This document shows, one piece after another, positions 1-64,000 of a stretch of 64,000 bases of DNA. A program made the position numbers and the translations under genes. The stretch is from Mytilus edulis (lineage: Eukaryota). The stretch lies in assembly GCF_963676685.1 (NCBI RefSeq), contig NC_092344.1, forward strand, positions 44,206,001-44,270,000, written 5' to 3'. Numbering within the stretch: position 1 is the first letter of the stretch; each line of letters opens with the position of its first letter. The notes under the pieces are model-generated. The model worked only from the letters and a program-made list of their open reading frames with translations. It did no database searches and was not told where the DNA came from.

Positions 1-195
1 TTTCCTTGTATGTCAAGAAACATAGCTCCTATGGCTAAAATAGAACATAGGAGAAAATGATTTTTTTTTGCTTTTGAAGAAAATAGGACGATTCAAAGAA
101 CATTTAAATAAATTGAAAAGCCAAAATAATCATTGATGAGAGATTAAACCAAAAAAATTCAGGTGAGCGATTCAGGCTCTTGAGAGCCTCTTGTT
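1..195 (+). mobile_element. End of a non-autonomous Helentron/HINE-type element (same family as 29357-32250)
   Basis: Ends in CAGGTGAGCGATTCAGGCTC-TTGA-GAGCCTCTTGTT (terminal hairpin). This is nearly the reverse complement of the terminus at 29357. A solo copy of the terminus lies at 3063-3097. Confidence 0.65.
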
Positions 196-540
196 ATTAT
201 TGATAATAATAATCTCTGATACTTTAAAAAGTTGTTTAGTCATTATTTAATATCCAGAAACCCAAAGATATTGTTTTTAAATTAAAGATTGGCAACAATC
301 TTTACACTGGTGTTAGTCAAATACTATTAATCAAATATGTGTTTTTCTGTCAAGCTGTTTCTTGGTTAAGGAGATTGATGTATATATAGATTCCACACAC
401 TATTTCTTCACTGATGACATATAGATTTTCAAATTTAGAATAAGAGGCTTGTAGAGTGGAAAAATACTATATAGCATGGGATTGGGAGGTGGGATCTGTT
501 TCTCAACAATATTTAGACTCTTTTTATTCATGTTTTGTAG

Positions 541-638
541 ATGGGAAGTGATATCTAAATTCATCAAACAGCACATAACAGATAGCAACAAAGGTGCTAA
601 GGATGTGTTAGCAAAGGCTAAAGATTTACAGAAAAATG
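541..638 (+). CDS. DNAJC2: DNAJC2 (MPP11/ZRF1) internal exon, SANT1 end
   Basis: AG/GT-bounded; encodes (R)WEVISKFIKQHITDSNKGAKDVLAKAKDLQKN, resembling the vertebrate DNAJC2 motif RWEVIA...AKDVIGKAKSLQK. Upstream exons lie outside the window. Confidence 0.9.
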
Positions 639-1119
639 GTAAGTTCTAATAAACATTGTTAAAGTAATCTGTTCACTGTACTCAATAACAATAGTAGTGA
701 GGCAAACAGAAGTTTCTATGGTATATGATGACAATAGTAGAGTGACAGAACTAAACACAGAAATTTTATGTTTGGCCTTACAATAATAGGGAGGTCTAAA
801 GTTTATACTGTTCAACAATTGTTGATTGTTGGTTGCTTAATATCCACTGGCAAATATTTCATGCATGTTCAATCAGGAGGATGTAGAGAAACAGAGTATT
901 AATATCAAGAATAAAGCTTCAATAATGTTACCAATTTTGTACAGAATTAAATTGTTAATTTAATCTTCAATGTCATAATCTAACAAACTAAAAAAAAATC
1001 ACAAATTTGGTTTTGATGAAATCCATGTTTAGTTTTGTAGATTTATGATAATAGAATTTTTGCATGTAACAGAAAATCATTGTTTGTTTACTTACTTTCA
1101 AGTTCTTTTGAATTTCCAG

Positions 1120-1239
1120 ATTTTGTTCTGAAAATGGAGGCCGACAAGAAAGCATTTGAAAAATTTGAGACTCAGCAGAAATCCAAAGTAACATGTGAAG
1201 CTCAACCAAAGGAAGGAGTTACCAGTGAAAGGTTTGAAA
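1120..1239 (+). CDS. DNAJC2: DNAJC2 exon (inter-SANT linker)
   Basis: CAG|...|GTAAGT, phase-compatible with neighbours; DFVLKMEADKKAFEKFETQQ...SERFE. Confidence 0.88.
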
Positions 1240-1920
1240 GTAAGTGTCTATTGAATCTAAAGTAAATATCTGAAATACAAAGTAAATAGGTCAAATCCAA
1301 AGTACAGAAGAGGCTCAACCAAATGATTGAGTTACTAGTGAACTATTTGAAAGTAAGTGTCTATTGAATCTGAAGTATTCATGGAATCAACAAAAATTTA
1401 CATATGCTATAAACAAGTTATTTCTCTTCATATTCTGGATATCAAAAGAGATTCTAATGAAAAACTGTTCACTTCAATACTTCCACTTGCATGCCTCTTC
1501 ATTTATTTGCAATTTCACTTTGCTACTTCTGTGTTTGAGGTCTATTTTGCAGACTATTTATGTCACAAAAGAGAGCATCATTAGGGTGAATGATTTTTAT
1601 GATTAACCACCTTAATAATTATAGATGGTGGTATGACCATTGTGTTTTTCCAGGACAGATCTCGTAAGTGAGATTTGTTGAACAGCCAATTCCACATTTT
1701 TGTGGTATTATTAGTAATTTTCAGGTATATTAAAACTTCTGTAATTTGTAAATGATGAAACTTTATTATTTACTTCTGCATAAAATGAAAGGTAAATCGC
1801 TTAATATTCGTGTAAAATGTGCGTTGTGTTGTAGTTTTCTTTAAATTATTTTTGTTTAAAATGACTTAATTGTCACACTACATATTCTTCATTGTCATGT
1901 TTTATTGTATTTTTTTGTAG

Positions 1921-2099
1921 AGGTTTACGAGCAGCAAATAAGGGAAACTGGGACAAATCCAGCACCTTGGACAGCAGAGGAGCAGAAAATTTTAGAACAA
2001 GCTTTAAAAACCTTTCCTGCCAGTGTAGGGGATAGATGGGAAAAGATATCTGAGACATTACCCACCAGGAGTAAGAAAGATTGTATGAAAAGATATAAG
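1921..2099 (+). CDS. DNAJC2: DNAJC2 exon (SANT2)
   Basis: [45 protein letters not shown], a SANT/Myb repeat; TAG|...|GTATG. Confidence 0.93.
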
Positions 2100-2139
2100 G
2101 TATGACTATGAAGGATACATTGTTATTGTTATGATTATG

Positions 2140-2955
2140 TAAGGACTGGGCAGTTCAAGATGGAAGGTTCAACACCACAAAAGGAAGGTTGGGAATGATT
2201 TTATGCATGATGGTCCAACCGTATGGGAATTAGGGGCCTAAATCAAGCATTTTTCTAACTTCAAGATAATAACTTGTGTAAAAGTATTTCGATTGCCCTG
2301 AAATTGTACCACAATGTTCAATACCACAAGTAGAAGGTTGGGTTTCATTTTGGAGGTTATGGTGCCAACAGTTGAGGAATTAAGGGCCAAAAATAAGCAT
2401 TTTTGTAGTTTCCAGACAATTACTTGTGTGTAATTTTATGGATGTCTCTGACATTGTACCACAAGGTTCCATATTACAAAGTAAAGGCTGGGAATGAGTT
2501 TGGGGGGGGGGGGGGTAATTGCCCTAAACATGCAGGAATTAGGGGCTGAAAAAGGACCAACAAGGATTTATCTATTTTCAGGACAATAACTTCTGTCAAT
2601 AAAGGCAATAAAGGAGAGGCTGTGATTGGGTATGGGGGTAATTGTTTCAATGGGGGATTCAAAAAGTTTGGAAGCGGGCGGATTTTATTAAGGGGTTCAT
2701 TTTTTGTTTGTTTTAAATTTCCAATTTTTTTTTAAAGTTTCAAGAAGAAATTTCCAACTGCACAGTATTGCACAATATATTTCTTTGATTTTTGACCATT
2801 TATTTTCTGTCAGAAACCTGTTTTATGTCTAAAATTTGATCACAATCCAAATTCAGACAGTATCAAGCTTGAATATTGTGTCAAAATTTGCCCCAACTGT
2901 TCAGGGTTCGGCCTCTGTGGTCGTATCAGGCTGCACTCAGCGAAGCATTTTATTT
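2140..2955 (+). mobile_element. Degenerate 5'-truncated HINE-type element in a DNAJC2 intron (family of 4621-6867)
   Basis: Shares ACCACAAAAGGAAGGTTGG...GGAATTAGGGGCC repeat units with 4621-6867; ends in GGTCGTATCAGGCTGCACTCAGCGAAGC, where GGTCGTAT is the inverse of that element's ATACGACC start. Confidence 0.6.
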
Positions 2956-3221
2956 GTTATTATTTTAGATATCATTATAGTATCTAATACTATCCATTTA
3001 TCTAATTCTATTAATTATAATTTTAACCTTATTTTGCATGATTTTTAAAGCATCGGTAAATACAGGTGAGCGACCCAGGCTCTTGAGAGCCTTTAGTTAT
3101 GTCAAGTGGGAAATTTTGCCAAGGGGTCTTTTTTTGGCTTATTTTGTAACAATACACCCTCAATTTATACTTCTCAAAAATAAAGCATTGAACAGTATTA
3201 TAATTTGCCTATATTTTACAG

Positions 3222-3284
3222 GAATTGGTAGAAATTATACGAGCCAAGAAAGCTGCAAAAGATGCAGCTGCCAAGAAGAAGTGA
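3222..3284 (+). CDS. DNAJC2: DNAJC2 last coding exon
   Basis: CAG|ELVEIIRAKKAAKDAAAKKK-TGA; AATAAA at 3289 and 3954. Confidence 0.9.
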   Translation, partial: ELVEIIRAKKAAKDAAAKKK

Positions 3285-4130
3285 GAAGAATAAACAACGT
3301 GATAAAAAACTTGTAGAAGGACATTATATATATATAGACTACTGACAAATCTGAAATTACTCCAGTACAATTGTTTATGACCATTCAGTTAAATGTTCAT
3401 TACAAAAAGTTACATGTATAATGATTAAGAATATGTATGTCATGTCAAATAGTCATGTGATAATACAATATTCCTGTATTTTTTCAAAAAATACTTAACA
3501 TATTAAACTGTTATTTACTTAAGCTTGTTACTGTGTTTGTTTGATGCCCCTACTGAACTCAGTTAGGGGTACATAGTGGTTCACATGTCAGTCTCTTTAT
3601 TGGTCCTTCTGTCTCACCTAACCTAATCTCAATATAATTTAAACCTAATGTCATGGGCATAAAATACAGGTAAAGTTTGATTGAATTTTTTTTAACCAGT
3701 TAAGTGATATGTTTCTTAAAATTGGAAGTATCAATACAAGATCTACAAAAATGCCAATACGACTGAAACCATTTGATGAATCCTAATATGATTTATTGCC
3801 CTAAATTATTTTACGATTATTTTCAGAATTATCTTAAAAACTAGAATTGATAAGTAGAAGCTGTAAACAGCAGTCTTACAACAATTATTTTGTCTGCTTT
3901 CAAAAGTACCATATGATTGAAAGTTGATTTTTTTATAACATGATGTCATAGACAATAAACTGCAGGTAAAGTGTAATTTTGACAGATTTGATATATCGGA
4001 TAAAGGTATGCTAAAGGAAAATGTTTACATGGTTTACCGTAACAATCGAATGGACAAAATAAAAGCATCCTTGAAATCGCAACAAGCTCCTTCGACGGAG
4101 CCTGTTGTGATTTCAAGGATGCTTGGGTAT

Positions 4131-4620
4131 CTAAAACTGACTCAAGGCAAGACGGACTGAGATGGCATCAGCACGTTTTTCAACAGAGGGTTCAAGCATA
4201 GAGGAGACAAGGGATTTTACGATGTCGCTAGTGTTTTCGGGTGAAAAGAGAGGGTGTTTGAGAGTTGAGCTTTGACCATAGAGGTTGCGTCACTATCGGA
4301 GAATGGGAAAGCTCCGAAGAGCATGACGTAGAGCATAACTCCCATACTCCACATGTCGGCTTTCATGGTGTTGTGTTCCATTCCCATAATAACTTCGGGG
4401 GCAGCGTATGGGAGGGTTCCACAAAATTCTTCAGATTCGGCAACAACAACGGTTGATTTGGCAAATCCAAAATCGGCCAGTTTGACACATCCATTTGATA
4501 ACAAGACGTTTTCTAATTTAATGTCATTGTGGGCGATTCCGTTTAAGTGGCAGTATTCGACTGCTTTGACAACTTGAGAGAAGACAGATAGGGTGGCTTC
4601 AACGGACATGAGGCCGTTTT
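4131..4620 (-). pseudogene. 5'-truncated, frameshifted kinase copy (copy 0)
   Basis: Matches the C-terminal two thirds of the array ORF; frameshift near 4240 (TCGGGTGAAAAG vs TCGGGGAAAG); broken by the element at 4621. Confidence 0.92.
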
Positions 4621-6867
4621 TATACGACCGCAAAATTTGAAAAAATTTTCGTCGTATATTGCTATCACGTTGGCGTCGTCGTCGTCCGAATACTTTTAGT
4701 TTTCGCACTCTAACTTTAGTAAAAATGAATAGAAATCTGTGAAATTTTAACACAAGGTTTATGACCACAAAAGGAAGGTTGGAATTGATTTTGGGAGTTT
4801 TAGTCCCAACATTTTAGGAATTAGGGGCCAAAAAGGGCCCAAATAAGCATTTTCTTGGTTTTCGCACTATAACTTTAGTTTAAGTAAATAGAAATCTATG
4901 AAATTTTGACATAAGGTTTATGACCACAAAAGAAAGGTTGGGATTGATTTTGGGAGTTTTGGTTCCAACAGTTTAGGAATTAGGGGCCAAAAAAGGGCCA
5001 AAATAAGCATTATTCTTGGTTTTCGCACAATAACTTTAGTTTAAGTAAATAGAAATCAATGAAATTTTAACACAAGCATACCCGTAGCCAGGGGGGGTTC
5101 GGGGGGTTCGGACGAACCCCCCCTTGAAAACAAATAATGACTGTTAAAGTCAACGTTCTGTTCGAATTGTGACTGTAAAAGTCGAGTTTTTGAGGCCAAC
5201 GAACCCCCCTTTGGAAATTCCTGGCTACGGGCCTGACAAGGTTTATGACCACAAAAGGAAGGTTGGGATTGATTTTTGGAGTTGAGGTCACAACAGTTTA
5301 TGAACTAGGGGCCAAAAAGGGGCCCAAATAAGCATTATTTTTGGTTTTTGCACCGTAACTTTAGTATAAGTAAATAGAAATCTATGAAATTTAAACACAA
5401 GGTTTATGACCATAAAAGGAAGGTTGGGTTTGATTTTGGGAGTTTTGGTCCTTACAGTTTAGGAATAAGGGTCCCAAAGGGTCCAAAATTGAACTTTGTG
5501 TGATTTCATCAAAAATTGAATAATTGGGGTTCTTTGATATGACGAATCTAACTATGTATGTAGATTCTTAAATTTTGGTCCCGTTTTCAAATTGGTCTAC
5601 ATTAAGATCCAAAGGGTCCAAAATTAAACTTAGTTTGATTTTAACAAAAATTGAATCCTTGGGGTTCTTTGATATGCTGAATTTAAAAATGTACTTAGAT
5701 TTTTAATTATTGGCCTAGTTTTCAAGTTGGTCCAAATGGGGGTCCAAAATTAAACTTTGTTTGATTTCATCAAAAATTGAATAAATGGGTTCTTTGATAT
5801 GCCAAATCTAACTGTGTATGTAGATTCTTAATTTTTGGTCCAGTTTTCAAATTGGTCTACATTAAGGTCCAAAGGGTCCAAAATTAAACTAAGTTTGATT
5901 TTAACAAAAATTAAATTCTTGGGCTTATTTGATATGCTTTATCTAAATATGTACTTTGATTTTTGATTATGGGCCCAGTTTTCAAGTTGGTCCAAATCAG
6001 GATTCCATATCAAGTATTGTGCAATAGCAAGAAATTTTCAATTGCACAGTATTGCACAATAGCAAGAAATATCTAATTGCACAATATTGTGCAATAGCAA
6101 TTAATTTTCAATTGGAGTTATCTTTCTTTGTATAGAATAGTAGTTGATAATATATGTTGGAAATTTGCCAGACATGACTATGATGTCATTTTCTATTTTT
6201 ATTTGCCAATAACTTTATGTAAATAACTTCATTGGAAATTTGCCAATATAAAATGTTGCTGATGAAGCTGTTTTTCCTTATCTTATCTAAAATGTTTTTA
6301 GATAATGTATGTTGGACATTTGCCAGACATGACTATGATGTCATTTTCTATTTTTATTTGCCAATAACTTTATGTAAATAACTTCATTGGAAATTTGCCA
6401 ATATAAAATGTTGCTGATGAAGTTTTTTTTATTGTTTTATACAATAAACAATGTATATTCACTTTTACTACCAACCAATCTTTACCATTCAGTGATAACA
6501 AGCACTTTATTTTACATTTTAATATTTTATGATGTATTTAAAAGAGTAGTTATTGTTGCAAACTCCATTAGAAATTTGACTTGATATCAGTTTTGGAAAA
6601 AAGGGAAACGGGGATGTGAAAAAGGGGGGGGGGGTAAATTTTTCTCATTTCAGATTTCATAAATAAAAAGAAAATTTCTTCAAACATTTTTTTGAGAGGA
6701 TTAATATTCAACAGCATAGTGAATTGCTAAAAGGCAAAAACAAACTTTTAAGTTCATTAGACCACATTCATTCTGTGTCAGAAACCTATGCTGTGTCAAC
6801 TATTTAATTTTAGATTTAAAAAGTTTGAAGAAGAAATCTTTAATTGTAAAATTTGTAAAATCTTGAC
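4621..6867 (+). mobile_element. Non-autonomous Helentron/HINE (DINE-like) element, 3'-truncated
   Basis: Starts in a T-run with TATACGAC...GTCGTATA inverted repeat and a (GTC)n microsatellite, then internal tandem repeats. Lacks the terminal hairpin seen in the related copy at ~2920-2950. Confidence 0.75.
5077..5235. mobile_element. 159-bp MITE nested in the HINE
   Basis: TIRs CATACCCGTAGCCAGG / CCTGGCTACGGGCCTG; 5-bp target duplication ACAAG at 5072-5076 and 5236-5240. Confidence 0.88.
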
Positions 6868-6919
6868 AGGTATGCTAAAGGAAAATGTTTACATGGTTTA
6901 CCGTAACAATCGAATGGAC

Positions 6920-6988
6920 AAAAAAAAAGCATCCTTGAAATCGCAACAAGCTCCTACGACGGAGCCTGTTGTGATTTCAAGGATGCTT
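6920..6988 (-). terminator. 28-bp stem-loop plus T9/T10 tract just after the kinase stop codon (one per unit); putative 3'-end formation element
   Basis: Arms 6927-6954 and 6961-6988 (26/28 Watson-Crick), 6-nt loop, A-run 6920-6928 on +. Structure is certain; function is inferred. Confidence 0.6.
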
Positions 6989-6994
6989 GGGTAT

Positions 6995-7732
6995 CTAAAA
7001 CTGACTCAAGGCAAGACGGACTGAGATGGCATCAGCACGTTTTTCAACAGAGGGTTCAAGCATAGAGGAGACAAGGGATTTTACGATGTCGCTAGTGTTT
7101 TCGGGGAAAGAGAGGGTGTTTGAGAGTTGAGCTTTGACCATAGAGGTTGCGTCACTATCGGAGAATGGGAAAGCTCCGAAGAGCATGACGTAGAGCATAA
7201 CTCCCATACTCCACATGTCGGCTTTCATGGTGTTGTGTTCCATTCCCATAATAACTTCGGGGGCAGCGTATGGGAGGGTTCCACAAAATTCTTCAGATTC
7301 GGCAACAACAACGGTTGATTTGGCAAATCCAAAATCGGCCAGTTTGACACATCCATTTGATAACAAGACGTTTTCTAATTTAATGTCATTGTGGGCGATT
7401 CCGTTTAAGTGGCAGTATTCGACTGCTTTGACAACTTGAGAGAAGACAGATAGGGTGGCTTCAACGGACATGAGGCCGTTTTTCATTATGTATTCAAAAA
7501 CATCTCCGAATTCAGCGAATTCCATCAAAACGAAGGCAAATTCTTCGGCTTCGATGATTTCAATGGCTTCGACAATGTTTTCGTGTTTGAGGCTGAGGAA
7601 AGCTTCAAACTCAGTAGAGGTTTTGAGGACTTTTTTAATTGCAACTTTACCGAATACTTCGCTAGAGGCGGAGAAAACTTCTTCAGTTAGGGCTACAACG
7701 TTTGAAAGTCCACTGTTCAATAAAAATTCCAT
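6995..7732 (-). CDS. Intronless Ser/Thr kinase, CAMK group (TSSK/AMPK-like), copy 1
   Basis: 245 aa; VAIK, alphaC Glu, HNDIKLEN, DFG, FCGTLPYAAPE, DMWSMGV, subdomain XI Arg. Confidence 0.92.
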   Translation of the reverse strand: MEFLLNSGLSNVVALTEEVFSASSEVFGKVAIKKVLKTSTEFEAFLSLKHENIVEAIEIIEAEEFAFVLMEFAEFGDVFEYIMKNGLMSVEATLSVFSQVVKAVEYCHLNGIAHNDIKLENVLLSNGCVKLADFGFAKSTVVVAESEEFCGTLPYAAPEVIMGMEHNTMKADMWSMGVMLYVMLFGAFPFSDSDATSMVKAQLSNTLSFPENTSDIVKSLVSSMLEPSVEKRADAISVRLALSQF

Positions 7733-7740
7733 TTTAAATT

Positions 7741-7795
7741 GGCGTGAATTTAGTGTAATAAAGGTATCAAAATACTGAAATTCACGCCTTATATA
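7741..7795 (-). promoter_or_regulatory. TATA box and adjacent inverted repeat upstream of the kinase ATG (one per unit)
   Basis: Minus strand TATATAA (7795-7789), then GGCGTGAATTT...AAATTCACGCC (7788-7741), then ATG at 7732. Confidence 0.6.
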
Positions 7796-8861
7796 GTGAT
7801 ATGGCTGCTACGGACTGTTCCAATAATTGATGCTCAAGGGTGGAAAGTTCAAATAAAGGCTTTCTTACACAATAAAACAGTACATTATTGAACAATCTCC
7901 CCTTTTCATTAATGGTAACTACTCTTACAAACGGTAAACAAAGTATTTGGTTGTACTAGGGCATTTATCTTATAAGTTTACCGTGTTGCCTTTTAACTGT
8001 GGTGTTTACCGTAACCATAAACTTTTACGATAAAGGTTTGCCGTAACCCAACAAGTCATTATACAGTTCAGTTTACCGTTTCGTCGTATGCAAAAATTAC
8101 CACAGCAAGCCAAATGTAAACCGATGAAATCATTTTCGTTTTAAAAGAAGATATGTGTTACCAATATATTTAAGTTATTGGGATTAGAACACGATTCCAT
8201 AAAATATATAACTATGGACTGACCATAAATTCTTGTTTACTGTAACCACATGAAATCGGTTACAAAGCCGATTCTCAAACCTTCAATACAAAGAAAGTTA
8301 GAGGATTGTTAGAGAATAATAGTCAACTTGTTTTCCATTTCTCCCCAAACCCATGAACCTCCGGCTGTAATTTTAAAATGCATTCTTGTTTACCGTAACC
8401 GCTCAATATATTAGTCCCATAATCCCATTATCACAATTAGAATATCTTATGTTATCCTTATAAGCTACAGCTTGCTTTGTTACGGGATTGTGCGGTGATA
8501 CGGTAAACTAGAATAACAATTAATGAATAGACGAAGTCGTAGCTTGCGCCTTCTAATTTTCTGTTTCTCTGCATTCAAGGTTTTTCGGAAGAAACCATTT
8601 TTAATTCACGTCACAGTAAGTCTATTAATGAAAATAGAATGAGTTTGTTGAAACAAAGAAGATGGGAAGATGAATGGAATATAAAATTGATTGATACAAT
8701 TATGTTTACCGTACCCTTATATTGTATCGGATAAAGGTATGCTAAAGGAAAATGTTTACATGGTTTACCGTAACAATCGAATGGACAAAAAAAAAGCATC
8801 CTTGAAATCGCAACAAGCTCCTACGACGGAGCCTGTTGTGATTTCAAGGATGCTTGGGTAT

Positions 8862-9599
8862 CTAAAACTGACTCAAGGCAAGACGGACTGAGATGGCATC
8901 AGCACGTTTTTCAACAGAGGGTTCAAGCATAGAGGAGACAAGGGATTTTACGATGTCGCTAGTGTTTTCGGGGAAAGAGAGGGTGTTTGAGAGTTGAGCT
9001 TTGACCATAGAGGTTGCGTCACTATCGGAGAATGGGAAAGCTCCGAAGAGCATGACGTAGAGCATAACTCCCATACTCCACATGTCGGCTTTCATGGTGT
9101 TGTGTTCCATTCCCATAATAACTTCGGGGGCAGCGTATGGGAGGGTTCCACAAAATTCTTCAGATTCGGCAACAACAACGGTTGATTTGGCAAATCCAAA
9201 ATCGGCCAGTTTGACACATCCATTTGATAACAAGACGTTTTCTAATTTAATGTCATTGTGGGCGATTCCGTTTAAGTGGCAGTATTCGACTGCTTTGACA
9301 ACTTGAGAGAAGACAGATAGGGTGGCTTCAACGGACATGAGGCCGTTTTTCATTATGTATTCAAAAACATCTCCGAATTCAGCGAATTCCATCAAAACGA
9401 AGGCAAATTCTTCGGCTTCGATGATTTCAATGGCTTCGACAATGTTTTCGTGTTTGAGGCTGAGGAAAGCTTCAAACTCAGTAGAGGTTTTGAGGACTTT
9501 TTTAATTGCAACTTTACCGAATACTTCGCTAGAGGCGGAGAAAACTTCTTCAGTTAGGGCTACAACGTTTGAAAGTCCACTGTTCAATAAAAATTCCAT
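8862..9599 (-). CDS. Array kinase copy 2
   Basis: Identical 245-aa translation. Confidence 0.92.
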   Translation of the reverse strand: MEFLLNSGLSNVVALTEEVFSASSEVFGKVAIKKVLKTSTEFEAFLSLKHENIVEAIEIIEAEEFAFVLMEFAEFGDVFEYIMKNGLMSVEATLSVFSQVVKAVEYCHLNGIAHNDIKLENVLLSNGCVKLADFGFAKSTVVVAESEEFCGTLPYAAPEVIMGMEHNTMKADMWSMGVMLYVMLFGAFPFSDSDATSMVKAQLSNTLSFPENTSDIVKSLVSSMLEPSVEKRADAISVRLALSQF

Positions 9600-10728
9600 T
9601 TTAAATTGGCGTGGATTTAGTGTAATAAAGGTATCAAAATACTGAAATTCACGCCTTATATAGTGATATGGCTGCTACGGACTGTTCCAATAATTGATGC
9701 TCAAGGGTGGAAAGTTCAAATAAAGGCTTTCTTACACAATAAAACAGTACATTATTGAACAATCTCCCCTTTTCATTAATGGTAACTACTCTTACAAACG
9801 GTAAACAAAGTATTTGGTTGTACTAGGGCATTTATCTTATAAGTTTACCGTGTTGCCTTTTAACTGTGGTGTTTACCGTAACCATAAACTTTTACGATAA
9901 AGGTTTGCCGTAACCCAACAAGTCATTATACAGTTCAGTTTACCGTTTCGTCGTATGCAAAAATTACCACAGCAAGCCAAATGTAAACCGATGAAATCAT
10001 TTTCGTTTTAAAAGAAGATATGTGTTACCAATATATTTAAGTTATTGGGATTAGAACACGATTCCATAAAATATATAACTATGGACTGACCATAAATTCT
10101 TGTTTACTGTAACCACATGAAATCGGTTACAAAGCCGATTCTCAAACCTTCAATACAAAGAAAGTTAGAGGATTGTTAGAGAATAATAGTCAACTTGTTT
10201 TCCATTTCTCCCCAAACCCATGAACCTCCGGCTGTAATTTTAAAATGCATTCTTGTTTACCGTAACCGCTCAATATATTAGTCCCATAATCCCATTATCA
10301 CAATTAGAATATCTTATGTTATCCTTATAAGCTACAGCTTGCTTTGTTACGGGATTGTGCGGTGATACGGTAAACTAGAATAACAATTAATGAATAGACG
10401 AAGTCGTAGCTTGCGCCTTCTAATTTTCTGTTTCTCTGCATTCAAGGTTTTTCGGAAGAAACCATTTTTAATTCACGTCACAGTAAGTCTATTAATGAAA
10501 ATAGAATGAGTTTGTTGAAACAAAGAAGATGGGAAGATGAATGGAATATAAAATTGATTGATACAATTATGTTTACCGTACCCTTATATTGTATCGGATA
10601 AAGGTATGCTAAAGGAAAATGTTTACATGGTTTACCGTAACAATCGAATGGACAAAAAAAAAGCATCCTTGAAATCGCAACAAGCTCCTACGACGGAGCC
10701 TGTTGTGATTTCAAGGATGCTTGGGTAT

Positions 10729-11466
10729 CTAAAACTGACTCAAGGCAAGACGGACTGAGATGGCATCAGCACGTTTTTCAACAGAGGGTTCAAGCATAGA
10801 GGAGACAAGGGATTTTACGATGTCGCTAGTGTTTTCGGGGAAAGAGAGGGTGTTTGAGAGTTGAGCTTTGACCATAGAGGTTGCGTCACTATCGGAGAAT
10901 GGGAAAGCTCCGAAGAGCATGACGTAGAGCATAACTCCCATACTCCACATGTCGGCTTTCATGGTGTTGTGTTCCATTCCCATAATAACTTCGGGGGCAG
11001 CGTATGGGAGGGTTCCACAAAATTCTTCAGATTCGGCAACAACAACGGTTGATTTGGCAAATCCAAAATCGGCCAGTTTGACACATCCATTTGATAACAA
11101 GACGTTTTCTAATTTAATGTCATTGTGGGCGATTCCGTTTAAGTGGCAGTATTCGACTGCTTTGACAACTTGAGAGAAGACAGATAGGGTGGCTTCAACG
11201 GACATGAGGCCGTTTTTCATTATGTATTCAAAAACATCTCCGAATTCAGCGAATTCCATCAAAACGAAGGCAAATTCTTCGGCTTCGATGATTTCAATGG
11301 CTTCGACAATGTTTTCGTGTTTGAGGCTGAGGAAAGCTTCAAACTCAGTAGAGGTTTTGAGGACTTTTTTAATTGCAACTTTACCGAATACTTCGCTAGA
11401 GGCGGAGAAAACTTCTTCAGTTAGGGCTACAACGTTTGAAAGTCCACTGTTCAATAAAAATTCCAT
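10729..11466 (-). CDS. Array kinase copy 3
   Basis: Identical 245-aa translation. Confidence 0.92.
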   Translation of the reverse strand: MEFLLNSGLSNVVALTEEVFSASSEVFGKVAIKKVLKTSTEFEAFLSLKHENIVEAIEIIEAEEFAFVLMEFAEFGDVFEYIMKNGLMSVEATLSVFSQVVKAVEYCHLNGIAHNDIKLENVLLSNGCVKLADFGFAKSTVVVAESEEFCGTLPYAAPEVIMGMEHNTMKADMWSMGVMLYVMLFGAFPFSDSDATSMVKAQLSNTLSFPENTSDIVKSLVSSMLEPSVEKRADAISVRLALSQF

Positions 11467-12596
11467 TTTAAATTGGCGTGGATTTAGTGTAATAAAGGTA
11501 TCAAAATACTGAAATTCACGCCTTATATAGTGATATGGCTGCTACGGACTGTTCCAATAATTGATGCTCAAGGGTGGAAAGTTCAAATAAAGGCTTTCTT
11601 ACACAATAAAACAGTACATTATTGAACAATCTCCCCTTTTCATTAATGGTAACTACTCTTACAAACGGTAAACAAAGTATTTGGTTGTACTAGGGCATTT
11701 ATCTTATAAGTTTACCGTGTTGCCTTTTAACTGTGGTGTTTACCGTAACCATAAACTTTTACGATAAAGGTTTGCCGTAACCCAACAAGTCATTATACAG
11801 TTCAGTTTACCGTTTCGTCGTATGCAATAATTACCACAGCAAGCCAAATGTAAACCGATGAAATCATTTTCGTTTTAAAAGAAGATATGTGTTACCAATA
11901 TATTTAAGTTATTGGGATTAGAACACGATTCCACAAAATATATAACTATGGACTGACCATAAATTCTTGTTTACTGTAACCACATGAAATCGGTTACAAA
12001 GCCGATTCTCAAACCTTCAATACAAAGAAAGTTAGAGGATTGTTAGAGAATAATAGTCAACTTGTTTTCCATTTCTCCCCAAACCCATGAACCTCCGGCT
12101 GTAATTTTAAAATGCATTCTTGTTTACCGTAACCGCTCAATATATTAGTCCCATAATCCCATTATCACAATTAGAATATCTTATGTTATCCTTATAAGCT
12201 ACAGCTTGCTTTGTTACGGGATTGTGCGGTGATACGGTAAACTAGAATAACAATTAATGAATAGACTAAGTCGTAGCTTGCGCCTTCTAATTTTCTGTTT
12301 CTCTGCATTCAAGGTTTTTCGGAAGAAACCATTTTTAATTCACGTCACAGTAAGTCTATTAATGAAAATAGAATGAGTTTGTTGAAACAAAGAAGATGGG
12401 AAGATGAATGGAATATAAAATTGATTGATACAATTATGTTTACCGTACCCTTATATTGTATCGGATAAAGGTATGCTAAAGGAAAATGTTTACATGGTTT
12501 ACCGTAACAATCGAATGGACAAAAAAAAAAGCATCCTTGAAATCGCAACAAGCTCCTACGACGGAGCCTGTTGTGATTTCAAGGATGCTTGGGTAT

Positions 12597-13334
12597 CTAA
12601 AACTGACTCAAGGCAAGACGGACTGAGATGGCATCAGCACGTTTTTCAACAGAGGGTTCAAGCATAGAGGAGACAAGGGATTTTACGATGTCGCTAGTGT
12701 TTTCGGGGAAAGAGAGGGTGTTTGAGAGTTGAGCTTTGACCATAGAGGTTGCGTCACTATCGGAGAATGGGAAAGCTCCGAAGAGCATGACGTAGAGCAT
12801 AACTCCCATACTCCACATGTCGGCTTTCATGGTGTTGTGTTCCATTCCCATAATAACTTCGGGGGCAGCGTATGGGAGGGTTCCACAAAATTCTTCAGAT
12901 TCGGCAACAACAACGGTTGATTTGGCAAATCCAAAATCGGCCAGTTTGACACATCCATTTGATAACAAGACGTTTTCTAATTTAATGTCATTGTGGGCGA
13001 TTCCGTTTAAGTGGCAGTATTCGACTGCTTTGACAACTTGAGAGAAGACAGATAGGGTGGCTTCAACGGACATGAGGCCGTTTTTCATTATGTATTCAAA
13101 AACATCTCCGAATTCAGCGAATTCCATCAAAACGAAGGCAAATTCTTCGGCTTCGATGATTTCAATGGCTTCGACAATGTTTTCGTGTTTGAGGCTGAGG
13201 AAAGCTTCAAACTCAGTAGAGGTTTTGAGGACTTTTTTAATTGCAACTTTACCGAATACTTCGCTAGAGGCGGAGAAAACTTCTTCAGTTAGGGCTACAA
13301 CGTTTGAAAGTCCACTGTTCAATAAAAATTCCAT
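12597..13334 (-). CDS. Array kinase copy 4
   Basis: Identical 245-aa translation. Confidence 0.92.
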   Translation of the reverse strand: MEFLLNSGLSNVVALTEEVFSASSEVFGKVAIKKVLKTSTEFEAFLSLKHENIVEAIEIIEAEEFAFVLMEFAEFGDVFEYIMKNGLMSVEATLSVFSQVVKAVEYCHLNGIAHNDIKLENVLLSNGCVKLADFGFAKSTVVVAESEEFCGTLPYAAPEVIMGMEHNTMKADMWSMGVMLYVMLFGAFPFSDSDATSMVKAQLSNTLSFPENTSDIVKSLVSSMLEPSVEKRADAISVRLALSQF

Positions 13335-14464
13335 TTTAAATTGGCGTGGATTTAGTGTAATAAAGGTATCAAAATACTGAAATTCACGCCTTATATAGTG
13401 ATATGGCTGCTACGGACTGTTCCAATAATTGATGCTCAAGGGTGGAAAGTTCAAATAAAGGCTTTCTTACACAATAAAACAGTACATTATTGAACAATCT
13501 CCCCTTTTCATTAATGGTAACTACTCTTACAAACGGTAAACAAAGTATTTGGTTGTACTAGGGCATTTATCTTATAAGTTTACCGTGTTGCCTTTTAACT
13601 GTGGTGTTTACCGTAACCATAAACTTTTACGATAAAGGTTTGCCGTAACCCAACAAGTCATTATACAGTTCAGTTTACCGTTTCGTCGTATGCAATAATT
13701 ACCACAGCAAGCCAAATGTAAACCGATGAAATCATTTTCGTTTTAAAAGAAGATATGTGTTACCAATATATTTAAGTTATTGGGATTAGAACACGATTCC
13801 ACAAAATATATAACTATGGACTGACCATAAATTCTTGTTTACTGTAACCACATGAAATCGGTTACAAAGCCGATTCTCAAACCTTCAATACAAAGAAAGT
13901 TAGAGGATTGTTAGAGAATAATAGTCAACTTGTTTTCCATTTCTCCCCAAACCCATGAACCTCCGGCTGTAATTTTAAAATGCATTCTTGTTTACCGTAA
14001 CCGCTCAATATATTAGTCCCATAATCCCATTATCACAATTAGAATATCTTATGTTATCCTTATAAGCTACAGCTTGCTTTGTTACGGGATTGTGCGGTGA
14101 TACGGTAAACTAGAATAACAATTAATGAATAGACTAAGTCGTAGCTTGCGCCTTCTAATTTTCTGTTTCTCTGCATTCAAGGTTTTTCGGAAGAAACCAT
14201 TTTTAATTCACGTCACAGTAAGTCTATTAATGAAAATAGAATGAGTTTGTTGAAACAAAGAAGATGGGAAGATGAATGGAATATAAAATTGATTGATACA
14301 ATTATGTTTACCGTACCCTTATATTGTATCGGATAAAGGTATGCTAAAGGAAAATGTTTACATGGTTTACCGTAACAATCGAATGGACAAAAAAAAAAGC
14401 ATCCTTGAAATCGCAACAAGCTCCTACGACGGAGCCTGTTGTGATTTCAAGGATGCTTGGGTAT

Positions 14465-15202
14465 CTAAAACTGACTCAAGGCAAGACGGACTGAGATGGC
14501 ATCAGCACGTTTTTCAACAGAGGGTTCAAGCATAGAGGAGACAAGGGATTTTACGATGTCGCTAGTGTTTTCGGGGAAAGAGAGGGTGTTTGAGAGTTGA
14601 GCTTTGACCATAGAGGTTGCGTCACTATCGGAGAATGGGAAAGCTCCGAAGAGCATGACGTAGAGCATAACTCCCATACTCCACATGTCGGCTTTCATGG
14701 TGTTGTGTTCCATTCCCATAATAACTTCGGGGGCAGCGTATGGGAGGGTTCCACAAAATTCTTCAGATTCGGCAACAACAACGGTTGATTTGGCAAATCC
14801 AAAATCGGCCAGTTTGACACATCCATTTGATAACAAGACGTTTTCTAATTTAATGTCATTGTGGGCGATTCCGTTTAAGTGGCAGTATTCGACTGCTTTG
14901 ACAACTTGAGAGAAGACAGATAGGGTGGCTTCAACGGACATGAGGCCGTTTTTCATTATGTATTCAAAAACATCTCCGAATTCAGCGAATTCCATCAAAA
15001 CGAAGGCAAATTCTTCGGCTTCGATGATTTCAATGGCTTCGACAATGTTTTCGTGTTTGAGGCTGAGGAAAGCTTCAAACTCAGTAGAGGTTTTGAGGAC
15101 TTTTTTAATTGCAACTTTACCGAATACTTCGCTAGAGGCGGAGAAAACTTCTTCAGTTAGGGCTACAACGTTTGAAAGTCCACTGTTCAATAAAAATTCC
15201 AT
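14465..15202 (-). CDS. Array kinase copy 5
   Basis: Identical 245-aa translation. Confidence 0.92.
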   Translation of the reverse strand: MEFLLNSGLSNVVALTEEVFSASSEVFGKVAIKKVLKTSTEFEAFLSLKHENIVEAIEIIEAEEFAFVLMEFAEFGDVFEYIMKNGLMSVEATLSVFSQVVKAVEYCHLNGIAHNDIKLENVLLSNGCVKLADFGFAKSTVVVAESEEFCGTLPYAAPEVIMGMEHNTMKADMWSMGVMLYVMLFGAFPFSDSDATSMVKAQLSNTLSFPENTSDIVKSLVSSMLEPSVEKRADAISVRLALSQF

Positions 15203-16332
15203 TTTAAATTGGCGTGGATTTAGTGTAATAAAGGTATCAAAATACTGAAATTCACGCCTTATATAGTGATATGGCTGCTACGGACTGTTCCAATAATTGA
15301 TGCTCAAGGGTGGAAAGTTCAAATAAAGGCTTTCTTACACAATAAAACAGTACATTATTGAACAATCTCCCCTTTTCATTAATGGTAACTACTCTTACAA
15401 ACGGTAAACAAAGTATTTGGTTGTACTAGGGCATTTATCTTATAAGTTTACCGTGTTGCCTTTTAACTGTGGTGTTTACCGTAACCATAAACTTTTACGA
15501 TAAAGGTTTGCCGTAACCCAACAAGTCATTATACAGTTCAGTTTACCGTTTCGTCGTATGCAATAATTACCACAGCAAGCCAAATGTAAACCGATGAAAT
15601 CATTTTCGTTTTAAAAGAAGATATGTGTTACCAATATATTTAAGTTATTGGGATTAGAACACGATTCCACAAAATATATAACTATGGACTGACCATAAAT
15701 TCTTGTTTACTGTAACCACATGAAATCGGTTACAAAGCCGATTCTCAAACCTTCAATACAAAGAAAGTTAGAGGATTGTTAGAGAATAATAGTCAACTTG
15801 TTTTCCATTTCTCCCCAAACCCATGAACCTCCGGCTGTAATTTTAAAATGCATTCTTGTTTACCGTAACCGCTCAATATATTAGTCCCATAATCCCATTA
15901 TCACAATTAGAATATCTTATGTTATCCTTATAAGCTACAGCTTGCTTTGTTACGGGATTGTGCGGTGATACGGTAAACTAGAATAACAATTAATGAATAG
16001 ACTAAGTCGTAGCTTGCGCCTTCTAATTTTCTGTTTCTCTGCATTCAAGGTTTTTCGGAAGAAACCATTTTTAATTCACGTCACAGTAAGTCTATTAATG
16101 AAAATAGAATGAGTTTGTTGAAACAAAGAAGATGGGAAGATGAATGGAATATAAAATTGATTGATACAATTATGTTTACCGTACCCTTATATTGTATCGG
16201 ATAAAGGTATGCTAAAGGAAAATGTTTACATGGTTTACCGTAACAATCGAATGGACAAAAAAAAAAGCATCCTTGAAATCGCAACAAGCTCCTACGACGG
16301 AGCCTGTTGTGATTTCAAGGATGCTTGGGTAT

Positions 16333-17070
16333 CTAAAACTGACTCAAGGCAAGACGGACTGAGATGGCATCAGCACGTTTTTCAACAGAGGGTTCAAGCA
16401 TAGAGGAGACAAGGGATTTTACGATGTCGCTAGTGTTTTCGGGGAAAGAGAGGGTGTTTGAGAGTTGAGCTTTGACCATAGAGGTTGCGTCACTATCGGA
16501 GAATGGGAAAGCTCCGAAGAGCATGACGTAGAGCATAACTCCCATACTCCACATGTCGGCTTTCATGGTGTTGTGTTCCATTCCCATAATAACTTCGGGG
16601 GCAGCGTATGGGAGGGTTCCACAAAATTCTTCAGATTCGGCAACAACAACGGTTGATTTGGCAAATCCAAAATCGGCCAGTTTGACACATCCATTTGATA
16701 ACAAGACGTTTTCTAATTTAATGTCATTGTGGGCGATTCCGTTTAAGTGGCAGTATTCGACTGCTTTGACAACTTGAGAGAAGACAGATAGGGTGGCTTC
16801 AACGGACATGAGGCCGTTTTTCATTATGTATTCAAAAACATCTCCGAATTCAGCGAATTCCATCAAAACGAAGGCAAATTCTTCGGCTTCGATGATTTCA
16901 ATGGCTTCGACAATGTTTTCGTGTTTGAGGCTGAGGAAAGCTTCAAACTCAGTAGAGGTTTTGAGGACTTTTTTAATTGCAACTTTACCGAATACTTCGC
17001 TAGAGGCGGAGAAAACTTCTTCAGTTAGGGCTACAACGTTTGAAAGTCCACTGTTCAATAAAAATTCCAT
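16333..17070 (-). CDS. Array kinase copy 6
   Basis: Identical 245-aa translation. Confidence 0.92.
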   Translation of the reverse strand: MEFLLNSGLSNVVALTEEVFSASSEVFGKVAIKKVLKTSTEFEAFLSLKHENIVEAIEIIEAEEFAFVLMEFAEFGDVFEYIMKNGLMSVEATLSVFSQVVKAVEYCHLNGIAHNDIKLENVLLSNGCVKLADFGFAKSTVVVAESEEFCGTLPYAAPEVIMGMEHNTMKADMWSMGVMLYVMLFGAFPFSDSDATSMVKAQLSNTLSFPENTSDIVKSLVSSMLEPSVEKRADAISVRLALSQF

Positions 17071-18200
17071 TTTAAATTGGCGTGGATTTAGTGTAATAAA
17101 GGTATCAAAATACTGAAATTCACGCCTTATATAGTGATATGGCTGCTACGGACTGTTCCAATAATTGATGCTCAAGGGTGGAAAGTTCAAATAAAGGCTT
17201 TCTTACACAATAAAACAGTACATTATTGAACAATCTCCCCTTTTCATTAATGGTAACTACTCTTACAAACGGTAAACAAAGTATTTGGTTGTACTAGGGC
17301 ATTTATCTTATAAGTTTACCGTGTTGCCTTTTAACTGTGGTGTTTACCGTAACCATAAACTTTTACGATAAAGGTTTGCCGTAACCCAACAAGTCATTAT
17401 ACAGTTCAGTTTACCGTTTCGTCGTATGCAATAATTACCACAGCAAGCCAAATGTAAACCGATGAAATCATTTTCGTTTTAAAAGAAGATATGTGTTACC
17501 AATATATTTAAGTTATTGGGATTAGAACACGATTCCACAAAATATATAACTATGGACTGACCATAAATTCTTGTTTACTGTAACCACATGAAATCGGTTA
17601 CAAAGCCGATTCTCAAACCTTCAATACAAAGAAAGTTAGAGGATTGTTAGAGAATAATAGTCAACTTGTTTTCCATTTCTCCCCAAACCCATGAACCTCC
17701 GGCTGTAATTTTAAAATGCATTCTTGTTTACCGTAACCGCTCAATATATTAGTCCCATAATCCCATTATCACAATTAGAATATCTTATGTTATCCTTATA
17801 AGCTACAGCTTGCTTTGTTACGGGATTGTGCGGTGATACGGTAAACTAGAATAACAATTAATGAATAGACTAAGTCGTAGCTTGCGCCTTCTAATTTTCT
17901 GTTTCTCTGCATTCAAGGTTTTTCGGAAGAAACCATTTTTAATTCACGTCACAGTAAGTCTATTAATGAAAATAGAATGAGTTTGTTGAAACAAAGAAGA
18001 TGGGAAGATGAATGGAATATAAAATTGATTGATACAATTATGTTTACCGTACCCTTATATTGTATCGGATAAAGGTATGCTAAAGGAAAATGTTTACATG
18101 GTTTACCGTAACAATCGAATGGACAAAAAAAAAAGCATCCTTGAAATCGCAACAAGCTCCTACGACGGAGCCTGTTGTGATTTCAAGGATGCTTGGGTAT

Positions 18201-18938
18201 CTAAAACTGACTCAAGGCAAGACGGACTGAGATGGCATCAGCACGTTTTTCAACAGAGGGTTCAAGCATAGAGGAGACAAGGGATTTTACGATGTCGCTA
18301 GTGTTTTCGGGGAAAGAGAGGGTGTTTGAGAGTTGAGCTTTGACCATAGAGGTTGCGTCACTATCGGAGAATGGGAAAGCTCCGAAGAGCATGACGTAGA
18401 GCATAACTCCCATACTCCACATGTCGGCTTTCATGGTGTTGTGTTCCATTCCCATAATAACTTCGGGGGCAGCGTATGGGAGGGTTCCACAAAATTCTTC
18501 AGATTCGGCAACAACAACGGTTGATTTGGCAAATCCAAAATCGGCCAGTTTGACACATCCATTTGATAACAAGACGTTTTCTAATTTAATGTCATTGTGG
18601 GCGATTCCGTTTAAGTGGCAGTATTCGACTGCTTTGACAACTTGAGAGAAGACAGATAGGGTGGCTTCAACGGACATGAGGCCGTTTTTCATTATGTATT
18701 CAAAAACATCTCCGAATTCAGCGAATTCCATCAAAACGAAGGCAAATTCTTCGGCTTCGATGATTTCAATGGCTTCGACAATGTTTTCGTGTTTGAGGCT
18801 GAGGAAAGCTTCAAACTCAGTAGAGGTTTTGAGGACTTTTTTAATTGCAACTTTACCGAATACTTCGCTAGAGGCGGAGAAAACTTCTTCAGTTAGGGCT
18901 ACAACGTTTGAAAGTCCACTGTTCAATAAAAATTCCAT
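18201..18938 (-). CDS. Array kinase copy 7
   Basis: Identical 245-aa translation. Confidence 0.92.
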   Translation of the reverse strand: MEFLLNSGLSNVVALTEEVFSASSEVFGKVAIKKVLKTSTEFEAFLSLKHENIVEAIEIIEAEEFAFVLMEFAEFGDVFEYIMKNGLMSVEATLSVFSQVVKAVEYCHLNGIAHNDIKLENVLLSNGCVKLADFGFAKSTVVVAESEEFCGTLPYAAPEVIMGMEHNTMKADMWSMGVMLYVMLFGAFPFSDSDATSMVKAQLSNTLSFPENTSDIVKSLVSSMLEPSVEKRADAISVRLALSQF

Positions 18939-20068
18939 TTTAAATTGGCGTGGATTTAGTGTAATAAAGGTATCAAAATACTGAAATTCACGCCTTATAT
19001 AGTGATATGGCTGCTACGGACTGTTCCAATAATTGATGCTCAAGGGTGGAAAGTTCAAATAAAGGCTTTCTTACACAATAAAACAGTACATTATTGAACA
19101 ATCTCCCCTTTTCATTAATGGTAACTACTCTTACAAACGGTAAACAAAGTATTTGGTTGTACTAGGGCATTTATCTTATAAGTTTACCGTGTTGCCTTTT
19201 AACTGTGGTGTTTACCGTAACCATAAACTTTTACGATAAAGGTTTGCCGTAACCCAACAAGTCATTATACAGTTCAGTTTACCGTTTCGTCGTATGCAAT
19301 AATTACCACAGCAAGCCAAATGTAAACCGATGAAATCATTTTCGTTTTAAAAGAAGATATGTGTTACCAATATATTTAAGTTATTGGGATTAGAACACGA
19401 TTCCACAAAATATATAACTATGGACTGACCATAAATTCTTGTTTACTGTAACCACATGAAATCGGTTACAAAGCCGATTCTCAAACCTTCAATACAAAGA
19501 AAGTTAGAGGATTGTTAGAGAATAATAGTCAACTTGTTTTCCATTTCTCCCCAAACCCATGAACCTCCGGCTGTAATTTTAAAATGCATTCTTGTTTACC
19601 GTAACCGCTCAATATATTAGTCCCATAATCCCATTATCACAATTAGAATATCTTATGTTATCCTTATAAGCTACAGCTTGCTTTGTTACGGGATTGTGCG
19701 GTGATACGGTAAACTAGAATAACAATTAATGAATAGACTAAGTCGTAGCTTGCGCCTTCTAATTTTCTGTTTCTCTGCATTCAAGGTTTTTCGGAAGAAA
19801 CCATTTTTAATTCACGTCACAGTAAGTCTATTAATGAAAATAGAATGAGTTTGTTGAAACAAAGAAGATGGGAAGATGAATGGAATATAAAATTGATTGA
19901 TACAATTATGTTTACCGTACCCTTATATTGTATCGGATAAAGGTATGCTAAAGGAAAATGTTTACATGGTTTACCGTAACAATCGAATGGACAAAAAAAA
20001 AAGCATCCTTGAAATCGCAACAAGCTCCTACGACGGAGCCTGTTGTGATTTCAAGGATGCTTGGGTAT

Positions 20069-20806
20069 CTAAAACTGACTCAAGGCAAGACGGACTGAGA
20101 TGGCATCAGCACGTTTTTCAACAGAGGGTTCAAGCATAGAGGAGACAAGGGATTTTACGATGTCGCTAGTGTTTTCGGGGAAAGAGAGGGTGTTTGAGAG
20201 TTGAGCTTTGACCATAGAGGTTGCGTCACTATCGGAGAATGGGAAAGCTCCGAAGAGCATGACGTAGAGCATAACTCCCATACTCCACATGTCGGCTTTC
20301 ATGGTGTTGTGTTCCATTCCCATAATAACTTCGGGGGCAGCGTATGGGAGGGTTCCACAAAATTCTTCAGATTCGGCAACAACAACGGTTGATTTGGCAA
20401 ATCCAAAATCGGCCAGTTTGACACATCCATTTGATAACAAGACGTTTTCTAATTTAATGTCATTGTGGGCGATTCCGTTTAAGTGGCAGTATTCGACTGC
20501 TTTGACAACTTGAGAGAAGACAGATAGGGTGGCTTCAACGGACATGAGGCCGTTTTTCATTATGTATTCAAAAACATCTCCGAATTCAGCGAATTCCATC
20601 AAAACGAAGGCAAATTCTTCGGCTTCGATGATTTCAATGGCTTCGACAATGTTTTCGTGTTTGAGGCTGAGGAAAGCTTCAAACTCAGTAGAGGTTTTGA
20701 GGACTTTTTTAATTGCAACTTTACCGAATACTTCGCTAGAGGCGGAGAAAACTTCTTCAGTTAGGGCTACAACGTTTGAAAGTCCACTGTTCAATAAAAA
20801 TTCCAT
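20069..20806 (-). CDS. Array kinase copy 8
   Basis: Identical 245-aa translation. Confidence 0.92.
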   Translation of the reverse strand: MEFLLNSGLSNVVALTEEVFSASSEVFGKVAIKKVLKTSTEFEAFLSLKHENIVEAIEIIEAEEFAFVLMEFAEFGDVFEYIMKNGLMSVEATLSVFSQVVKAVEYCHLNGIAHNDIKLENVLLSNGCVKLADFGFAKSTVVVAESEEFCGTLPYAAPEVIMGMEHNTMKADMWSMGVMLYVMLFGAFPFSDSDATSMVKAQLSNTLSFPENTSDIVKSLVSSMLEPSVEKRADAISVRLALSQF

Positions 20807-21936
20807 TTTAAATTGGCGTGGATTTAGTGTAATAAAGGTATCAAAATACTGAAATTCACGCCTTATATAGTGATATGGCTGCTACGGACTGTTCCAATAA
20901 TTGATGCTCAAGGGTGGAAAGTTCAAATAAAGGCTTTCTTACACAATAAAACAGTACATTATTGAACAATCTCCCCTTTTCATTAATGGTAACTACTCTT
21001 ACAAACGGTAAACAAAGTATTTGGTTGTACTAGGGCATTTATCTTATAAGTTTACCGTGTTGCCTTTTAACTGTGGTGTTTACCGTAACCATAAACTTTT
21101 ACGATAAAGGTTTGCCGTAACCCAACAAGTCATTATACAGTTCAGTTTACCGTTTCGTCGTATGCAATAATTACCACAGCAAGCCAAATGTAAACCGATG
21201 AAATCATTTTCGTTTTAAAAGAAGATATGTGTTACCAATATATTTAAGTTATTGGGATTAGAACACGATTCCACAAAATATATAACTATGGACTGACCAT
21301 AAATTCTTGTTTACTGTAACCACATGAAATCGGTTACAAAGCCGATTCTCAAACCTTCAATACAAAGAAAGTTAGAGGATTGTTAGAGAATAATAGTCAA
21401 CTTGTTTTCCATTTCTCCCCAAACCCATGAACCTCCGGCTGTAATTTTAAAATGCATTCTTGTTTACCGTAACCGCTCAATATATTAGTCCCATAATCCC
21501 ATTATCACAATTAGAATATCTTATGTTATCCTTATAAGCTACAGCTTGCTTTGTTACGGGATTGTGCGGTGATACGGTAAACTAGAATAACAATTAATGA
21601 ATAGACTAAGTCGTAGCTTGCGCCTTCTAATTTTCTGTTTCTCTGCATTCAAGGTTTTTCGGAAGAAACCATTTTTAATTCACGTCACAGTAAGTCTATT
21701 AATGAAAATAGAATGAGTTTGTTGAAACAAAGAAGATGGGAAGATGAATGGAATATAAAATTGATTGATACAATTATGTTTACCGTACCCTTATATTGTA
21801 TCGGATAAAGGTATGCTAAAGGAAAATGTTTACATGGTTTACCGTAACAATCGAATGGACAAAAAAAAAAGCATCCTTGAAATCGCAACAAGCTCCTACG
21901 ACGGAGCCTGTTGTGATTTCAAGGATGCTTGGGTAT

Positions 21937-22674
21937 CTAAAACTGACTCAAGGCAAGACGGACTGAGATGGCATCAGCACGTTTTTCAACAGAGGGTTCA
22001 AGCATAGAGGAGACAAGGGATTTTACGATGTCGCTAGTGTTTTCGGGGAAAGAGAGGGTGTTTGAGAGTTGAGCTTTGACCATAGAGGTTGCGTCACTAT
22101 CGGAGAATGGGAAAGCTCCGAAGAGCATGACGTAGAGCATAACTCCCATACTCCACATGTCGGCTTTCATGGTGTTGTGTTCCATTCCCATAATAACTTC
22201 GGGGGCAGCGTATGGGAGGGTTCCACAAAATTCTTCAGATTCGGCAACAACAACGGTTGATTTGGCAAATCCAAAATCGGCCAGTTTGACACATCCATTT
22301 GATAACAAGACGTTTTCTAATTTAATGTCATTGTGGGCGATTCCGTTTAAGTGGCAGTATTCGACTGCTTTGACAACTTGAGAGAAGACAGATAGGGTGG
22401 CTTCAACGGACATGAGGCCGTTTTTCATTATGTATTCAAAAACATCTCCGAATTCAGCGAATTCCATCAAAACGAAGGCAAATTCTTCGGCTTCGATGAT
22501 TTCAATGGCTTCGACAATGTTTTCGTGTTTGAGGCTGAGGAAAGCTTCAAACTCAGTAGAGGTTTTGAGGACTTTTTTAATTGCAACTTTACCGAATACT
22601 TCGCTAGAGGCGGAGAAAACTTCTTCAGTTAGGGCTACAACGTTTGAAAGTCCACTGTTCAATAAAAATTCCAT
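21937..22674 (-). CDS. Array kinase copy 9
   Basis: Identical 245-aa translation. Confidence 0.92.
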   Translation of the reverse strand: MEFLLNSGLSNVVALTEEVFSASSEVFGKVAIKKVLKTSTEFEAFLSLKHENIVEAIEIIEAEEFAFVLMEFAEFGDVFEYIMKNGLMSVEATLSVFSQVVKAVEYCHLNGIAHNDIKLENVLLSNGCVKLADFGFAKSTVVVAESEEFCGTLPYAAPEVIMGMEHNTMKADMWSMGVMLYVMLFGAFPFSDSDATSMVKAQLSNTLSFPENTSDIVKSLVSSMLEPSVEKRADAISVRLALSQF

Positions 22675-23804
22675 TTTAAATTGGCGTGGATTTAGTGTAA
22701 TAAAGGTATCAAAATACTGAAATTCACGCCTTATATAGTGATATGGCTGCTACGGACTGTTCCAATAATTGATGCTCAAGGGTGGAAAGTTCAAATAAAG
22801 GCTTTCTTACACAATAAAACAGTACATTATTGAACAATCTCCCCTTTTCATTAATGGTAACTACTCTTACAAACGGTAAACAAAGTATTTGGTTGTACTA
22901 GGGCATTTATCTTATAAGTTTACCGTGTTGCCTTTTAACTGTGGTGTTTACCGTAACCATAAACTTTTACGATAAAGGTTTGCCGTAACCCAACAAGTCA
23001 TTATACAGTTCAGTTTACCGTTTCGTCGTATGCAATAATTACCACAGCAAGCCAAATGTAAACCGATGAAATCATTTTCGTTTTAAAAGAAGATATGTGT
23101 TACCAATATATTTAAGTTATTGGGATTAGAACACGATTCCACAAAATATATAACTATGGACTGACCATAAATTCTTGTTTACTGTAACCACATGAAATCG
23201 GTTACAAAGCCGATTCTCAAACCTTCAATACAAAGAAAGTTAGAGGATTGTTAGAGAATAATAGTCAACTTGTTTTCCATTTCTCCCCAAACCCATGAAC
23301 CTCCGGCTGTAATTTTAAAATGCATTCTTGTTTACCGTAACCGCTCAATATATTAGTCCCATAATCCCATTATCACAATTAGAATATCTTATGTTATCCT
23401 TATAAGCTACAGCTTGCTTTGTTACGGGATTGTGCGGTGATACGGTAAACTAGAATAACAATTAATGAATAGACTAAGTCGTAGCTTGCGCCTTCTAATT
23501 TTCTGTTTCTCTGCATTCAAGGTTTTTCGGAAGAAACCATTTTTAATTCACGTCACAGTAAGTCTATTAATGAAAATAGAATGAGTTTGTTGAAACAAAG
23601 AAGATGGGAAGATGAATGGAATATAAAATTGATTGATACAATTATGTTTACCGTACCCTTATATTGTATCGGATAAAGGTATGCTAAAGGAAAATGTTTA
23701 CATGGTTTACCGTAACAATCGAATGGACAAAAAAAAAAGCATCCTTGAAATCGCAACAAGCTCCTACGACGGAGCCTGTTGTGATTTCAAGGATGCTTGG
23801 GTAT

Positions 23805-24542
23805 CTAAAACTGACTCAAGGCAAGACGGACTGAGATGGCATCAGCACGTTTTTCAACAGAGGGTTCAAGCATAGAGGAGACAAGGGATTTTACGATGTC
23901 GCTAGTGTTTTCGGGGAAAGAGAGGGTGTTTGAGAGTTGAGCTTTGACCATAGAGGTTGCGTCACTATCGGAGAATGGGAAAGCTCCGAAGAGCATGACG
24001 TAGAGCATAACTCCCATACTCCACATGTCGGCTTTCATGGTGTTGTGTTCCATTCCCATAATAACTTCGGGGGCAGCGTATGGGAGGGTTCCACAAAATT
24101 CTTCAGATTCGGCAACAACAACGGTTGATTTGGCAAATCCAAAATCGGCCAGTTTGACACATCCATTTGATAACAAGACGTTTTCTAATTTAATGTCATT
24201 GTGGGCGATTCCGTTTAAGTGGCAGTATTCGACTGCTTTGACAACTTGAGAGAAGACAGATAGGGTGGCTTCAACGGACATGAGGCCGTTTTTCATTATG
24301 TATTCAAAAACATCTCCGAATTCAGCGAATTCCATCAAAACGAAGGCAAATTCTTCGGCTTCGATGATTTCAATGGCTTCGACAATGTTTTCGTGTTTGA
24401 GGCTGAGGAAAGCTTCAAACTCAGTAGAGGTTTTGAGGACTTTTTTAATTGCAACTTTACCGAATACTTCGCTAGAGGCGGAGAAAACTTCTTCAGTTAG
24501 GGCTACAACGTTTGAAAGTCCACTGTTCAATAAAAATTCCAT
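23805..24542 (-). CDS. Array kinase copy 10
   Basis: Identical 245-aa translation. Confidence 0.92.
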   Translation of the reverse strand: MEFLLNSGLSNVVALTEEVFSASSEVFGKVAIKKVLKTSTEFEAFLSLKHENIVEAIEIIEAEEFAFVLMEFAEFGDVFEYIMKNGLMSVEATLSVFSQVVKAVEYCHLNGIAHNDIKLENVLLSNGCVKLADFGFAKSTVVVAESEEFCGTLPYAAPEVIMGMEHNTMKADMWSMGVMLYVMLFGAFPFSDSDATSMVKAQLSNTLSFPENTSDIVKSLVSSMLEPSVEKRADAISVRLALSQF

Positions 24543-25540
24543 TTTAAATTGGCGTGGATTTAGTGTAATAAAGGTATCAAAATACTGAAATTCACGCCTT
24601 ATATAGTGATATGGCTGCTACGGACTGTTCCAATAATTGATGCTCAAGGGTGGAAAGTTCAAATAAAGGCTTTCTTACACAATAAAACAGTACATTATTG
24701 AACAATCTCCCCTTTTCATTAATGGTAACTACTCTTACAAACGGTAAACAAAGTATTTGGTTGTACTAGGGCATTTATCTTATAAGTTTACCGTGTTGCC
24801 TTTTAACTGTGGTGTTTACCGTAACCATAAACTTTTACGATAAAGGTTTGCCGTAACCCAACAAGTCATTATACAGTTCAGTTTACCGTTTCGTCGTATG
24901 CAATAATTACCACAGCAAGCCAAATGTAAACCGATGAAATCATTTTCGTTTTAAAAGAAGATATGTGTTACCAATATATTTAAGTTATTGGGATTAGAAC
25001 ACGATTCCACAAAATATATAACTATGGACTGACCATAAATTCTTGTTTACTGTAACCACATGAAATCGGTTACAAAGCCGATTCTCAAACCTTCAATACA
25101 AAGAAAGTTAGAGGATTGTTAGAGAATAATAGTCAACTTGTTTTCCATTTCTCCCCAAACCCATGAACCTCCGGCTGTAATTTTAAAATGCATTCTTGTT
25201 TACCGTAACCGCTCAATATATTAGTCCCATAATCCCATTATCACAATTAGAATATCTTATGTTATCCTTATAAGCTACAGCTTGCTTTGTTACGGGATTG
25301 TGCGGTGATACGGTAAACTAGAATAACAATTAATGAATAGACTAAGTCGTAGCTTGCGCCTTCTAATTTTCTGTTTCTCTGCATTCAAGGTTTTTCGGAA
25401 GAAACCATTTTTAATTCACGTCACAGTAAGTCTATTAATGAAAATAGAATGAGTTTGTTGAAACAAAGAAGATGGGAAGATGAATGGAATATAAAATTGA
25501 TTGATACAATTATGTTTACCGTACCCTTATATTGTATCGG

Positions 25541-25731
25541 GATTGTGCGGTGATACGGTAAACTAGAATAACAATTAATGAATAGACTAAGTCGTAGCTT
25601 GCGCCTTCTAATTTTCTGTTTCTCTGCATTCAAGGTTTTTCGGAAGAAACAATGCTTAATTCACGTCACAGTAAGTCTACTAATGAAAATAGAATGAGTT
25701 TGTTGAAACAAAGCAGTTGGGATGATGAATG
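25541..25731. repeat. Partial extra copy of the unit's distal spacer (245-bp period), diverged in its right part
   Basis: GATTGTGCGG... at 25296 recurs at 25541. Confidence 0.9.
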
Positions 25732-26113
25732 ACGTATTGTTTATAAATAGTATTTGTGTACCTCATTTTGAGGCGCATTAGGGATATTAACCGGCCATCT
25801 GAAAGTCAACTATTTACTCAAATTTCGTGGTTTTAATCGAGGACGTATATTATGTTTGTTTTACCTCCTTGTTATAATGTAAAAAAGGTATTGAAATAAA
25901 AACAATATTGAAATTCAAGCCGTTATATGCATTGCCTTATCCAAGTCTTGTTTGAACGGGGTGAATGATTTCCATTAATCCTTTCTCGTGTAAAAAAAAA
26001 GTACAGAAATGTTACTTCCCCATTTCAATTGTTTCAAAATAGATTTTATGGCGTGATACCTTCAAGGGTAGTCGCCTTTAAAATAAGATCATTATAAGAT
26101 TATTCGTGTTTCA

Positions 26114-26402
26114 GGCTCGTGGTATAGGGTTATTGCATCGGACTTCTAACACTTAAGATTCCTGAATTTTCTGTTCTCCCTTGACACCATTTGCGAGTAT
26201 GGTCTTGAGGAAACGATGATAGTCCGTCGGGAGGGGACGATAAATGGTTGTCCCGTGTTAAGAGAGAGACATATCACTTGCACGTGAAAGACATCCTTGT
26301 AGGTTTCGAAAAAGATTAGGCTAATTTGCCCCGCAAAGTGGAAAGGGATTAATATAAGTTGCAATAACTTGTTTCCCACTCCACTCTAAATAAATATGTT
26401 TT
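26114..26402 (+). mobile_element. tRNA-derived SINE fragment with a Deu/Nin-like central domain
   Basis: A-box-like GTGGTATAGGGTT head; GTCCGTCGGGAGGGGACGATAAA...CCCGTG...GCACGTGAAAGAC core resembles the Deu/Nin domain (from memory); 3' tail CTTGTTTCCCA.TCCACT.TAAAT recurs at ~60200. Confidence 0.5.
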
Positions 26403-27660
26403 AACTAAAGCGGATCATTTAATAGCTTCTCTTGCAATCGGTAAACAGAGTCTAAAATGTAGTACCAGGTTGTGTTCAATATCGTTGCAGTTACGTAGCT
26501 TTTGCTCGGATCATTCAATCTAGTCAGACTTTCCGCTAATTAGTTCTAGATAGCCCAAACATTCATTCTATATACATGTCGAGGTATTGGATCCATTAGC
26601 TCTAATGTCAGCTGATATAAATGTATCTTTATTTTCAATAGTATTTTGTTTGAGCAGAGACGGTATCAGGTCCGTTCGCGCCCAATAAACTTTCGTTTCT
26701 GGTTTGAGAATGCCATGTACATTAAAGGTAAGCTTATGGTGCGAGAACAACATGTTGTAGTGTATTTTTTAAAGAACAGTAACTACTGATTTAAAAAAAA
26801 ATCACCTGCGCTGTTTCAATAGTATTTTGACTATGAGGTGTACCACTTATGACAGAAATTATATCAACATTATAGAATACTTCATCAGCTTCAATTATTT
26901 TATATTGAATAGGTCTTGAATTCAGTTAGAGTCTTTACCGCTAATCAATTGGATGTGTACTGATTGGTCTTAGATGTATGTTCATGACGTCTATACACTA
27001 AATCAATTGGATGTGTACCGATTGATATTTTACTATTAGATGCATGACCTTTTTATTAGTTGCTATTGGTGAACTAGCTGTCCAGAGGCGGATCCAGGGG
27101 GTGGTAACCCAGTGCCGGTCAGTTACTTGTTTTTGGTATGGAAATGTATATAAATACCATGCCACGCCGTCCATTCTGGGTTTTTTTTGTTCTTTGTTTC
27201 AATCTTCCCTTTAGTTTGTTCTTATATTGGGCTGTAACACCACGGGGAGGATTGAGTGCCAACAAACTAGTTTCATCACATTCTATATGTTCCTGTCCCA
27301 AGTCAGGAGTCAGTGGTTGTCGTTTGTAGCTGTATACCATAATCGTTTTCCATTCATTGTTCTGAATTAGGTCGTTAGTTTTTCTTGTTTGAAATGTTTT
27401 ACATTTATCATTACAGGGCTTTTTATAGCTGACTATGTAGTGTGTTTTTTTCACATGACTGAAATCTGTAATTGACATATAATTGTACAATTATATGTCA
27501 TTTGGTTTCTATTGGAGAGTTGTCTCATTAGCAATCATACCACATCTTATTTTTACAAATTCAGACATACTTGTTTTTTAACCTTTTTAAGGTGGATTAA
27601 ATCACTGAATTGTCTTAATATTTATAACCAAACCTCATATTTGAGGTATTAAACTTAAAA

Positions 27661-27948
27661 AAATAAGAATGTGTCCATAGTACACGGATGCCCCACTCAC
27701 ACTATCGTTATCATGTTCAGTGGACAGTGAAATTGGGGTCAAAACAATTTGGCATTAAAGTTAGAAAGATTATATCATAGGGAACATGTGTACTAAGTTT
27801 CAAATTGCTTGGACTTCAACTTCATCAAAAACTACCTTGACCAAAAACTTTAAGCTGAATTGGGACAGACAGACGGGCGGAGGGACAAACGAACGAAAGG
27901 ATGCACAGACCAAAAAAAAAAACCTAGTCCCATAAATGGGACATAAAT
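27661..27948 (-). mobile_element. Short HINE-type non-autonomous element
   Basis: AAGAATGTGTCC.TAGTACACGGATGCCCC end, GACA/GACG microsatellite, CCCAT..ATGGG hairpin at the other end. Confidence 0.5.
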
Positions 27949-29356
27949 AGTTGAAATAAGACTGAAAACTATTTGCTTGAAATACACTAACCACATTTTG
28001 TAGACAAAGAAAAAACAACAGAAACTAGAGGATGAAAACCATGTTCCTGGAAAAGCCAAAAAAAGATTTAACAAGAATGCACACACTGTGATGAGTCACC
28101 TTCTTTACTCAATAATATTTTATCATCATTATCTGTTACATGACGGTTTTACTACAATCATGCATCAGACATACTTAGCATTACCAATAATCCACAAAAA
28201 ATGAGGTCAAGGTCAAATGAACAAACTGTTCAGTGGAGTCTACTGTTTCTTGGTATGCAAGGTATATAAAGTAATAAAACAAAGGGTAACCACAGTTTTC
28301 ATGTTCTATGAGGATATCTGCTTCCAAGTTATTTTAAATGGTATGTACTAGGATGAAATTACAGATTATAAAATTGAATGGAGACATCTTTGTTCTGAAC
28401 CTACAGATGAACAGTCAGACAGGAAAAGGTGACAAATATATAATCCCAAATAATTTGGGGGGAGGCATTTCACTATTGAGGCGTTCTTAGACACAAATGC
28501 ATTAAGATGGAGTAACACGAAAGAAAAAAAGACAGAAAATTATTTCATGGATTTATTCATGATTTGATCTTATCGTGATCATCTGAAAGACTTTCGTATG
28601 TAAATGTTGATAAATACAGATATTACATGATAGCATCGAGATTTAAAGTCAGGGGACACAATCATGTGAATTTTTTATTATTAAGATATTACATCTTTAT
28701 AACTAAATTCATCTAATTATTAACTTCTCGAATCTCATTTTAACACATATATACTTCAGTAAATTCTTCTGAAGGGAATTCTCACTGGCTGCTGCCTAGT
28801 ATTTATTGCATACATAATTCCTAGCACTTTTGAACACATTATTTCATGTTCTAATATATACATATACCCACAAGGTAAAATACATATTTATCACATTCTA
28901 ATGAAACATATTTTAAATGTATTCAATATAAAAAATTATATACCCACATTCATGCATGCACTTACACACAAAAAAGTCTCAACTCAAATTACATGACTGC
29001 ATGGAAATCTTGATCAATAGAGAACTATTCACAATGCAGATTTAAGTAATGGTAATTAGAAATTGAAAATGTGATTGTGGCATTCATTGTGCACATAACA
29101 TACCAATAATACCATCTTCATGTATTGGCTGATAAACAAAACAGCATTTTTCTTTACTTTTAGTGAAAATTATTGAATAAGATTGTGTTTTGAGAAGCAA
29201 AATAATAACTTATTTGCCAAAGTCATAATTTATTACAGATACTGGTATACTTGGCTAAATTGAAATATGAGTAAAAGAATATTTGGAGCACAAGTCAATG
29301 AGAACAAGGACGTATATTATTATGTTAGTTATACATCCTTGATGAGAAGCAAAAAA

Positions 29357-32250
29357 CTAGAGGCTCTCAAGAGCCTGTGTCGCTCACCTGTTACTGTATT
29401 TACTGATGTCGGCCATCTTGGGTGGTAGGCGGGATCATTAGACACTTTTTTTAAATAGATACCCTAGTAATGATTGTGGCCAAGTTTGGTTAAATTTGGC
29501 CCATAGTTATAGAAAAGAAGATTTTTGTACAAGTAACAAAAATGACGAAAAGTTGTTCAATATTGACTATAAAGGGCAATAACTCCTTAAGGGATCCTCT
29601 AATAATTTTGATCATGTTGACTTATTTGTAGATCTTACTTTGCTGAACATTATTGCTGTTTACAGTTTATCTCTATCTATAATAGTATTCAAGATAATAA
29701 CCAACTAGAGGGTGTCGCTCACCTTGGTCTTGTGCATATTAAATAATGGACACGGATAAATTCATGACATAATTGTGTTTTGGTGATAGTGATGTGTTTG
29801 TAGATCTTACTTTACTGAACATTCTTGTTGCTACAAATATCTCTGTCTATAATGAACTTGGCCCAGTAATTACAGTGGAAAATATTTTCTACAAATTTAC
29901 AAAAATTTATGAAAAATGTTAAAAATTAACTATAAAGGGCAATAACTCCTTAAGGGGTCAATTGACTATTATTTTGCTGAACGTTATTGCTGTATACAGT
30001 TTATCTCTATCTACAATAATATTCAAGATAATAACAAAAAACGGCAAAATTTCCTTAAAATTACCAATTCAGGACAGTAACCTAACAACGGGTTGTCCGA
30101 TCCATGTGAAAACATCAGGGCAGATAGATCTTGACCTGATAAACAATTAAACCCTGTCAGATTTTCTCTTAATGCTTCGGTTTTTGAGTTATAAGCCAAA
30201 AACTGCATTTTACCCCTATGTTCTATTATTAGCCATGGCAGCCATTTTGGTTGATTGGCCAGGTCACGCCACACATTTTTTAAACAAATTACCCCAATGA
30301 TGATTGTGGCAAAGCTTAGTTTAATTTGGCCCAGTAGTTTCAGAGAAGAAGATTTTTGTAAAAGATTACTAAGATTTACGAAAAAATGGTTAAAAATTGA
30401 CTATAAAGGGCAATAACTCCTTCAGGGGTCAACTGACCATTTTGGTCATGCTGACTTATTTGTAAATCTTACTTTGCTGAACATTATTGCTGTTTACAGT
30501 TTATCTCTATCTATAATAATATTCAAGATAATAGCCAAAAACAGCAAAAGTTCCCTAAAATTACCAATTCAGGGGCAGCAACCCAACAACAGGTTGTCCG
30601 ATTCATCTGAAAATTTCAGGACAGGTAGATCTTGACCTGATAAACACTTTTACCGCATGTCAGATTTGCTCTAAATGCTTTGGTTTTTGAGTTATAAGCA
30701 AAAACCGCATTTTACCCCTATGTTCTATTTTTAGCCATGGCGGCCATCTTGGTTGGTTGGCCGGGTCACCCCACACATTTTTTAAACTAGATATCCCAAA
30801 GATGATTGTGGCCAAGTTTGGATTAATTTGGCCCAGTTGTTTCAGAGGAGAAGATTTTTGTAAAAGATTTACGAAAAATGGTTAAAAATTGACTATAAAG
30901 GTCAATAACTCCTAAAGGGGTCAACTGACCATTTTGGTCATGTTGACTTATTTGTAAATCTTACTTTGCTGAACATTATTGCTGTTTACAGTTTATCTCT
31001 ATCTATAATAATATTCAAGATAATAGCCAAAAACAGCAAAAATTCCCTAAAATTACCAGTTCAGGGGCAGCAACCCAATAACGGGTTGTCGGATTCATCT
31101 GAAAATTTGAGGGCAGATAGATCTTGACCTGATAAACAATTGTCAGATTTGCTCTAAATGCTTTGGTTTTTGAGTTATAAGCCAAAAACTGCATTTTACC
31201 CCTATGTTCTATTTTTAGCCATGGCGGCCATCTTGGTTGGTTGGCCGGGTCACGCCACACATTTTTTAAACTAGATACCCCAATGATGATTGTGGCCAAG
31301 TTTGGTTTAATTTGGCCCAGTAGTTTCAGAGGAGAAGATTTTTGTAAAAGTTAACGACGACGGACGACGGACGACGGACGATGACAGACGACGACGACGC
31401 CGGACGCCGGACGCCAAGTGATGGGAAAAGCTCACTTGGCCCTTTGGGCCAGGTGAGCTAAAAACTGCAAAATTTCAAAGATATAAAGCAAAAACTGCAT
31501 TTTACCACTATGTTCTAATTTTAGCCATGTCGGCCATTTTGTTTGGTAGGCGGCGTCATCGGACACATTTTTTAAACTATATACCACAATGATAATTGTG
31601 GCCAAGTTTGGTTAAATTTGGCCCAGTAGTTTCAGAGAAGAAGATTTTTGTACAAGTTGCAAAAAATGACGAAAAGTTGTTAAAAATTGACTATAAAAGG
31701 CAATAACTCCTTAAGGGGTTGACCGACAATTTTGGTCATGTTGACTTATTTCTAGGTCTTACTTTGCTGAACATTATTGCTGTTTACAGTTTATCTCTAT
31801 CTATAATAGTATTCAAGATAATAACCGAAAACTGCAAAATTTCCTTAAAATAACAAATTCAGGGGCAGCAACCAAACAACAGGTTGTCCGATTCGTCTGA
31901 AAATTTCAGGGCAGATAGATCTTGGGCAGATAGATCTTAACCTGATCAACAATTTTACCCCACATCAGATTTGCTCTAAATGCTTTGGTTTCAAAGATAT
32001 AAGCTAAAAATATACATTTTACCCCTGTGTTCTATTTTTAGCCATGGCGGCCATCTTGATTGGATGGCCAGGTCATCGGACACATTTTTTAAACTAGATA
32101 CCCCAAGGATGATTGTGGTCAAGTTTGGTTAAATTTGGCCCAGTAGTTTCAGAGGAGAAGATTTTTGTAAAAGTTTACGGACGACAGACGCAGGACGCCG
32201 GACGCCAAGTGATGAGAAAAGCTCACTTGACCTTTCAGGTCAGGTGAGCT
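29357..32250 (-). mobile_element. HINE-type element with a second family member nested inside (29705-31459)
   Basis: Two CTAGAGG...GTCGCTCACC termini (29357, 29705); two (GAC/GGAC)n + AGCTCAC...GTGAGCT hairpin termini (ending 31459, 32250); internal long tandem repeats. Confidence 0.8.
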
Positions 32251-32934
32251 AAAAACAACATCTACAGATTAACATTAATGCAGTGCAGTTGGTATTACAT
32301 GTATTTTTAAAAGTTGCTAATTTTTTTTACATTAAAATTGTTTTGTAGACAATTTGTCTATTTATTTCATACATGCCATACAAAGGCAAGTGCAAAAATA
32401 TAATCAAATGCCTCCAATACTTGAACACATACAGAAAATTAATTCAAATTTAGTACATCAGGTATCAATATTTTACAAACAACCATTTAAAATTATGTAT
32501 ACAAAATAAAATCTCAATTTATACATAGTAGATAATCTTAAACAAAAATAAACAATGTTTTTTTTTTGCTCAAACGATAACTTTATAAAACAACATGCAG
32601 TCTATGTAAAATAGCAATAGAAATTTATCACAGAGTTCTATAACCAGTTTCATACTACTGTCAAGTAAACATTTTAAATTTGATTATGGGTAGCTTGTCT
32701 TCTTGTTTCTCTCCACATAACTGAAACTAATACATCTCACTTCAATAGCGAGAGATGGAAATTTATCATACAGGAAGATCAAACAGAAAATAGCAATAAA
32801 TGCAATCATATAAAGACTGAGTCATTATTTATACTTTTAAAAAAATCAAAAAGGTATCACAAATGTTGAAGCAATGACTTAACTAACAGACCTGATAAGA
32901 TAAAATATTTTGCCTTTATGCAAGAAAAAATATA

Positions 32935-33139
32935 CTGTAAATTCAGAAATTATTGCAAGGTTTTTATTATTGCGAAAAATGCGACAGAGTTGTAAAAGCA
33001 ATATTAAAACTCGTATTTTATAATATTTTATATGAATTAAACAGGATTTTTCTCAAAATCATAAAAATTAATATTGCATTTAAGTCTCAAATGACAAAAT
33101 TGCAATAATAAATGCACGCAATAATTTCTGAATTTACAG
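32935..33139. mobile_element. MITE, Tc1/mariner-like
   Basis: TIR CTGTAAATTCAGAAATTATTGC / GCAATAATTTCTGAATTTACAG; TA on the left; second copy at 44545-44748. Confidence 0.8.
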
Positions 33140-33376
33140 CAGTTAAATTCACTGACAGATTGAGTTATATTGAGTAATTAAAACTAAAATATAGATTAAT
33201 TACATTTAATACTGGAGTTTTGCACAGTTTCATGATATCATCTCATCATGCAGACTTTTAATTTTAGCCCTATCTTTAACAATATTAACCCACAAAATTA
33301 CCAATAGCGTAAATAATCATCAAAAACCATTATATGTTTGTCTACAAAAAATCAAATAAGAATCTCATTCCAACTA

Positions 33377-33517
33377 TCATTTAGCATATTGCTGAAAGAA
33401 TGCTATCTTAATCTGTTCTATATGATGGCACAGTTTAATGGCAGGACCTAATTTGAGTTCTAAGTATTCTTGTACAGTAGGCAGTGTCAAAAGAAGCAAC
33501 GCTTGGCCATCAATTTC
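33377..33517 (-). CDS. SFMBT1: SFMBT last exon (SAM domain C-half)
   Basis: [46 protein letters not shown]-stop, closely resembling the vertebrate SFMBT1/2 C-terminus. Confidence 0.93.
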
Positions 33518-34390
33518 CTGTAAAAAAGGATTACAAAATATATATAAAAGGTTTCTTTATCACAAAGTTTAAGCAAATATTCGGTGAAAAAGTCAAATGC
33601 AATTTGAAAATGGGATTAAATTAAGACCATAAGATTGTACAGTCTCAATATCCGTTGGGTAGCCATCTTTTTGTTCAACAAGGAGCAACGTGTATAAACT
33701 AAGAAATGAGAAAATTAAACTTAAAAACTAAATTTAACATGTTTTGCTGCTACCCAATGTCCCAAATCCTAAATTTTTCACATAACTGATAGTAATTATA
33801 AAATTATACATTATGTGTGCAGATATCCTTTATTCAAGGAGTAAATTTTGCAAAATCCCCTGAATAGACTAAAATTTAACTAAAAGTAACAAGCTTACTC
33901 TCAAACAAACAATTTTAAAAAGGCAAAAAACTTCAAAATCTGCTTTCATTGGAGATACAGTGGTTTCATTTATGTTACATGATATGGCAAGAATAAAACA
34001 TTGAGAACAGAAATTCAATGAGTGTTATTGAATTCAAAGTATCTTAGCTTGTAAATTTGCAGATTTTACTTTGTGATGAGTATGAAGATGTTATTATCAT
34101 AAACTGTATTGTTCTAACTAAATTGCTTTCAAATATAAATTAGCAAAATTATCATCTAATATGCAAGACATCAATTTAAAGCACAAAAATACGGTTTTGA
34201 TCCTAAAGTATATCGAGAGCTCTTAAACCAAAACTAAACATCTTGTTAAAAAAATAAGGAAAGAACATTGTCAAATTACTTAACTATTGGTGAGTGGGTG
34301 TCAACAAATCATCAGTAAACAAAACTACCTAAGATTTCTTAATTCCAATTAACAATTTTGAAGATTGGTTGATAAACTAAGGATAAATAC

Positions 34391-34564
34391 CTGTTCTCTG
34401 AATAGCCTTGCTACTGGAGCACATTCTGTTCCCTTTATAAAGCCAACAACTTCTTGAACTGACCAATGCAGTGGGTTACTGCTAAGTTTCATGGCATTCT
34501 TTATAGGTGAGGTATGGGGAGATGTCTGTTTTTCTTCTTTTACATGCACATGGTGCTTTTTATG
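34391..34564 (-). CDS. SFMBT1: SFMBT exon (SAM domain N-half)
   Basis: SNPLHWSVQEVVGFIKGTECAPVARLFREQ; AG/GT, phase 0-0. Confidence 0.9.
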
Positions 34565-34778
34565 CTGAAACCAGATTGTTTTATAAAAGATATAAAATTC
34601 TTAAATTGAAAAAAAAAGAGATATAGCAGTGTTCTTACATTGACATTAATACCATTATAAAGATAAATAACAGTGCAAATGGAATGGTATTTTGCCTAAA
34701 TATCATTTTTTATTCTAAAATGTGAGAGCTAAACCTAGCTTGCCAACTAAAGAACTCCATACAATTTTACAAAATAAA

Positions 34779-35226
34779 ACAAGGGTAACTGCGAGCTACT
34801 GCTCACTGATGATACCCCCGCCGCAAGTTGATAATGTTAAAAGTGTAAAAAGATGTAAGTGTTTGGTAAACAGGAAGATGTAGAGTGATGAATCTAAAAA
34901 CGCATCACACCGTATAGCTGACATATATAAACTCTGAAATCAAATTTTAGAAATCCTTTTATTGTAGATCCTAAGAAAAATGTGAAGAAAATTTCTACTC
35001 GGCTATTATGTGTAAAATCATACATGTGTTCGGTATACAGGAAGTCGTCGAGTGATGAATCTGAAAACGCATCACAAGGTATAGCTGACATATATAAACC
35101 CTGAAACCAAATTAAAAATCCTGGCATTGTAGTTCCTGAGAAAAATATTCATGGGAAAGACGGACTCACAGATGGATGGACAGACAGGTAAAACAGTATA
35201 CCCCCTTTTTTAAAGCAGAGGTATAA
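34779..35226 (-). mobile_element. HINE-type element (family of 41006-41826)
   Basis: AACTGCGAGCTACTGCTCACTGATGATACCCCCG terminus; GGAC/GACA repeats and TATACC...GGTATA hairpin at the other end. Confidence 0.75.
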
Positions 35227-35716
35227 TAAGCAAGACGTGAAACAACTGAATGAAAATGAAAGAATCTAGTTTTTTTTAATGTAAAAATATACAAAGATAT
35301 ACCCATTTTCCTCCTTTAAAAACCCATAGTTTTCTCGACTCTTTTTTTATGCTTGTAGATAATGAGCTGATTGTGTGGTTTACAAGTCTATTTCAGGCAG
35401 TAATAGAACAAGTTTAAAATTAAGAGTTATGACCCTTGGATTTGAAAGTTGTACTTTTTCAGATTATTAGTTTATGTTTGTAAACATTGAAATGAATTTG
35501 TTTCCAACATAGAAAATGGTGAGTTACAGATCCAAGTACTGATTTGGTTCTGAATAACCTACTTATCACAAAATTACAGAGCCTTTCCATCATTCTAAAG
35601 GCACACAGTGCCATATCATTCTAGTAATAAAATAGAATATGTCAAACATGTAATTGATAATTGATCAGACCAATAGTAACATACAAATGGGTCATGTTGA
35701 AAGACCCTCTACTTAC

Positions 35717-36099
35717 AGGTTTGTTATGAGTATGATGCTTGTCTTGCACTGGAATCTTCTTATGCGTTTTTCTCTCAAAACTATATTTCGGTAATTTTGC
35801 TCCTCTTGTTTTGATTTCTGAAGGCAATGGAATATGGTGAACATATTTCCTTTTTAATGTTGGATCACCATTATATTGATTTTCTCCACTTTCAATTGTT
35901 TTAGTTTCACTAGATACGCTCTCTTTGTCCTCGTCCCCGTCAGCAATGCTACCATTTTCTTCTGCATTTGTCTCCCCTTCTTGGGTAAGAATTTTCATTC
36001 GTTTCTTCTTTTTCTTCTTTCCTGGCTTTTTGGGACCATTTTCTAAGTTTGTATGACCGCCAGGTGGTCGGCCCACTTTCTTTTTTGGATTATAATATG
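35717..36099 (-). CDS. SFMBT1: SFMBT exon (basic/acidic linker)
   Basis: YYNPKKKVGRPPGGHTNLE...; phase 1-0. Confidence 0.85.
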
Positions 36100-36364
36100 C
36101 TGTAGTAAATAAATTAAATGTACATTTGTACGTTTAAAGATAACAATTTTCAAACCAGTCAGAAAGAAATTGAGATGATTCACTTTCACTCTCTTATCTG
36201 GGACAACATCCCTAATGCGCCTCGAAATGAGGAACTCAAAAGTCACGTGTAAAGAAAAAATCTCTGTGTAGTGATATTGGACATGTTTCTATTTTTAACA
36301 AATGACTGAACTTAATTATTTGTGGTGATTAGGAAAGTAGAGGAACATAGAATAAATGTGTAAT

Positions 36365-37151
36365 AAACAGCTGCGCCATGAGCGCATGATACGCCCGTCG
36401 TCTTGTGAAAAAACATAAATCTTTTTTGAATAACACAGGGTTGTACAGGATGTCATGCTTAGTATATCCTGACTCATTCCTTATTCCCGCTCAATAGGAA
36501 GATTGTACAAGATGTATTTGGAAACCCGACGCAACATTAGCCTGTTAAGTTTTAAGCAATAGAGATACAGCGCAACATGTGAAAAAAAACCTCTTTTTTT
36601 ACAAAAAACTCAATAACTCGAAAATATAAAAATGAATCATCACCAAAAAGTATACAGATCTTTAGATTAATATAACAAAGAAGTGTGTAAAGTTTTAAGC
36701 AATAATCATAAATCGTTTTTGAGATATGGTGCGACATGTAAACCCCCCCCCCCCTTTTTTTTTTTTTTACAAAATACTCAATAACTCAAAAATGAAATTT
36801 TGAATCATCACCAAAAAGTATACAGATATTAAGATTAATATAACTAAGAAGCATTTAAAGTTTTAAGCCATAATCAAGAATCGTTTTTGAGATACGGTGC
36901 GACATGTGAAAAAAACACACCCCTGTTTTAGTTACAAAGTGCCATAACTCAAAAAGTTGTAATCTTATTTTCACAAAAAAGTATACAGATCATTTGACCA
37001 TCATAAGAAACAACTATGTTAAGTTTCATGAAATTTGGATAAGTCGTTCTCAAGTTACGGTGCGACATGTTTACACCGGACAGACGGACGGACGGACACT
37101 GGACATTTGTATACCATAATACGTCCCGTCAAAATTGACGGACGTATAAAA
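36365..37151 (-). mobile_element. HINE-type element
   Basis: GCTGCGCCATGAGCGCATGATACGCCCGTC end; internal repeats; (GGAC)n and ATACGTCCCGTC...GACGGACGTAT hairpin. Confidence 0.75.
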
Positions 37152-37413
37152 ACTATGGAGCTATTGAAAGTGTTCAAAGTATTAAATTTTCAAAGAACTT
37201 ATTGTGTCCAAAAGGGGATATTTTACCACAAGGAGCCGCATCACAAAAGGATGTTCGGGGTTTGCTAATTTACGGAAAAAGTAATCTCACTTCACATTCA
37301 CATTCACTTTACCGGATATTTGTTTTCTACTTTCAGGTTTTTGTACCCCTGAACAGTTCTGTTAGTTGCTTGTCACTTTGAGTATTCGTTATACTATAAC
37401 CATATCAAGTATT

Positions 37414-37836
37414 TATTTTCTAAACTTACTGTACTGAGTTTTTTTTCTACACTTACTGTACTGAGTTTTTTTCTACACTTACTGTACCGAGTTATTTTCT
37501 ACACTTACTGTACTGAGTTTTTTTTCTACACTTACTGTACTGAGTTTTTTTCTACACTTACTGTACCGAGTTATTTTCTACACTTACTGTACTGAGTTTT
37601 TTTTCTACACTTACTGTACCGAGTTATTTTCTACACTTACTGTACCGAGTTATTTTCTACACTTACTGTACCGAGTTATTTTCTACACTTACTGTACCGA
37701 GTTATTTTCTACACTTACTGTACTGAGTTTTTTTCTACACTTACTGTTCTGAGTTTTTTTCTACACTTACTGTTCTGAGTTTTTTTCTACACTTACTGTT
37801 CTGAGTTTTTTTCTACACTTACTGTACTGAGTTTTT
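37414..37836 (-). repeat. 16 copies of a 26/27-bp minisatellite made of the SFMBT exon end plus 5' splice site
   Basis: Minus-strand unit AACTCAGTACA|GTAAGTGTAGAAAAA; the first copy is the real donor (37822). Confidence 0.95.
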
Positions 37837-37998
37837 GTAAGTTGTGAGCATTTTTCCGGACATTCTCCATTTATAAATGTTTGACTGATTAAATTTGGAC
37901 AGCATTCCAACTTCGTACATATATTCCTACAGAACTCTGGTAATTTGTCTGCATGCTGAATAATCTCTACAACTGCCCTGTAACTCTTTCCTTTGTAC
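37823..37998 (-). CDS. SFMBT1: SFMBT exon (SLED C-half)
   Basis: YKGKSYRAVVEI...FCRNICTKLECCPNL...CPEKCSQLTKTQY; phase 2-1. Confidence 0.92.
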
Positions 37999-38326
37999 CT
38001 GTAGTCAATCATCAAAGTCAAGTTAGTGGAACATACATTGGCATACATTTTAAATTGGGATTTTAGTTTTTGTTATTTTAAACCCTTGTTGTTTTCTCTC
38101 TTCCAACTTATAAATATATCATATGAAAATTCAATCATTTCAAATGTTAATGATATCCTGATTTTGTCAACATTGAGCTGATTCTGCTGTCTTATGATTT
38201 TGACAATAAAATGTACAAAAAAAAACATGCAGCATCATCTGAGTGGTTTTTCATGACAGAAAGAAATATTTTATGTACCATTATATGATTTTCTTTAATA
38301 GTCAAAATAGTATTATTTTTCATATG

Positions 38327-39526
38327 CAGGGCTCACACTACTTCAGAATTATAGGGAGAAGTGACTTCTCTTTTTGAAACTGATAGGGAGAAGTGGTGAG
38401 ATTTGAAAGAGAAGTGCTCATTCGCGCGGTGCGATACAATGTTTGGATTTTACAATAGTATAAATTAGGGCCATATGTAAATAATGTTCTTTTTATATTG
38501 TTCAATTCATATCTGAGTAAAAAAATTACAATTAAAGTAACATTTGAAATTAAAAGTTGTTTAAGTTTTACTAAGGTTCTTGTGAGAAACTACCAACTAA
38601 ATATCTAGCACTAACAAAAAAAAAATTATTTTAAAAAATGTAAAGAAATTATAATATATCAATAACAATTTAATTAAAAATTATATTGTGTATGATATTC
38701 AGTGTTTCTCATAAAAAAAATATAAAAGTTATTAAGCTGGGCCAGAATATATTAATATTAGTATAATAGTCTCAGAGTTAAGCAACTTTAATCAATAGTT
38801 TGAAACAATCCATAAAAAATATAGGGAATTATATACACCAATCAATTAGATGTTACAAAAAGTCTCTTAATGCGTGTGGAATGCGTAATTTTTCCCTTTG
38901 GGATCAATATTCTTCTGTCAGCTGTTCCATCCGTGCGTCCATAGTAATTATTGTAAAAGTACTGATTTCGGTCATAGCTGGTCCGGTTCAGATCCGGAGT
39001 TTAGAAATCGGTCAATGGCGGACGAATGCAAGAAAATTTACAAAAATAAACGATGTTTGACAAGTTATTTGGAAAGGAACATGACGTTTTTAATGCAATA
39101 AATGGATTAAAAATTTACTGGAGGCAACTTTTATCACGTTTAAATGAAGTAACAAACTTATGTTGCCGCATAATTTGAGGTTGATGTACGTTTTCGAGTA
39201 ACAAGCACCGGAACTTGCAGAAAATGCACGAAGTGATAAAAAGTTGTATTTTTATCAAATAACCTGCTACACACTACGAAGACAATGCTTCAACCTCTTT
39301 TCTAAAGATAATGAATCGTTTATGTCTGAATTTCTTTAATTATCAATAAAAAAATTGATGTTTCATCAACTTGGTAAAAATTGAAAATGTCCGATGACGG
39401 AAGCGACTGAAAGCGACTATCGTCAAGAACAGGGCGAATTGTTTTCGCTTTTGGGGGTCGGGGAAAGCGAAGTGATGGTCGGGAAGGCGACTTCTTCGCC
39501 CAAGTCGCCTGGTAGCGTGAGCCCTG
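38327..39526. mobile_element. 1.2-kb non-autonomous DNA transposon (hAT-like CAGGG ends)
   Basis: TIRs CAGGGCTCACACTAC / GTAGCGTGAGCCCTG; no clean target duplication; no ORF. Confidence 0.7.
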
Positions 39527-39897
39527 AATTATAAAATATCAACTTCATGAAACATTGTTCAAATCACAAACTTGAACTAAAACTTCTTCTGATTATATTT
39601 CACACTTACATAAAAAAAAATGGCTATTTCGACCAATGTTAGATTAAATTAAGAAATACTGACAAACCATCTTCAAAAAAAGTTATTTTGTTTGATCCTT
39701 TGATCTAAATTGTTTGATTTGGTATTTTTACATACAGGACAAAACATATTTCGTATTTTATTTCGTTCTTGTACAGGAAAAATTTGTAAGCCATTTCCAC
39801 ATTGACCTTTGTTTTTATTTGTCTATACTTTTCAACCTACCGTAAACTCGGAATTATTAAAAGGTTTTTAATTAATATATAAGACTTAAAGACTCAC

Positions 39898-40135
39898 TTT
39901 GCTTTTAATATTTGTTGGTACATATCAGAATTAGGTTTGCCCTCCAGCTGAAGTTCTTTGAGCACCCTGCATGGTTTATAGGCCACATTTATCAGCATGG
40001 ATAAAACCTCTTTCATCACAAGAAAAATTGGGCCTGGACCAACACATTTTGGTAAAGAGGCTATTCGACTCTTACTCAGATGAGGACCAGAGAAGCAATG
40101 ATGGTTGTAATACACTTTATTAACCCATTCTCCAC
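39898..40135 (-). CDS. SFMBT1: SFMBT exon (SLED N-half)
   Basis: VYYNHHCFSGPHLSKSRIASLPKCVGPG...EVLSMLINVAYKPCRVLKELQL; phase 1-2. Confidence 0.92.
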
Positions 40136-40723
40136 CTGAAATAGCATGTAACAAGTGTAAAGTAAATAGTTCAAAAGACTTAGATGGTTTAACTGCACAA
40201 AATGTTTCTTCAAAAACACACAAAAAAATATAATGCAAATTTGAATATACATGTATACACAAATTTAACATTTGAAACATATAATTAATTCAATAGATAA
40301 ACCATGTTTCATGGATGGGATGTAAATAACTTACTTCTAACAGTATTATTTAATCACACCCAGTATGAAAATACAAAAACTAATAGCTCAAGTCTGTAAC
40401 TGGAGACGAAAATGTCAAAATCTGACTTAACAAATTTTTTGAACAGCCAATTGACAAGTGAAGGGACCACTGAAAATCTTAATTGTTTGACCCAAAATAT
40501 TTGGATAAAAAATCTTTTTATCATATTTGTGTATCCATTAACCACACATATTATATTCAATTACATTTACTTCTAATAATGACAACAGAAACAAACAGTC
40601 TGTTTGCAGAACTACTTAAGACTAAAATTGTTAACCTGAATAAATTGAATAACTCAACATTGAAAAAAAAACCATCTTAACTTTTTCGGATCTAATACAG
40701 ATATAGCACGTCAAAATCCATAC

Positions 40724-40764
40724 CTTGTTTTGAATGGAATACTTCATTTGTTGAATCAGTAACC
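40724..40764 (-). CDS. SFMBT1: SFMBT 41-bp micro-exon
   Basis: CAG|...|GTATG; VTDSTNEVFHSKQ; phase 2-1 is exactly what is needed to join the flanking exons in frame. Confidence 0.8.
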
Positions 40765-41005
40765 CTGTCAAACAGAAAGAAATAATAATGTACAGTTGCA
40801 ATGTTTTTATTATTTTGATGTACAATTCATTAAACTACAGTGAGGAAAAACCAGTTGACAACCAAATCTTTCACTCATTAGAGAATTGCTTTCTGAAGTT
40901 TTGTTATGTAAAAGTATTTTCTGCATATTTCAAGTGTTCAGTTAAAAGTGCTGTCCATATTTTTGGGGTGAAAAAATACTGTCATGCTTCAATACTAGCA
41001 TGACT

Positions 41006-41826
41006 AACAAGTGAAACTGCGAGCTACTGCTCACTGATGATACCCCCGCCGCAAGTGGATAATATTAATAGTGTAAAAATATGCAAGTGTTCAGTAAACA
41101 GGAAGTTGTCAAGTGATGAATCTGAAAACGCATCACACGGTATAGCTGACTTATATAAATCCTGAAACCAAATTTCAGAAATCCTTGTATTGTAGTTCCT
41201 GAGAAAAATGTGACGAAAATTTTCAACTTGGCTATCATGTGTAAAATCATACAAGTGTTCGGTAAACAGGAAGTTGTCAAGTGATGAATCTGAAAACGCA
41301 TCACACAGTATAGCTGACTTATATAAATCCTGAAACCAAATTTCAGAAATCCTTGTATTGTAGTTGCTGAGAAAAATGTGACGAAAATTTTCAACTTGGC
41401 TATCATGTGTAAAATCATACAAGTGTTCGGTAAACAGGAAGTTGTCAAGTGATGAATCTGAAAACGCATCACACGGTATGGCTAACATATATAAATGTTG
41501 ATACCAAATTACAGAAAGGGTGGATGTGTAGTTCCTGAGAAAAATGTGACGAAAATTTTCAACTTGGCTATCATGTGTAAAATCAAACAAGTGTTCGGTA
41601 AACAGGAAGTTGTCAAGTGATGAATCTGAAAACGCATCACACGGTATGGCTAACATATATAAATGTTGAAACCAAATTACAGAAAGGGTGGATGTGTAGT
41701 TCCCGAGAAAAATGTGACGAAAGTTTCATGGGACGGACTGACTGACGGACGGACTGATGGACGGACTGACGGACGGACAGACAGAGGTAAAACAGTATAC
41801 CCCCCTTTTTTAAAGCGGGGGTATAA
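41006..41826 (-). mobile_element. HINE-type element with ~3.8 internal 168-bp tandem repeats
   Basis: Repeat marker at 41089, 41257, 41425, 41593; (GGAC/GACT)n; terminal hairpin partly duplicated at 41828-41854. Confidence 0.82.
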
Positions 41827-42023
41827 TTATACCTTTTTTAAAGCGGAGGTATAATTATCATATTCATCTAATAACAGTATGTAGTAGGCCTCATCAAATA
41901 AGCATAATTAATTGTCTAATTTTATAGCAGCTGATATTATCAATCTAACATAATATCAGCATACTATATCTTTTTCAACTATAGAAAAATACCATAATTG
42001 ACTGTAGAAATAATTTCACTCAC

Positions 42024-42283
42024 TCTGATAGCACAGCAGATTTCTTAACCTTTACTGGAGTTTTCAACTGGTACCCATTACTTTCACACCAACCAACTGG
42101 AAACAAGTTGTGTGATTCAAAATGTTCAATGTGGCTGCTACCATACAAAGGGATGTTGTCGAGATGAATCCACAATAATGGTTCAAAAACCCTTGATATG
42201 GTAGCTACACAGATTTGATTAGGATTTTCTGGATTAACTGCTTCAAATTTCATTCCAGGTTCAATGTCTTGATCAAATTTCCT
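42024..42283 (-). CDS. SFMBT1: SFMBT exon (MBT repeat 4 core)
   Basis: GMKFEAVNPENPNQICVATI...LFPVGWCESNGYQL; phase 0-2. Confidence 0.93.
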
Positions 42284-42659
42284 CTGAAATGCATTGAAAA
42301 AATAAAATGTTTTTTTTTCTTTCAAGAGACAAGATAGAATTTGGTCAACATCTAATGTGACCATATCTTAACCTTGCCAAATTATGAATGTACAAATGTA
42401 TAATGAAATACAGCATGTTATTAATCTTTTTATTTTGAGTTTTAAATCATGATTATGTCCAATTTTCTATTGAAATCACTGTACTGCCGTAACAAAGATA
42501 TAAATGTATCAAATTGCAAGAAAAATGAACAGTAGATGTTATTCTGTATGATGCTTCTGTTTCTCTTTCTTAATCCAACAATGGATAGTTGTCTCATTGG
42601 CAATAATACCACATCTTCTTTTTTTATATAAAGCCTTAAAGAACAAGATTGAATTTTAC

Positions 42660-42742
42660 CTCAGGGAAACATGACTTAGGTGCTGCCTCTGCTTTACAAT
42701 AATCCAAATAGTCCTCCCATGACAGAGTAGATTTTGGCCAAC
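42660..42742 (-). CDS. SFMBT1: SFMBT exon (MBT 4 arm)
   Basis: WPKSTLSWEDYLDYCKAEAAPKSCFPE; phase 1-0. Confidence 0.9.
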
Positions 42743-43183
42743 CTACAAACAGGCCAATTATACTATTATATAAGATTATAAACACAAAACTTATTTGACG
42801 CTAAGGTCATGTTTTATAAAAAAATTCCTTAATCATAAATAGTAATATTCATTAACTGTAGTGTGAGAAATTTCCAATGTCTCTGTTTAGACAGACTTAG
42901 AATTCAGGCTTTAGTCTTTGCCTTTTTTTATTTAGGGGTATCTTGCAATAAATTTATTCTCATGGTAGAGTTTTATGGTATTTCATATTTATGCTTGCAT
43001 GAAATGGAGTGCTGTCCCAAATGTATTAAACTCCATACTGTCAGTCTTTCAAAGATAACAATGAACTTCACATTAGATAATGATGAATTTATCGTCTTAT
43101 AAACAAATATAATTAAATGTTCTGCACACAATAAATATGCATAGCTTTTTGAAAATGTAACCATAAATGTAAATGAACCTTAC

Positions 43184-43439
43184 CATTAGGTGGAGTTACA
43201 TTAATGCCTTTTGACCGACACCACTTAGTAGGAAATATACACTTAGATCCAGAATAACATGAGAATCTAATCCTACACATTTCTTCTGTATTTGCCAAGT
43301 CATCAATTTCAACAACAAAATAACGTGAATTTAAAACATAAAGTACAGTTGCAGGACATATCTGTGTTTTATTTATAGGATTGAGAGCTTCAAGCTTCCA
43401 ACCTATCTCAAAATTATGCTCGATCACTTCCTCTTGGTC
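43184..43439 (-). CDS. SFMBT1: SFMBT exon (MBT repeat 3 core)
   Basis: HNFEIGWKLEALNP...ICPATV...IFPTKWCRSKGINVTPP; phase 0-1. Confidence 0.93.
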
Positions 43440-44102
43440 CTACAAAGAAAGCAAAAAAGTATTTAAAAGACAGTTTTTGGTATACTTATTTTTTTTTTTG
43501 GTATACTTGTTCAAATAAATTTGAAGTACTTCATCTGTCATAAATATAAATAAGCTTGTTAGTTTTCTCAATTTAATTGTTTCATAATTTTCATGTCAGG
43601 CCTCTTAAAGCAGACTGTAGCATGGGGTTTTCTCATTGTTGAAGGCTGTATGGTTGCCTATATATGCTTTCAATGGCAATCATACCAAATCTCCTTAATT
43701 TAGTTATGAGAACAAAATTTTGAACAGAGAAACCATACTAGTATTTATTTTAACTTTCCAGTGATTTGGTGAACAGTCGATGGGAAAAATAAAAGTTAAA
43801 ATAGGAAGCACTACTTTAATATTTATTTTGAAATCTGAAAAATTGTACTGCACTCGTGAAACAGATAACAAAAAAAGTATGGCTGAATGCCCCATAATAA
43901 AAAATAATGTAAAATTTGATGGCTTAAATATTTCAATTTCATAACATAAAAAAACAACTTAACAATTTCTGGACAGTAGTAAACTGAGCTTTTCTTCATA
44001 TTACCACTGTGTAAGACCCTAAACCAAAGTCAAGGTATTTAAACACACATATAGAAGTAATTTCACTTCATATTTTGTAAAGAAACAAGTAAATATATTC
44101 AC

Positions 44103-44200
44103 CTTAAAAATGGCAAGTGGTAAAACAAATTTCTCTGCATCTTTCAAAGCTGTCTTCAATACTTCTGGCCAATCTGTCTCACTATCTTCACTTATCAACT
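44103..44200 (-). CDS. SFMBT1: SFMBT exon (MBT 3 arm)
   Basis: LISEDSETDWPEVLKTALKDAEKFVLPLAIFK; phase 1-0. Confidence 0.85.
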
Positions 44201-44544
44201 CTAAAAGTAAAGATGAAATATTGCTAACATTGTTCATGTCACTAGGTCAAATTAAAAACAAAATATCTGTTTTATCTTCACCAAAAAAAATAGTTGGCTT
44301 ACTGGACAAAAAAAATCTGTTTTTTTTTTTAAATTGCTTGCATCATGAAGATTGATTTAAAAAGCATAGAATACTACATTCATCTGAACATTTTAAGCAA
44401 GTTTATTGTTTCAATATTTTTCAATTACATTGCAAAATTAATTACACTAACAAATATGAACTCAACAAAGATGATGTACCCTCCACACACATGACTATAG
44501 TTCAGTCAATAATTGATTAAGTAAACAGTGATTTGGAATAACTA

Positions 44545-44748
44545 CTGTAATTTCAGAAATTATTGCGTGCATTTATTATTATGATTTTGCTATTTTAGAC
44601 TTGAATGCAATTTTTACTTTTGCGATATTGAGATAAATCCTGTTTAATTCATATACAAAATTTCAAAATGCGAGTTTAAATTATAGCAATTTTAACCGTC
44701 GCATTTTTCTAAATAATAAAAACATCGCAATTATTTCTGAATTCACAG
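44545..44748. mobile_element. MITE, inverted copy of 32935-33139
   Basis: Same TIRs, TA on both sides. Confidence 0.8.
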
Positions 44749-44996
44749 TAACAAAAATGGTTCCCCTGAAACAAAATTAATTCCACAATTTCAGTTTTGG
44801 TTAAGTGGTATGATGCAGTACTTCACTTGTATGAATTAAAGAAAGACATGTGTATATATCAAACTCTGTTTACTATTATGACTGGAGACGTTATGCATAC
44901 AAAAGGGAAGTAATCATATGACATTATAATAAGTTATGTTACCAACACAAACAATATGCAAGTGTCTCTGTATTGCGGCTAATTCTCAATACAAAC

Positions 44997-45237
44997 CTTT
45001 TGGGGGTAGATATTTGAATCCATGAGCTTTAGCCCATCCAATAGGATGCAGTCTATGGTTTAAGTAGAATAGCCAGAAATCGTGGGTTGCAGTTTCTACA
45101 CCTTCAAACCTCAGATACAGACGGCCACCAACATTCTCCAGAATCTTGACTACCCAAACTTCTAATGGATTGATTGGATGCTGAAGTTCCAATCTCATGC
45201 CTTGTTTGAGCTGATCGATTGGAGTTATTCCTGTATT
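44997..45237 (-). CDS. SFMBT1: SFMBT exon (MBT repeat 2 core)
   Basis: GMRLELQH...ENVGGRLYLRFEG...FWLFYLNHRLHPIGW; phase 0-1. Confidence 0.93.
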
Positions 45238-45625
45238 CTGTAATATATACATTAATATAATATCATACACTGCTGTTGTAATTTCTGGATGTTTATTATT
45301 AAAAAAAGTCAATTTTTTGTTATGCATTTTTCACAGACTGCAAAAAAAAGATATAGATATATGTAATTTAATGCTTTTCTCACAGACAATAGGGACTTTC
45401 TGTTTCATTTTCCTTTCGATGATCTATCAATATCTCTTCATAAAATCAAATGCATAACCAAATGACTTTCAGAACTTCAACTTTAGAATCAACATTCTGC
45501 ATCAAATTTTGGCTCCTTCTGCAGATTAGTTTTAGTGTATTACTGTCACAATCCAAGAAGGTTAAACTTTTTTATTGGTAACTACGAATGGATAGTCTGA
45601 CTGCCATGTATAATCTTTTTCTCAC

Positions 45626-45714
45626 CTTGTCCAAAAGATAAGAAGGGGCTGTACGGGCACCAGTTAATGACCGCACAAGAAAATCTCTCCAATCATCAAA
45701 CTTGTCTTTAATTG
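45626..45714 (-). CDS. SFMBT1: SFMBT exon (MBT 2 arm)
   Basis: [29 protein letters not shown]; phase 1-0. Confidence 0.9.
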
Positions 45715-46154
45715 CTGAAAAACATATTTAATATTGGTCAGAGTTATTCATCATTTCCTCAAATCAAATAATTATGCAAATATTATCTTCATCTCACATT
45801 TATTTTACAAACATTTGAAGAATTATATAATAAGCTCCTTGAATATGTATTTAAGTTGAAGTTTTCAATGGACCAATTGATGTATGTATGTGTATGGGGC
45901 AGATACCATGCATTCAATTTTTCTTCCTTTATATAATAAATGAGATTGTGATTGTTTAATCTAAAAAACAAGTAAAATATGAAGGGCGCTTGAGACTCTT
46001 CAATAGTCAAAAGGGGGCATTTTACAATGCTCTTTATCGATGATTGCCTAGTCTTGTGAATGAATTTAACAAGGTGACAACTGAACAACTTACTGCACAA
46101 CATTCCTTACGAGAGTAATTGATAAATAATAGCATTGTAATTTTTACACTTTAC

Positions 46155-46395
46155 CTTCTGGTGGTTGTAAAATTTGGTTATTCTGAGCACACCATCCTAT
46201 TGGATGAATTTCTGAGGTCATTAGGTCACACCAAAAATCAGCAGAGTTGTCATCTTCATAACCATCAAATCGTAATCGAAGCAATGGTCCACATGTCATA
46301 AGTACTGAGGCAACCCAATATGTATCTGTATTGCATTTGTTTGGCACTTCTAATTTCATTCCTTTAACAAATCCACTCTCTAGACTGTACTCAAC
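46155..46395 (-). CDS. SFMBT1: SFMBT exon (MBT repeat 1 core)
   Basis: GMKLEV...YWVASV..TCGPLLRLRFDGYEDDNSADFWCD....IHPIGWC; phase 0-1. Confidence 0.94.
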
Positions 46396-47126
46396 CTAAA
46401 AAATAAGCAAAAATGAAATCTACATTTTTTTTTCACATAATCATTATATTTATTCATGTATATCATTTTGGACTCATTTCCACAGAATTTATTCTAGTTG
46501 TGAGTTATACAATTACTCTTATGTTACTAATTTAAATAATGATATGGTTGATGAAAATGGTGCTTGGTAGAAGCCTCTGGTAGTCTTAAAAGTGTCTTTG
46601 TAATTCTTAAAATTTGTTGCGGTCATGGAAACATGATCATTTGAGTGAGGCAGGTGTTTTGATACACAGCATTGCCAAACTCAAATTTTGAATTTAAAAT
46701 TAGTATTTGCTGTTTCTTCCCTCAGAATGCACTATTTCAGAGAAATAGAAAACACTTGTGATTTTGGAGTCAAAATAATGCATTTGAGTAGGCCTAGGGT
46801 GACATTGAAACCTTAAAAATCTGACTACACATGTCTGTCTATTGTATTATGGTACCATACTGACACAATCAGATATGCTAGAAATATTTAAAGTATGCCA
46901 TGAAACAGCCATCAAACAATCAGTCTTTGAAATTCTCCCAGCTTAATTTGTATTAAGACATGTACACTGTAACAAATTTAAAACTCTTATTGTTTAGTGT
47001 AGATAATATCTATTTGTAGATGGTATTTTGAAAGTGACAAACATTTTTTTTATCTATCTATTTTTGCCATCAAGGGATGTCCCATTAATTATTTGTTACA
47101 AGCTTAAGACAGTCATTTCTTCTTAC

Positions 47127-47224
47127 ATGTTTAAATGCAGTTGGAGGAATAGAAACTGAATTTGTCTCCTCTAAATGTTTTTCCCATATAAATTCTTCTT
47201 CATCTTTATCAACAATTTCTGCAC
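47127..47224 (-). CDS. SFMBT1: SFMBT exon (MBT 1 arm)
   Basis: EEFIWEKHLEETNSVSIPPTAFKH; phase 1-0. Confidence 0.9.
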
Positions 47225-47742
47225 CTGAAAATGACAAGAAATTTGGCCTTATTATCATAAAAAACAAAATAAAAATTTGATTGCAACAAAAAGATAACAT
47301 TCTATTTTCTAGTAGTTGTATATAGATAAAAATTAATCCCTCATAATTTAGAATGAGGTTTTTCCTGTTTAATATCTTTATTGCAGTCATATGACACAGT
47401 CACTGTGAGTTACGTGAAACAATACTAATATCAGTGACAAATTTTCACATCTTTAAAATGATCTTATGACAAGTACCTAAATTTAAAAACAATACTTTTT
47501 TTAAGTGACAAACTTTCTCTCTTGATATCATGGATATTGAATTTGTTATAAACCAATTGCATGAATAGCAAATTGTTTTCAAGAAATACATATATATATT
47601 TAAGCTGTCACTACTGCCTCTTTTACTTTTGGTGTGATGAAGTTCTAAATAGTTCTAAAATTTCATGTGGTAAAAGCAGGATGTGGCTTTTGCCTGTTTA
47701 GATACATGTAATCAATAAACAAGTCGCAATAAATATCATTAA

Positions 47743-48043
47743 GGCAGCAACCATTTGATTTTCTGGGGGGGGGCTATGGTTTTTTTTTTCTGGACAAATT
47801 TTTTTTCCCGCCTATGGCGAAAAACAATCTATTTTTTTCGCGACAAGTCGAAAACAATTTATTTCTTTCAATTTTAGCATTACATATAGTGGCAGCTGAG
47901 GGTTAAACAAACAATTTTTTTTTCTCAGAATCAAAAACAAATTATTTTTTTCTCCAAAAACTGGAAACAAACTTTTTTTCCAAAAAAAACCCATAGCCCC
48001 CCCCCCCCCCCCCCCCCCCCCAGAAAATCAAATGGTTGCTGCC
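47743..48043. mobile_element. MITE with long TIRs (Kolobok-like, TTAA site)
   Basis: GGCAGCAACCATTTGATTTTCTG(G)nCTATGG / CCATAG(C)nAGAAAATCAAATGGTTGCTGCC; TTAA on the left, TTAT on the right. Confidence 0.8.
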
Positions 48044-48460
48044 TTATAACATTAATTTAAAATGTAATTTAGAGAAAAGGAATATAAATGTACAGTATAG
48101 AATTAAACTTTTGAAGCAATTTCATGATAAACACATATAGCTTTAGTAAATATAGTACATTTTGAAAAAGAAGGTTATAAACAGATTTGAAGATGCAATC
48201 CTGGCATGTATATGGGAAAAAAATAACATATAATTTGAGAATGCTTGAAAATTGTGAAAAAAAAACTAACCTTTTTTGGTTAACAAGTCTCCCCTAATCT
48301 TACTGACTCTGTCCCTTTAAAACCATATGTATAATAATTTAATATCAAAGAAGAACGAAGAGGGAAGATTCAGGATTTTAAGGTAAAAAGGGTTCTTTTT
48401 TAGCTGTTTAATCAATGAAGCTACAAAGAAATATGCATTTCTTACTCTAAGTATGTATAC

Positions 48461-49634
48461 CTTTATTTGTGTTCTTTTCATCACTTTTTGTAACATCCTT
48501 TGTCTCAACTAAAGAATCTCTGCTACTTTCTTCCTCTTCATTTGTTTCTTTCAATTCACATGTTGTAAGAAACTGACTTTGTTTTACTTTATCACCATCT
48601 ACAGAATCTGTAACATCATTTATAGCTTGCTCTCCATTGTCTTTTTTACTCTTCTGTTCCATTATATTCTCTACTTCCATATCATCTGCCTTTGTAATAT
48701 CTTTTGGAGTTTCTACTTGTGTTTCATCTGGCTTCAAATTGTCATTTGGAGTTGATTCAGTGTCAACTTTTTCTTTCGGGACACTGAGACCGACTTTTTC
48801 AATGATATGTGGGTCATTTTGATGTTGTGTTGAACTGTCTATACACTTATTATCAACCTCATCTGAACCAACAGTTTCTGTTTTATCAGTCTTTATTGTA
48901 TCAACAGCAGGTCCAGGGTTTGTAACATCTCCTGTGTTTTCAATATCTCCCTCATTTATATGTGAAACACCTCCAGTTTTCAGTTCTCCATCATTATGTG
49001 AAACACTTCCAGTTTGCAGTGCATCACTATTTGTACAGTCTTGATCCATGGCAGTATGGCAAACATTTTCAGTGAGATCTAAGTTCTGCTCTTTAGAGCT
49101 ATGGGGTAAATATTGAGAAGTAAGGTAAGTATCAGAAGATGCTGATGCTACAGATATCAATGGCTGCCCCATCTTTCCAACTGGCATGCAGTTAACGATA
49201 CTTGGCAAGTCTGTAGAAATTGAAGACAAAATTGGCACCAATGGTAATTTTTGTACTAGTTCAGGCTGCTGATCTGGTAACACCATAGTACCTGGTATCA
49301 GGGTGCTTGACGCTATTTTCACCATGTGTGGATCAATAGGAAGTCCAATGGTTGTTATGGCAACTGGCAACATATTAGGAGGTTGAAGTTGAAGTTGTGG
49401 TAAACTGATGTTTGCTATAGAAGGAACACTATTCACATTTTGTACAGAAGTGGCAGTAATATCTGCATATGCAGGTAAATGGCTAGGTAATGAAACATTC
49501 TCAAAAGAAATCTGCTCGAATGTTTTAGGAATACTTGAGACATTGACAGCTTCTTTTTGATTTTCAGAGTTATCTCCACTTGAACTGACTGTAAATGGTG
49601 ATTCTGTAGATTCAATTCTGCCATTATCCTCCAT
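48461..49634 (-). CDS. SFMBT1: SFMBT probable first coding exon (long disordered N-terminus)
   Basis: 391-codon open frame from ATG 49634; acceptor at 49656; phase-1 donor joins the MBT1 exon in frame. Confidence 0.75.
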
Positions 49635-51479
49635 CTTTACTTTTTAATTCATTAACTGAAAAATATTCAATTCAATAGAAGATTATTTTAACTTGTAAAG
49701 ATTTTATTCCAATAGACATGATAGAGCCCTGTATTAAACTGTTTGTTTGTATTTTTTCTTCATTATAGTCAGGTTTTTATTACTTGTATTAAAGCTCTGA
49801 TGAAAACACTACTAATGTAATAAGATTTGTTTTCATTAAAGACAATCACTTGTAGAGACACAGCAATTATAGAGGGGTGAGTAACCATAATTTACACATA
49901 TCCCTGTATTGTACACACTGTGCAGAGGCTGAAAAAGACAACAATGACAACTCTTTAAGTCCAACATTTTGTCCAAGCTTATTATTAAAGCCAAAAATCT
50001 GTAAAAAAAACCCAACAAAATATAGATTTTTTGTCCAATTGACTGCTGTAACCCACATAGTTGACCACTTTTGTACTCTATGTGTACATACAACTCCATA
50101 GACAATGCAGACAATAGAAATATACAATGTATATGGAATATGCATCCATCAGCACCCTCTTGTCTTGAAGGTAACAAAATATGGCAAACATATGCTTAGA
50201 TCATGCTTTTTTTGTATGAGATTTTATGACGTTTAATCAATAGATTGATAGTTTAAATTAAATAACTTTTTTAATATAAAATAAGGAAATTATTATAAGA
50301 GGGTCTTTTTGGAAACCAGAAACAACACTTTTATTTCTATGGGTTGTTCAGAGTGATGTCACCTGTTAGCTTAACCTAGACAGGGGAAAATATTCAATAT
50401 GCCAATTTTACAATTAATTTTTTAACATGTTTAACTTACAAATATTTATATGACAATTTTTTTAAGGTAAAAAAGCAAAACATTACTGTAAAACGTGCTA
50501 AATAATGACCTTCTCCTTAGTGCTATGTATTAGTCTGTAAGGTAAAAAATAATAATAATACATGTACCTGTGTGTCTTTTAACATGATGAGAAAAATAAG
50601 GGTCCATAGGCAGGTAAATAACTATATTTTCAAAAGCTTTTAATTGTTTTGATGATGGCAATCAGTCTAACTATAATAATGCTTGTTATATTTTTTTATG
50701 TAGACAATACAAATTATGGTCAGTCAGCTACTAACTTAGTGAAAACACATCTTTTTTTTCAGGCCACTTAAATGCTTAAAACGAATGTTCAATAATCTTG
50801 AGAAAAAAAAAATTTGAATATATAAAAAAAGTTGTCTGAATGGAAATATTTTAAAGCCATTTTAATCTTAACTGTCAAAAGGTACTAGTTTCTGTTCATT
50901 GATAGATGATCAAATATTTTTTCCTTAGGGTTTTAACCATGTAAAAATACTACATTTTTGTACTATCAGGGAATACATTACTGGATTCACTTTTGCTGTC
51001 TCAATCTTTAAAGATTGAAGAATGCATGTACAAACATGAATAATAATGATTCTGTATACACCATCTGGATGTTGCTTTTTTTCACTCTACATACATGTAC
51101 ATGACATATCTACACTCATTGATTTCTACTGAAAACTGAATTTGAAGGCAAAAAATAAATGTGGATATTGATCATTGAACTCGTTATGTCCATAGTTATA
51201 ATCTATCATTTTTAAACAAAATTCTGTGTACAGGTTTTTCTAGATGTAGTAATTAAAAGAAAACACGATATGATTTTTTGTTAATTCTTGAAAACTTATT
51301 ACCATGATTACATTTGTATGTTTGCTACAGTCATGACCTTATGAGTGAAATAAATAGACAGTCATTCACAAACAACAAACATTGTTGCGTTTTATGTTCT
51401 GATTGGTTGTGTCTGTCATACATGTCTGTTCACCTGGTAAAATTTTGGGTATATGTACTGTTCATTTTAGAAATAAATC

Positions 51480-52630
51480 TATACAAAAAAGTAATTTTCA
51501 GTTCAAATGTGGTGAACTTTGTCTTGAATATGCAGCTTGTTAGAAATATCTTGGTGCACTTTTGAATGAATTTTTGGATTATTCTATAATTGCCAAAGAA
51601 TTGTATAAATCAGCTAATAGAGCTCTTGGTGTTATTAAAGCAAAATTTTGTAAAACTGGTGGTATGAATTTTGATGTATTTACTAAATTATATGACACTT
51701 TAGTCAAACCCATTTTTACATATGCTTCCGGTGTATGGGGCATAATATACATAATTGTATATATACTTTGCAAAACAATGCTTGTAAATTTTTCTAAGGC
51801 TTAAGCAAAAGAAGCAGCAATTTAGCTGCTAGAGGTGACATGGTTTTTTTATCAGGTGATGCACTACTAAAAGTTGAAGTTTTTAAACTATGGAATTGTC
51901 TTAAATGTGACAATACCAGCAATATATGTAAAAAGGTTCATACCTGGGCGATTAGAAGAAAATCTTCATGGGATTATAGAGTTTTACAGTTAGCTAGTAA
52001 ATATAGTCGAATTCAAAATGTAGAAGATGAAATTAATATGAGTAATGTATGGGATTCTATACAAACTTTGGAAAAAGAATCTTGGCACCATGAAGTATGG
52101 AATGAATAAAATAATGTCAATGGTAATAAATTAAGATTTTATAGATTGTTTAAAACTTGTATTGCTACGCAGCCTTATGTAAAGGTATTTAATTATAGAT
52201 TCCACCGACGTATTTTGTCACTATTCAGAGCTGGTTCGTTACAACTTAAAGTTAAAACAGGTCGATATGCTAGACCACCTGAACCTCTACAAGACCGTTT
52301 ATGTATTTTTTGTGATAGTTGCCAAATTGAAGAAGAAAAACACTTTCTTTTTAATTGTTGTTTTTACTCTGATATCAGACATGAATTATATGCCAAAGCC
52401 TGTCTTTTAAGTGTTGATTTTGAGTATTTATGCGATATTGAAAAACTTCGTTATCTTATGTGTAATGAGAATATGGTTCCTATTTTAGCTAGTTCCCTTT
52501 ATCATGTTTTATCGACGAAAACATGTCGTCTAGAAATAATATATGGTTTTTTTTATTTCTTATTTACGAAATACTTTTTAAATGTATTAAATCTGTCCTT
52601 TTATGCATGTTTTATATGTTTGTTTTAATG
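51480..52630 (+). mobile_element. Degenerate non-LTR retrotransposon ORF2 3' part (CR1/L2-group like)
   Basis: Broken frames with KYLG, KLYDTLVKPIFTYASGVWG and C-terminal TGRY...RLCIFC...EEEKHFLFNC zinc knuckle; stops and frameshifts. Confidence 0.85.
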
Positions 52631-52652
52631 ATAGTGTCTCATAAGTGAAAGA

Positions 52653-52674
52653 GTGTGTGTGTGTGTGTGTGTGT
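52653..52674. repeat. (GT)n microsatellite
   Basis: Direct reading. Confidence 0.9.
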
Positions 52675-53871
52675 TTATTCACAGTTAGTGCTTCATTATT
52701 AGCTTGAATCCTTCTAAAGGCAGAAATATTTGCTCCTCCATTTATTTTACCATGTGTATATATGGGAAGATCTGTAATTTTGTTCATATTTTCCATGTGC
52801 CAAAGAACACATAAGGTTAGATAAATTCTAAGCTTAAACACAGGACTGGATAAATATGATGAAATATATACACATGAAAGCACACAATTATTTTATTCTT
52901 GCCTAAAATATATTTAAACATTATTTTAATGCATGCACACGTTTAGTTTCAATATAAGTTCTATACATTTCTATTATATAAGTTTGACCTTTTTGGTATA
53001 ACTTCGTCCATACTCTTTTTCCTATTTACCCTCCCCCTTTTTTATCAGTATATATCTTTCAGTGATTTTTTAAAGTTTCGTTAACTATATGTATACTGGA
53101 AGAGCTGTGACTTTGTCTATATTTAATGTATGCCAATAAACATAAAAGGCTATGCATTTTTAAGCATAAAAAAGGATTGGACAAAAATATACACATGTAA
53201 ACACAGGGCACAATATTTTGTTTTTATTCTGACCCCAAGTTAGTCAACATATATAAGAACCATCCATTTATTTCAATGAATGCATAAATTAAGTTTCTAT
53301 AGAAGTTCTTTGCATTTCTGAACAAGTCTGGTCATTTTTGTATAACTTAATCCATTCTCCTACTCATATTTACCCTCCCCCTTTTTGTTGCGTATTTTAG
53401 TGATTGTTGAAAGTTTTTTATCTGTAAAAATAAAGTAAGCCACAAAGATACAGAACTCACTAGCAAATACTTACTGTGCCTTTACCTACAATACTAGTTC
53501 CACATTTAAGTCTATAGATAAATTATGAAATAATACTTTCGAGGTTCTATTTTTAGACTAGAGTAAAAATGAATGATAAATTTTCCGCGTATAATAACCA
53601 AATAAAAAGTATTTGCAATAATGATACTATATTTATAATTAGTATTGCCTCATTTGCATCATACAATATTTTCCATTTTGCTGTTATCAATCACCCCAAC
53701 TGTTTTAAATATGGTACTAATGAAATATATTGATATTCTTCCAAATTATTCTTGCTGAAATAAACAAGTCATGAATATGCATATTATATTTGATATTTGA
53801 CCGACCAAAACAATCGGTTAAATTTCCTATAAATAATGAAAAATATTCGGGAAAAAGATATATGCAATTAC

Positions 53872-54110
53872 CTTATATATTAATCGATATGCCAATTAAA
53901 AGAAAAATGCAGTATCGAAGCTTTAACACTACAAATTTACAATTTTCTGTCCTTCTGTTTGTAATCATACTTCCACGTTCAAGATGGCAACTAATCGGCA
54001 AAAGTACACTGTGCGCATGTCCTTGTTACAAGATGCCGCTAACATGCCCCAATATTTTATATCATATATTTTTAAATTTAAATATTTACGTGGCGGAACT
54101 TGGTCGATAA
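53872..54110 (-). promoter_or_regulatory. Putative SFMBT promoter and non-coding first exon
   Basis: Minus-strand AAG|GTAATT donor at 53871; YY1-like CAAGATGGC (~53980), NRF1-like TGCGCATG (~54012), ETS-like CGGAA (~54094). Confidence 0.45.
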
Positions 54111-56639
54111 ACACGTGTAAATGAGAAATACACAATTTTATGTATGAAATAGTAGATAATCAATACCTAACAAATATATGATTAATTCATTAACAAAAAA
54201 TTGAGTTTATACTTCCCCTTCGCCTAGTGTGCAATAAAAACAGTATTTACATAATAACTGTGTCTCGAATGTATGGAGACAATTTAATCTACCCTGGGAA
54301 GAGTATACTGACAATATATTATGTCCCATATTAATATAACTACTCGGCAATGCAGCACATGTGAGATGTTAGTACATTTTTACCACGGAAACGCGGACGT
54401 CACTGAGAGGGGCATATAGTTATCACATAGTTTGTGATCGTAGATCATAGTACTGGGTGGTACATAACGTACCAGGCTTAGATTGTACATGTATGATCAT
54501 GATCGTGAATTGTTGGACTATCGTTGGCATGCTGTTTATGAAAATCCGGGATAATTCGAAGGAAAGATAAATTATTAATAAATTATTTGTATAAAGTGCC
54601 CGAGGGCAATTTTATGATAACTTGGCGAGCTAGTACACGAAATTGCATTTTAGCATGTGCTCGAGGAATGTTAATTTCGGAAGCAGTATTTCAGAATATT
54701 TTGTGGTTAGTGATTACATGAAATGGCAGTGACAATATTATTCAAGTTAACTTTATGATAAATTCCAAGTCGTTTTAAACTGAGACAAGCATGAAATATT
54801 TGCCACTGAAACGGCGTCAAGTGTAGCAATCTGGGGGCATCAATCAATCAATTTCAGAAATTTTCAGTTTATTTTGTATAATCAAAGGATATTAATCAAG
54901 CTACTGCTAAGTCGTTTGAAAGATTTAAGACGGCCGTATGTTTCTCTGTTGTAAACTGAGTCACAAATTATTTAATTTAAAATATTACATCAGCTGATCA
55001 AATATCGTGGTATGTCGTTTACTGAGTGCAATATGTTGTAGTTTTCTAAGATCTGATGGTACAAATACTTTTTTTTTGCAAGTCTTTTCTTCATTCAAAT
55101 ACAGAGGTACTGACGGAAACATTTTACAAAACAATAATACAGTAGGATCCATAATGATCCTCGTACAAATTGGAATTCTAAAAAAACCCTGATTAAGATC
55201 AAATATGAGTAACAAGTTAGACATTTGGTCATGCTAGATCCACAGGGACTCGGTCAGACGATAATTTTGGGGGGCATTTTGCAATCCATCAGTCGGTGCA
55301 ATTTTAGTTGTGTGTCGTACATTGTATTTCATGTTTACTTGTATCAAATTATTAGCGTTGGAACCCAGAGTTGTACGTATGTTTAATAGCAATGAGTAGT
55401 TTACTATCAATGTCCTTATACTGAAAAAATATAATCATTACAAAAATATATATCCGCTAACCGAATCCCGGATTCAGGATATCAGTAAAAACTATAGTTA
55501 CATAACCATGATAATAGTAAGAATCTGGATAATACTGGATCTATACTATTATCTATTATTTATACTGATGCACTTGATAAGAATACAGGGGCAAAGGAGT
55601 TAATGATAATGTAATGCCACTCAGTTACATACTTTATAACAAACAAAATATGATAAAAAAAAATACATTTCGTGGGGGGAGGGGGGATCGGAAATTAAAA
55701 AGATTGCGAAATGAGACCTCATTCTAAGTTTAATGTTGATGTTGGGAGGAAAAAGGGGGGTAAGAACTTCTGAGTTTGCCAAAATTGAAGTGTTTAACTT
55801 GATCAAAGGATCTGAGCAGTGAATAAATAATAGAAAGTTAGTCCTACCTTCTTTCTTTTTTATTCATGTTGACTATATTAGTTTATTTCATTATAAAGAA
55901 AACATAAAAACGAGAAGAAGTTGTATGGTTGCCAATGAGACAACTCTCCTCAAGAAACTTCATGACGCATGCAGAAGTTAACAACTAAGTGTGGTCCCAT
56001 AATATCTTTTCCTACATGTGGCCAAGGATTTATACAAATCCTTGATGTGGCTATGGTATCTTGCTGAATATATTTTTCAGAAAGATTTTAAAATAAATTA
56101 TTTTATCCAAAACAGATCATGATTCTAGCAAAATAAACTCTAGGAAATAAAATTGAAAGGCCTCAAAGTCTTATTATTTGTGGTAATTCTTATTTGGGGT
56201 ACAAGTATTTGGCTTTGCTTTGTGATTACATTGAAATGCAGTTATCGAAATATCGATAAACAGTCGGCAATCCAACTAAAATTAAGAACTATATCGTTAT
56301 TTACTAACTCACATAACTCGTGTCAACGTATATATTTTGAGTTAGATTGAAAGGCAAGACTATTTGTGTTTGAACATTTATAATAAACGAGTACTAAACG
56401 CGAGACAGAAATTTTGCTATACTCTGCCTTCCCTCTGTTATTTTGTTTTTATCTAGAAGAGATTTTTTTGGGCATAAATCTACGAAACCCCTTTCCAAGG
56501 TACTAACATATATATATGACGATTTGGTGTCACGATATCTCAGTAGCATGGGTTCAATTCCCGGCGAGGGAAGAACCAAAATTTACAGATCTAACATTGT
56601 TGGGTTGAAGTTTAGACACAGCCATATATATATACTGCA

Positions 56640-56900
56640 CCTGTCCTAAGTCGGGAACCTTTTGTATAGTGGTTGTCGTTTGTTAATGTACATGTGGTCC
56701 TCGTTTTTATTTAGATCATACTTTTGGTTTTCCTTGTTTAATGGTTTTACACTAGTCATTTTGGGGCCCTTTATAGCTTGCTGTTCGGTGTGAGCCAAAG
56801 TTTCATACTTTGACCCATGATATTGATTACCGTTTTTTTCCATATTGTTACATGGATGGAAAGTTGTCTCATTGGCACTCATACCACATATTTTTCCTGT
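56640..56900. repeat. Dispersed repeat family ending GTTGTCTCATTGGCACTCATACCACA
   Basis: Inverted copy at 57620-57795; partial copies near 27515, 42588, 43674, 55915. Confidence 0.7.
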
Positions 56901-58155
56901 ATATGTAACAATATGAACGGGCTTGATTGACACTGTAAAACTACGATTGGATTAAAAAAGAATAAGACGGAAATTCAATTAAAATCGTAAAAGATTGACT
57001 CTCTATTAACCTTTAACATATGCAGTTTTAGTAATCAACTGAAATTCTGATCGTAAGACTCATAGCTACATTGATTCAGAGAAAAAGATGTCAAACGTTG
57101 ACCGTATACGTGTATATAGGCACGCCATATGTGGAGTACAGTTTTACGTATGTCAAAAACTCCCTTTGTCTATATCAATAACATATTCCGTATATCATAC
57201 GATACAAAATTCTACATAAACTTGTAAAAAGAATCTTGAAGTACTGAATATCGATCGGATGACCACAAGTTCTTGTGGATGGTCAAAATCACTCGTCGTA
57301 GAAAAAAAATAACATATCTCTTTACCTGAAACTAAGGTTAATGAAGAAATATATTTTTTTCTGAGACAAGTTCGTGCGTGGATGATGAATAAATGACAGG
57401 ATATTCAATCTCACCGTAATAACTATTATAATGTAGTGATACAAATCAGTATACAAATCAGTATACTGATTTGTTGTTATATATTATATTAAAATAACAG
57501 TTACATGTATATATGATTTCCATCCATTTGTATATCATTCTATTCTACTATTCTAATAATAGTGCAATGCAAGTGCATAGGGACACTTTTCTGTAAAAAT
57601 TCGATTTTTCTAAAATAGATATAGGAAGATGTGGTGTGAGTGCCAATGAGACAACTCTCCATCCAAATTACAATCTAAAAAAAGTGAACCATTATAGGTC
57701 AATGTACGGCTTTCAACACGGAGCCTTGGCTCACACCGAACAACAAGCTATAAAGGGTCCCACAATTACTAGTGTAAAACCATTCAAACGGGAGAAACTA
57801 AAAGATTGGTTACGAGTAGGCATTCATATTTTCCCGCAAAAACAATTACAGATTTACCGGTCCTTGCTGATAGTGTCGCAAAACGTTCTTTGAGATGTTC
57901 TTCTGCATGCTTTAACACAATTTTTCGGTACGTGTGCATTGATATTATCAATGATTGTTTACTTATATATAATTCGTGTGGTCTAGCGGGACGGCTACAG
58001 TACAGGCTATTTGGTGTCACGATATCTCAGTAGCATGGGTTCAAATCCCGGCGAGGGAAGAACAAAAAATTTGCGAAAGCAAATTTACAGATGTAACATT
58101 AATGGGGTGATGTTTAGACGAGTTGTATATACGTATATATATATATATATATATA

Positions 58156-58425
58156 CAACTCGTCTAAACATCAACCCAACAATGTTAGATACTGTAGTAC
58201 GACGCTAGATTAAAACTGACGTGGAAAGGTAACACCCGGCCACCGAAAGCTTCATTTTTATGAAGCCCAGGTGGTCGTGTGGTCTAGCGCACCGGTTACA
58301 GAGCAGGCGATTTGGTGTCACGATATCTCAGTAGCATTGGTTCTAACCCGGCGAGGGAAGAACAAAAAATTTGCGAATGCAAATTTACAGATCTAACATT
58401 GTTGGGTTGATGTTTAGACGTGTTG
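58156..58425 (+). mobile_element. TIR-bounded element containing a tRNA-like (A/B box) segment
   Basis: ~35-bp TIRs CAACTCGTCTAAACATCAACCCAACAATGTTAGAT, TA-flanked; partial copies at 57974-58125 and 56519-56618. Confidence 0.7.
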
Positions 58426-60449
58426 TATATTATGTACACAGCCATGTATCACCATCACTGCTGGTGATCCGACGGATAAATCTGTTGTAGAGTTGTCACT
58501 GGCTCAGACGTAATTATCTAACTACAAATCATTTTCATATTATTAATTCATGTTGTAAACAACAATATTTTTATCAGTATTCATTGGAGAGATGTATTTA
58601 TATCAAACGATAAGGATTGTTATTTTGCACTCGCTTATGTGCGCGTATATATCATGTTTATAGATCGCGGTTATAAACCCAAAACTAATTTACATTATGG
58701 AAATCTAGGCGATAGCAATACATCGGAATGACCTCAAGGTCATCGCGATCTAAAAATGGTTGAACATAATTTAGTAACTTATTGGAGAAAGATAATCGTT
58801 TGCTCGCTCTACTTTTACACTGGTGTGATAGCTATGGTATGAATACTGAACTTGAAATATACATTTTTATTACGTATCAGACTATCAGTATAAGTATTTG
58901 AAATCGTCAAGAGAAACTGCAATTTTTTAACAAAATATTTTTAGTAATGTGTGCATCAACTTTGAAGCACTTAAGATCATTTCCAGTTCCTGTCCGTGTT
59001 CTTCTCTTTAATATCTTAAGTTTTTCTATAGTTTCTTGTAGACTGGTGCTCTTCTTTTCGGTAGTTATTTTCGTTTTCTTCGGTGTTGGTATTTTTTTCA
59101 ACTTTTAATTATTTGATAGCTTCTCAATCTGTCTCTGTCACGGTGCCATTTAACGATGGCTGCTGATTTTAAGACCGCATAATATAAATTCATCTATTTC
59201 TTCTGTAAATATGGCAGTAAATACTCCTCGTCTGAGCTGCTTATGTAATTTTGACACTTCAAATTCTCGTATAATATAGATTACAAAGAATTCATCACGG
59301 TTTGATGCACTGCATTAAAGAAACCATGCTTTTAGTTCCTGCATCTTCAATAAAAAGATGTCTGGATACTGAAATATCTGCAAGTAGGATGCGAGAAAGA
59401 GACAAACACGCATCCGTTTGATTCAGAACAATAATGTCAATTCCATAATCATTGGTAAACATTTATTTTCTTCCGTTTTCTGAGGATGATTCCTAAATTA
59501 TTACTTATGTCATTCGAACGAAATCCCGGTCTGGGGGAATCGTGATCGTATTCTTCGCAAACAGACGTCTGCAAATTAACCGCGGAAATTCGATTTTTGA
59601 AAAAAAAAGTGAGATAATCTTTTATCAGAGACTCTGTACTAACAACCTCAAAATGACAAGTGACTGCATTTTTAATCAAACTAAAAGGAACTATATCTGA
59701 TCCATAAGATAAGTGAACTACTAGTGTACAGAATCATTATTATCTTTGTTCCTACGATAACACTATAGGTCTCGGAAAATATTTCACAACCGGTTCAATA
59801 AGGGTCATGGACATGGAGCCCATGCCGTCGCCGACGTAGTAGGCCCTACTTTAAAAGAATTATCCGCGTAATAAATGTGATTAACTTCGATAATTGTATA
59901 CATCGACTTTTTTCTCTGTGCTCTTATACTTACACACTACAAATAGTATCGTTAGTTTTTTTTTTAAAATAGAATGTAACTTTGTTTCTTTCAAATGCTT
60001 ATTATGAAAAAAAATCGGTGGCATATTTGACAACTTTACCCCAGTGACCAACTGATCAACTATGAGAGAACATCGTACCGTATAATAAGATATATAAACA
60101 CTATTTCTTAGCAAATTGGGACCATTTGCCAAAATTATACTTGGAAAATATTTAAACCAACTTTTAAGTGGAATAGGAATAATAGTTGTAAAATAATAGC
60201 TTGTTTCCCAATCCACTGTAAATGAATATGTTTAAATCTAATGCGTAAAGGATTCGTGAATATATAATTTTAAAATTCCACAATAGTTGATCTTCGCTCT
60301 TACTGTAAAAATAATCAGTCAATGGTCGAGACTATGGGTCACTGTTACCGTTATGTTGTATTTCCTTAGCAAACCGTTGATAACAACTATATAATCTTTT
60401 TCATTACTGTGTAACCGGAGAGCATGATTCTTCATACAAAATCATATGT

Positions 60450-60521
60450 GTCTCCTCCGGGGCTCGAACCTGGGACCTCTGGGTTGCAAGGCAGCGCGTT
60501 AACCAATTGAGCTAAAGAGGA
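60450..60521 (-). pseudogene. tRNA-like sequence (Ala-TGC-like pseudogene or SINE head)
   Basis: TAGCTCAATTGG A box and GGTTCGAGCC B box; acceptor and anticodon stems only partly pair. Confidence 0.6.
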
Positions 60522-61462
60522 ACTTTCTAATAAGCTCAACCGCTTACGACTGACTAAATATCCACCACATTTATACTAAGGGGAGCAATTCCGTCACATG
60601 GGATTTTCCAAGGATTTGTATAGTAAGATTACTATACAAATCCTTGGATTTTATATATTTTGCGCTACTCTTCTGTTGAAAATAAATTTGGTTAAACTGC
60701 ATGTTTGGATGTAGTTTAAATATATCAGTACTTGGACTCATCTCTTCAAGTGCAAAAGTAACGGGCTTACTTAAAAACATATGGAAATCTTTGTTTCTGG
60801 GTATGCGAAGACCGTGATACTTCAATATTTCAGAAAATTAATTGGTTTGTTTTGGCAAGATTTTATATATTAATGTTATAGGAATTCCTATGGGAACTAA
60901 CTGTGTACTGAGTGCATGCTAATCTTTCTTCACTGATAAAAATCTTCTTTAATTGCAATACGTCGGAAAGGAAATATTTGAATTGCATACACGAATAAAA
61001 TCCCATTAACGAACAAATCAGCAATTTTAACAATACACTCAGTACTAGCAAATACTTTGATGCTATATGCAGGATTAGTTTGGCTCGATTGTATTAAACG
61101 TCGAATGATTCTATACTACAGAACTTGAGCTAAACAAAGTCAATGTAACAGTATTTTGAGAATATAGTGTTTGATTGTATTGTAAAATGAATTCACAACT
61201 TTTATGAAGTTGATTTCAATTTTGCCATCGCAAACTTCAAAGTTCAATTTTTTATTGTGCTTACCTTTAGCTGGAACTATGTTTGTCGTAAGTTTATACC
61301 TATTTCAATGTCGTAGTTTGATTGGAAATATGGAAAAAAAATGTGATATTAGAAAAAGGTTGGAACACATTTCAACACTGAACAAGAGCTACATCAGTCG
61401 CATGTGCAGTACAAATGTAAAACAATTCAAACGAAATAACCAATTGCCTGATATATGCACAC

Positions 61463-61590
61463 AACAATAGCAACAAAAAGAAAAAAAGTCAATCAAATTC
61501 AAGTTATTTTAACTGATTATGTACAAAACAATAGCAACAAAAAGAAAAAAAGTCTATCAAATTCAAGTTATTCTAACTGATTATGCACAA
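61463..61590. repeat. Two-copy ~64-bp tandem duplication
   Basis: AACAATAGCAACAAAAAGAAAAAAGTC...AACTGATTATG twice. Confidence 0.85.
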
Positions 61591-62887
61591 TACAGTTGAG
61601 GTTCATTCACGTTTTTGTTGAAAGAAGTGAAATGGTCTGAGCAAAGTTCTAGTTTTATAAATATAGTTTCTATATAAGGTAAAATCGTAAAAACATTCAA
61701 TTCTATCCAATGTTCCATTCACAAAGGACGAGTGACTAGTGTACACATGACATTCGATAATTTAAGAGTTTTGACAACTTCACCGGCTTTCATCTACAGA
61801 TTACGTTGTTAATTATTTTTTTTTGATAAAAAAAACCCAGTAATTGTGAAAAAATTATGTGTCGGCACGTGCCTTATTAAGTGCCTAGCGGCAGCTACGC
61901 CCCTGGCAGATTCCGTGGTTTATTAAAGTCTCATCACAGAAAAAACAAACATTAAAAACATGTTGCATCTACAAACAGCTAGATGTTTATATTGACGGTT
62001 TAAACGTGACAAGTGACATGCATGTGTCATTCGTTAAAGAGTTATTAAAGAGTCTACATGTATACAAATACATGTACAAACTTACATCATGATTAGTCTA
62101 TAATCATATAAAACATGTAAAAGAGTAATTATGATATAACATAATGTTTTTCCACGTTAAAATGTTATACTAGGCCAGGTTTTTACAAAAATGTTACAAA
62201 AGTTTTTCTTATCATAAACTAGATTAATATTTTTCTTCATATAAACACATATAAACTTCTTTTTTTTAAATTATCAATGAATATGGACATATATCATGGC
62301 CTTGAAATCTTCGAACATTCAGTACTGAAAGTTCATGTTTTCATCTCGCAACAGCAGTTATTATTATGCTGCTGTTATATAAGAAATTGTAAAGGAAATT
62401 TGACTTAACGATTGATTTTCTTTTTTGAGAGGAAATTTGACTTAACAGTTGATTTCTAAAAGAAATCTCAGATTTCACAGAACTTTTTTTGTGTTTGTTT
62501 TTGTGTACATGCATATGTACGGAAATATTACGTTGTGTCACCGGTTTGTTCCGTGTTTATTATTTATCATGTCAACTTCCGGAAAAATGACAGATGACAG
62601 AAATACAGAAAATACCAAAGAAACAAATCACCATGGAATAATGATCATTCTATAGCATAACCTGCTATATTCATATTTTATAGAAGTATCCATAATCTCC
62701 CTCAATGATGAAAATTCCATTTGACTGATTGGAAAGATATTTCACCGCATTCTTTGCAGCCAGACTGAGGCCCAGATACCCAAAATATTGGGTTTCATAT
62801 ACTTTACAGAGTTAATCTTTACAAAGAAAACTAAAAGCTTAACAGCATAAACAATTGTAATTGGAAGACTATTTCATCTTGTTATTA

Positions 62888-63062
62888 ATGATAAATAATA
62901 CCAATATGAGCATCAACCCAAACCACACTGTTCTGGCTGGAGAAGAACCAGTGAATCCTGGCAATGGGTTCCACTATCACTGCTCCACAGGAGATCTAAT
63001 GGGTCCACTAGGACTACTGGTGCAAGGACTGTTAGCCTTTCTTGCCTTTTCATCATTAATAG
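62888..63062 (+). CDS. STIMATE: STIMATE/TMEM110 first coding exon (gene continues beyond the window)
   Basis: ...HCSTGDLMGPLGLLVQGLLAFLAFSSLI|GT resembles the TMEM110 N-terminus (C..G.LM..FG..LQGLL...AFS.L). Start could be 62888 or 62906. ETS-like TTCCGGAA at ~62577. Confidence 0.8.
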
Positions 63063-64000
63063 GTACATATTGTAATATGAGGAAGGCGCTACCTTAAATG
63101 CCAGCTTTATACTAAGACAATGTCCTATGTTTTGATTAGTTGTTGGTTGTTTAACGTCCAGTGGCAAATATTTCATGCATGTTCAGAACAAATGTCCTAG
63201 GTTACATGTCTAAAATGAAATTATAAGTTCAGATAGAAAATGTTTAGGGAACGAACATTGAACTTGAAAAGGCATGAGGGGTTATGGTATTTTTCCTGAA
63301 AAAATATTCTGGTTCATAAATTGATGAATAAAAAATCTGTTCAAGCATAGGACAAAAAAAATGTTTTTAATCCAGATCTTCACCAAAAATGATTTTATCT
63401 TTCAGATATATATGCAAATTAAATTTAACTTATATATATATATCTTAAAACATAAAAACTTCCCAAACTTCCCAAACCGCACATGTAAGTCTGTACACAG
63501 TAGTTTTTTAGGTGATAATAAAGGCCATATAATAATTAGGCCGTATTTGCCAATTTGTTATGATAAACATTAATACTAGTGTTAAATTTTGACCAAATAA
63601 TTTTAGTTGAAGGGCTTCGTTAAAAAAAATCTGACTCAAATAAAAAACAATTGTGTTTCTGATCATCTTCAGTTTGTGAGTTGTACATGTTCTACATCAA
63701 CTTCTTGTACTAATTCAGAGTCAGCTTTATGTCTTTTTTTGCAAATATTTTTTGTATAACATGCACATGATGTAGCTTACTTTTCAAGTTTTTATATGAC
63801 AGCAAAATAAAATTGAGAATGGAAATCGGAAATATAAGCATGTAAAAAATTTGCTGAATGATGTCATAGTTGTTTTCAAGTAGACACATTGGTTTCAAGA
63901 CAATAACTTGAGTATAAGTGAATGGATCTCTATGAAATTTTACTAGAAGATTCAATACACAAAAGGAAGATTATAATTGATTTTGGGGTTATAGTACATC

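What the first reader, a model, noticed from the sequence alone, without database searches (positions are those of the whole stretch)
3994..25540. Candidate new system: a tandemly amplified, self-contained intronless kinase cassette
Seen: ten identical 245-aa kinase ORFs in a 1867/1868-bp head-to-tail unit, between the converging 3' ends of two ordinary multi-exon genes (DNAJC2, SFMBT). Each unit has a TATA box, a 5' hairpin, a 3' stem-loop with U-tract, ~10 copies of one 12-bp motif and a sharp junction. Known: intronless tandem arrays with stem-loop 3' ends are the histone-gene design. Amplified kinase or kinase-subunit genes occur in germline drive systems (mouse Smok/Tcr, Drosophila Stellate). 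TSSK kinases are spermatid kinases. Inference: this is either a dosage-amplified germline kinase, possibly selfish, or a kinase-carrying mobile cassette.
Basis: partly seen in the sequence, partly recalled or inferred. Interest (0 to 1): 0.92.

Follow-up and report, generated by a model that had tools for sequence, protein, structure and literature searches.

The report
Tandem array of stripped-down mussel kinases
Ten near-identical head-to-tail copies of a small intronless TSSK3-like kinase gene sit on a blue mussel (Mytilus) chromosome; this is an old, selectively maintained, mussel-specific gene family kept uniform by concerted evolution, not a new kind of genetic system.

Summary
Window 6868-25540 holds ten head-to-tail units of 1867/1868 bp. 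Each unit has one 245-aa intronless kinase ORF on the minus strand. Units 3-10 are identical; units 1-2 differ by four SNPs and one A-run length.

The genome is Mytilus edulis, and RefSeq already names these genes "TSSK3-like". A second array lies on another chromosome (91% amino-acid identity, dS 0.26, dN/dS 0.15). Both paralogue types occur in M. galloprovincialis and M. trossulus, and M. coruscus carries closely related copies. An independent metagenome contig reproduces the head-to-tail junction.

The protein folds as a complete kinase (pLDDT 93). The family has lost all three P-loop glycines, has HRD changed to HND, carries Glu in place of the activation-loop Thr, is almost Arg-free and is very acidic (pI 4.5).

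Three unit features are conserved between the two arrays while the rest of the spacer has decayed:
- a TATA promoter;
- about ten copies of ACGGTAAAC;
- a long hairpin plus U-run just after the stop codon.

The 5' hairpin is not conserved. The 3' hairpin is not the histone stem-loop. No transposon hallmarks were found.

Best reading: a dosage-amplified, probably constitutively active kinase, most likely of the male germline.

The parts
6868..25540 (-). Tandem array proper: 9 full units of 1867/1868 bp plus a last unit of 1863 bp. Each unit carries one kinase gene.
6995..7732 (-). Kinase CDS copy 1 (245 aa). Copies 2-10 have the same protein at 8862-9599, 10729-11466, 12597-13334, 14465-15202, 16333-17070, 18201-18938, 20069-20806, 21937-22674 and 23805-24542.
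   Evidence: Pfam Pkinase E 1.3e-50. AF2 pLDDT 93.
12597..13334 (-). Kinase CDS copy 4, in the representative unit used for the feature coordinates below.
13389..13397 (-). TATA box TATATAAGG, 63 nt upstream of the ATG of copy 4. It recurs once per unit.
   Evidence: Conserved in the chromosome-3 array.
13335..13545 (-). Proximal promoter and 5' leader, about 210 bp. Well conserved between the two arrays.
13533..14373 (.). Upstream region holding about 10 copies per unit of the (GTT)ACGGTAAAC motif: 8 exact and 2 with one mismatch, most in the sense orientation.
   Evidence: Motif columns are 87% identical between arrays against 53% outside.
12529..12590 (-). 3' hairpin of copy 4 (27-bp stem, 6-nt loop), starting 6 nt after the stop codon. 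It is the same element as 14397-14458 of copy 5.
   Evidence: Not a dispersed repeat.
12519..12528 (-). U/T run (T10 on the sense strand) directly after the hairpin.
   Evidence: Conserved as T9 in the second array.
3994..4621 (-). 11th copy, a pseudogene: the last 489 nt of the CDS with a frameshift, the 3' hairpin, and 11 bp of the next unit. 99.2% identical to array units.
4622..6867 (.). Complete copy of an abundant, young, non-coding dispersed element with internal tandem repeats. It separates the pseudogene from the array.
   Evidence: more than 6800 first-look candidates; copies 97-99% identical..
25541..25731 (-). Remnant of a further unit (unit coordinates 1619-1809, 96.3% identical), joined to the last unit through a CGG microhomology.
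1905..2105 (+). Flanking gene exon: SANT/Myb domain. Best solved relative is the DNAJC2 SANT domain.
39894..45327 (-). Flanking gene exons: SLED domain (39894-40280) and two MBT repeats (42020-42364, 44986-45327), indicating an SFMBT/Scm-like gene.

Best explanation
This is a genuine tandem gene array of a mussel-specific offshoot of the short, domain-only TSSK3-like kinases.

History. The family arose before the Mytilus species split. It sits on two chromosomes. Each array is kept internally uniform by unequal crossing-over or gene conversion, while purifying selection holds the protein.

Protein. The kinase keeps every catalytic residue: beta3 Lys, alphaC Glu, the catalytic Asp and Asn, DFG and APE. 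It has lost the usual regulatory handles:
- the Arg of HRD is gone;
- the activation-loop Thr is replaced by an acidic, phosphomimetic Glu;
- there are no flanking regulatory domains.
So it is most likely a constitutively active catalytic unit whose output is set only by how much is made. That fits gene amplification plus a strong, self-contained promoter.

Unit. Each unit is its own transcription unit: about ten copies of a conserved ACGGTAAAC element over roughly 1 kb, a TATA box, a short leader, an intronless CDS, and a hairpin plus U-run straight after the stop. The hairpin plus U-run probably helps 3'-end formation or insulates each unit from read-through into the next.

Function. By homology with TSSKs, the most likely setting is spermiogenesis. 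The extreme acidity and lack of Arg would suit very basic substrates such as sperm nuclear basic proteins.

Shown: the array, family age, selection, fold, residue pattern, and conserved cis-elements.
Inferred: catalytic activity, constitutive state, role of the motif and hairpin, testis expression, substrates.
For: Array and near-identity:
-.

Independent support for multi-copy, head-to-tail structure:
- A metagenome contig holds 1.83 units of period 1870 and is 98.9% identical across the same junction.
- Two or more copies per contig occur in older M. edulis, M. galloprovincialis and M. coruscus assemblies.

Age and selection:
- A second array lies on chromosome 3 at 91% amino-acid identity, with dS 0.26, dN 0.038 and dN/dS 0.147.
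- Between individuals, the CDS differs by 0.4% and the spacer by about 1.4%.
- Both paralogue types occur in M. edulis, M. galloprovincialis and M. trossulus; M. coruscus carries closely related copies.

Kinase identity:
- Pfam 172.7 bits; AF2 pLDDT 93 with a full N-lobe; Foldseek finds AMPK, SIK and MARK.
- Invariant K33, D116, K118, N121, D133-F-G and A157-P-E159, and near-invariant E41, across 20 sequences.
- The P-loop reads TEEVFS, HRD is H[N/C/S/G]D, and the activation loop is SE/DEF.

Placement:
- The family is a 100/100 clade on a long stem (1.3 substitutions per site).
- It lies inside a TSSK-labelled clade (98/97) and is sister to short bivalve kinases that keep GxGxxG and HRD.
- The Atlas's nearest cluster is TSSK3.

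Composition:
- pI 4.4-5.0 and 1-5 Arg throughout the family.

Cis-elements:
- Motif: 82 observed against 0.34 expected. Number, order and orientation are kept in the second array, while the spacer is only 53% identical.
- TATA box and proximal promoter are conserved.
- The hairpin base and U-run are conserved despite a 20-nt apical indel.

Context:
- TSSKs are male-biased in bivalves and are needed for the histone-to-protamine transition in flies (PMC8042308, PMC5800059, PMC10164148).
Against: - No expression data of any kind were obtained.
- Loss of all three P-loop glycines, with a Glu in the second position, is a common pseudokinase trait, so catalysis is not assured.
- The long stem branch signals a change of function, which weakens transfer of the 'testis' label from canonical TSSKs.
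- The M. edulis testis kinase published in 2011 is a different gene: one of its two primers was tested and does not match.
- ATTAAA signals at +258 and +302 mean the hairpin may simply lie inside an ordinary polyadenylated 3' UTR.
- The exact copy number (10) rests on one assembly.
Confidence: 0.6

Rival explanations
1. Burst-expression cassette of the early embryo or oocyte rather than the testis. Short, intronless, TATA-driven, multi-copy genes with many copies of one upstream motif are the typical design of first-wave zygotic genes. A maternal pioneer factor would bind the ACGGTAAAC sites, which also occur in repeat families.
For: - Intronless compact units with a TATA box.
- About 10 conserved motif copies per unit.
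- The same motif occurs as triplets spaced 22 bp apart in unrelated non-coding repeat families elsewhere in the genome.
- CpG observed/expected is about 0.95 in the array against 0.59 in the flank.
- The long stem branch suggests a new function.
Against: - All named relatives are TSSK-type, which are male-germline kinases wherever they have been studied (PMC8042308).
- No expression data exist either way.
Confidence: 0.2
2. Non-catalytic pseudokinase. The amplified protein acts as an abundant acidic scaffold, decoy or structural sperm protein rather than as an enzyme.
For: - The P-loop GxGxxG is replaced by TxExxS throughout the family.
- The HRD Arg is lost.
- The N-lobe linker is shortened.
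- Extreme acidity and high Phe content.
Against: - K33, D116, K118, N121, DFG and APE are invariant, and E41 nearly so, over sequences down to 67% identity.
- Pseudokinases rarely keep the whole catalytic set under such constraint.
- The fold is predicted intact.
Confidence: 0.2
3. Selfish amplified germline gene (a meiotic-drive or sex-ratio type element, in the manner of Smok/Tcr or Stellate). Copy number would be driven by intragenomic conflict, possibly linked to the paternal mitochondrial inheritance of mussels.
For: - Amplified, constitutively 'on' kinase design.
- Homogenised arrays on two chromosomes.
- Family members on three chromosomes in M. trossulus.
Against: - Strong purifying selection (dN/dS 0.15) and retention of both paralogues across four species look like an ordinary host function.
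- Drive genes usually show rapid turnover or positive selection.
- No responder or partner locus was identified.
Confidence: 0.07
4. Kinase-carrying mobile or circle-derived cassette. The unit would be amplified or relocated through rolling-circle or extrachromosomal-circle intermediates, with the ACGGTAAAC copies acting as iteron-like protein-binding sites and the TATCGG hairpin as a breakage site.
For: - Three independent breakpoints fall within the 11 bp TATCGGATAAA|GG, in a small inverted repeat flanked by motif copies.
- The motif is shared with dispersed non-coding repeats.
- Loci lie on different chromosomes.
Against: - No Rep, helicase or transposase ORF is present in the unit.
- There are no terminal inverted repeats or target-site duplications.
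- The hairpin is not a dispersed repeat.
- Only two loci exist in 1.37 Gb.
- The ends of the chromosome-3 array map to other unit positions.
- The unit is colinear across the 'junction' in both arrays.
Confidence: 0.08
5. The copy number is an assembly artefact: the true locus has far fewer (or more) than ten copies.
For: - Eight units are base-for-base identical.
- The 18.7-kb array is near the length of single long reads.
- No read data could be laid on it.
Against: - Edge units carry private variants.
- Decayed remnants flank the array, as expected of a real array.
- The head-to-tail junction is reproduced in an independent short-read contig.
- Multi-copy models occur in four species' assemblies.
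Confidence: 0.1

Closest known systems
TSSK3 (testis-specific serine/threonine kinase 3) and molluscan short TSSK-like kinases
   Same: - CAMK-group kinase made of little more than the catalytic domain (245 aa against about 257-277 aa).
- Intronless.
- Nearest named relatives, and nearest language-model cluster, are TSSK3/TSSK6.
- Nests inside the TSSK-labelled clade, next to short bivalve kinases.
   Different: - P-loop glycines all lost.
- HRD Arg lost.
- Activation-loop Thr replaced by Glu.
- Shortened beta3-alphaC link.
- 1-5 Arg and pI about 4.5.
- Very long stem branch.
- Tandemly amplified with concerted evolution.
- Testis expression not shown.
Replication-dependent histone gene arrays
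   Same: Intronless genes in head-to-tail arrays, each with its own TATA promoter and a stem-loop close to the stop codon.
   Different: - The stem is 17-27 bp followed by a U-run, not the 6-bp/4-nt histone stem-loop with a downstream element.
- No Rfam histone 3' element match.
- Downstream ATTAAA signals exist.
- The product is an enzyme.
Amplified testis gene families in drive or conflict systems (mouse Smok/Tcr; Drosophila Stellate/Su(Ste))
   Same: Multi-copy kinase or kinase-subunit genes with presumed male-germline action. Smok is likewise a CAMK-group kinase related to MARK.
   Different: - Here there is strong purifying selection and long-term retention in several species.
- No linked responder or suppressor repeats were identified.
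- No genetic evidence of distortion.
Non-RD, constitutively active kinases with acidic activation loops
   Same: Loss of the HRD Arg together with an acidic residue at the activation-loop phospho-site. This is the classical signature of kinases that do not need activation-loop phosphorylation (established kinase structural knowledge).
   Different: This is combined with a glycine-free P-loop. That is unusual for active kinases and untested here.

Membership tests
Eukaryotic protein kinase (Pfam PF00069) | Profile match above the curated threshold, and a kinase fold | tested here: met
   172.7 bits against a cut-off of 31.7. AF2 pLDDT 93 with five N-lobe strands, alphaC and the C-lobe. Foldseek TM 0.80-0.84 to AMPK, SIK and MARK.
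Eukaryotic protein kinase (catalytically competent) | beta3 Lys, alphaC Glu, catalytic Asp and Asn, DFG, APE | tested here: met
   K33, D116, K118, N121, D133-F-G and A157-P-E159 are invariant, and E41 nearly so, in a 20-sequence alignment.
Eukaryotic protein kinase (catalytically competent) | Gly-rich loop GxGxxG | tested here: not met
   Aligned positions read T-E-E-V-F-S in the whole family. The closest canonical relatives keep GEGSFG/GEGSYG.
Eukaryotic protein kinase (catalytically competent) | Measured ATP binding and phosphotransfer | not testable with these tools
   Needs recombinant protein.
TSSK family | Phylogenetic placement inside the TSSK clade | tested here: inconclusive
   Inside a clade of TSSK-labelled proteins (98/97) relative to CIPK, AMPK-like and CaMKI outgroups. 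MARK, SIK, NUAK and MELK were not in the tree, MARK3 is the best PDB sequence hit, and the labels are automatic names.
TSSK family | Testis- or spermatid-restricted expression | not testable with these tools
No paper on this gene was found.
TSSK family | Activation-loop Thr/Ser that is phosphorylated | tested here: not met
   S-E/D-E-F-C-G-T in place of S-x-T-F/Y-C-G-S.
Histone-type gene array | Conserved 16-nt histone 3' stem-loop | tested here: not met
   No Rfam match at gathering or at E<=1. The stem is 27 bp (C1) or 17 bp (C3).
Helitron or other DNA transposon cassette | Element-encoded Rep/transposase, defined termini or target duplications, many dispersed insertions | tested here: not met
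   The kinase is the only long ORF in the unit. Array ends differ between loci. Only two chromosomal loci exist. The hairpin is confined to the arrays.
Meiotic-drive amplified gene | Transmission distortion and rapid or positive evolution | tested here: inconclusive
   dN/dS of 0.147 between paralogous arrays argues against rapid evolution. Transmission cannot be tested here.

The most novel reading that the evidence does not exclude
The unit is a purpose-built, self-insulated expression cassette for a regulation-free kinase. Its only control would be a dedicated cis-code (about ten ACGGTAAAC sites, shared with several repeat families and read by an unknown, possibly repeat-binding, factor) together with an intrinsic-terminator-like hairpin and U-run that ends transcripts without a canonical poly(A) signal. 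The array would renew or relocate itself through breakage at one hairpin site (TATCGGATAAA). This would make it a semi-autonomous, possibly selfish, germline or early-embryo element rather than an ordinary gene family.
Probability: 0.1. Interest if true: 0.75.

Novelty: new variant of a known kind. Interest (0 to 1): 0.42.

Why it matters
If the protein is active, it is a natural example of a kinase that works without any P-loop glycine, without the RD arginine and with a built-in phosphomimetic. That bears on what the minimal kinase core is.

The arrays are a clean case of concerted evolution with purifying selection in a bivalve. They come with a built-in phylogenetic footprint: motif, TATA box and hairpin survive in a decayed spacer. 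This points to an unknown mussel DNA-binding factor and perhaps an unusual 3'-end signal.

For mussel reproduction it flags about 15 intact copies per haploid genome of a probable spermiogenesis kinase that has not been studied.

It does not amount to a new kind of genetic system on present evidence.

Tried and rejected
Expression, transcript ends and read-depth copy number are therefore untested.

Searches that found nothing useful:
- Rfam over the whole window at gathering threshold, and over one unit at E<=1, gave nothing meaningful.
- The hairpin was searched as a dispersed repeat. It occurs only in this array at that stringency.
- A forward primer from the published M. edulis testis kinase (PMC3144882) does not match the window, so that is a different gene.
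- A literature search for the motif string returned only vector (CMV enhancer) sequences, with no transcription factor assignment.
- Paper searches for a description of this Mytilus family found none.

Leads followed and set aside:
- Other genomic clusters of the motif were fetched in the hope of finding co-regulated gene arrays. They are non-coding 1.1-2.4 kb repeats without tRNA or Rfam genes.
- A Helitron reading of the 3' hairpin was considered and rejected. The CTAA that follows it on the opposite strand is the stop codon, and the unit junction lies 127 bp away.
- Pol III transcription was rejected because the CDS contains two T5 runs.
- The 74% identity first reported for the 11th copy was a gapless-alignment artefact. 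It is 99% identical with indels.

Full report
**1. The observation**

ORF listing finds ten 245-aa ORFs on the minus strand between 6995 and 24542. Repeat analysis gives spacings of 1867, 1867 and then seven times 1868 bp. Extending the self-match shows the array proper runs from 6868 to 25540.

A MAFFT alignment of the ten units shows units 3-10 are identical base for base. Units 1 and 2 differ from them by four single-base changes, and units 1-3 differ from the rest in the length of one A-run. The last unit lacks its final 5 bp. Variants sitting at one edge is the pattern expected when unequal exchange homogenises the interior of an array.

**2. The edges are not simply sharp**

It is 99.2% identical and holds only the last 489 nt of the CDS with a frameshift, the 3' hairpin, and 11 bp of a further unit.
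- 4622-6867 is, end to end, a complete copy of a very abundant non-coding dispersed element. There are more than 6800 first-look candidates, and the scored copies are 97-99% identical.
- 25541-25731, just beyond the array, is a 96.3% copy of unit coordinates 1619-1809. It is joined to the last unit through a CGG microhomology.

So the array has decayed remnants on both sides.

**3. Organism and prior annotation**

The window is chromosome-scale contig C1 (126 Mb) of a 1.37-Gb assembly. [quoted passage not shown] The genes are therefore annotated, but I found no paper that describes them. The M. edulis testis kinase isolated in 2011 (PMC3144882) is another gene: one of its two primers was tested and does not match.

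**4. Is the tandem structure real?**

Indirect evidence is good:

- A metagenome contig from an unrelated project (L025, 3425 bp) contains 1.83 units of period 1870. It is 98.9% identical to the window unit over its whole length, including the unit junction.
- Older assemblies of M. edulis, M. galloprovincialis and M. coruscus each carry two or more copies, or chimeric multi-copy models, on one contig.

The exact number, ten, still rests on this assembly alone.

**5. Family history**

- The same genome has a second set on chromosome 3: four full copies of period 1765, and 110 kb away one full and one truncated copy.
- The right end of the first block and the left end of the second are the two halves of one unit. 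This is therefore one array split by a large block of 2.19-kb-period repeats.
- The two arrays differ by 9% in protein, with dS 0.26, dN 0.038 and dN/dS 0.147.
- The window (C1) type is also present, with 1-7 substitutions, in an older M. edulis assembly, M. galloprovincialis and M. trossulus. The chromosome-3 type is in M. galloprovincialis and M. trossulus, and M. coruscus carries closely related copies. Both paralogues therefore appear to predate Mytilus speciation.
- Between the window and the independent contig, the CDS differs at 3 of 738 sites and the spacer at about 1.4%.

Within-array identity of 100%, against 1% between individuals and 10% between loci, is concerted evolution on top of purifying selection. 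Relatives at 67-83% identity from unnamed public assemblies form one tight clade with the window's protein. Because this genome holds only the two types, those relatives must come from other taxa, probably other mytilids (inference).

**6. The protein**

- Pfam Pkinase scores 172.7 bits. AlphaFold2 with the family alignment gives pLDDT 93 and a complete fold, with a compact N-lobe of three strands, a short alphaC and two more strands. Foldseek finds AMPK, SIK3 and MARK at TM about 0.8.
- Invariant across 20 sequences are the beta3 Lys (K33), D116, K118, N121, D133-F-G and A-P-E159. The alphaC Glu (E41) is nearly invariant.
- Three things have changed in the whole family. The P-loop GxGxxG reads TxExxS. 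HRD is H-N/C/S/G-D. The activation-loop Thr of relatives (S-x-T-F-C-G-S) is Glu, within S-E/D-E-F-C-G-T.
- The proteins have 1-5 Arg, about 19 Phe and pI 4.4-5.0.
- The closest canonical relatives are equally short bivalve and gastropod kinases (253-269 aa) that keep GEGSFG and HRD. Beyond them come TSSK3, TSSK2 and TSSK6-labelled proteins.
- In a maximum-likelihood tree the family is a 100/100 clade on a very long stem (1.3 substitutions per site). It lies within a TSSK-labelled clade (98/97 against CIPK, AMPK-like and CaMKI) and is sister (90/78) to the short bivalve kinases. The language-model Atlas also puts TSSK3 first. The outgroup sampling lacked MARK and SIK, so I treat TSSK membership as likely, not proven.

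Losing the RD arginine while gaining an acidic residue at the phospho-site is the classical signature of a kinase that needs no activating phosphorylation (established kinase knowledge). With no regulatory domains either, the amount made would be the only control. The glycine-free P-loop is the one feature that could mean a pseudokinase.

**7. The unit as a transcription unit** (read in the sense direction)

*Hairpin.* Six nucleotides after the stop codon comes a 27-bp hairpin (-46.7 kcal/mol, z -8.9), followed directly by T10.

*Motif.* Over the next 1 kb or so there are eight exact and two one-mismatch copies of ACGGTAAAC, often extended to GTTACGGTAAAC, mostly in the sense orientation. The window has 82 exact copies against 0.34 expected, all within array-derived sequence.

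*Promoter.* Next comes a conserved proximal promoter with TATATAAGG, 63 nt before the ATG.

*Conservation.* Aligning the spacer with that of the chromosome-3 array gives only 55% identical columns overall, 87% in motif columns and 53% elsewhere. The number, order and orientation of motif copies are preserved, and the last 210 bp or so are well conserved.

*Hairpin in the second array.* The outer 16 bp of the hairpin and the U-run are retained. The apical 20 nt are absent, leaving a perfect 17-bp stem plus U9.

These are phylogenetic footprints of function.

*Gene models.* The 275-aa RefSeq models of the chromosome-3 copies start at an ATG upstream of the TATA box. The extra 30 residues are probably not real.

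*3' end.* The hairpin is not the histone stem-loop and not a dispersed repeat. ATTAAA occurs at +258 in this array and at +302 in the other, so an ordinary polyadenylated 3' UTR containing the hairpin cannot be excluded. The idea that the hairpin plus U-run replaces a poly(A) signal remains a hypothesis.

**8. The motif elsewhere**

TTACGGTAAAC is rare genome-wide: 592 sites against 1726 for the reversed control. It is clustered, however. The other clusters I fetched are non-coding repeats of 1.1-2.4 kb in which three motif copies sit 22 bp apart. They contain no RNA genes and have no other similarity to the kinase unit. An unidentified DNA-binding factor that reads both the repeats and the kinase promoters is the simplest inference. 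No known transcription factor could be assigned.

**9. Mobile element?**

The unit has no ORF other than the kinase, no terminal repeats and no target duplications. There are only two chromosomal loci in this genome. The ends of the chromosome-3 array map to other unit positions. The sequence across the C1 junction is colinear in both arrays, so the junction is ancestral.

One oddity remains. Three breakpoints at the C1 locus fall within the 11 bp TATCGGATAAA|GG, inside a small imperfect inverted repeat flanked by motif copies. They are:
- the outer edge of the 11th copy;
- the junction between the inserted element and unit 1;
- the deletion joining unit 10 to the remnant.

A fragile site is the mildest explanation. 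Circle intermediates are not excluded.

**10. Flanks**

- A SANT exon at 1905-2105 (plus strand) best matches the DNAJC2 SANT domain.
- SLED and MBT exons at 39894-45327 (minus strand) indicate an SFMBT/Scm-like gene.
- CpG observed/expected is about 0.95 in the array against 0.59 in the flank. This suggests the array escapes germline methylation.

**11. Verdict**

The finding is real and well described. It is a lineage-specific, tandemly amplified, selectively maintained TSSK3-like kinase family with an unusual catalytic-site make-up and a neatly footprinted promoter and 3' element. It is not a new class of system.

The most likely mechanism is dosage control of a constitutively active minimal kinase, probably in spermiogenesis. 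Tissue, activity, transcript ends and copy number remain to be measured.

Noticed in passing
window 4622-6867: Complete copy of a very abundant, young, non-coding dispersed element. There are more than 6800 first-look candidates genome-wide and copies are 97-99% identical. It has internal tandem repeats of 159, 135/260 and 155 bp and a terminal palindrome. This copy has one extra 159-bp internal repeat relative to most others.
   Followed up: partly
L017, L019, L020, L021, L023 (chromosome 1 at about 5.55, 66.27, 97.19, 30.74 and 8.67 Mb); also L018 and L024: Non-coding 1.1-2.4 kb repeats, in tandem and in inverted orientation. They carry three GTTAC(G/A)GTAAAC copies spaced 22 bp apart. The ~1.1-kb family (read in L020) also has a C12/G12 palindrome and a 17-bp GTTAACCGGCGGTTGAG microsatellite. 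No tRNA or Rfam genes. The motif is the same as in the kinase promoters.
   Followed up: partly
G000 C3:19692816-19699222 and C3:19807340-19810587 (L013-L016): The chromosome-3 kinase array is one array split in two. The right end of the first block and the left end of the second are halves of the same unit. They are separated by about 109 kb and flanked on both inner sides by a 2.19-kb-period tandem repeat without long ORFs.
   Followed up: partly
L014 8248-9099, L015 65-916 and others: The RefSeq 275-aa models of the chromosome-3 copies begin at an ATG that lies upstream of the conserved TATA box. The extra 30 residues are probably an annotation artefact, and the real product is 245 aa.
   Followed up: partly
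window 3994, 6867/6868, 25540/25541: Three independent breakpoints map within 11 bp of the unit (TATCGGATAAA|GG), inside a 9-bp imperfect inverted repeat. This may be a fragile or recombination-prone site.
   Followed up: partly
window 6868-25540 against 25800-64000: CpG observed/expected is about 0.94-1.0 in both the CDS and the spacer of the array, but 0.59 in the neighbouring sequence. This suggests the array is not methylated in the germline.
   Followed up: no
window 29969-31357, 37416-37836, 41071-41726: Further tandem repeats in the introns or flank of the SFMBT-like gene: 492 bp x2.8, 26 bp x16, and 168 bp x3.9. The last overlaps a 210-aa ORF with no credible Pfam match.
   Followed up: no
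protein P0001 (M. coruscus, 360 aa): This public gene model is a chimera of three partial copies of the kinase. It is a sign that automated annotation mis-joins units of the array in that species.
   Followed up: no

Follow-up and report, generated by a model that had tools for sequence, protein, structure and literature searches.

What sets the 3′ end of an mRNA when the stop codon of its gene is followed almost at once by a long, nearly perfect hairpin and a run of T residues? This question is raised by a tandem array of kinase genes in a 64,000-nucleotide stretch of Mytilus edulis DNA (the window). There are 10 head-to-tail units in the array (6869..25540, minus strand), they are 1867-1868 bp each and 99.7-100% identical, and every one of them carries an open reading frame (ORF), a hairpin, a T tract and a short downstream motif. 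A related array, described below, is present on a second contig, and we refer to the two as the C1 array (in the window) and the C3 array.

A hairpin and T tract downstream of the stop codon

On the minus strand of the first unit, the TAG stop codon (6995-6997) is followed by six nucleotides (ATACCC) and then by a 62-nucleotide hairpin (6927..6988, minus strand, read from 6988 to 6927), whose basal 17 bp are common to the C3 paralogues. The corresponding hairpins of the C1 array start at positions 6927, 8794, 10661, 12529, 14397, 16265, 18133, 20001, 21869 and 23737, all on the minus strand. The sequence and coordinates of the hairpin and its six-nucleotide distance from the stop codon had been given correctly in an earlier note on this DNA. 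The same holds for its length, its single G:U pair and its one A-C mismatch, but the ‘28-bp stem’ described there has 27 pairs plus the mismatch. Specifically, the predicted fold consists of 16 pairs, the A-C mismatch and 11 further pairs (one of them G-U), and it is closed by a 6-nucleotide loop. Its free energy is -46.1 kcal/mol (z -11.1), a value equalled by 0 of 200 shuffled sequences. The hairpin folds alike on both strands, and therefore the stem gives no strand bias. As DNA it is also stable (-26.5 kcal/mol).

A T9 tract is located directly 3′ of the stem (6920..6928, minus strand), and two of its U residues form the last pairs of the stem. Tract length is T9 in units 1-3 and T10 in units 4-10, in agreement with the U9/10 reported earlier. 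A stable stem followed immediately by a run of U residues is the pattern by which intrinsic terminators are recognized (criterion, 7-9 U), and this pattern is present here. A bacterial terminator scan, whose rule counts at most 20 pairs, did not list the hairpin.

Comparable stems are absent from all nine other kinase frames in the genome, at least four of whose stops are probably intron read-ins, and the 70-nucleotide minimum free energies of these frames range from -7.6 to -19.6, versus -46.7 and -30.7 here. Among unrelated kinase loci from metagenomes and viruses (129 usable of 152), the best stem has 18 pairs versus 27 here, although these are mostly protist and viral genes and form a weak control.

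A frameshifted and 5′-truncated copy of the unit, which we call copy 0, is found at 3994..4609 (minus strand), with its hairpin at 4063-4124 and its motif at 4032-4043. It differs from a full unit by two substitutions and two inserted bases over 628 aligned columns. One substitution (4060) interrupts the tract and the other (4092) falls in the loop while the stem is intact, exactly as had been noticed before. An unbroken stem is expected by chance in this copy (P 0.69). The probability that both substitutions fall within the 15 loop and tract bases is 0.0006, or 0.003 if all four differences are counted.

The 5′ part of copy 0 is replaced by a foreign, repeat-rich insertion (4610..6868, no strand assigned). 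This insertion starts at a T run that is accompanied by a short inverted repeat and by a (GTC)n stretch. Such a start may be akin to that of Helentron-derived elements of bivalves. Tandem repeats are also present within the insertion, as is a short cassette of inverted repeats near 5080-5235. On the plus strand, a terminal exon near 3225-3285 ends about 700 nucleotides from copy 0 and is convergent with it. At the upstream end of the array there is a partial, diverged (95.5%) duplicate of the spacer (25532..25731, minus strand). Just past that end are pieces of a 456-bp MITE-like element (25753-25788), and the same element is found again, split, 10 kb further on (36196-37293). Exons of an MBT-repeat gene (SFMBT/L3MBTL-like; Pfam PF02820) are located at 42020-49634 (minus strand), 17 kb upstream of the array.

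The encoded kinase

The ORF of the first unit (6995..7732, minus strand) is intron-less and encodes a 245-amino-acid kinase of the CAMK group (TSSK/MARK-like). The catalytic K, D, N, DFG and APE residues are kept, whereas HRD has become HND, the activation-loop T has become E, and there is no GxGxxG. In 16 of 16 aligned family members, the catalytic D, K and N and the DFG are kept, the HRD-Arg and the GxGxxG are absent, and a Glu is located where MARK has its activation-loop Thr. Because the catalytic residues are kept and Glu occupies the position of this Thr, the kinase is predicted to be active without activation-loop phosphorylation.

Its close relatives comprise Mytilus proteins annotated as ‘TSSK3-like’ as well as unnamed proteins (67-83% identical), and the link of the family to testis is this database name only. 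Records from ark clam and abalone reveal multi-copy small TSSK-like kinases in these molluscs too. In a quick tree of TSSK and other CAMK kinases, the mussel family forms its own clade (support 100) on a long branch and is left unplaced among TSSK and MARK. A feature search ranks TSSK3/6 clusters first, the best relatives with solved structures are MARK kinases, and the AlphaFold model of the kinase is poor (pLDDT 61). TSSK proteins also have a CAMK-group domain encoded without introns, but their HRD and phosphorylatable activation-loop Thr are absent from the mussel family. The ORF is slightly more structured than codon-shuffled versions of itself (z -2.1, 40 shuffles). The best kinase relative in a metagenome scan is 38% identical, among the matches listed, and there is no close relative in prokaryote genome contigs.

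Conservation in a paralogous array

A search of the genome at E <= 1e-30, in which 150 of 191 candidates were scored, gave 19 matches to the kinase. Eleven are in the C1 array, six are on C3 (90-91% identity) and two are ordinary TSSKs. The C1 and C3 kinases share 91% amino acid identity, with dS 0.26 and dN/dS 0.147, and 19 of 101 four-fold sites differ between them. The kinase is under purifying selection.

The C3 hairpin is a perfect 17-bp stem with a 4-nucleotide loop, located some 13 nucleotides after the stop codon and followed by a T8-10 tract. It corresponds to the C1 stem minus a near-symmetric 20-nucleotide tip. In the basal stem, 33 of 34 bases are the same in C1 and C3. With the mean rate, P is 0.007 for so few differences, and with local rates it ranges from 0.0003 to 0.13. 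The sole change turns the A-C mismatch of C1 into a pair in C3. Thus, the check for compensatory changes that had been suggested for homologous units yields one one-sided, pair-restoring change and no two-sided changes between C1 and C3, and it is the stem sequence itself, beyond pairing alone, that is kept. Palindromes can correct themselves.

There is also a decayed and inverted remnant without an ORF, located 6 kb from the C3 array (G000:C3:19686650-19686950, plus strand). In this remnant, the TATA box and 5′ UTR are joined straight to the 3′ arm of a long hairpin, wherein the ORF was deleted at a GGA-C(T) microhomology, and the tract and downstream motif have been lost to decay. Given this surviving 3′ arm, the ancestral hairpin was probably the long one. 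In both broken copies, copy 0 and the C3 remnant, the tract is the part that decays first. Each kinase gene ends with hairpin, T tract and motif as a single conserved unit.

The C3 kinase array is interrupted by 108 kb of tandem repeats of a different, non-coding 1.74-kb unit (G000:C3:19699223-19807339). Most of the 1.74-kb units carry the 456-bp MITE-like element, and the block includes one assembly gap. The MITE is found at both ends of the block, which is flanked by a 5-bp AAATG duplication, as in a composite insertion that was later amplified.

Both the 20-nucleotide deletion in C3 and the rearrangement in the remnant break at the hairpin tip, and thus the palindrome looks fragile as DNA. 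Perhaps it derives from an old inverted duplication and persists as a self-repairing cruciform carried by concerted evolution, whether or not it also contributes to amplification. This origin would agree with the stability of the DNA fold, the equal folding of both strands, the near-symmetry of the tip deletion in C3, the end of the remnant’s deletion at the loop and the altered loop of copy 0. However, a fragile neutral palindrome should vanish, but its basal 17 bp are still there at a dS of 0.26, as are the tract and the spacing, and neither the array ends nor the unit junctions coincide with the hairpin. We therefore regard a purely DNA-level palindrome as improbable. The array ends are located from about 60 nucleotides to about 1 kb from the hairpin, which speaks against the proposal in the earlier note of a cruciform that aids amplification.

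Small RNAs and mobile elements

The C1 stem is nearly perfect and of pre-miRNA size, and an RNase III enzyme (Drosha or Dicer) might cut it, thereby ending the transcript, yielding a small RNA, or both. RNase III-like cleavage of hairpins defines mRNA ends in Mimivirus (PMC4402537). We consider this route quite unlikely for the mussel gene, as the 17-bp C3 stem is too short for a duplex of about 22 nucleotides. For comparison, Drosha needs a stem of about 35 bp. There is no Rfam match at the gathering score (best 28.8 bits versus 230). Furthermore, a 14-mer from the hairpin arm is found at the kinase loci and in only four single hits elsewhere in 1.37 Gb, and consequently there is no obvious target family. 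The short C3 stem with its 4-nucleotide loop and the null Rfam result argue against a pre-miRNA or co-amplified small RNA, as had been suggested, being the conserved function.

The confinement of the hairpin arm to the kinase loci, together with array ends that are located elsewhere, also argues against a transposon end or a role in amplification. It is very improbable indeed that the hairpin is the terminus of a Helitron or Helentron, a MITE or a virus-derived unit carrying the kinase. The presence of arrays on two contigs might have pointed this way, as might the hairpins at Helitron-type ends and their capacity for tandem arrays. However, the array ends away from the hairpin, the arm is not dispersed, and there is no CTRR or target-site duplication around the hairpin. 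In addition, the best viral relative of the kinase is 37% identical, and a degenerate scan of viral contigs returned 0 matches. A Helitron, MITE or viral end is thus largely refuted by the boundary, dispersal, CTRR/target-site and viral-relative tests.

A repeated motif at a fixed distance from the tract

The sequence GTTACGGTAAAC, a putative site for a roadblock protein, is located at 6896..6907 (minus strand), exactly 12 nucleotides past the tract. It is one copy of a repeated motif, ACGGTAAAC, for which there are eight exact matches in each C1 spacer versus a mean of 0.01-0.015 and a maximum of 1 in 2000 shuffles. Altogether, there are 10 sites of the ACGGTAAAC type per C1 spacer, and there are 0 matches in the remaining 38 kb of the window. 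Five such sites, one of them inverted, form a cluster (7931..8079, minus strand) upstream of a TATA box (CTATATAAG; 7788..7796, minus strand) that is kept in the C3 units. The motif is likely to be a protein-binding site.

All 16 copies whose tract is unbroken (10 C1 and six C3) have a gap of exactly 12 nucleotides between the T tract and the motif, and they represent two independent lineages only. Six of the 12 gap bases differ between C1 and C3 although the gap length is fixed. The distance from the base of the hairpin to the motif is 22 nucleotides in both arrays. Given about nine motifs per kb, the chance of finding a motif in the 12-nucleotide slot is about 6%.

Genome-wide searches for this arrangement returned 58 matches to motif doublets versus 200 in the control, 36 matches to tract plus motif versus 42, and 187 matches to motif plus TATA box versus 409. 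The non-kinase loci that were inspected (12 for the doublets and 10 for tract plus motif) are unrelated repeats or chance matches. All of these searches require the same motif, and therefore a gene family that uses another motif would be missed. Paired ACGGTAAAC sites are also found, together with a C/G-tract hairpin, in a 1.1-kb repeat family (G000:C1:97187938-97192309, C1:5549010 and C1:8672063), which showed no homology to the kinase unit. A stem can form in the 5′ UTR of the C1 units (7741-7787, minus strand), directly behind the TATA box; it folds better in unit 1, which has a G>A variant, and is not retained in the C3 units.

A possible terminator for RNA polymerase II

The 22-nucleotide geometry from stem base to motif, taken together with published spacings, causes us to consider hairpin, T tract and motif as a candidate terminator that sets the mRNA 3′ end. 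We put this forward tentatively, as the most plausible reading, although one that is short of probable. Among the explanations offered in the earlier note, unusual 3′-end processing is the one that we would favour, given that the basal stem, the tract and the motif spacing are retained in C3.

Perhaps the kinase gene is transcribed by RNA polymerase II (Pol II) from the TATA box to give a transcript with a predicted length of about 0.9 kb. A factor bound to the motif would then activate the next unit and also block read-through into it. The protein on the motif would stall Pol II over the T tract. A stall 12-15 nucleotides before the motif would leave an rU:dA hybrid, with the stem at the RNA exit, 7-10 nucleotides behind the 3′ end. 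The weak hybrid and the hairpin might together release the transcript within the tract. The hairpin would subsequently protect a short-lived mRNA that ends in oligo(U) and that either has no tail or receives one later. Such a terminator would define the mRNA end and shield the next promoter, which is located about 1 kb on.

The closest likeness is to the Pol I terminator. Yeast Pol I with purified components stops in a T-rich stretch 15 bp upstream of a Reb1/Nsi1 site, and release requires an upstream hairpin whose 16-bp base suffices (PMC12366685). The mussel unit has the same order of hairpin, T tract and putative protein site, with similar spacing and likewise in a tandem array, and its 17-bp base is the part that is conserved. 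Given the published geometry (PMC12366685, PMC5052057), a terminator of the Pol I type should have its protein site about 12-20 nucleotides past the T-rich tract, and the mussel geometry conforms to this range in 16 of 16 copies from two lineages, all with an unbroken tract. However, the Pol I terminator serves pre-rRNA, whereas the mussel element is found at the end of a protein-coding gene with a TATA box.

Related features are described for Pol II. In yeast, a Pol II roadblock peak precedes a Reb1 site by 12 bp (PMC5052057). Cleavage-independent release of Pol II at T tracts occurs in yeast and mammals, mostly less than about 3 kb from the start and with short genes included (PMC7615648, PMC11610936). 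In yeast this release needs no hairpin (PMC7615648), and in human cells the RNAs terminated at T tracts are exosome substrates (PMC11610936). Bacterial intrinsic termination and Pol II roadblock termination thus share with the mussel gene a stem followed by U8-10, a gene of less than 1 kb, and a tract that ends 12 nucleotides from a putative site (PMC7615648, PMC11610936, PMC5052057). In contrast to bacterial intrinsic terminators, the mussel stem is longer (17-27 bp) and is not GC-rich. The known Pol II cases are mostly non-coding or fail-safe RNAs that need no hairpin and are degraded by the exosome, whereas the end of a main mRNA is proposed here (PMC7615648, PMC11610936). A review sets these termination grammars side by side (PMC13675443).

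A wider claim is rather doubtful, namely that this is a non-histone animal protein-coding family with a non-polyadenylated mRNA, wherein a DNA-bound roadblock would release Pol II at a hairpin and U tract, in the manner of Pol I at rDNA, and wherein amplification and a phosphomimetic loop would yield a burst of always-on kinase. Outside the histones, no animal mRNA is established as non-polyadenylated, to our knowledge, and for this reason the prior for the terminator reading is low. A literature search by title and the start of the abstract, largely outside subscription journals, found no description of the kinase family or of the 3′ element, and there is none in passages of PMC4883820 and PMC4402537.

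If the mRNA does end within the U tract, the kinase gene would represent a natural case of a protein-coding gene, transcribed by Pol II, that takes its main 3′ end from the grammar of Pol I and bacterial terminators. Alongside histone mRNAs, its transcript would define a second class of animal mRNA without a tail (or tailed late), and this class would be invisible to poly(A) RNA-seq. The unit would also be a compact natural substrate for testing the contribution of hairpin and roadblock to productive T-tract termination by Pol II. If the mRNA is instead polyadenylated downstream, there would still be an undescribed conserved 3′ element in amplified mussel kinases that are predicted to be phosphorylation-independent, which is of modest interest.

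Poly(A) signals and sequencing contigs

The earlier statement that no AATAAA follows the hairpin is true for the whole 988-nucleotide spacer, but this absence is not beyond chance, as 20% of 2000 shuffles lack AATAAA too. An ATTAAA, a candidate ordinary poly(A) signal, is present 182 nucleotides past the tract of the next unit (8600..8605, minus strand), and thus to describe the hairpin as standing in place of a poly(A) signal overstates the case. In C3, there is an ATTAAA at +242 and an AATAAA at +424 past the tract. The first poly(A) hexamer is found 33-252 nucleotides after the stop in eight of the nine comparison kinase frames, probable read-in stops included, versus 257 and 302 here, and these distances are thus similar to those at some ordinary kinase genes of the genome.

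Given these signals, it is possible, if on the unlikely side, that the kinase mRNA is an ordinary polyadenylated one. Its 3′ UTR would open with a conserved stem and a U-rich element controlling translation, localisation or stability, for instance through double-stranded-RNA binders and U-rich binders, and the motif would be an enhancer site of the next unit and nothing else. The conservation of the stem sequence beyond pairing would suit an element of this kind, as would the clustering of motifs upstream of the TATA box and the one RNA-library contig that reads through the hairpin (see below). However, the candidate signals are at non-homologous positions in the two arrays, where the spacer has diverged, and the fixed 12-nucleotide gap is left unexplained.

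There are 24 sequencing runs with matches, all of them as contigs. Eight are recorded as RNA, all metatranscriptomic, and four of the 24 were aligned to the unit. In these four runs, the contigs extend beyond the ORF over the spacer and the promoter, and two of them connect across the unit. Because of this wider cover, they behave like DNA and do not establish transcription. In an RNA library (X3), one contig continues through the hairpin to about 130 nucleotides past the tract. In the other three (X1, X2 and X4), the hairpin region has little or no cover, and X4 is deeper over the ORF. Neither observation counts as evidence, as these are contigs and both paralogues pile on the ORF.

Comparison with other classes of RNA and gene

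By the features tested, the 3′ element is outside the miRNA, histone stem-loop, Helitron and Mimivirus classes. Replication-dependent histone genes are likewise short, intron-less, TATA-driven and tandemly amplified, with a hairpin close behind the stop codon. However, they carry a 6-bp/4-nucleotide SLBP stem-loop and a purine-rich element, whereas the mussel kinase element has a U tract instead of purines. Histone stem-loop/U7 processing was rejected because the GGYYCTTTTMAGRGCC 6-bp stem, 4-nucleotide loop and purine-rich element are absent from the kinase unit. There are 672 canonical histone stem-loops with a downstream AAAAGAR element in this genome.

The ‘hairpin rule’ of Mimivirus also involves a palindrome that directly follows the stop codon, where the mRNA presumably ends, as here, but it requires a viral RNase III and a poly(A) polymerase in a cytoplasmic factory (PMC4402537). 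An origin of the Mimivirus type was rejected because there is no close viral relative and the context is chromosomal, beside an MBT-domain gene. One viral contig has an 18-pair hairpin of the hairpin-rule type located 4 nucleotides after a kinase stop codon, and its sequence is unrelated to that of the mussel element.

A Pol III transcript or natural shRNA was rejected in view of eight T4-T5 runs that are located after the TATA box and before the hairpin. The motif is reminiscent of the human U6 PSE. An snRNA-type (PSE/SNAPc) gene was rejected because the U6 array locus has 0 motif matches and a different upstream sequence. The U6 snRNA genes themselves are repeated in tandem every 733 bp, with at least 48 copies (G000:C10:45057210-45092312).

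The motif was also rejected as an rDNA terminator site (TTF1/Reb1-type), since there is no match within two mismatches in the spacer of two rDNA units. Only CGGTAAA is common to the two, and it is found inside a palindromic sub-repeat. The rDNA spacer (G000:C8:16296-17459 and C8:17750-18010) is composed in part of 108-bp sub-repeats, each with a palindrome containing CGGTAAAA, and there are 12 of these sub-repeats in one unit and 25 in another. A telomere-type (TAACCC)n block is located inside the rDNA spacer, after the sub-repeats.

Follow-up and report, generated by a model that had tools for sequence, protein, structure and literature searches.

A tandemly repeated, TSSK-related kinase of Mytilus without a glycine-rich loop, HRD arginine or activation-loop threonine

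The joint loss of the HRD arginine and of the activation-loop (T-loop) threonine is a fixed trait of a real, conserved and apparently undescribed family of kinases found in Mytilus. The family came to light in the window, a stretch of 64,000 nucleotides of Mytilus edulis DNA (contig NC_092344.1, positions 44,206,001 to 44,270,000), where an intronless coding sequence on the minus strand (6995..7732, copy 1 of 10) runs from an ATG start to a TAG stop and encodes 245 amino acids. Its product is a minimal, CAMK-group, TSSK-related kinase. The original prediction of a bare kinase domain is borne out: the Pfam Pkinase profile (PF00069) matches the protein with 172.7 bits against a cut-off of 31.7, an AF2 model gives a complete two-lobed kinase fold, and the protein stops at the last kinase helix, with no UBA, KA1 or other tail. 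The profile match begins at residue 37 (profile position 44) and leaves the start of the N-lobe unmatched, which is what an abnormal first portion of this lobe would produce.

Motif changes and retained residues in the family

A first homologue search returned 23 proteins of 67–96% identity, followed by matches of at most 43%. All named family matches are from Mytilus and are labeled "TSSK3-like" or "STK22"; 15 of the 23 are ENA, Logan or NCBI proteins without a species name. The family is likely restricted to mussels. A profile search yielded no further member, and in a search of 1.84 billion sequences the family is present as one representative. No relative was confirmed among the IMG/VR viral contigs scanned, and a scan of JGI metagenomes gave, among the matches listed, only unrelated kinases of 28–38% identity and no family DNA. 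Three M. trossulus records, 94, 96 and 113 Mb long, carry copies, and other Mytilus assemblies hold several accessions for one identical protein. The family counts below rest on 16 full-length sequences, namely the window protein and 15 others that are 67–91% identical to it, with open frames of 242–267 residues. Among the database models of family members, several are cut short or scrambled; P0004, P0012 and P0016, although aligned, were left out for this reason, as were the unaligned P0001 and P0020-P0023. All eight read HND at the catalytic loop.

Three changes had been read from the window protein alone: no GxGxxG ahead of VAIK, a catalytic loop (HNDIKLEN) without the HRD Arg, and the glutamate of SEEFCGT in place of the activation-loop threonine. 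The missing glycine motif, the lost Arg and the Glu extend to all the full-length family sequences. The glycine motif is missing from 16/16 sequences. The catalytic loop (H114-N121, 7370..7393, minus strand) is of the non-RD type, with N115 in the window protein; the arginine position is filled by Asn (2 sequences), Ser (4), Cys (9) or Gly (1), and by Arg in 0/16. The T-loop site, E148 (7289..7291, minus strand), is Glu in every one of the 16. The beta3 Lys and the alphaC Glu are 8 residues apart throughout. Among 20 control TSSK-type kinases, the HRD Arg is found in 20, the T-loop Thr in 18 and a G-x-G-x-aromatic loop in 18, and the Lys-Glu spacing, read in 17 of them, is 19 in eleven, 17 in one and 11–15 in five short ones. 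Because the motif changes are family-wide, and the coding sequence is identical in all ten array copies, they are neither chance nor the lesion of a single copy. In the alignment, E148 falls on the Thr of wild-type MARK3 and on the Glu of MARK1 (PDB 6c9d) and MARK2 (PDB 2wzj). We take the latter two to be engineered T-to-E phosphomimics.

The residues needed for catalysis had been read as kept, and they are: K33, E41, D116, K118, N121 and D133 are invariant in 16/16 sequences, the DFG motif occupies residues 133–135 (7328..7336, minus strand), and the APE of the window protein lies at 157–159. Invariance thus holds for all six catalytic residues but for 15 of the 53 other K/D/E/N positions (a naive p of 5e-4 that ignores relatedness). 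H114, F134, L123, A73, D77, E120, the FCGTLPY segment and D172 are invariant as well, and K138 is present in 15 of the 16. The family has kept its catalytic, metal-binding, hinge, spine and substrate-groove residues. At the beta3 Ala position the family has Ala (7), Val (8) or Ile (1), all of them residues that active kinases tolerate there (PMC2639636). P0132, a database copy that is not among the 16, carries K118E, possibly a dead allele or a sequencing error.

The shorter Lys-Glu spacing (8 residues versus 19 in TSSKs), the shortened alphaC, the acidity and the depletion of arginine had escaped the original prediction. The window protein has a pI of 4.5 and a net charge of −18; across the family the pI is 4.4–5.0, the net charge −13 to −22, and the arginine count 1–5 per protein. 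TSSK-type controls, except four acidic short ones, have a pI of mostly about 9 and 9–33 arginines. R232 in subdomain XI (7037..7039, minus strand) is the sole arginine common to all 16 sequences, and the loss of the HRD Arg sits inside this protein-wide depletion. The four short relatives are likewise acidic yet keep HRD. Therefore, the acidity would be older than the motif changes and need not explain them, and the loss of the HRD Arg would reflect relaxed constraint as well as composition.

In place of the glycine-rich loop, DSSP and register scoring give a short beta1-beta2 turn, L15-T16-E17-E18 (7679..7690, minus strand), in which E17 and E18 are each retained in 15/16 sequences. The family segment L4-x-x-x-G8-F/L9 matches the TSSK segment ahead of beta1, and V19-x-x-A22 matches beta2. 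Three registers were scored for residues 4–15 against 18 scorable control kinases. Fifteen of the 18 scored highest with the register that drops 4 residues at the loop, and none with the register that has no indel. The MAFFT register, in which G8 is the second glycine and 7 residues are inserted, was best for just 3 of 18 and was rejected. On this alignment evidence, a deletion of 4 residues within the open reading frame most likely removed the loop, which is probably deleted and not substituted. The AF2 model from a 108-sequence alignment (pLDDT 95, pTM 0.91) has strands at 9–14, 19–24 and 28–36 and alphaC at 40–47 according to DSSP; its confidence leans on 93 ordinary kinases in the alignment, and a model from the 19-sequence family-only alignment is poor (pLDDT 63, activation segment below 50). 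The stretch from K33 to E41 (7610..7636, minus strand) leads into an alphaC of two turns, and about 11 residues ahead of this helix are missing relative to TSSKs. The model of the window protein reaches Foldseek TM-scores of 0.79–0.84, and structural comparison gives a VIA Z of 29.2 to CaMKII over 241 residues and about 28 to AMPK, DAPK1 and phosphorylase kinase.

Tandem array, spacer and expression

The gene is repeated in a tandem array of 10 units of 1,867–1,868 bp (6868..25540, minus strand), which differ from unit 5 at 0–5 internal positions. The coding sequence is identical in 10/10 copies, the others lying on the same strand at 8862-9599, 10729-11466 and 12597-13334 (copies 2-4), 14465-15202, 16333-17070 and 18201-18938 (copies 5-7), and 20069-20806, 21937-22674 and 23805-24542 (copies 8-10). 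Units 4–9 are identical over 1,868 bp, and units 1–3 each have their own differences. An eleventh copy (3994..4621, minus strand), 5'-truncated and frameshifted, keeps residues 84–245 and the 3' region and is interrupted by repeat DNA; a diverged extra piece of spacer (95%; 25541..25731) marks the right array edge. All three outer junctions between unit and other DNA (3994, 6868 and 25540) lie within 13 bp of one point of the 1,868-bp unit, and the hexamer TATCGG stands at both the start and the finish of the whole span. This clustering and the terminal hexamers suggest either a defined unit end or an inserted circle or concatemer. The observed/expected CpG ratio is 0.94–1.03 in the array unit versus 0.56 in the rest of the window; a value near 1 resembles that of germ-line-unmethylated DNA.

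Spliced host genes flank the array. To the left lie the 3' exons of a plus-strand gene (538-3284) with a Myb/SANT exon (1923-2099), presumably similar to DNAJC2/zuotin. To the right, Pfam matches outline an SFMBT-like Polycomb gene on the minus strand (about 35600-49650) with three MBT exons and a SLED exon; a long, low-complexity acidic open reading frame (48447-49643) falls within its span. Repeat elements with internal tandem cores of 135–168 or 492 bp occupy 2164-2503, 4622-6867, 29969-31357 and 41071-41726; it is the repeats at 4622-6867 that interrupt the eleventh gene copy. A plus-strand open reading frame fragment without a Pfam match (52110-52628) presumably resembles the C-terminus of a LINE reverse transcriptase.

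A TATA-like box (7788..7795, minus strand), a putative promoter element judged by its sequence, starts 63 nt upstream of the ATG. At the likely transcription start lies an 11-bp perfect inverted repeat (7741..7788; fold z −5.9, 0/200 shuffles). On the other side of the gene, a 27-bp hairpin (6927..6988, minus strand) begins 7 nt past the stop codon and runs into a U9 tract (6920-6928); its fold has an energy of −46.8 kcal/mol and a z of −9.9. Hairpins therefore flank the kinase gene on both sides, and the 3' one is of pre-miRNA size. No AATAAA occurs anywhere in the intergenic spacer, and an Rfam search of the hairpin gave no family at the gathering score, with two weak matches far below it. 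The spacer and promoter region (7733..8737) contains seven of the eight copies of a 9-bp motif, GTTTACCGT, found in each unit, starting at 7931, 7976, 8004, 8071, 8388, 8500 and 8704; the eighth starts at 6896. The window holds 82 matches to this motif, all within 4032-25563, where 0.35 would be expected in the window by chance; there are none elsewhere in the window, and several near-matches lie nearby. The motif presumably holds a forkhead-like core, and a literature search on it found no match.

Four of the 24 listed sequencing runs were aligned to the locus: X1, classed as RNA by presumption, and three raw RNA runs. X1 contigs reach a word depth of 317–895, are confined to 8837-9605 (copy 2) and cover essentially none of the spacer; elsewhere in the unit there is just one X1 contig, of depth 5.8. 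The X1 contig is collinear with the gene from within the 3' hairpin to 6 nt above the ATG and is unspliced across the ATG; that it breaks off at the hairpin may be due to the library. X1 is also rich in a more diverged paralogue, which over 137 nt shows 12 differences and has 2 gaps that compensate each other. The three raw RNA runs contain 0, 4 and 4 reads of 8.7, 8.3 and 12.7 million. The kinase gene is transcribed, and its expression is strongly restricted. Five gut metatranscriptomes of fish or invertebrates (X3, X6, X8, X10 and X11) hold 39–59% of the sampled words of the gene, no more than a lead to where its transcript is abundant. The view of an unregulated enzyme controlled mainly by gene dose overreaches, since restricted expression and eight motifs per unit point to tight transcriptional control.

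Proposed function and competing readings

We propose that the family is a mussel-lineage descendant of short, multicopy molluscan TSSK-like kinases, cut down to a 245-residue catalytic domain. The product would be an active Ser/Thr kinase that does not need activating phosphorylation, with E148 possibly pairing with the near-invariant K138 in place of the phospho-Thr/Arg pair. With the loop absent, ATP affinity or turnover would probably be poor, and a high copy number may compensate. The TATA box and the eight motif copies per unit would act as a transcriptional switch confined to a narrow cell type or stage, with the male germ line or the early embryo as the likeliest setting. With the Glu fixed, the HRD position free to vary and no tail present, post-translational control appears to have been given up in favor of transcription and copy number. 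The most speculative step concerns the substrates: the acidic surface, with the invariant D77, E120 and E148, would suit protamine-like sperm proteins or histones. The germ-line setting and the basic chromatin substrates would follow from ancestry and charge. Taken as a whole, a phosphorylation-independent kinase with probably poor ATP kinetics, controlled through transcription and copy number and probably directed at basic germ-line substrates, is the reading toward which we lean, by a narrow preference. The constitutive enzyme foreseen by the original prediction is upheld in so far as the paired loss of Arg and Thr fits T-loop independence. Canonical TSSKs need phosphorylation of the T-loop Thr for activity (PMC7401350), and in the fly dTSSK the T191A mutant is inactive, and the wild type phosphorylates the protamine-like Mst77F (PMC10164148).

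The most serious competitor, which we consider possible but clearly less probable, is a pseudokinase or decoy with an active-like locked fold, in which the T-E-E turn fills the phosphate site (compare D175 of VRK3). Such a protein would be a trap for basic substrates or for the partners of canonical TSSKs, or else an acidic chaperone. The glycine-loop motif is broken in about 4% of active human kinase domains versus about 84% of pseudokinases, whose loops often carry acidic residues; its loss together with such residues is the commonest pseudokinase mark (PMC2639636), and E17 and E18 fit it. The same source describes Ryk as inactive, with its three main catalytic residues kept and the loop missing. 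Judged from the model, a loop deletion combined with a two-turn alphaC would be harsher than most substitutions and counts against activity. Invariant substrate-groove residues are also compatible with a trap, and stoichiometric action would explain the tandem amplification well, with the high copy number supplying the amounts. Against a pseudokinase stand the beta3 Lys, the catalytic Asp and the DFG Asp, intact in all 16 sequences, together with K118 and N121, which serve only chemistry and metal binding and are invariant at 67–91% identity to the window protein; the beta3 Ala position shows no unusual residue either. In VRK3, TRIB1-3 and STK40, DFG or catalytic-loop residues have decayed as well (PMC2639636, PMC7586955). 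At the other extreme, a fully active loop-less kinase with a two-turn alphaC, expressed in histone style from mobile tandem units whose mRNA ends at a long hairpin and U-tract and not at an AATAAA site, and phosphorylating sperm or post-fertilization chromatin in bulk, is a doubtful proposition. If true, it would place the protein among the smallest canonical eukaryotic kinases.

Three further readings concern the gene more than the enzyme. Selfish germ-line kinases have a comparison case in mouse Smok/Tcr responder, and an amplified mobile kinase that biases transmission or sperm performance would fit either activity state. The homogenized array, the copies on three M. trossulus records, the long stem of the family in the tree and the outer junctions clustered at one unit point speak for such a gene; after the stem, conservation with short internal branches is unlike an arms race, and the multicopy relatives in blood clam and abalone point to a common dosage need. 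We regard this reading as improbable. It is also quite improbable that the array is a neutral passenger, a decayed TSSK retrocopy spread by unequal crossing-over, or that the assembler inflated copy number or identity. The identity of units 4–9, the damaged database models and the near-empty raw RNA runs would be explained in this way, but long open frames with the same invariant residues persist in 16 sequences down to 67% identity, other Mytilus assemblies repeat the pattern of several accessions per identical protein, units 1–3 have private differences, and expression in X1 is strong. The exact copy number is an assembly count. Finally, the open reading frame might be just the final exon of a longer gene, with a glycine-rich loop encoded further upstream, a view suggested by an in-frame, acceptor-like TTTCAG ending at 7775, by the X1 contig that stops short of it, and by database models of 275 residues. 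This view is largely refuted and has next to no credence left. Beta1 lies inside the open reading frame, where residues 4–15 match the TSSK N-terminus, and the missing residues fall between beta1 and beta2, so that no upstream exon could restore the loop. The 275-residue models add 30 collinear residues without GxGxxG, the in-frame stretch upstream has neither an ATG nor a Gly, the TATA box lies just upstream, and the 1.1-kb spacers are too small; the absence of the family from 39 longer matches is weak evidence in the same direction. Since the X1 RNA does not cover the TTTCAG at 7775, a 5'-UTR intron ending there is conceivable.

The glycine-rich loop is held to be near-essential for kinase activity, and its loss serves to call pseudokinases. 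In the mussel family, the loop is physically removed while every catalytic residue is conserved, and a Thr-to-Glu change otherwise engineered has been fixed naturally. This would represent either a minimal working kinase N-lobe or a new route to a pseudokinase. The arrays may also reveal an apparently undescribed molluscan trend toward short, tandemly arrayed TSSK-like kinases, masked by the "TSSK3-like" label; such a trend matters for mussel reproduction and for the mapping of reads in multicopy regions. Literature searches, accession included, found no paper on the family and no described mollusc subfamily with the same substitutions, in a literature whose subscription papers were mostly beyond reach. 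The accessible parts of the oyster kinome (PMC4883820) and of a scallop survey (PMC8042308) describe ordinary TSSKs. A TSTK1 has been reported from M. edulis (PMC3144882), and the primer given there does not match the window. Male-biased TSSKs of blood clam are described without structure in the available portion of PMC5608214. The portions at hand of PMC12750733 (text and supplement) and PMC13658524 (supplement) contain nothing on this family, and kinases go unmentioned in the accessible part of a developmental series on M. galloprovincialis (bioRxiv 10.1101/2023.07.27.550798).

Relation to TSSKs and other kinases

An IQ-TREE tree of 60 proteins, with 15 family rows and with no labeled MARK and no mussel canonical TSSK, recovers the family as a single clade (100/100), whose stem measures 1.28 changes per site. 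A branch with support 95/94 puts it on one side with TSSKs and short molluscan kinases. The family falls outside the named-TSSK clade (93/95), a position to be read with its long stem and unusual composition in mind, and both frog TSSK3 rows lie inside that clade, apart from the mussel family, with a long-branch caveat. The nearest ESM Atlas clusters are TSSK3 and TSSK6. Judged by the tree, then, the "TSSK3-like" label does not appear to denote orthology; given the gaps in the tree (MARKs and mussel TSSKs) and the fact that MARKs come first in PDB searches, TSSK-related is the fair label. TSSKs are testis-specific Ser/Thr kinases (TSSK1/2, 3, 4, 6 and 7), expressed in the testis after meiosis. 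With them the family shares a CAMK-group domain, the intronless gene that most of them have, the N-terminal L-x-x-x-G-aromatic motif and a Ser two residues ahead of the T-loop site. It differs in having no glycine loop and no HRD Arg, in Thr changed to Glu, in a Lys-Glu spacing of 8 versus 19, in being acidic where TSSKs are mostly basic, and in its 10-copy array. Scallop has five Tssks of 294–731 residues, with a glycine-rich ATP-binding region in five subfamilies (PMC8042308).

After the mussel family itself, the best single-domain matches in the 1.84-billion-sequence search are short kinases of 250–260 residues. Some of these are encoded by multicopy genes, in Tegillarca granosa (KUTeg_013803-013812 and others) and in Haliotis asinina. 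Like the mussel proteins, these are bare domains with near-identical copies under adjoining locus tags or accessions, and their beta3-alphaC link is shortened (11–15). Unlike the mussel family, they keep GxGxxG and HRD, and those of Tegillarca also keep the T-loop Thr and are basic (pI 8.7). On sequence grounds they appear to be its nearest relatives, and the tree gives no sister relation. In Haliotis P0263 and P0295 the T-loop Thr is gone and HRD is kept, which suggests that molluscs lost T-loop control repeatedly.

MARK, SIK, MELK and AMPK-related kinases give the top PDB sequence and Foldseek matches, and their T-loop context aligns. These kinases keep the loop and HRD; the mussel kinase has neither a tail nor an upstream-kinase site. 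Activity without T-loop phosphorylation is known from other CAMK members: phosphorylase kinase gamma has Glu at the T-loop site and keeps the HRD Arg, and DAPK and MLCK are non-RD. All of them retain the glycine loop, and calmodulin-binding tails control their activity. Like VRK3, TRIB1-3, STK40 and Ryk, the mussel kinase lacks GxGxxG and has acidic residues in its place. However, VRK3, TRIB and STK40 keep the length of the loop and lose DFG or catalytic-loop residues, whereas in the mussel kinase the loop is shortened and the catalytic motifs are whole. The inactive Ryk, like the mussel kinase, combines a missing loop with intact main catalytic residues. Yeast Cak1, an active kinase, has intact catalytic motifs and no G-loop.

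Follow-up and report, generated by a model that had tools for sequence, protein, structure and literature searches.

Does the head-to-tail array of a kinase gene on contig NC_092344.1 of Mytilus edulis descend from a mobile element with defined ends, or from a gene duplicated in place? The array occupied positions 3994-25540 of the 64-kb stretch of DNA analysed here (the window). A first-pass annotation had read its repeat unit as a discrete element mobilised in trans, with both array ends on the same TATCGG hexamer. At a rough probability of 55%, we preferred a long-standing tandem array, under concerted evolution, in which an intronless TSSK-like kinase gene is repeated beside DNAJC2.

The repeat unit and its kinase gene

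The array consisted of one partial unit, a 2.2-kb insertion, one near-full unit and nine full units, with each unit of about 1.87 kb carrying one intronless kinase gene. The full units were 1867-1868 bp long and 99.8-100% identical, and only 4 columns varied across the nine; seven consecutive units were identical to one another, and the remaining differences fell in blocks at few columns. Units were numbered from the T of TATCGG in the reference unit (8725-10591). The leftmost partial unit (3994-4621; unit positions 1-626) had a sharp edge at TATCGG against unrelated DNA. The near-full unit (6868-8724), behind the insertion, started not at TATCGG but at unit position 11, within the left arm of the inverted repeat found at the junctions. 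As in a tandem gene array, whole-gene units lay head-to-tail and were homogeneous within the array, and decayed or partly converted copies were found at its edges. A motif scan found ten GTTT[AG]C[CT]GT motifs per unit, nine of them in the spacer at 9798-10580 (9798-, 9843, 9871, 9903, 9938, 10102, 10255, 10367- and 10571) and the tenth at 8763; the sole further match in the window outside the array was at 25555, in unit-derived flanking DNA.

The gene (8862-9599, minus strand) encoded a 245-aa TSSK-like Ser/Thr kinase (Pkinase, E 1e-50), and 10 copies in the window were intact. The TSSK name was taken from database labels; the closest named relatives were TSSK-like proteins of Mytilus mussels, with named non-mussel TSSKs 36-40% identical. 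Catalytic residues K33, E41, D116, K118 and N121, together with DFG and APE, were invariant in 25 aligned proteins, and the kinase had no glycine-rich loop. H-x-D carried N, C, S or G where R is expected, and the other catalytic residues were kept in relatives at 67-100% identity.

A hairpin with 28-bp arms, followed by a T run, was located just past the kinase stop codon (8794-8855, minus strand; folding z -10.2, 0/200 shuffles). It started 7 nt past the stop and was present in every unit. In the 537 nt examined 3' of the hairpin, the kinase strand contained no AATAAA; its first ATTAAA lay 257 nt further on, past the junction. The hairpin and T run may signal the 3' end in an unusual way or give rise to small RNAs. 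An Rfam search returned 3 matches, all far below the gathering score, and no family was assigned to the hairpin.

Unnamed relatives of the kinase at 67-83% identity (P0003-P0019) were mostly on short contigs, several of them 1.7-2.2 kb and near unit length. Three members of one cluster, whose representative was 78% identical, were on contigs all of 17,111 bp, a shared size that hints at a gene cluster in a distant relative. The tandem arrangement may be an old one in the kinase family. Among viral contigs, a single-protein query found no kinase relative, and an alignment query found 73 loci whose best segments were 22-47% identical, none of the kinase family. The 49 loci found in prokaryote genomes (22-42% identity) included none of the kinase family either. 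One exact 17-mer match in an 80-kb viral contig (L002) was taken as chance.

The two edges and the surrounding locus

Similarity to the unit began exactly at TATCGG 3994, in agreement with the first-pass annotation. The left flank was the 3' end of DNAJC2, a convergent neighbour whose last exons lay at 1923-3285 on the plus strand and whose AATAAA (3954-3959) stood 35 bp before the array's TATCGG. The idea that this flank is itself a decayed unit was rejected, its scores against the unit being at shuffle level. The flank sequence GATATATCGG matched the junction spacer ATTGTATCGG at 6/10 positions, and no arm of the junction's inverted repeat was found in it. Any in-place duplication necessarily puts its left edge on the junction sequence, and the coincidence seen here is what such a duplication would give.

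The insertion behind the partial unit (4622-6867, plus strand) lay in a T run and had a 5' inverted repeat, a GTC microsatellite and internal tandem repeats, in the layout given in the available text of PMC7492417. It does look like a truncated HINE; its 3' end was not found. Its 159-bp repeats were interrupted by a short GC-rich element (5077-5235). A similar TTGACAG-containing stretch stood at the end of the left flank (3976-3989) and at the end of the sequence preceding the 6868 unit (6859-6870), which may be chance.

On the right, the last full unit ran to TATCGG at 25535-25540 as first annotated, but the claim that the array ended there, with both ends in register, failed: unit-derived DNA continued for 192 bp and decayed colinear pieces extended to 28411. 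The caveat attached to that claim, that the right flank is unit-derived and the break may be simple microhomology, was borne out. At 25535-25540 (plus strand) the last full unit jumped to unit position 1629, with the loss of unit positions 7-1628 and a CGG microhomology (7/9) between TTGTATCGG and TTGTTACGG, the latter being the unit at 1629. The following 25541-25732 was a plus-strand copy of unit positions 1629-1820, identical for 110 bp and then with 8 mismatches in 82 bp. Three decayed relics followed, all on the plus strand. The first (25796-26027) matched unit positions ~842-1051, comprising the kinase 5' end and promoter (nhmmer E 0.018; 1/300 shuffles reached the score; 88/122 over 25904-26027). 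The second (26415-26469) matched unit positions 1049-1103 at 40/53, with a score of 40 that was within background when taken alone. The third (28220-28411) matched 1193-1397 at 129/186, and was the best of 279 tiles, with 0/300 shuffles reaching it. The relics were same-strand and colinear at about 70% identity, and divergence grew outward. The similarity excess across all ten 300-bp tiles beside the array was not significant (p 0.45); only the three tiles with relics stood out. Beyond the last full unit, then, came a near-identical copy and colinear decayed relics: the modern array passes into older copies of its own unit, and 25540 marks where a deletion begins.

Further right, exons of a gene with MBT repeats and a SLED domain were located at 37770-46395 on the minus strand, and a 395-aa acidic frame at 48447-49634 may be part of it. 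The first annotation had seen no recombinase gene, and the 73 reading frames outside the array indeed contained no recombinase or transposase above the cut-off. A weak integrase-core match at 52590-52892 (E 0.003, below the cut-off) is perhaps a transposon relic.

The kinase family adjoined DNAJC2 in other assemblies as well. In M. galloprovincialis, accessions of the two were adjacent or near-adjacent on contigs of equal size (VDH94444/49 and VDH94455/56); in another M. edulis assembly they were neighbours by accession, likewise on contigs of equal size (CAG2242126, CAG2242127); and in M. trossulus they were on one chromosome. Judged by accession order and contig size, the array locus beside DNAJC2 is common to Mytilus assemblies and hence old, in keeping with a tandem gene array, whose locus related species would share. 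In a tree of 28 proteins, the DNAJC2-side copies formed one group (95/91 with those of M. coruscus); a sister family, 89-91% identical, stood apart and appeared as accession runs on other chromosomes. Arrays were found on three chromosomes in M. trossulus, and many tandem accessions in other assemblies. Since arrays of the sister family sit on other chromosomes, the gene has moved.

The joint between units

The first-pass annotation had described the internal junction (8712-8739) as TACCCTTAT-ATTGTATCGG-ATAAAGGTA, and these letters were confirmed; the sequence was present 9 times, from 8725 to 23667. The GTTTACCGTA motifs said to flank it were found at 8704 and 8763, but both were on the plus strand and were direct rather than inverted copies, belonging to the unit's ten GTTT[AG]C[CT]GT motifs. 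The 9-bp arms with 8/9 matches around a 10-bp spacer were present as described, but proved unremarkable alone and common by chance: within the unit, 10 positions had arms of 8/9 with a 0-12-bp spacer, as had 4.1% of the 11-bp windows from flanking DNA, and 1.8% of 6000 random joins between spacer and 3' sequence reached them.

The arms were, however, longer than had been seen. The inverted repeat covered 8696-8755, with 25-bp arms (8696-8720 and 8731-8755) paired at 18/25 around the 10-bp spacer (8721-8730). Pairings of 13/16, 18/25 and 20/30 were reached by 0.1, 0.1 and 0.07% of random joins, respectively, at thresholds picked after viewing the data. The inverted repeat is real, because arms of 18/25 occurred in only 0.1% of random joins. 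In the arms, the motif of the unit itself stood in two copies inverted to each other, one good and the other degenerate.

Breaks were found near the joint at 3994 (unit position 1), 25540 (position 6) and 6868 (position 11). An older break may lie near 25780, where an anchored alignment gave P 0.01 at one of three lengths and 0.07 and 0.10 at the others. Two further breaks within 20 bp of the joint among five breakpoints would have a rough P of about 0.001. The joint is thus special, with an inverted repeat longer and rarer than first annotated and with breaks clustered at it. A cruciform or stable hairpin was rejected, the joint folding no better than shuffles (z 0.14), and hairpin fragility therefore fails to explain the clustering. 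Without a stable hairpin, recognition of the joint, if there is any, would more probably go through a protein than through a cruciform.

The same joint was found in independent data. A metagenome scan returned 1 locus, contig L001, which was 98.6% identical, had the same head-to-tail joint and carried more symmetric arms (20/25 and 23/30). Its exact terminal repeat with a period of 1870 fitted a circle and a tandem alike. Contigs from read runs were compared over 3000-4621 in 4 of 24 runs (X15, X16, X17 and X20). Loose ends in X15 and X17 contained the head-to-tail joint; X20 had a contig in a similar place, and X16 showed none. Among the matches listed for the four runs there was no empty site or other flank at 3994, single-copy DNA being barely assembled. 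One X16 contig (record 13) spanned 3858-4008, reaching only 15 letters into the unit, too short to count as bridging. Over 3994-4154, one contig type only was found in three runs, with no abundant family sharing the left end, a comparison of low power. Unit depth was several times flank depth in the run contigs, which is not a copy-number measure. The sister family was compared with the run contigs over coding DNA only. All 4 runs contained a second paralogue family (4178-4621) whose coding DNA was about 90% identical; where both families were shown, its depth was about half that of the first. In the parts compared, families 1 and 2 differed at 10 synonymous and 11 non-synonymous codons.

How the array may have arisen

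The old tandem array was supported by the unit-derived right flank, the CGG microhomology at 25540, the DNAJC2 neighbourhood with the grouping of those copies in the protein tree, and the presence of the same joint in L001 and the read runs, and further by the invariant catalytic residues in 25 proteins, the hint of clustering from the shared 17,111-bp contig size and the lack of a recombinase or transposase above the cut-off in 73 frames. In one founding duplication, the upstream spacer's far end would have been fused at TATCGG to DNA lying 137 bp beyond the stop codon; a single such duplication would place the left edge and all junctions in one register. The unit would then have been multiplied and homogenised by unequal crossing-over and gene conversion. 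Two events would have altered the right side: a deletion that began at the joint and used microhomology, and a crossover that led into an older copy. Most likely, the inverted repeat is not a cruciform but a paired protein-binding site that would have favoured or fixed the joint.

Histone repeats, 5S repeats and Drosophila Stellate are arrays under concerted evolution. The mussel array resembled them in its near-identical, head-to-tail, intronless whole-gene units, in its decayed and transposon-hit edges and in its sister arrays elsewhere; it differed in its unit, a divergent TSSK-like kinase without a glycine-rich loop, and in a joint with a long imperfect inverted repeat. No account of the array was found in open-licence literature on Mytilus TSSK or testis-specific kinases and bivalve Cryptons. 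Even as an ordinary array, it would mark the amplification, specific to mussels and across several chromosomes, of a compact TSSK-like kinase with no earlier description found in that literature; a germline kinase that has been amplified is a candidate for a part in sperm function or in genetic conflict. Against the old array stood the 0.1% of chance joints reaching 18/25 arms, the clustering of breaks at the joint, the sister arrays on other chromosomes and the non-significant similarity excess over all tiles (p 0.45). A rare inverted repeat exactly at the sole true boundary, with recurrent breaks there, is left as odd under this reading.

These oddities would be accounted for by an ancient gene-carrying element, a possible origin that we hold only tentatively. 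Its ends would be the 6-bp direct repeat and the offset inverted arms; it would have been moved in trans by a tyrosine recombinase or transposase and expanded by unequal crossing-over, with the enzyme still cutting the joint at times and leaving deletions. The long inverted repeat exactly at the left edge, more symmetric in L001, pointed this way, as did the ten arm-motif copies inside the unit with none in unrelated DNA of the window, the clustering of breaks at a joint likelier read by a protein, and the arrays on three M. trossulus chromosomes. The hexamer abutted one arm and stood 4 bp away from the second, a layout like that at the ends of elements moved by recombinases. If the joint were an enzyme-cut end, a recombinase-type route would move and amplify a host-type gene in an animal. 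That the unit is a discrete mobilised element, as first annotated, kept the special joint in its favour but lost the argument from two ends in register; the locus was common to Mytilus assemblies, and no empty site, second flank or enzyme was found, at low power. The array had only one true outer boundary, with no foreign DNA after the right TATCGG; its left flank matched the spacer at 6/10 and had no arm; and the single contig type over 3994-4154 in three runs (low power) also spoke against an element.

Parallels among known elements were partial. Cryptons have terminal direct repeats of 4-6 bp in the available text of PMC3212892, and are described as lacking terminal inverted repeats in the accessible parts of PMC3212892 and PMC13465315. 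The 6-bp boundary sequence here is alike, and the circular intermediate proposed for Cryptons in those parts would yield such a joint. The array differed in having no recombinase and no second outer end: a 4-6-bp direct repeat against foreign DNA was found at the left edge, but unit-derived DNA followed at the right. TATCGG was not among the listed Crypton termini (0 matches in 6 supplement files of PMC3212892; TATGG 44). Typical tyrosine-recombinase sites, as given in the same text, have 11-13-bp arms and 6-8-bp spacers, against arms of 10/13 (11/13 in L001) around a 10-bp spacer here. Starships carry direct repeats, often together with inverted repeats that are asymmetric (available parts of PMC13465315 and PMC10104507), and their empty sites and movement are proven (same portion of PMC10104507). 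The unit shared with them a short direct repeat with an offset inverted repeat and, by that portion of PMC10104507, a cargo gene; in contrast, Starships as described there are fungal and very large, have their own recombinase and have shown empty sites and movement, none of which was seen here.

Tandem DNA transposons often have junction deletions (available text of PMC5932611). Arrays of hobo, P and Bari1, as presented there, likewise have inverted ends facing across a short spacer, junction deletions and expansion by unequal exchange; unlike in those arrays, the spacer here was not fully repeated in the left flank (6/10), there was no transposase, and the cargo was a conserved host-type gene. 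A transposon with terminal inverted repeats, inserted in tandem, would have its spacer as a target duplication in both flanks, which GATATATCGG and ATTGTATCGG did not show; imperfect arms of 18/25-20/25, rarer than chance, were seen. Helentrons/HINEs and Replitrons, which are rolling-circle elements, also have tandem copies and a hairpin near one end (accessible text of PMC7492417 and PMC10288648). The unit was rejected as either, its ends having no T-run insertion site, microsatellite, subTIRs or 3' palindrome of the kind described in that text; the HINE-like element at 4622-6867 is a separate insertion and not the kinase unit.

A bolder form of the ancient element seems unlikely to us: an animal 1.87-kb gene-carrying element designed like a small Starship, with a 6-bp direct repeat, offset inverted arms and arm motifs in its interior, and with a conserved, probably germline kinase as sole cargo, would have moved between chromosomes in trans and founded the mussel arrays, possibly as a selfish germline amplifier.

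Arrays on several chromosomes would also arise if one array were seeded from another by an extrachromosomal circle, through ordinary recombination between units and with no special sites, as in histone and 5S repeats; for tandem repeats, the available part of PMC3225859 reports circles made up of exact multiples of the unit. We consider this improbable, because the break would be expected anywhere, whereas the left edge lay within the spacer of an inverted repeat that, the 3' hairpin apart, is the best in the unit. In its strict version, the first annotation has a circle or a rolling-circle concatemer inserting recently and in register, with a duplicate TATCGG at either end. This version agreed with the exact 6-bp overlap between the left edge and the last full unit and with the near-identity of the units. 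It was largely refuted by a right flank that was unit interior for 110 bp with decayed relics beyond, by a locus common to species and by the later insertion and deletion at the left, and is very improbable. An assembly artefact in tandem structure or copy number, as seven consecutive units without a difference might suggest, is scarcely credible, given that units differed at few columns in blocks, that the joint recurred in independent data and that many tandem accessions were present in other assemblies.
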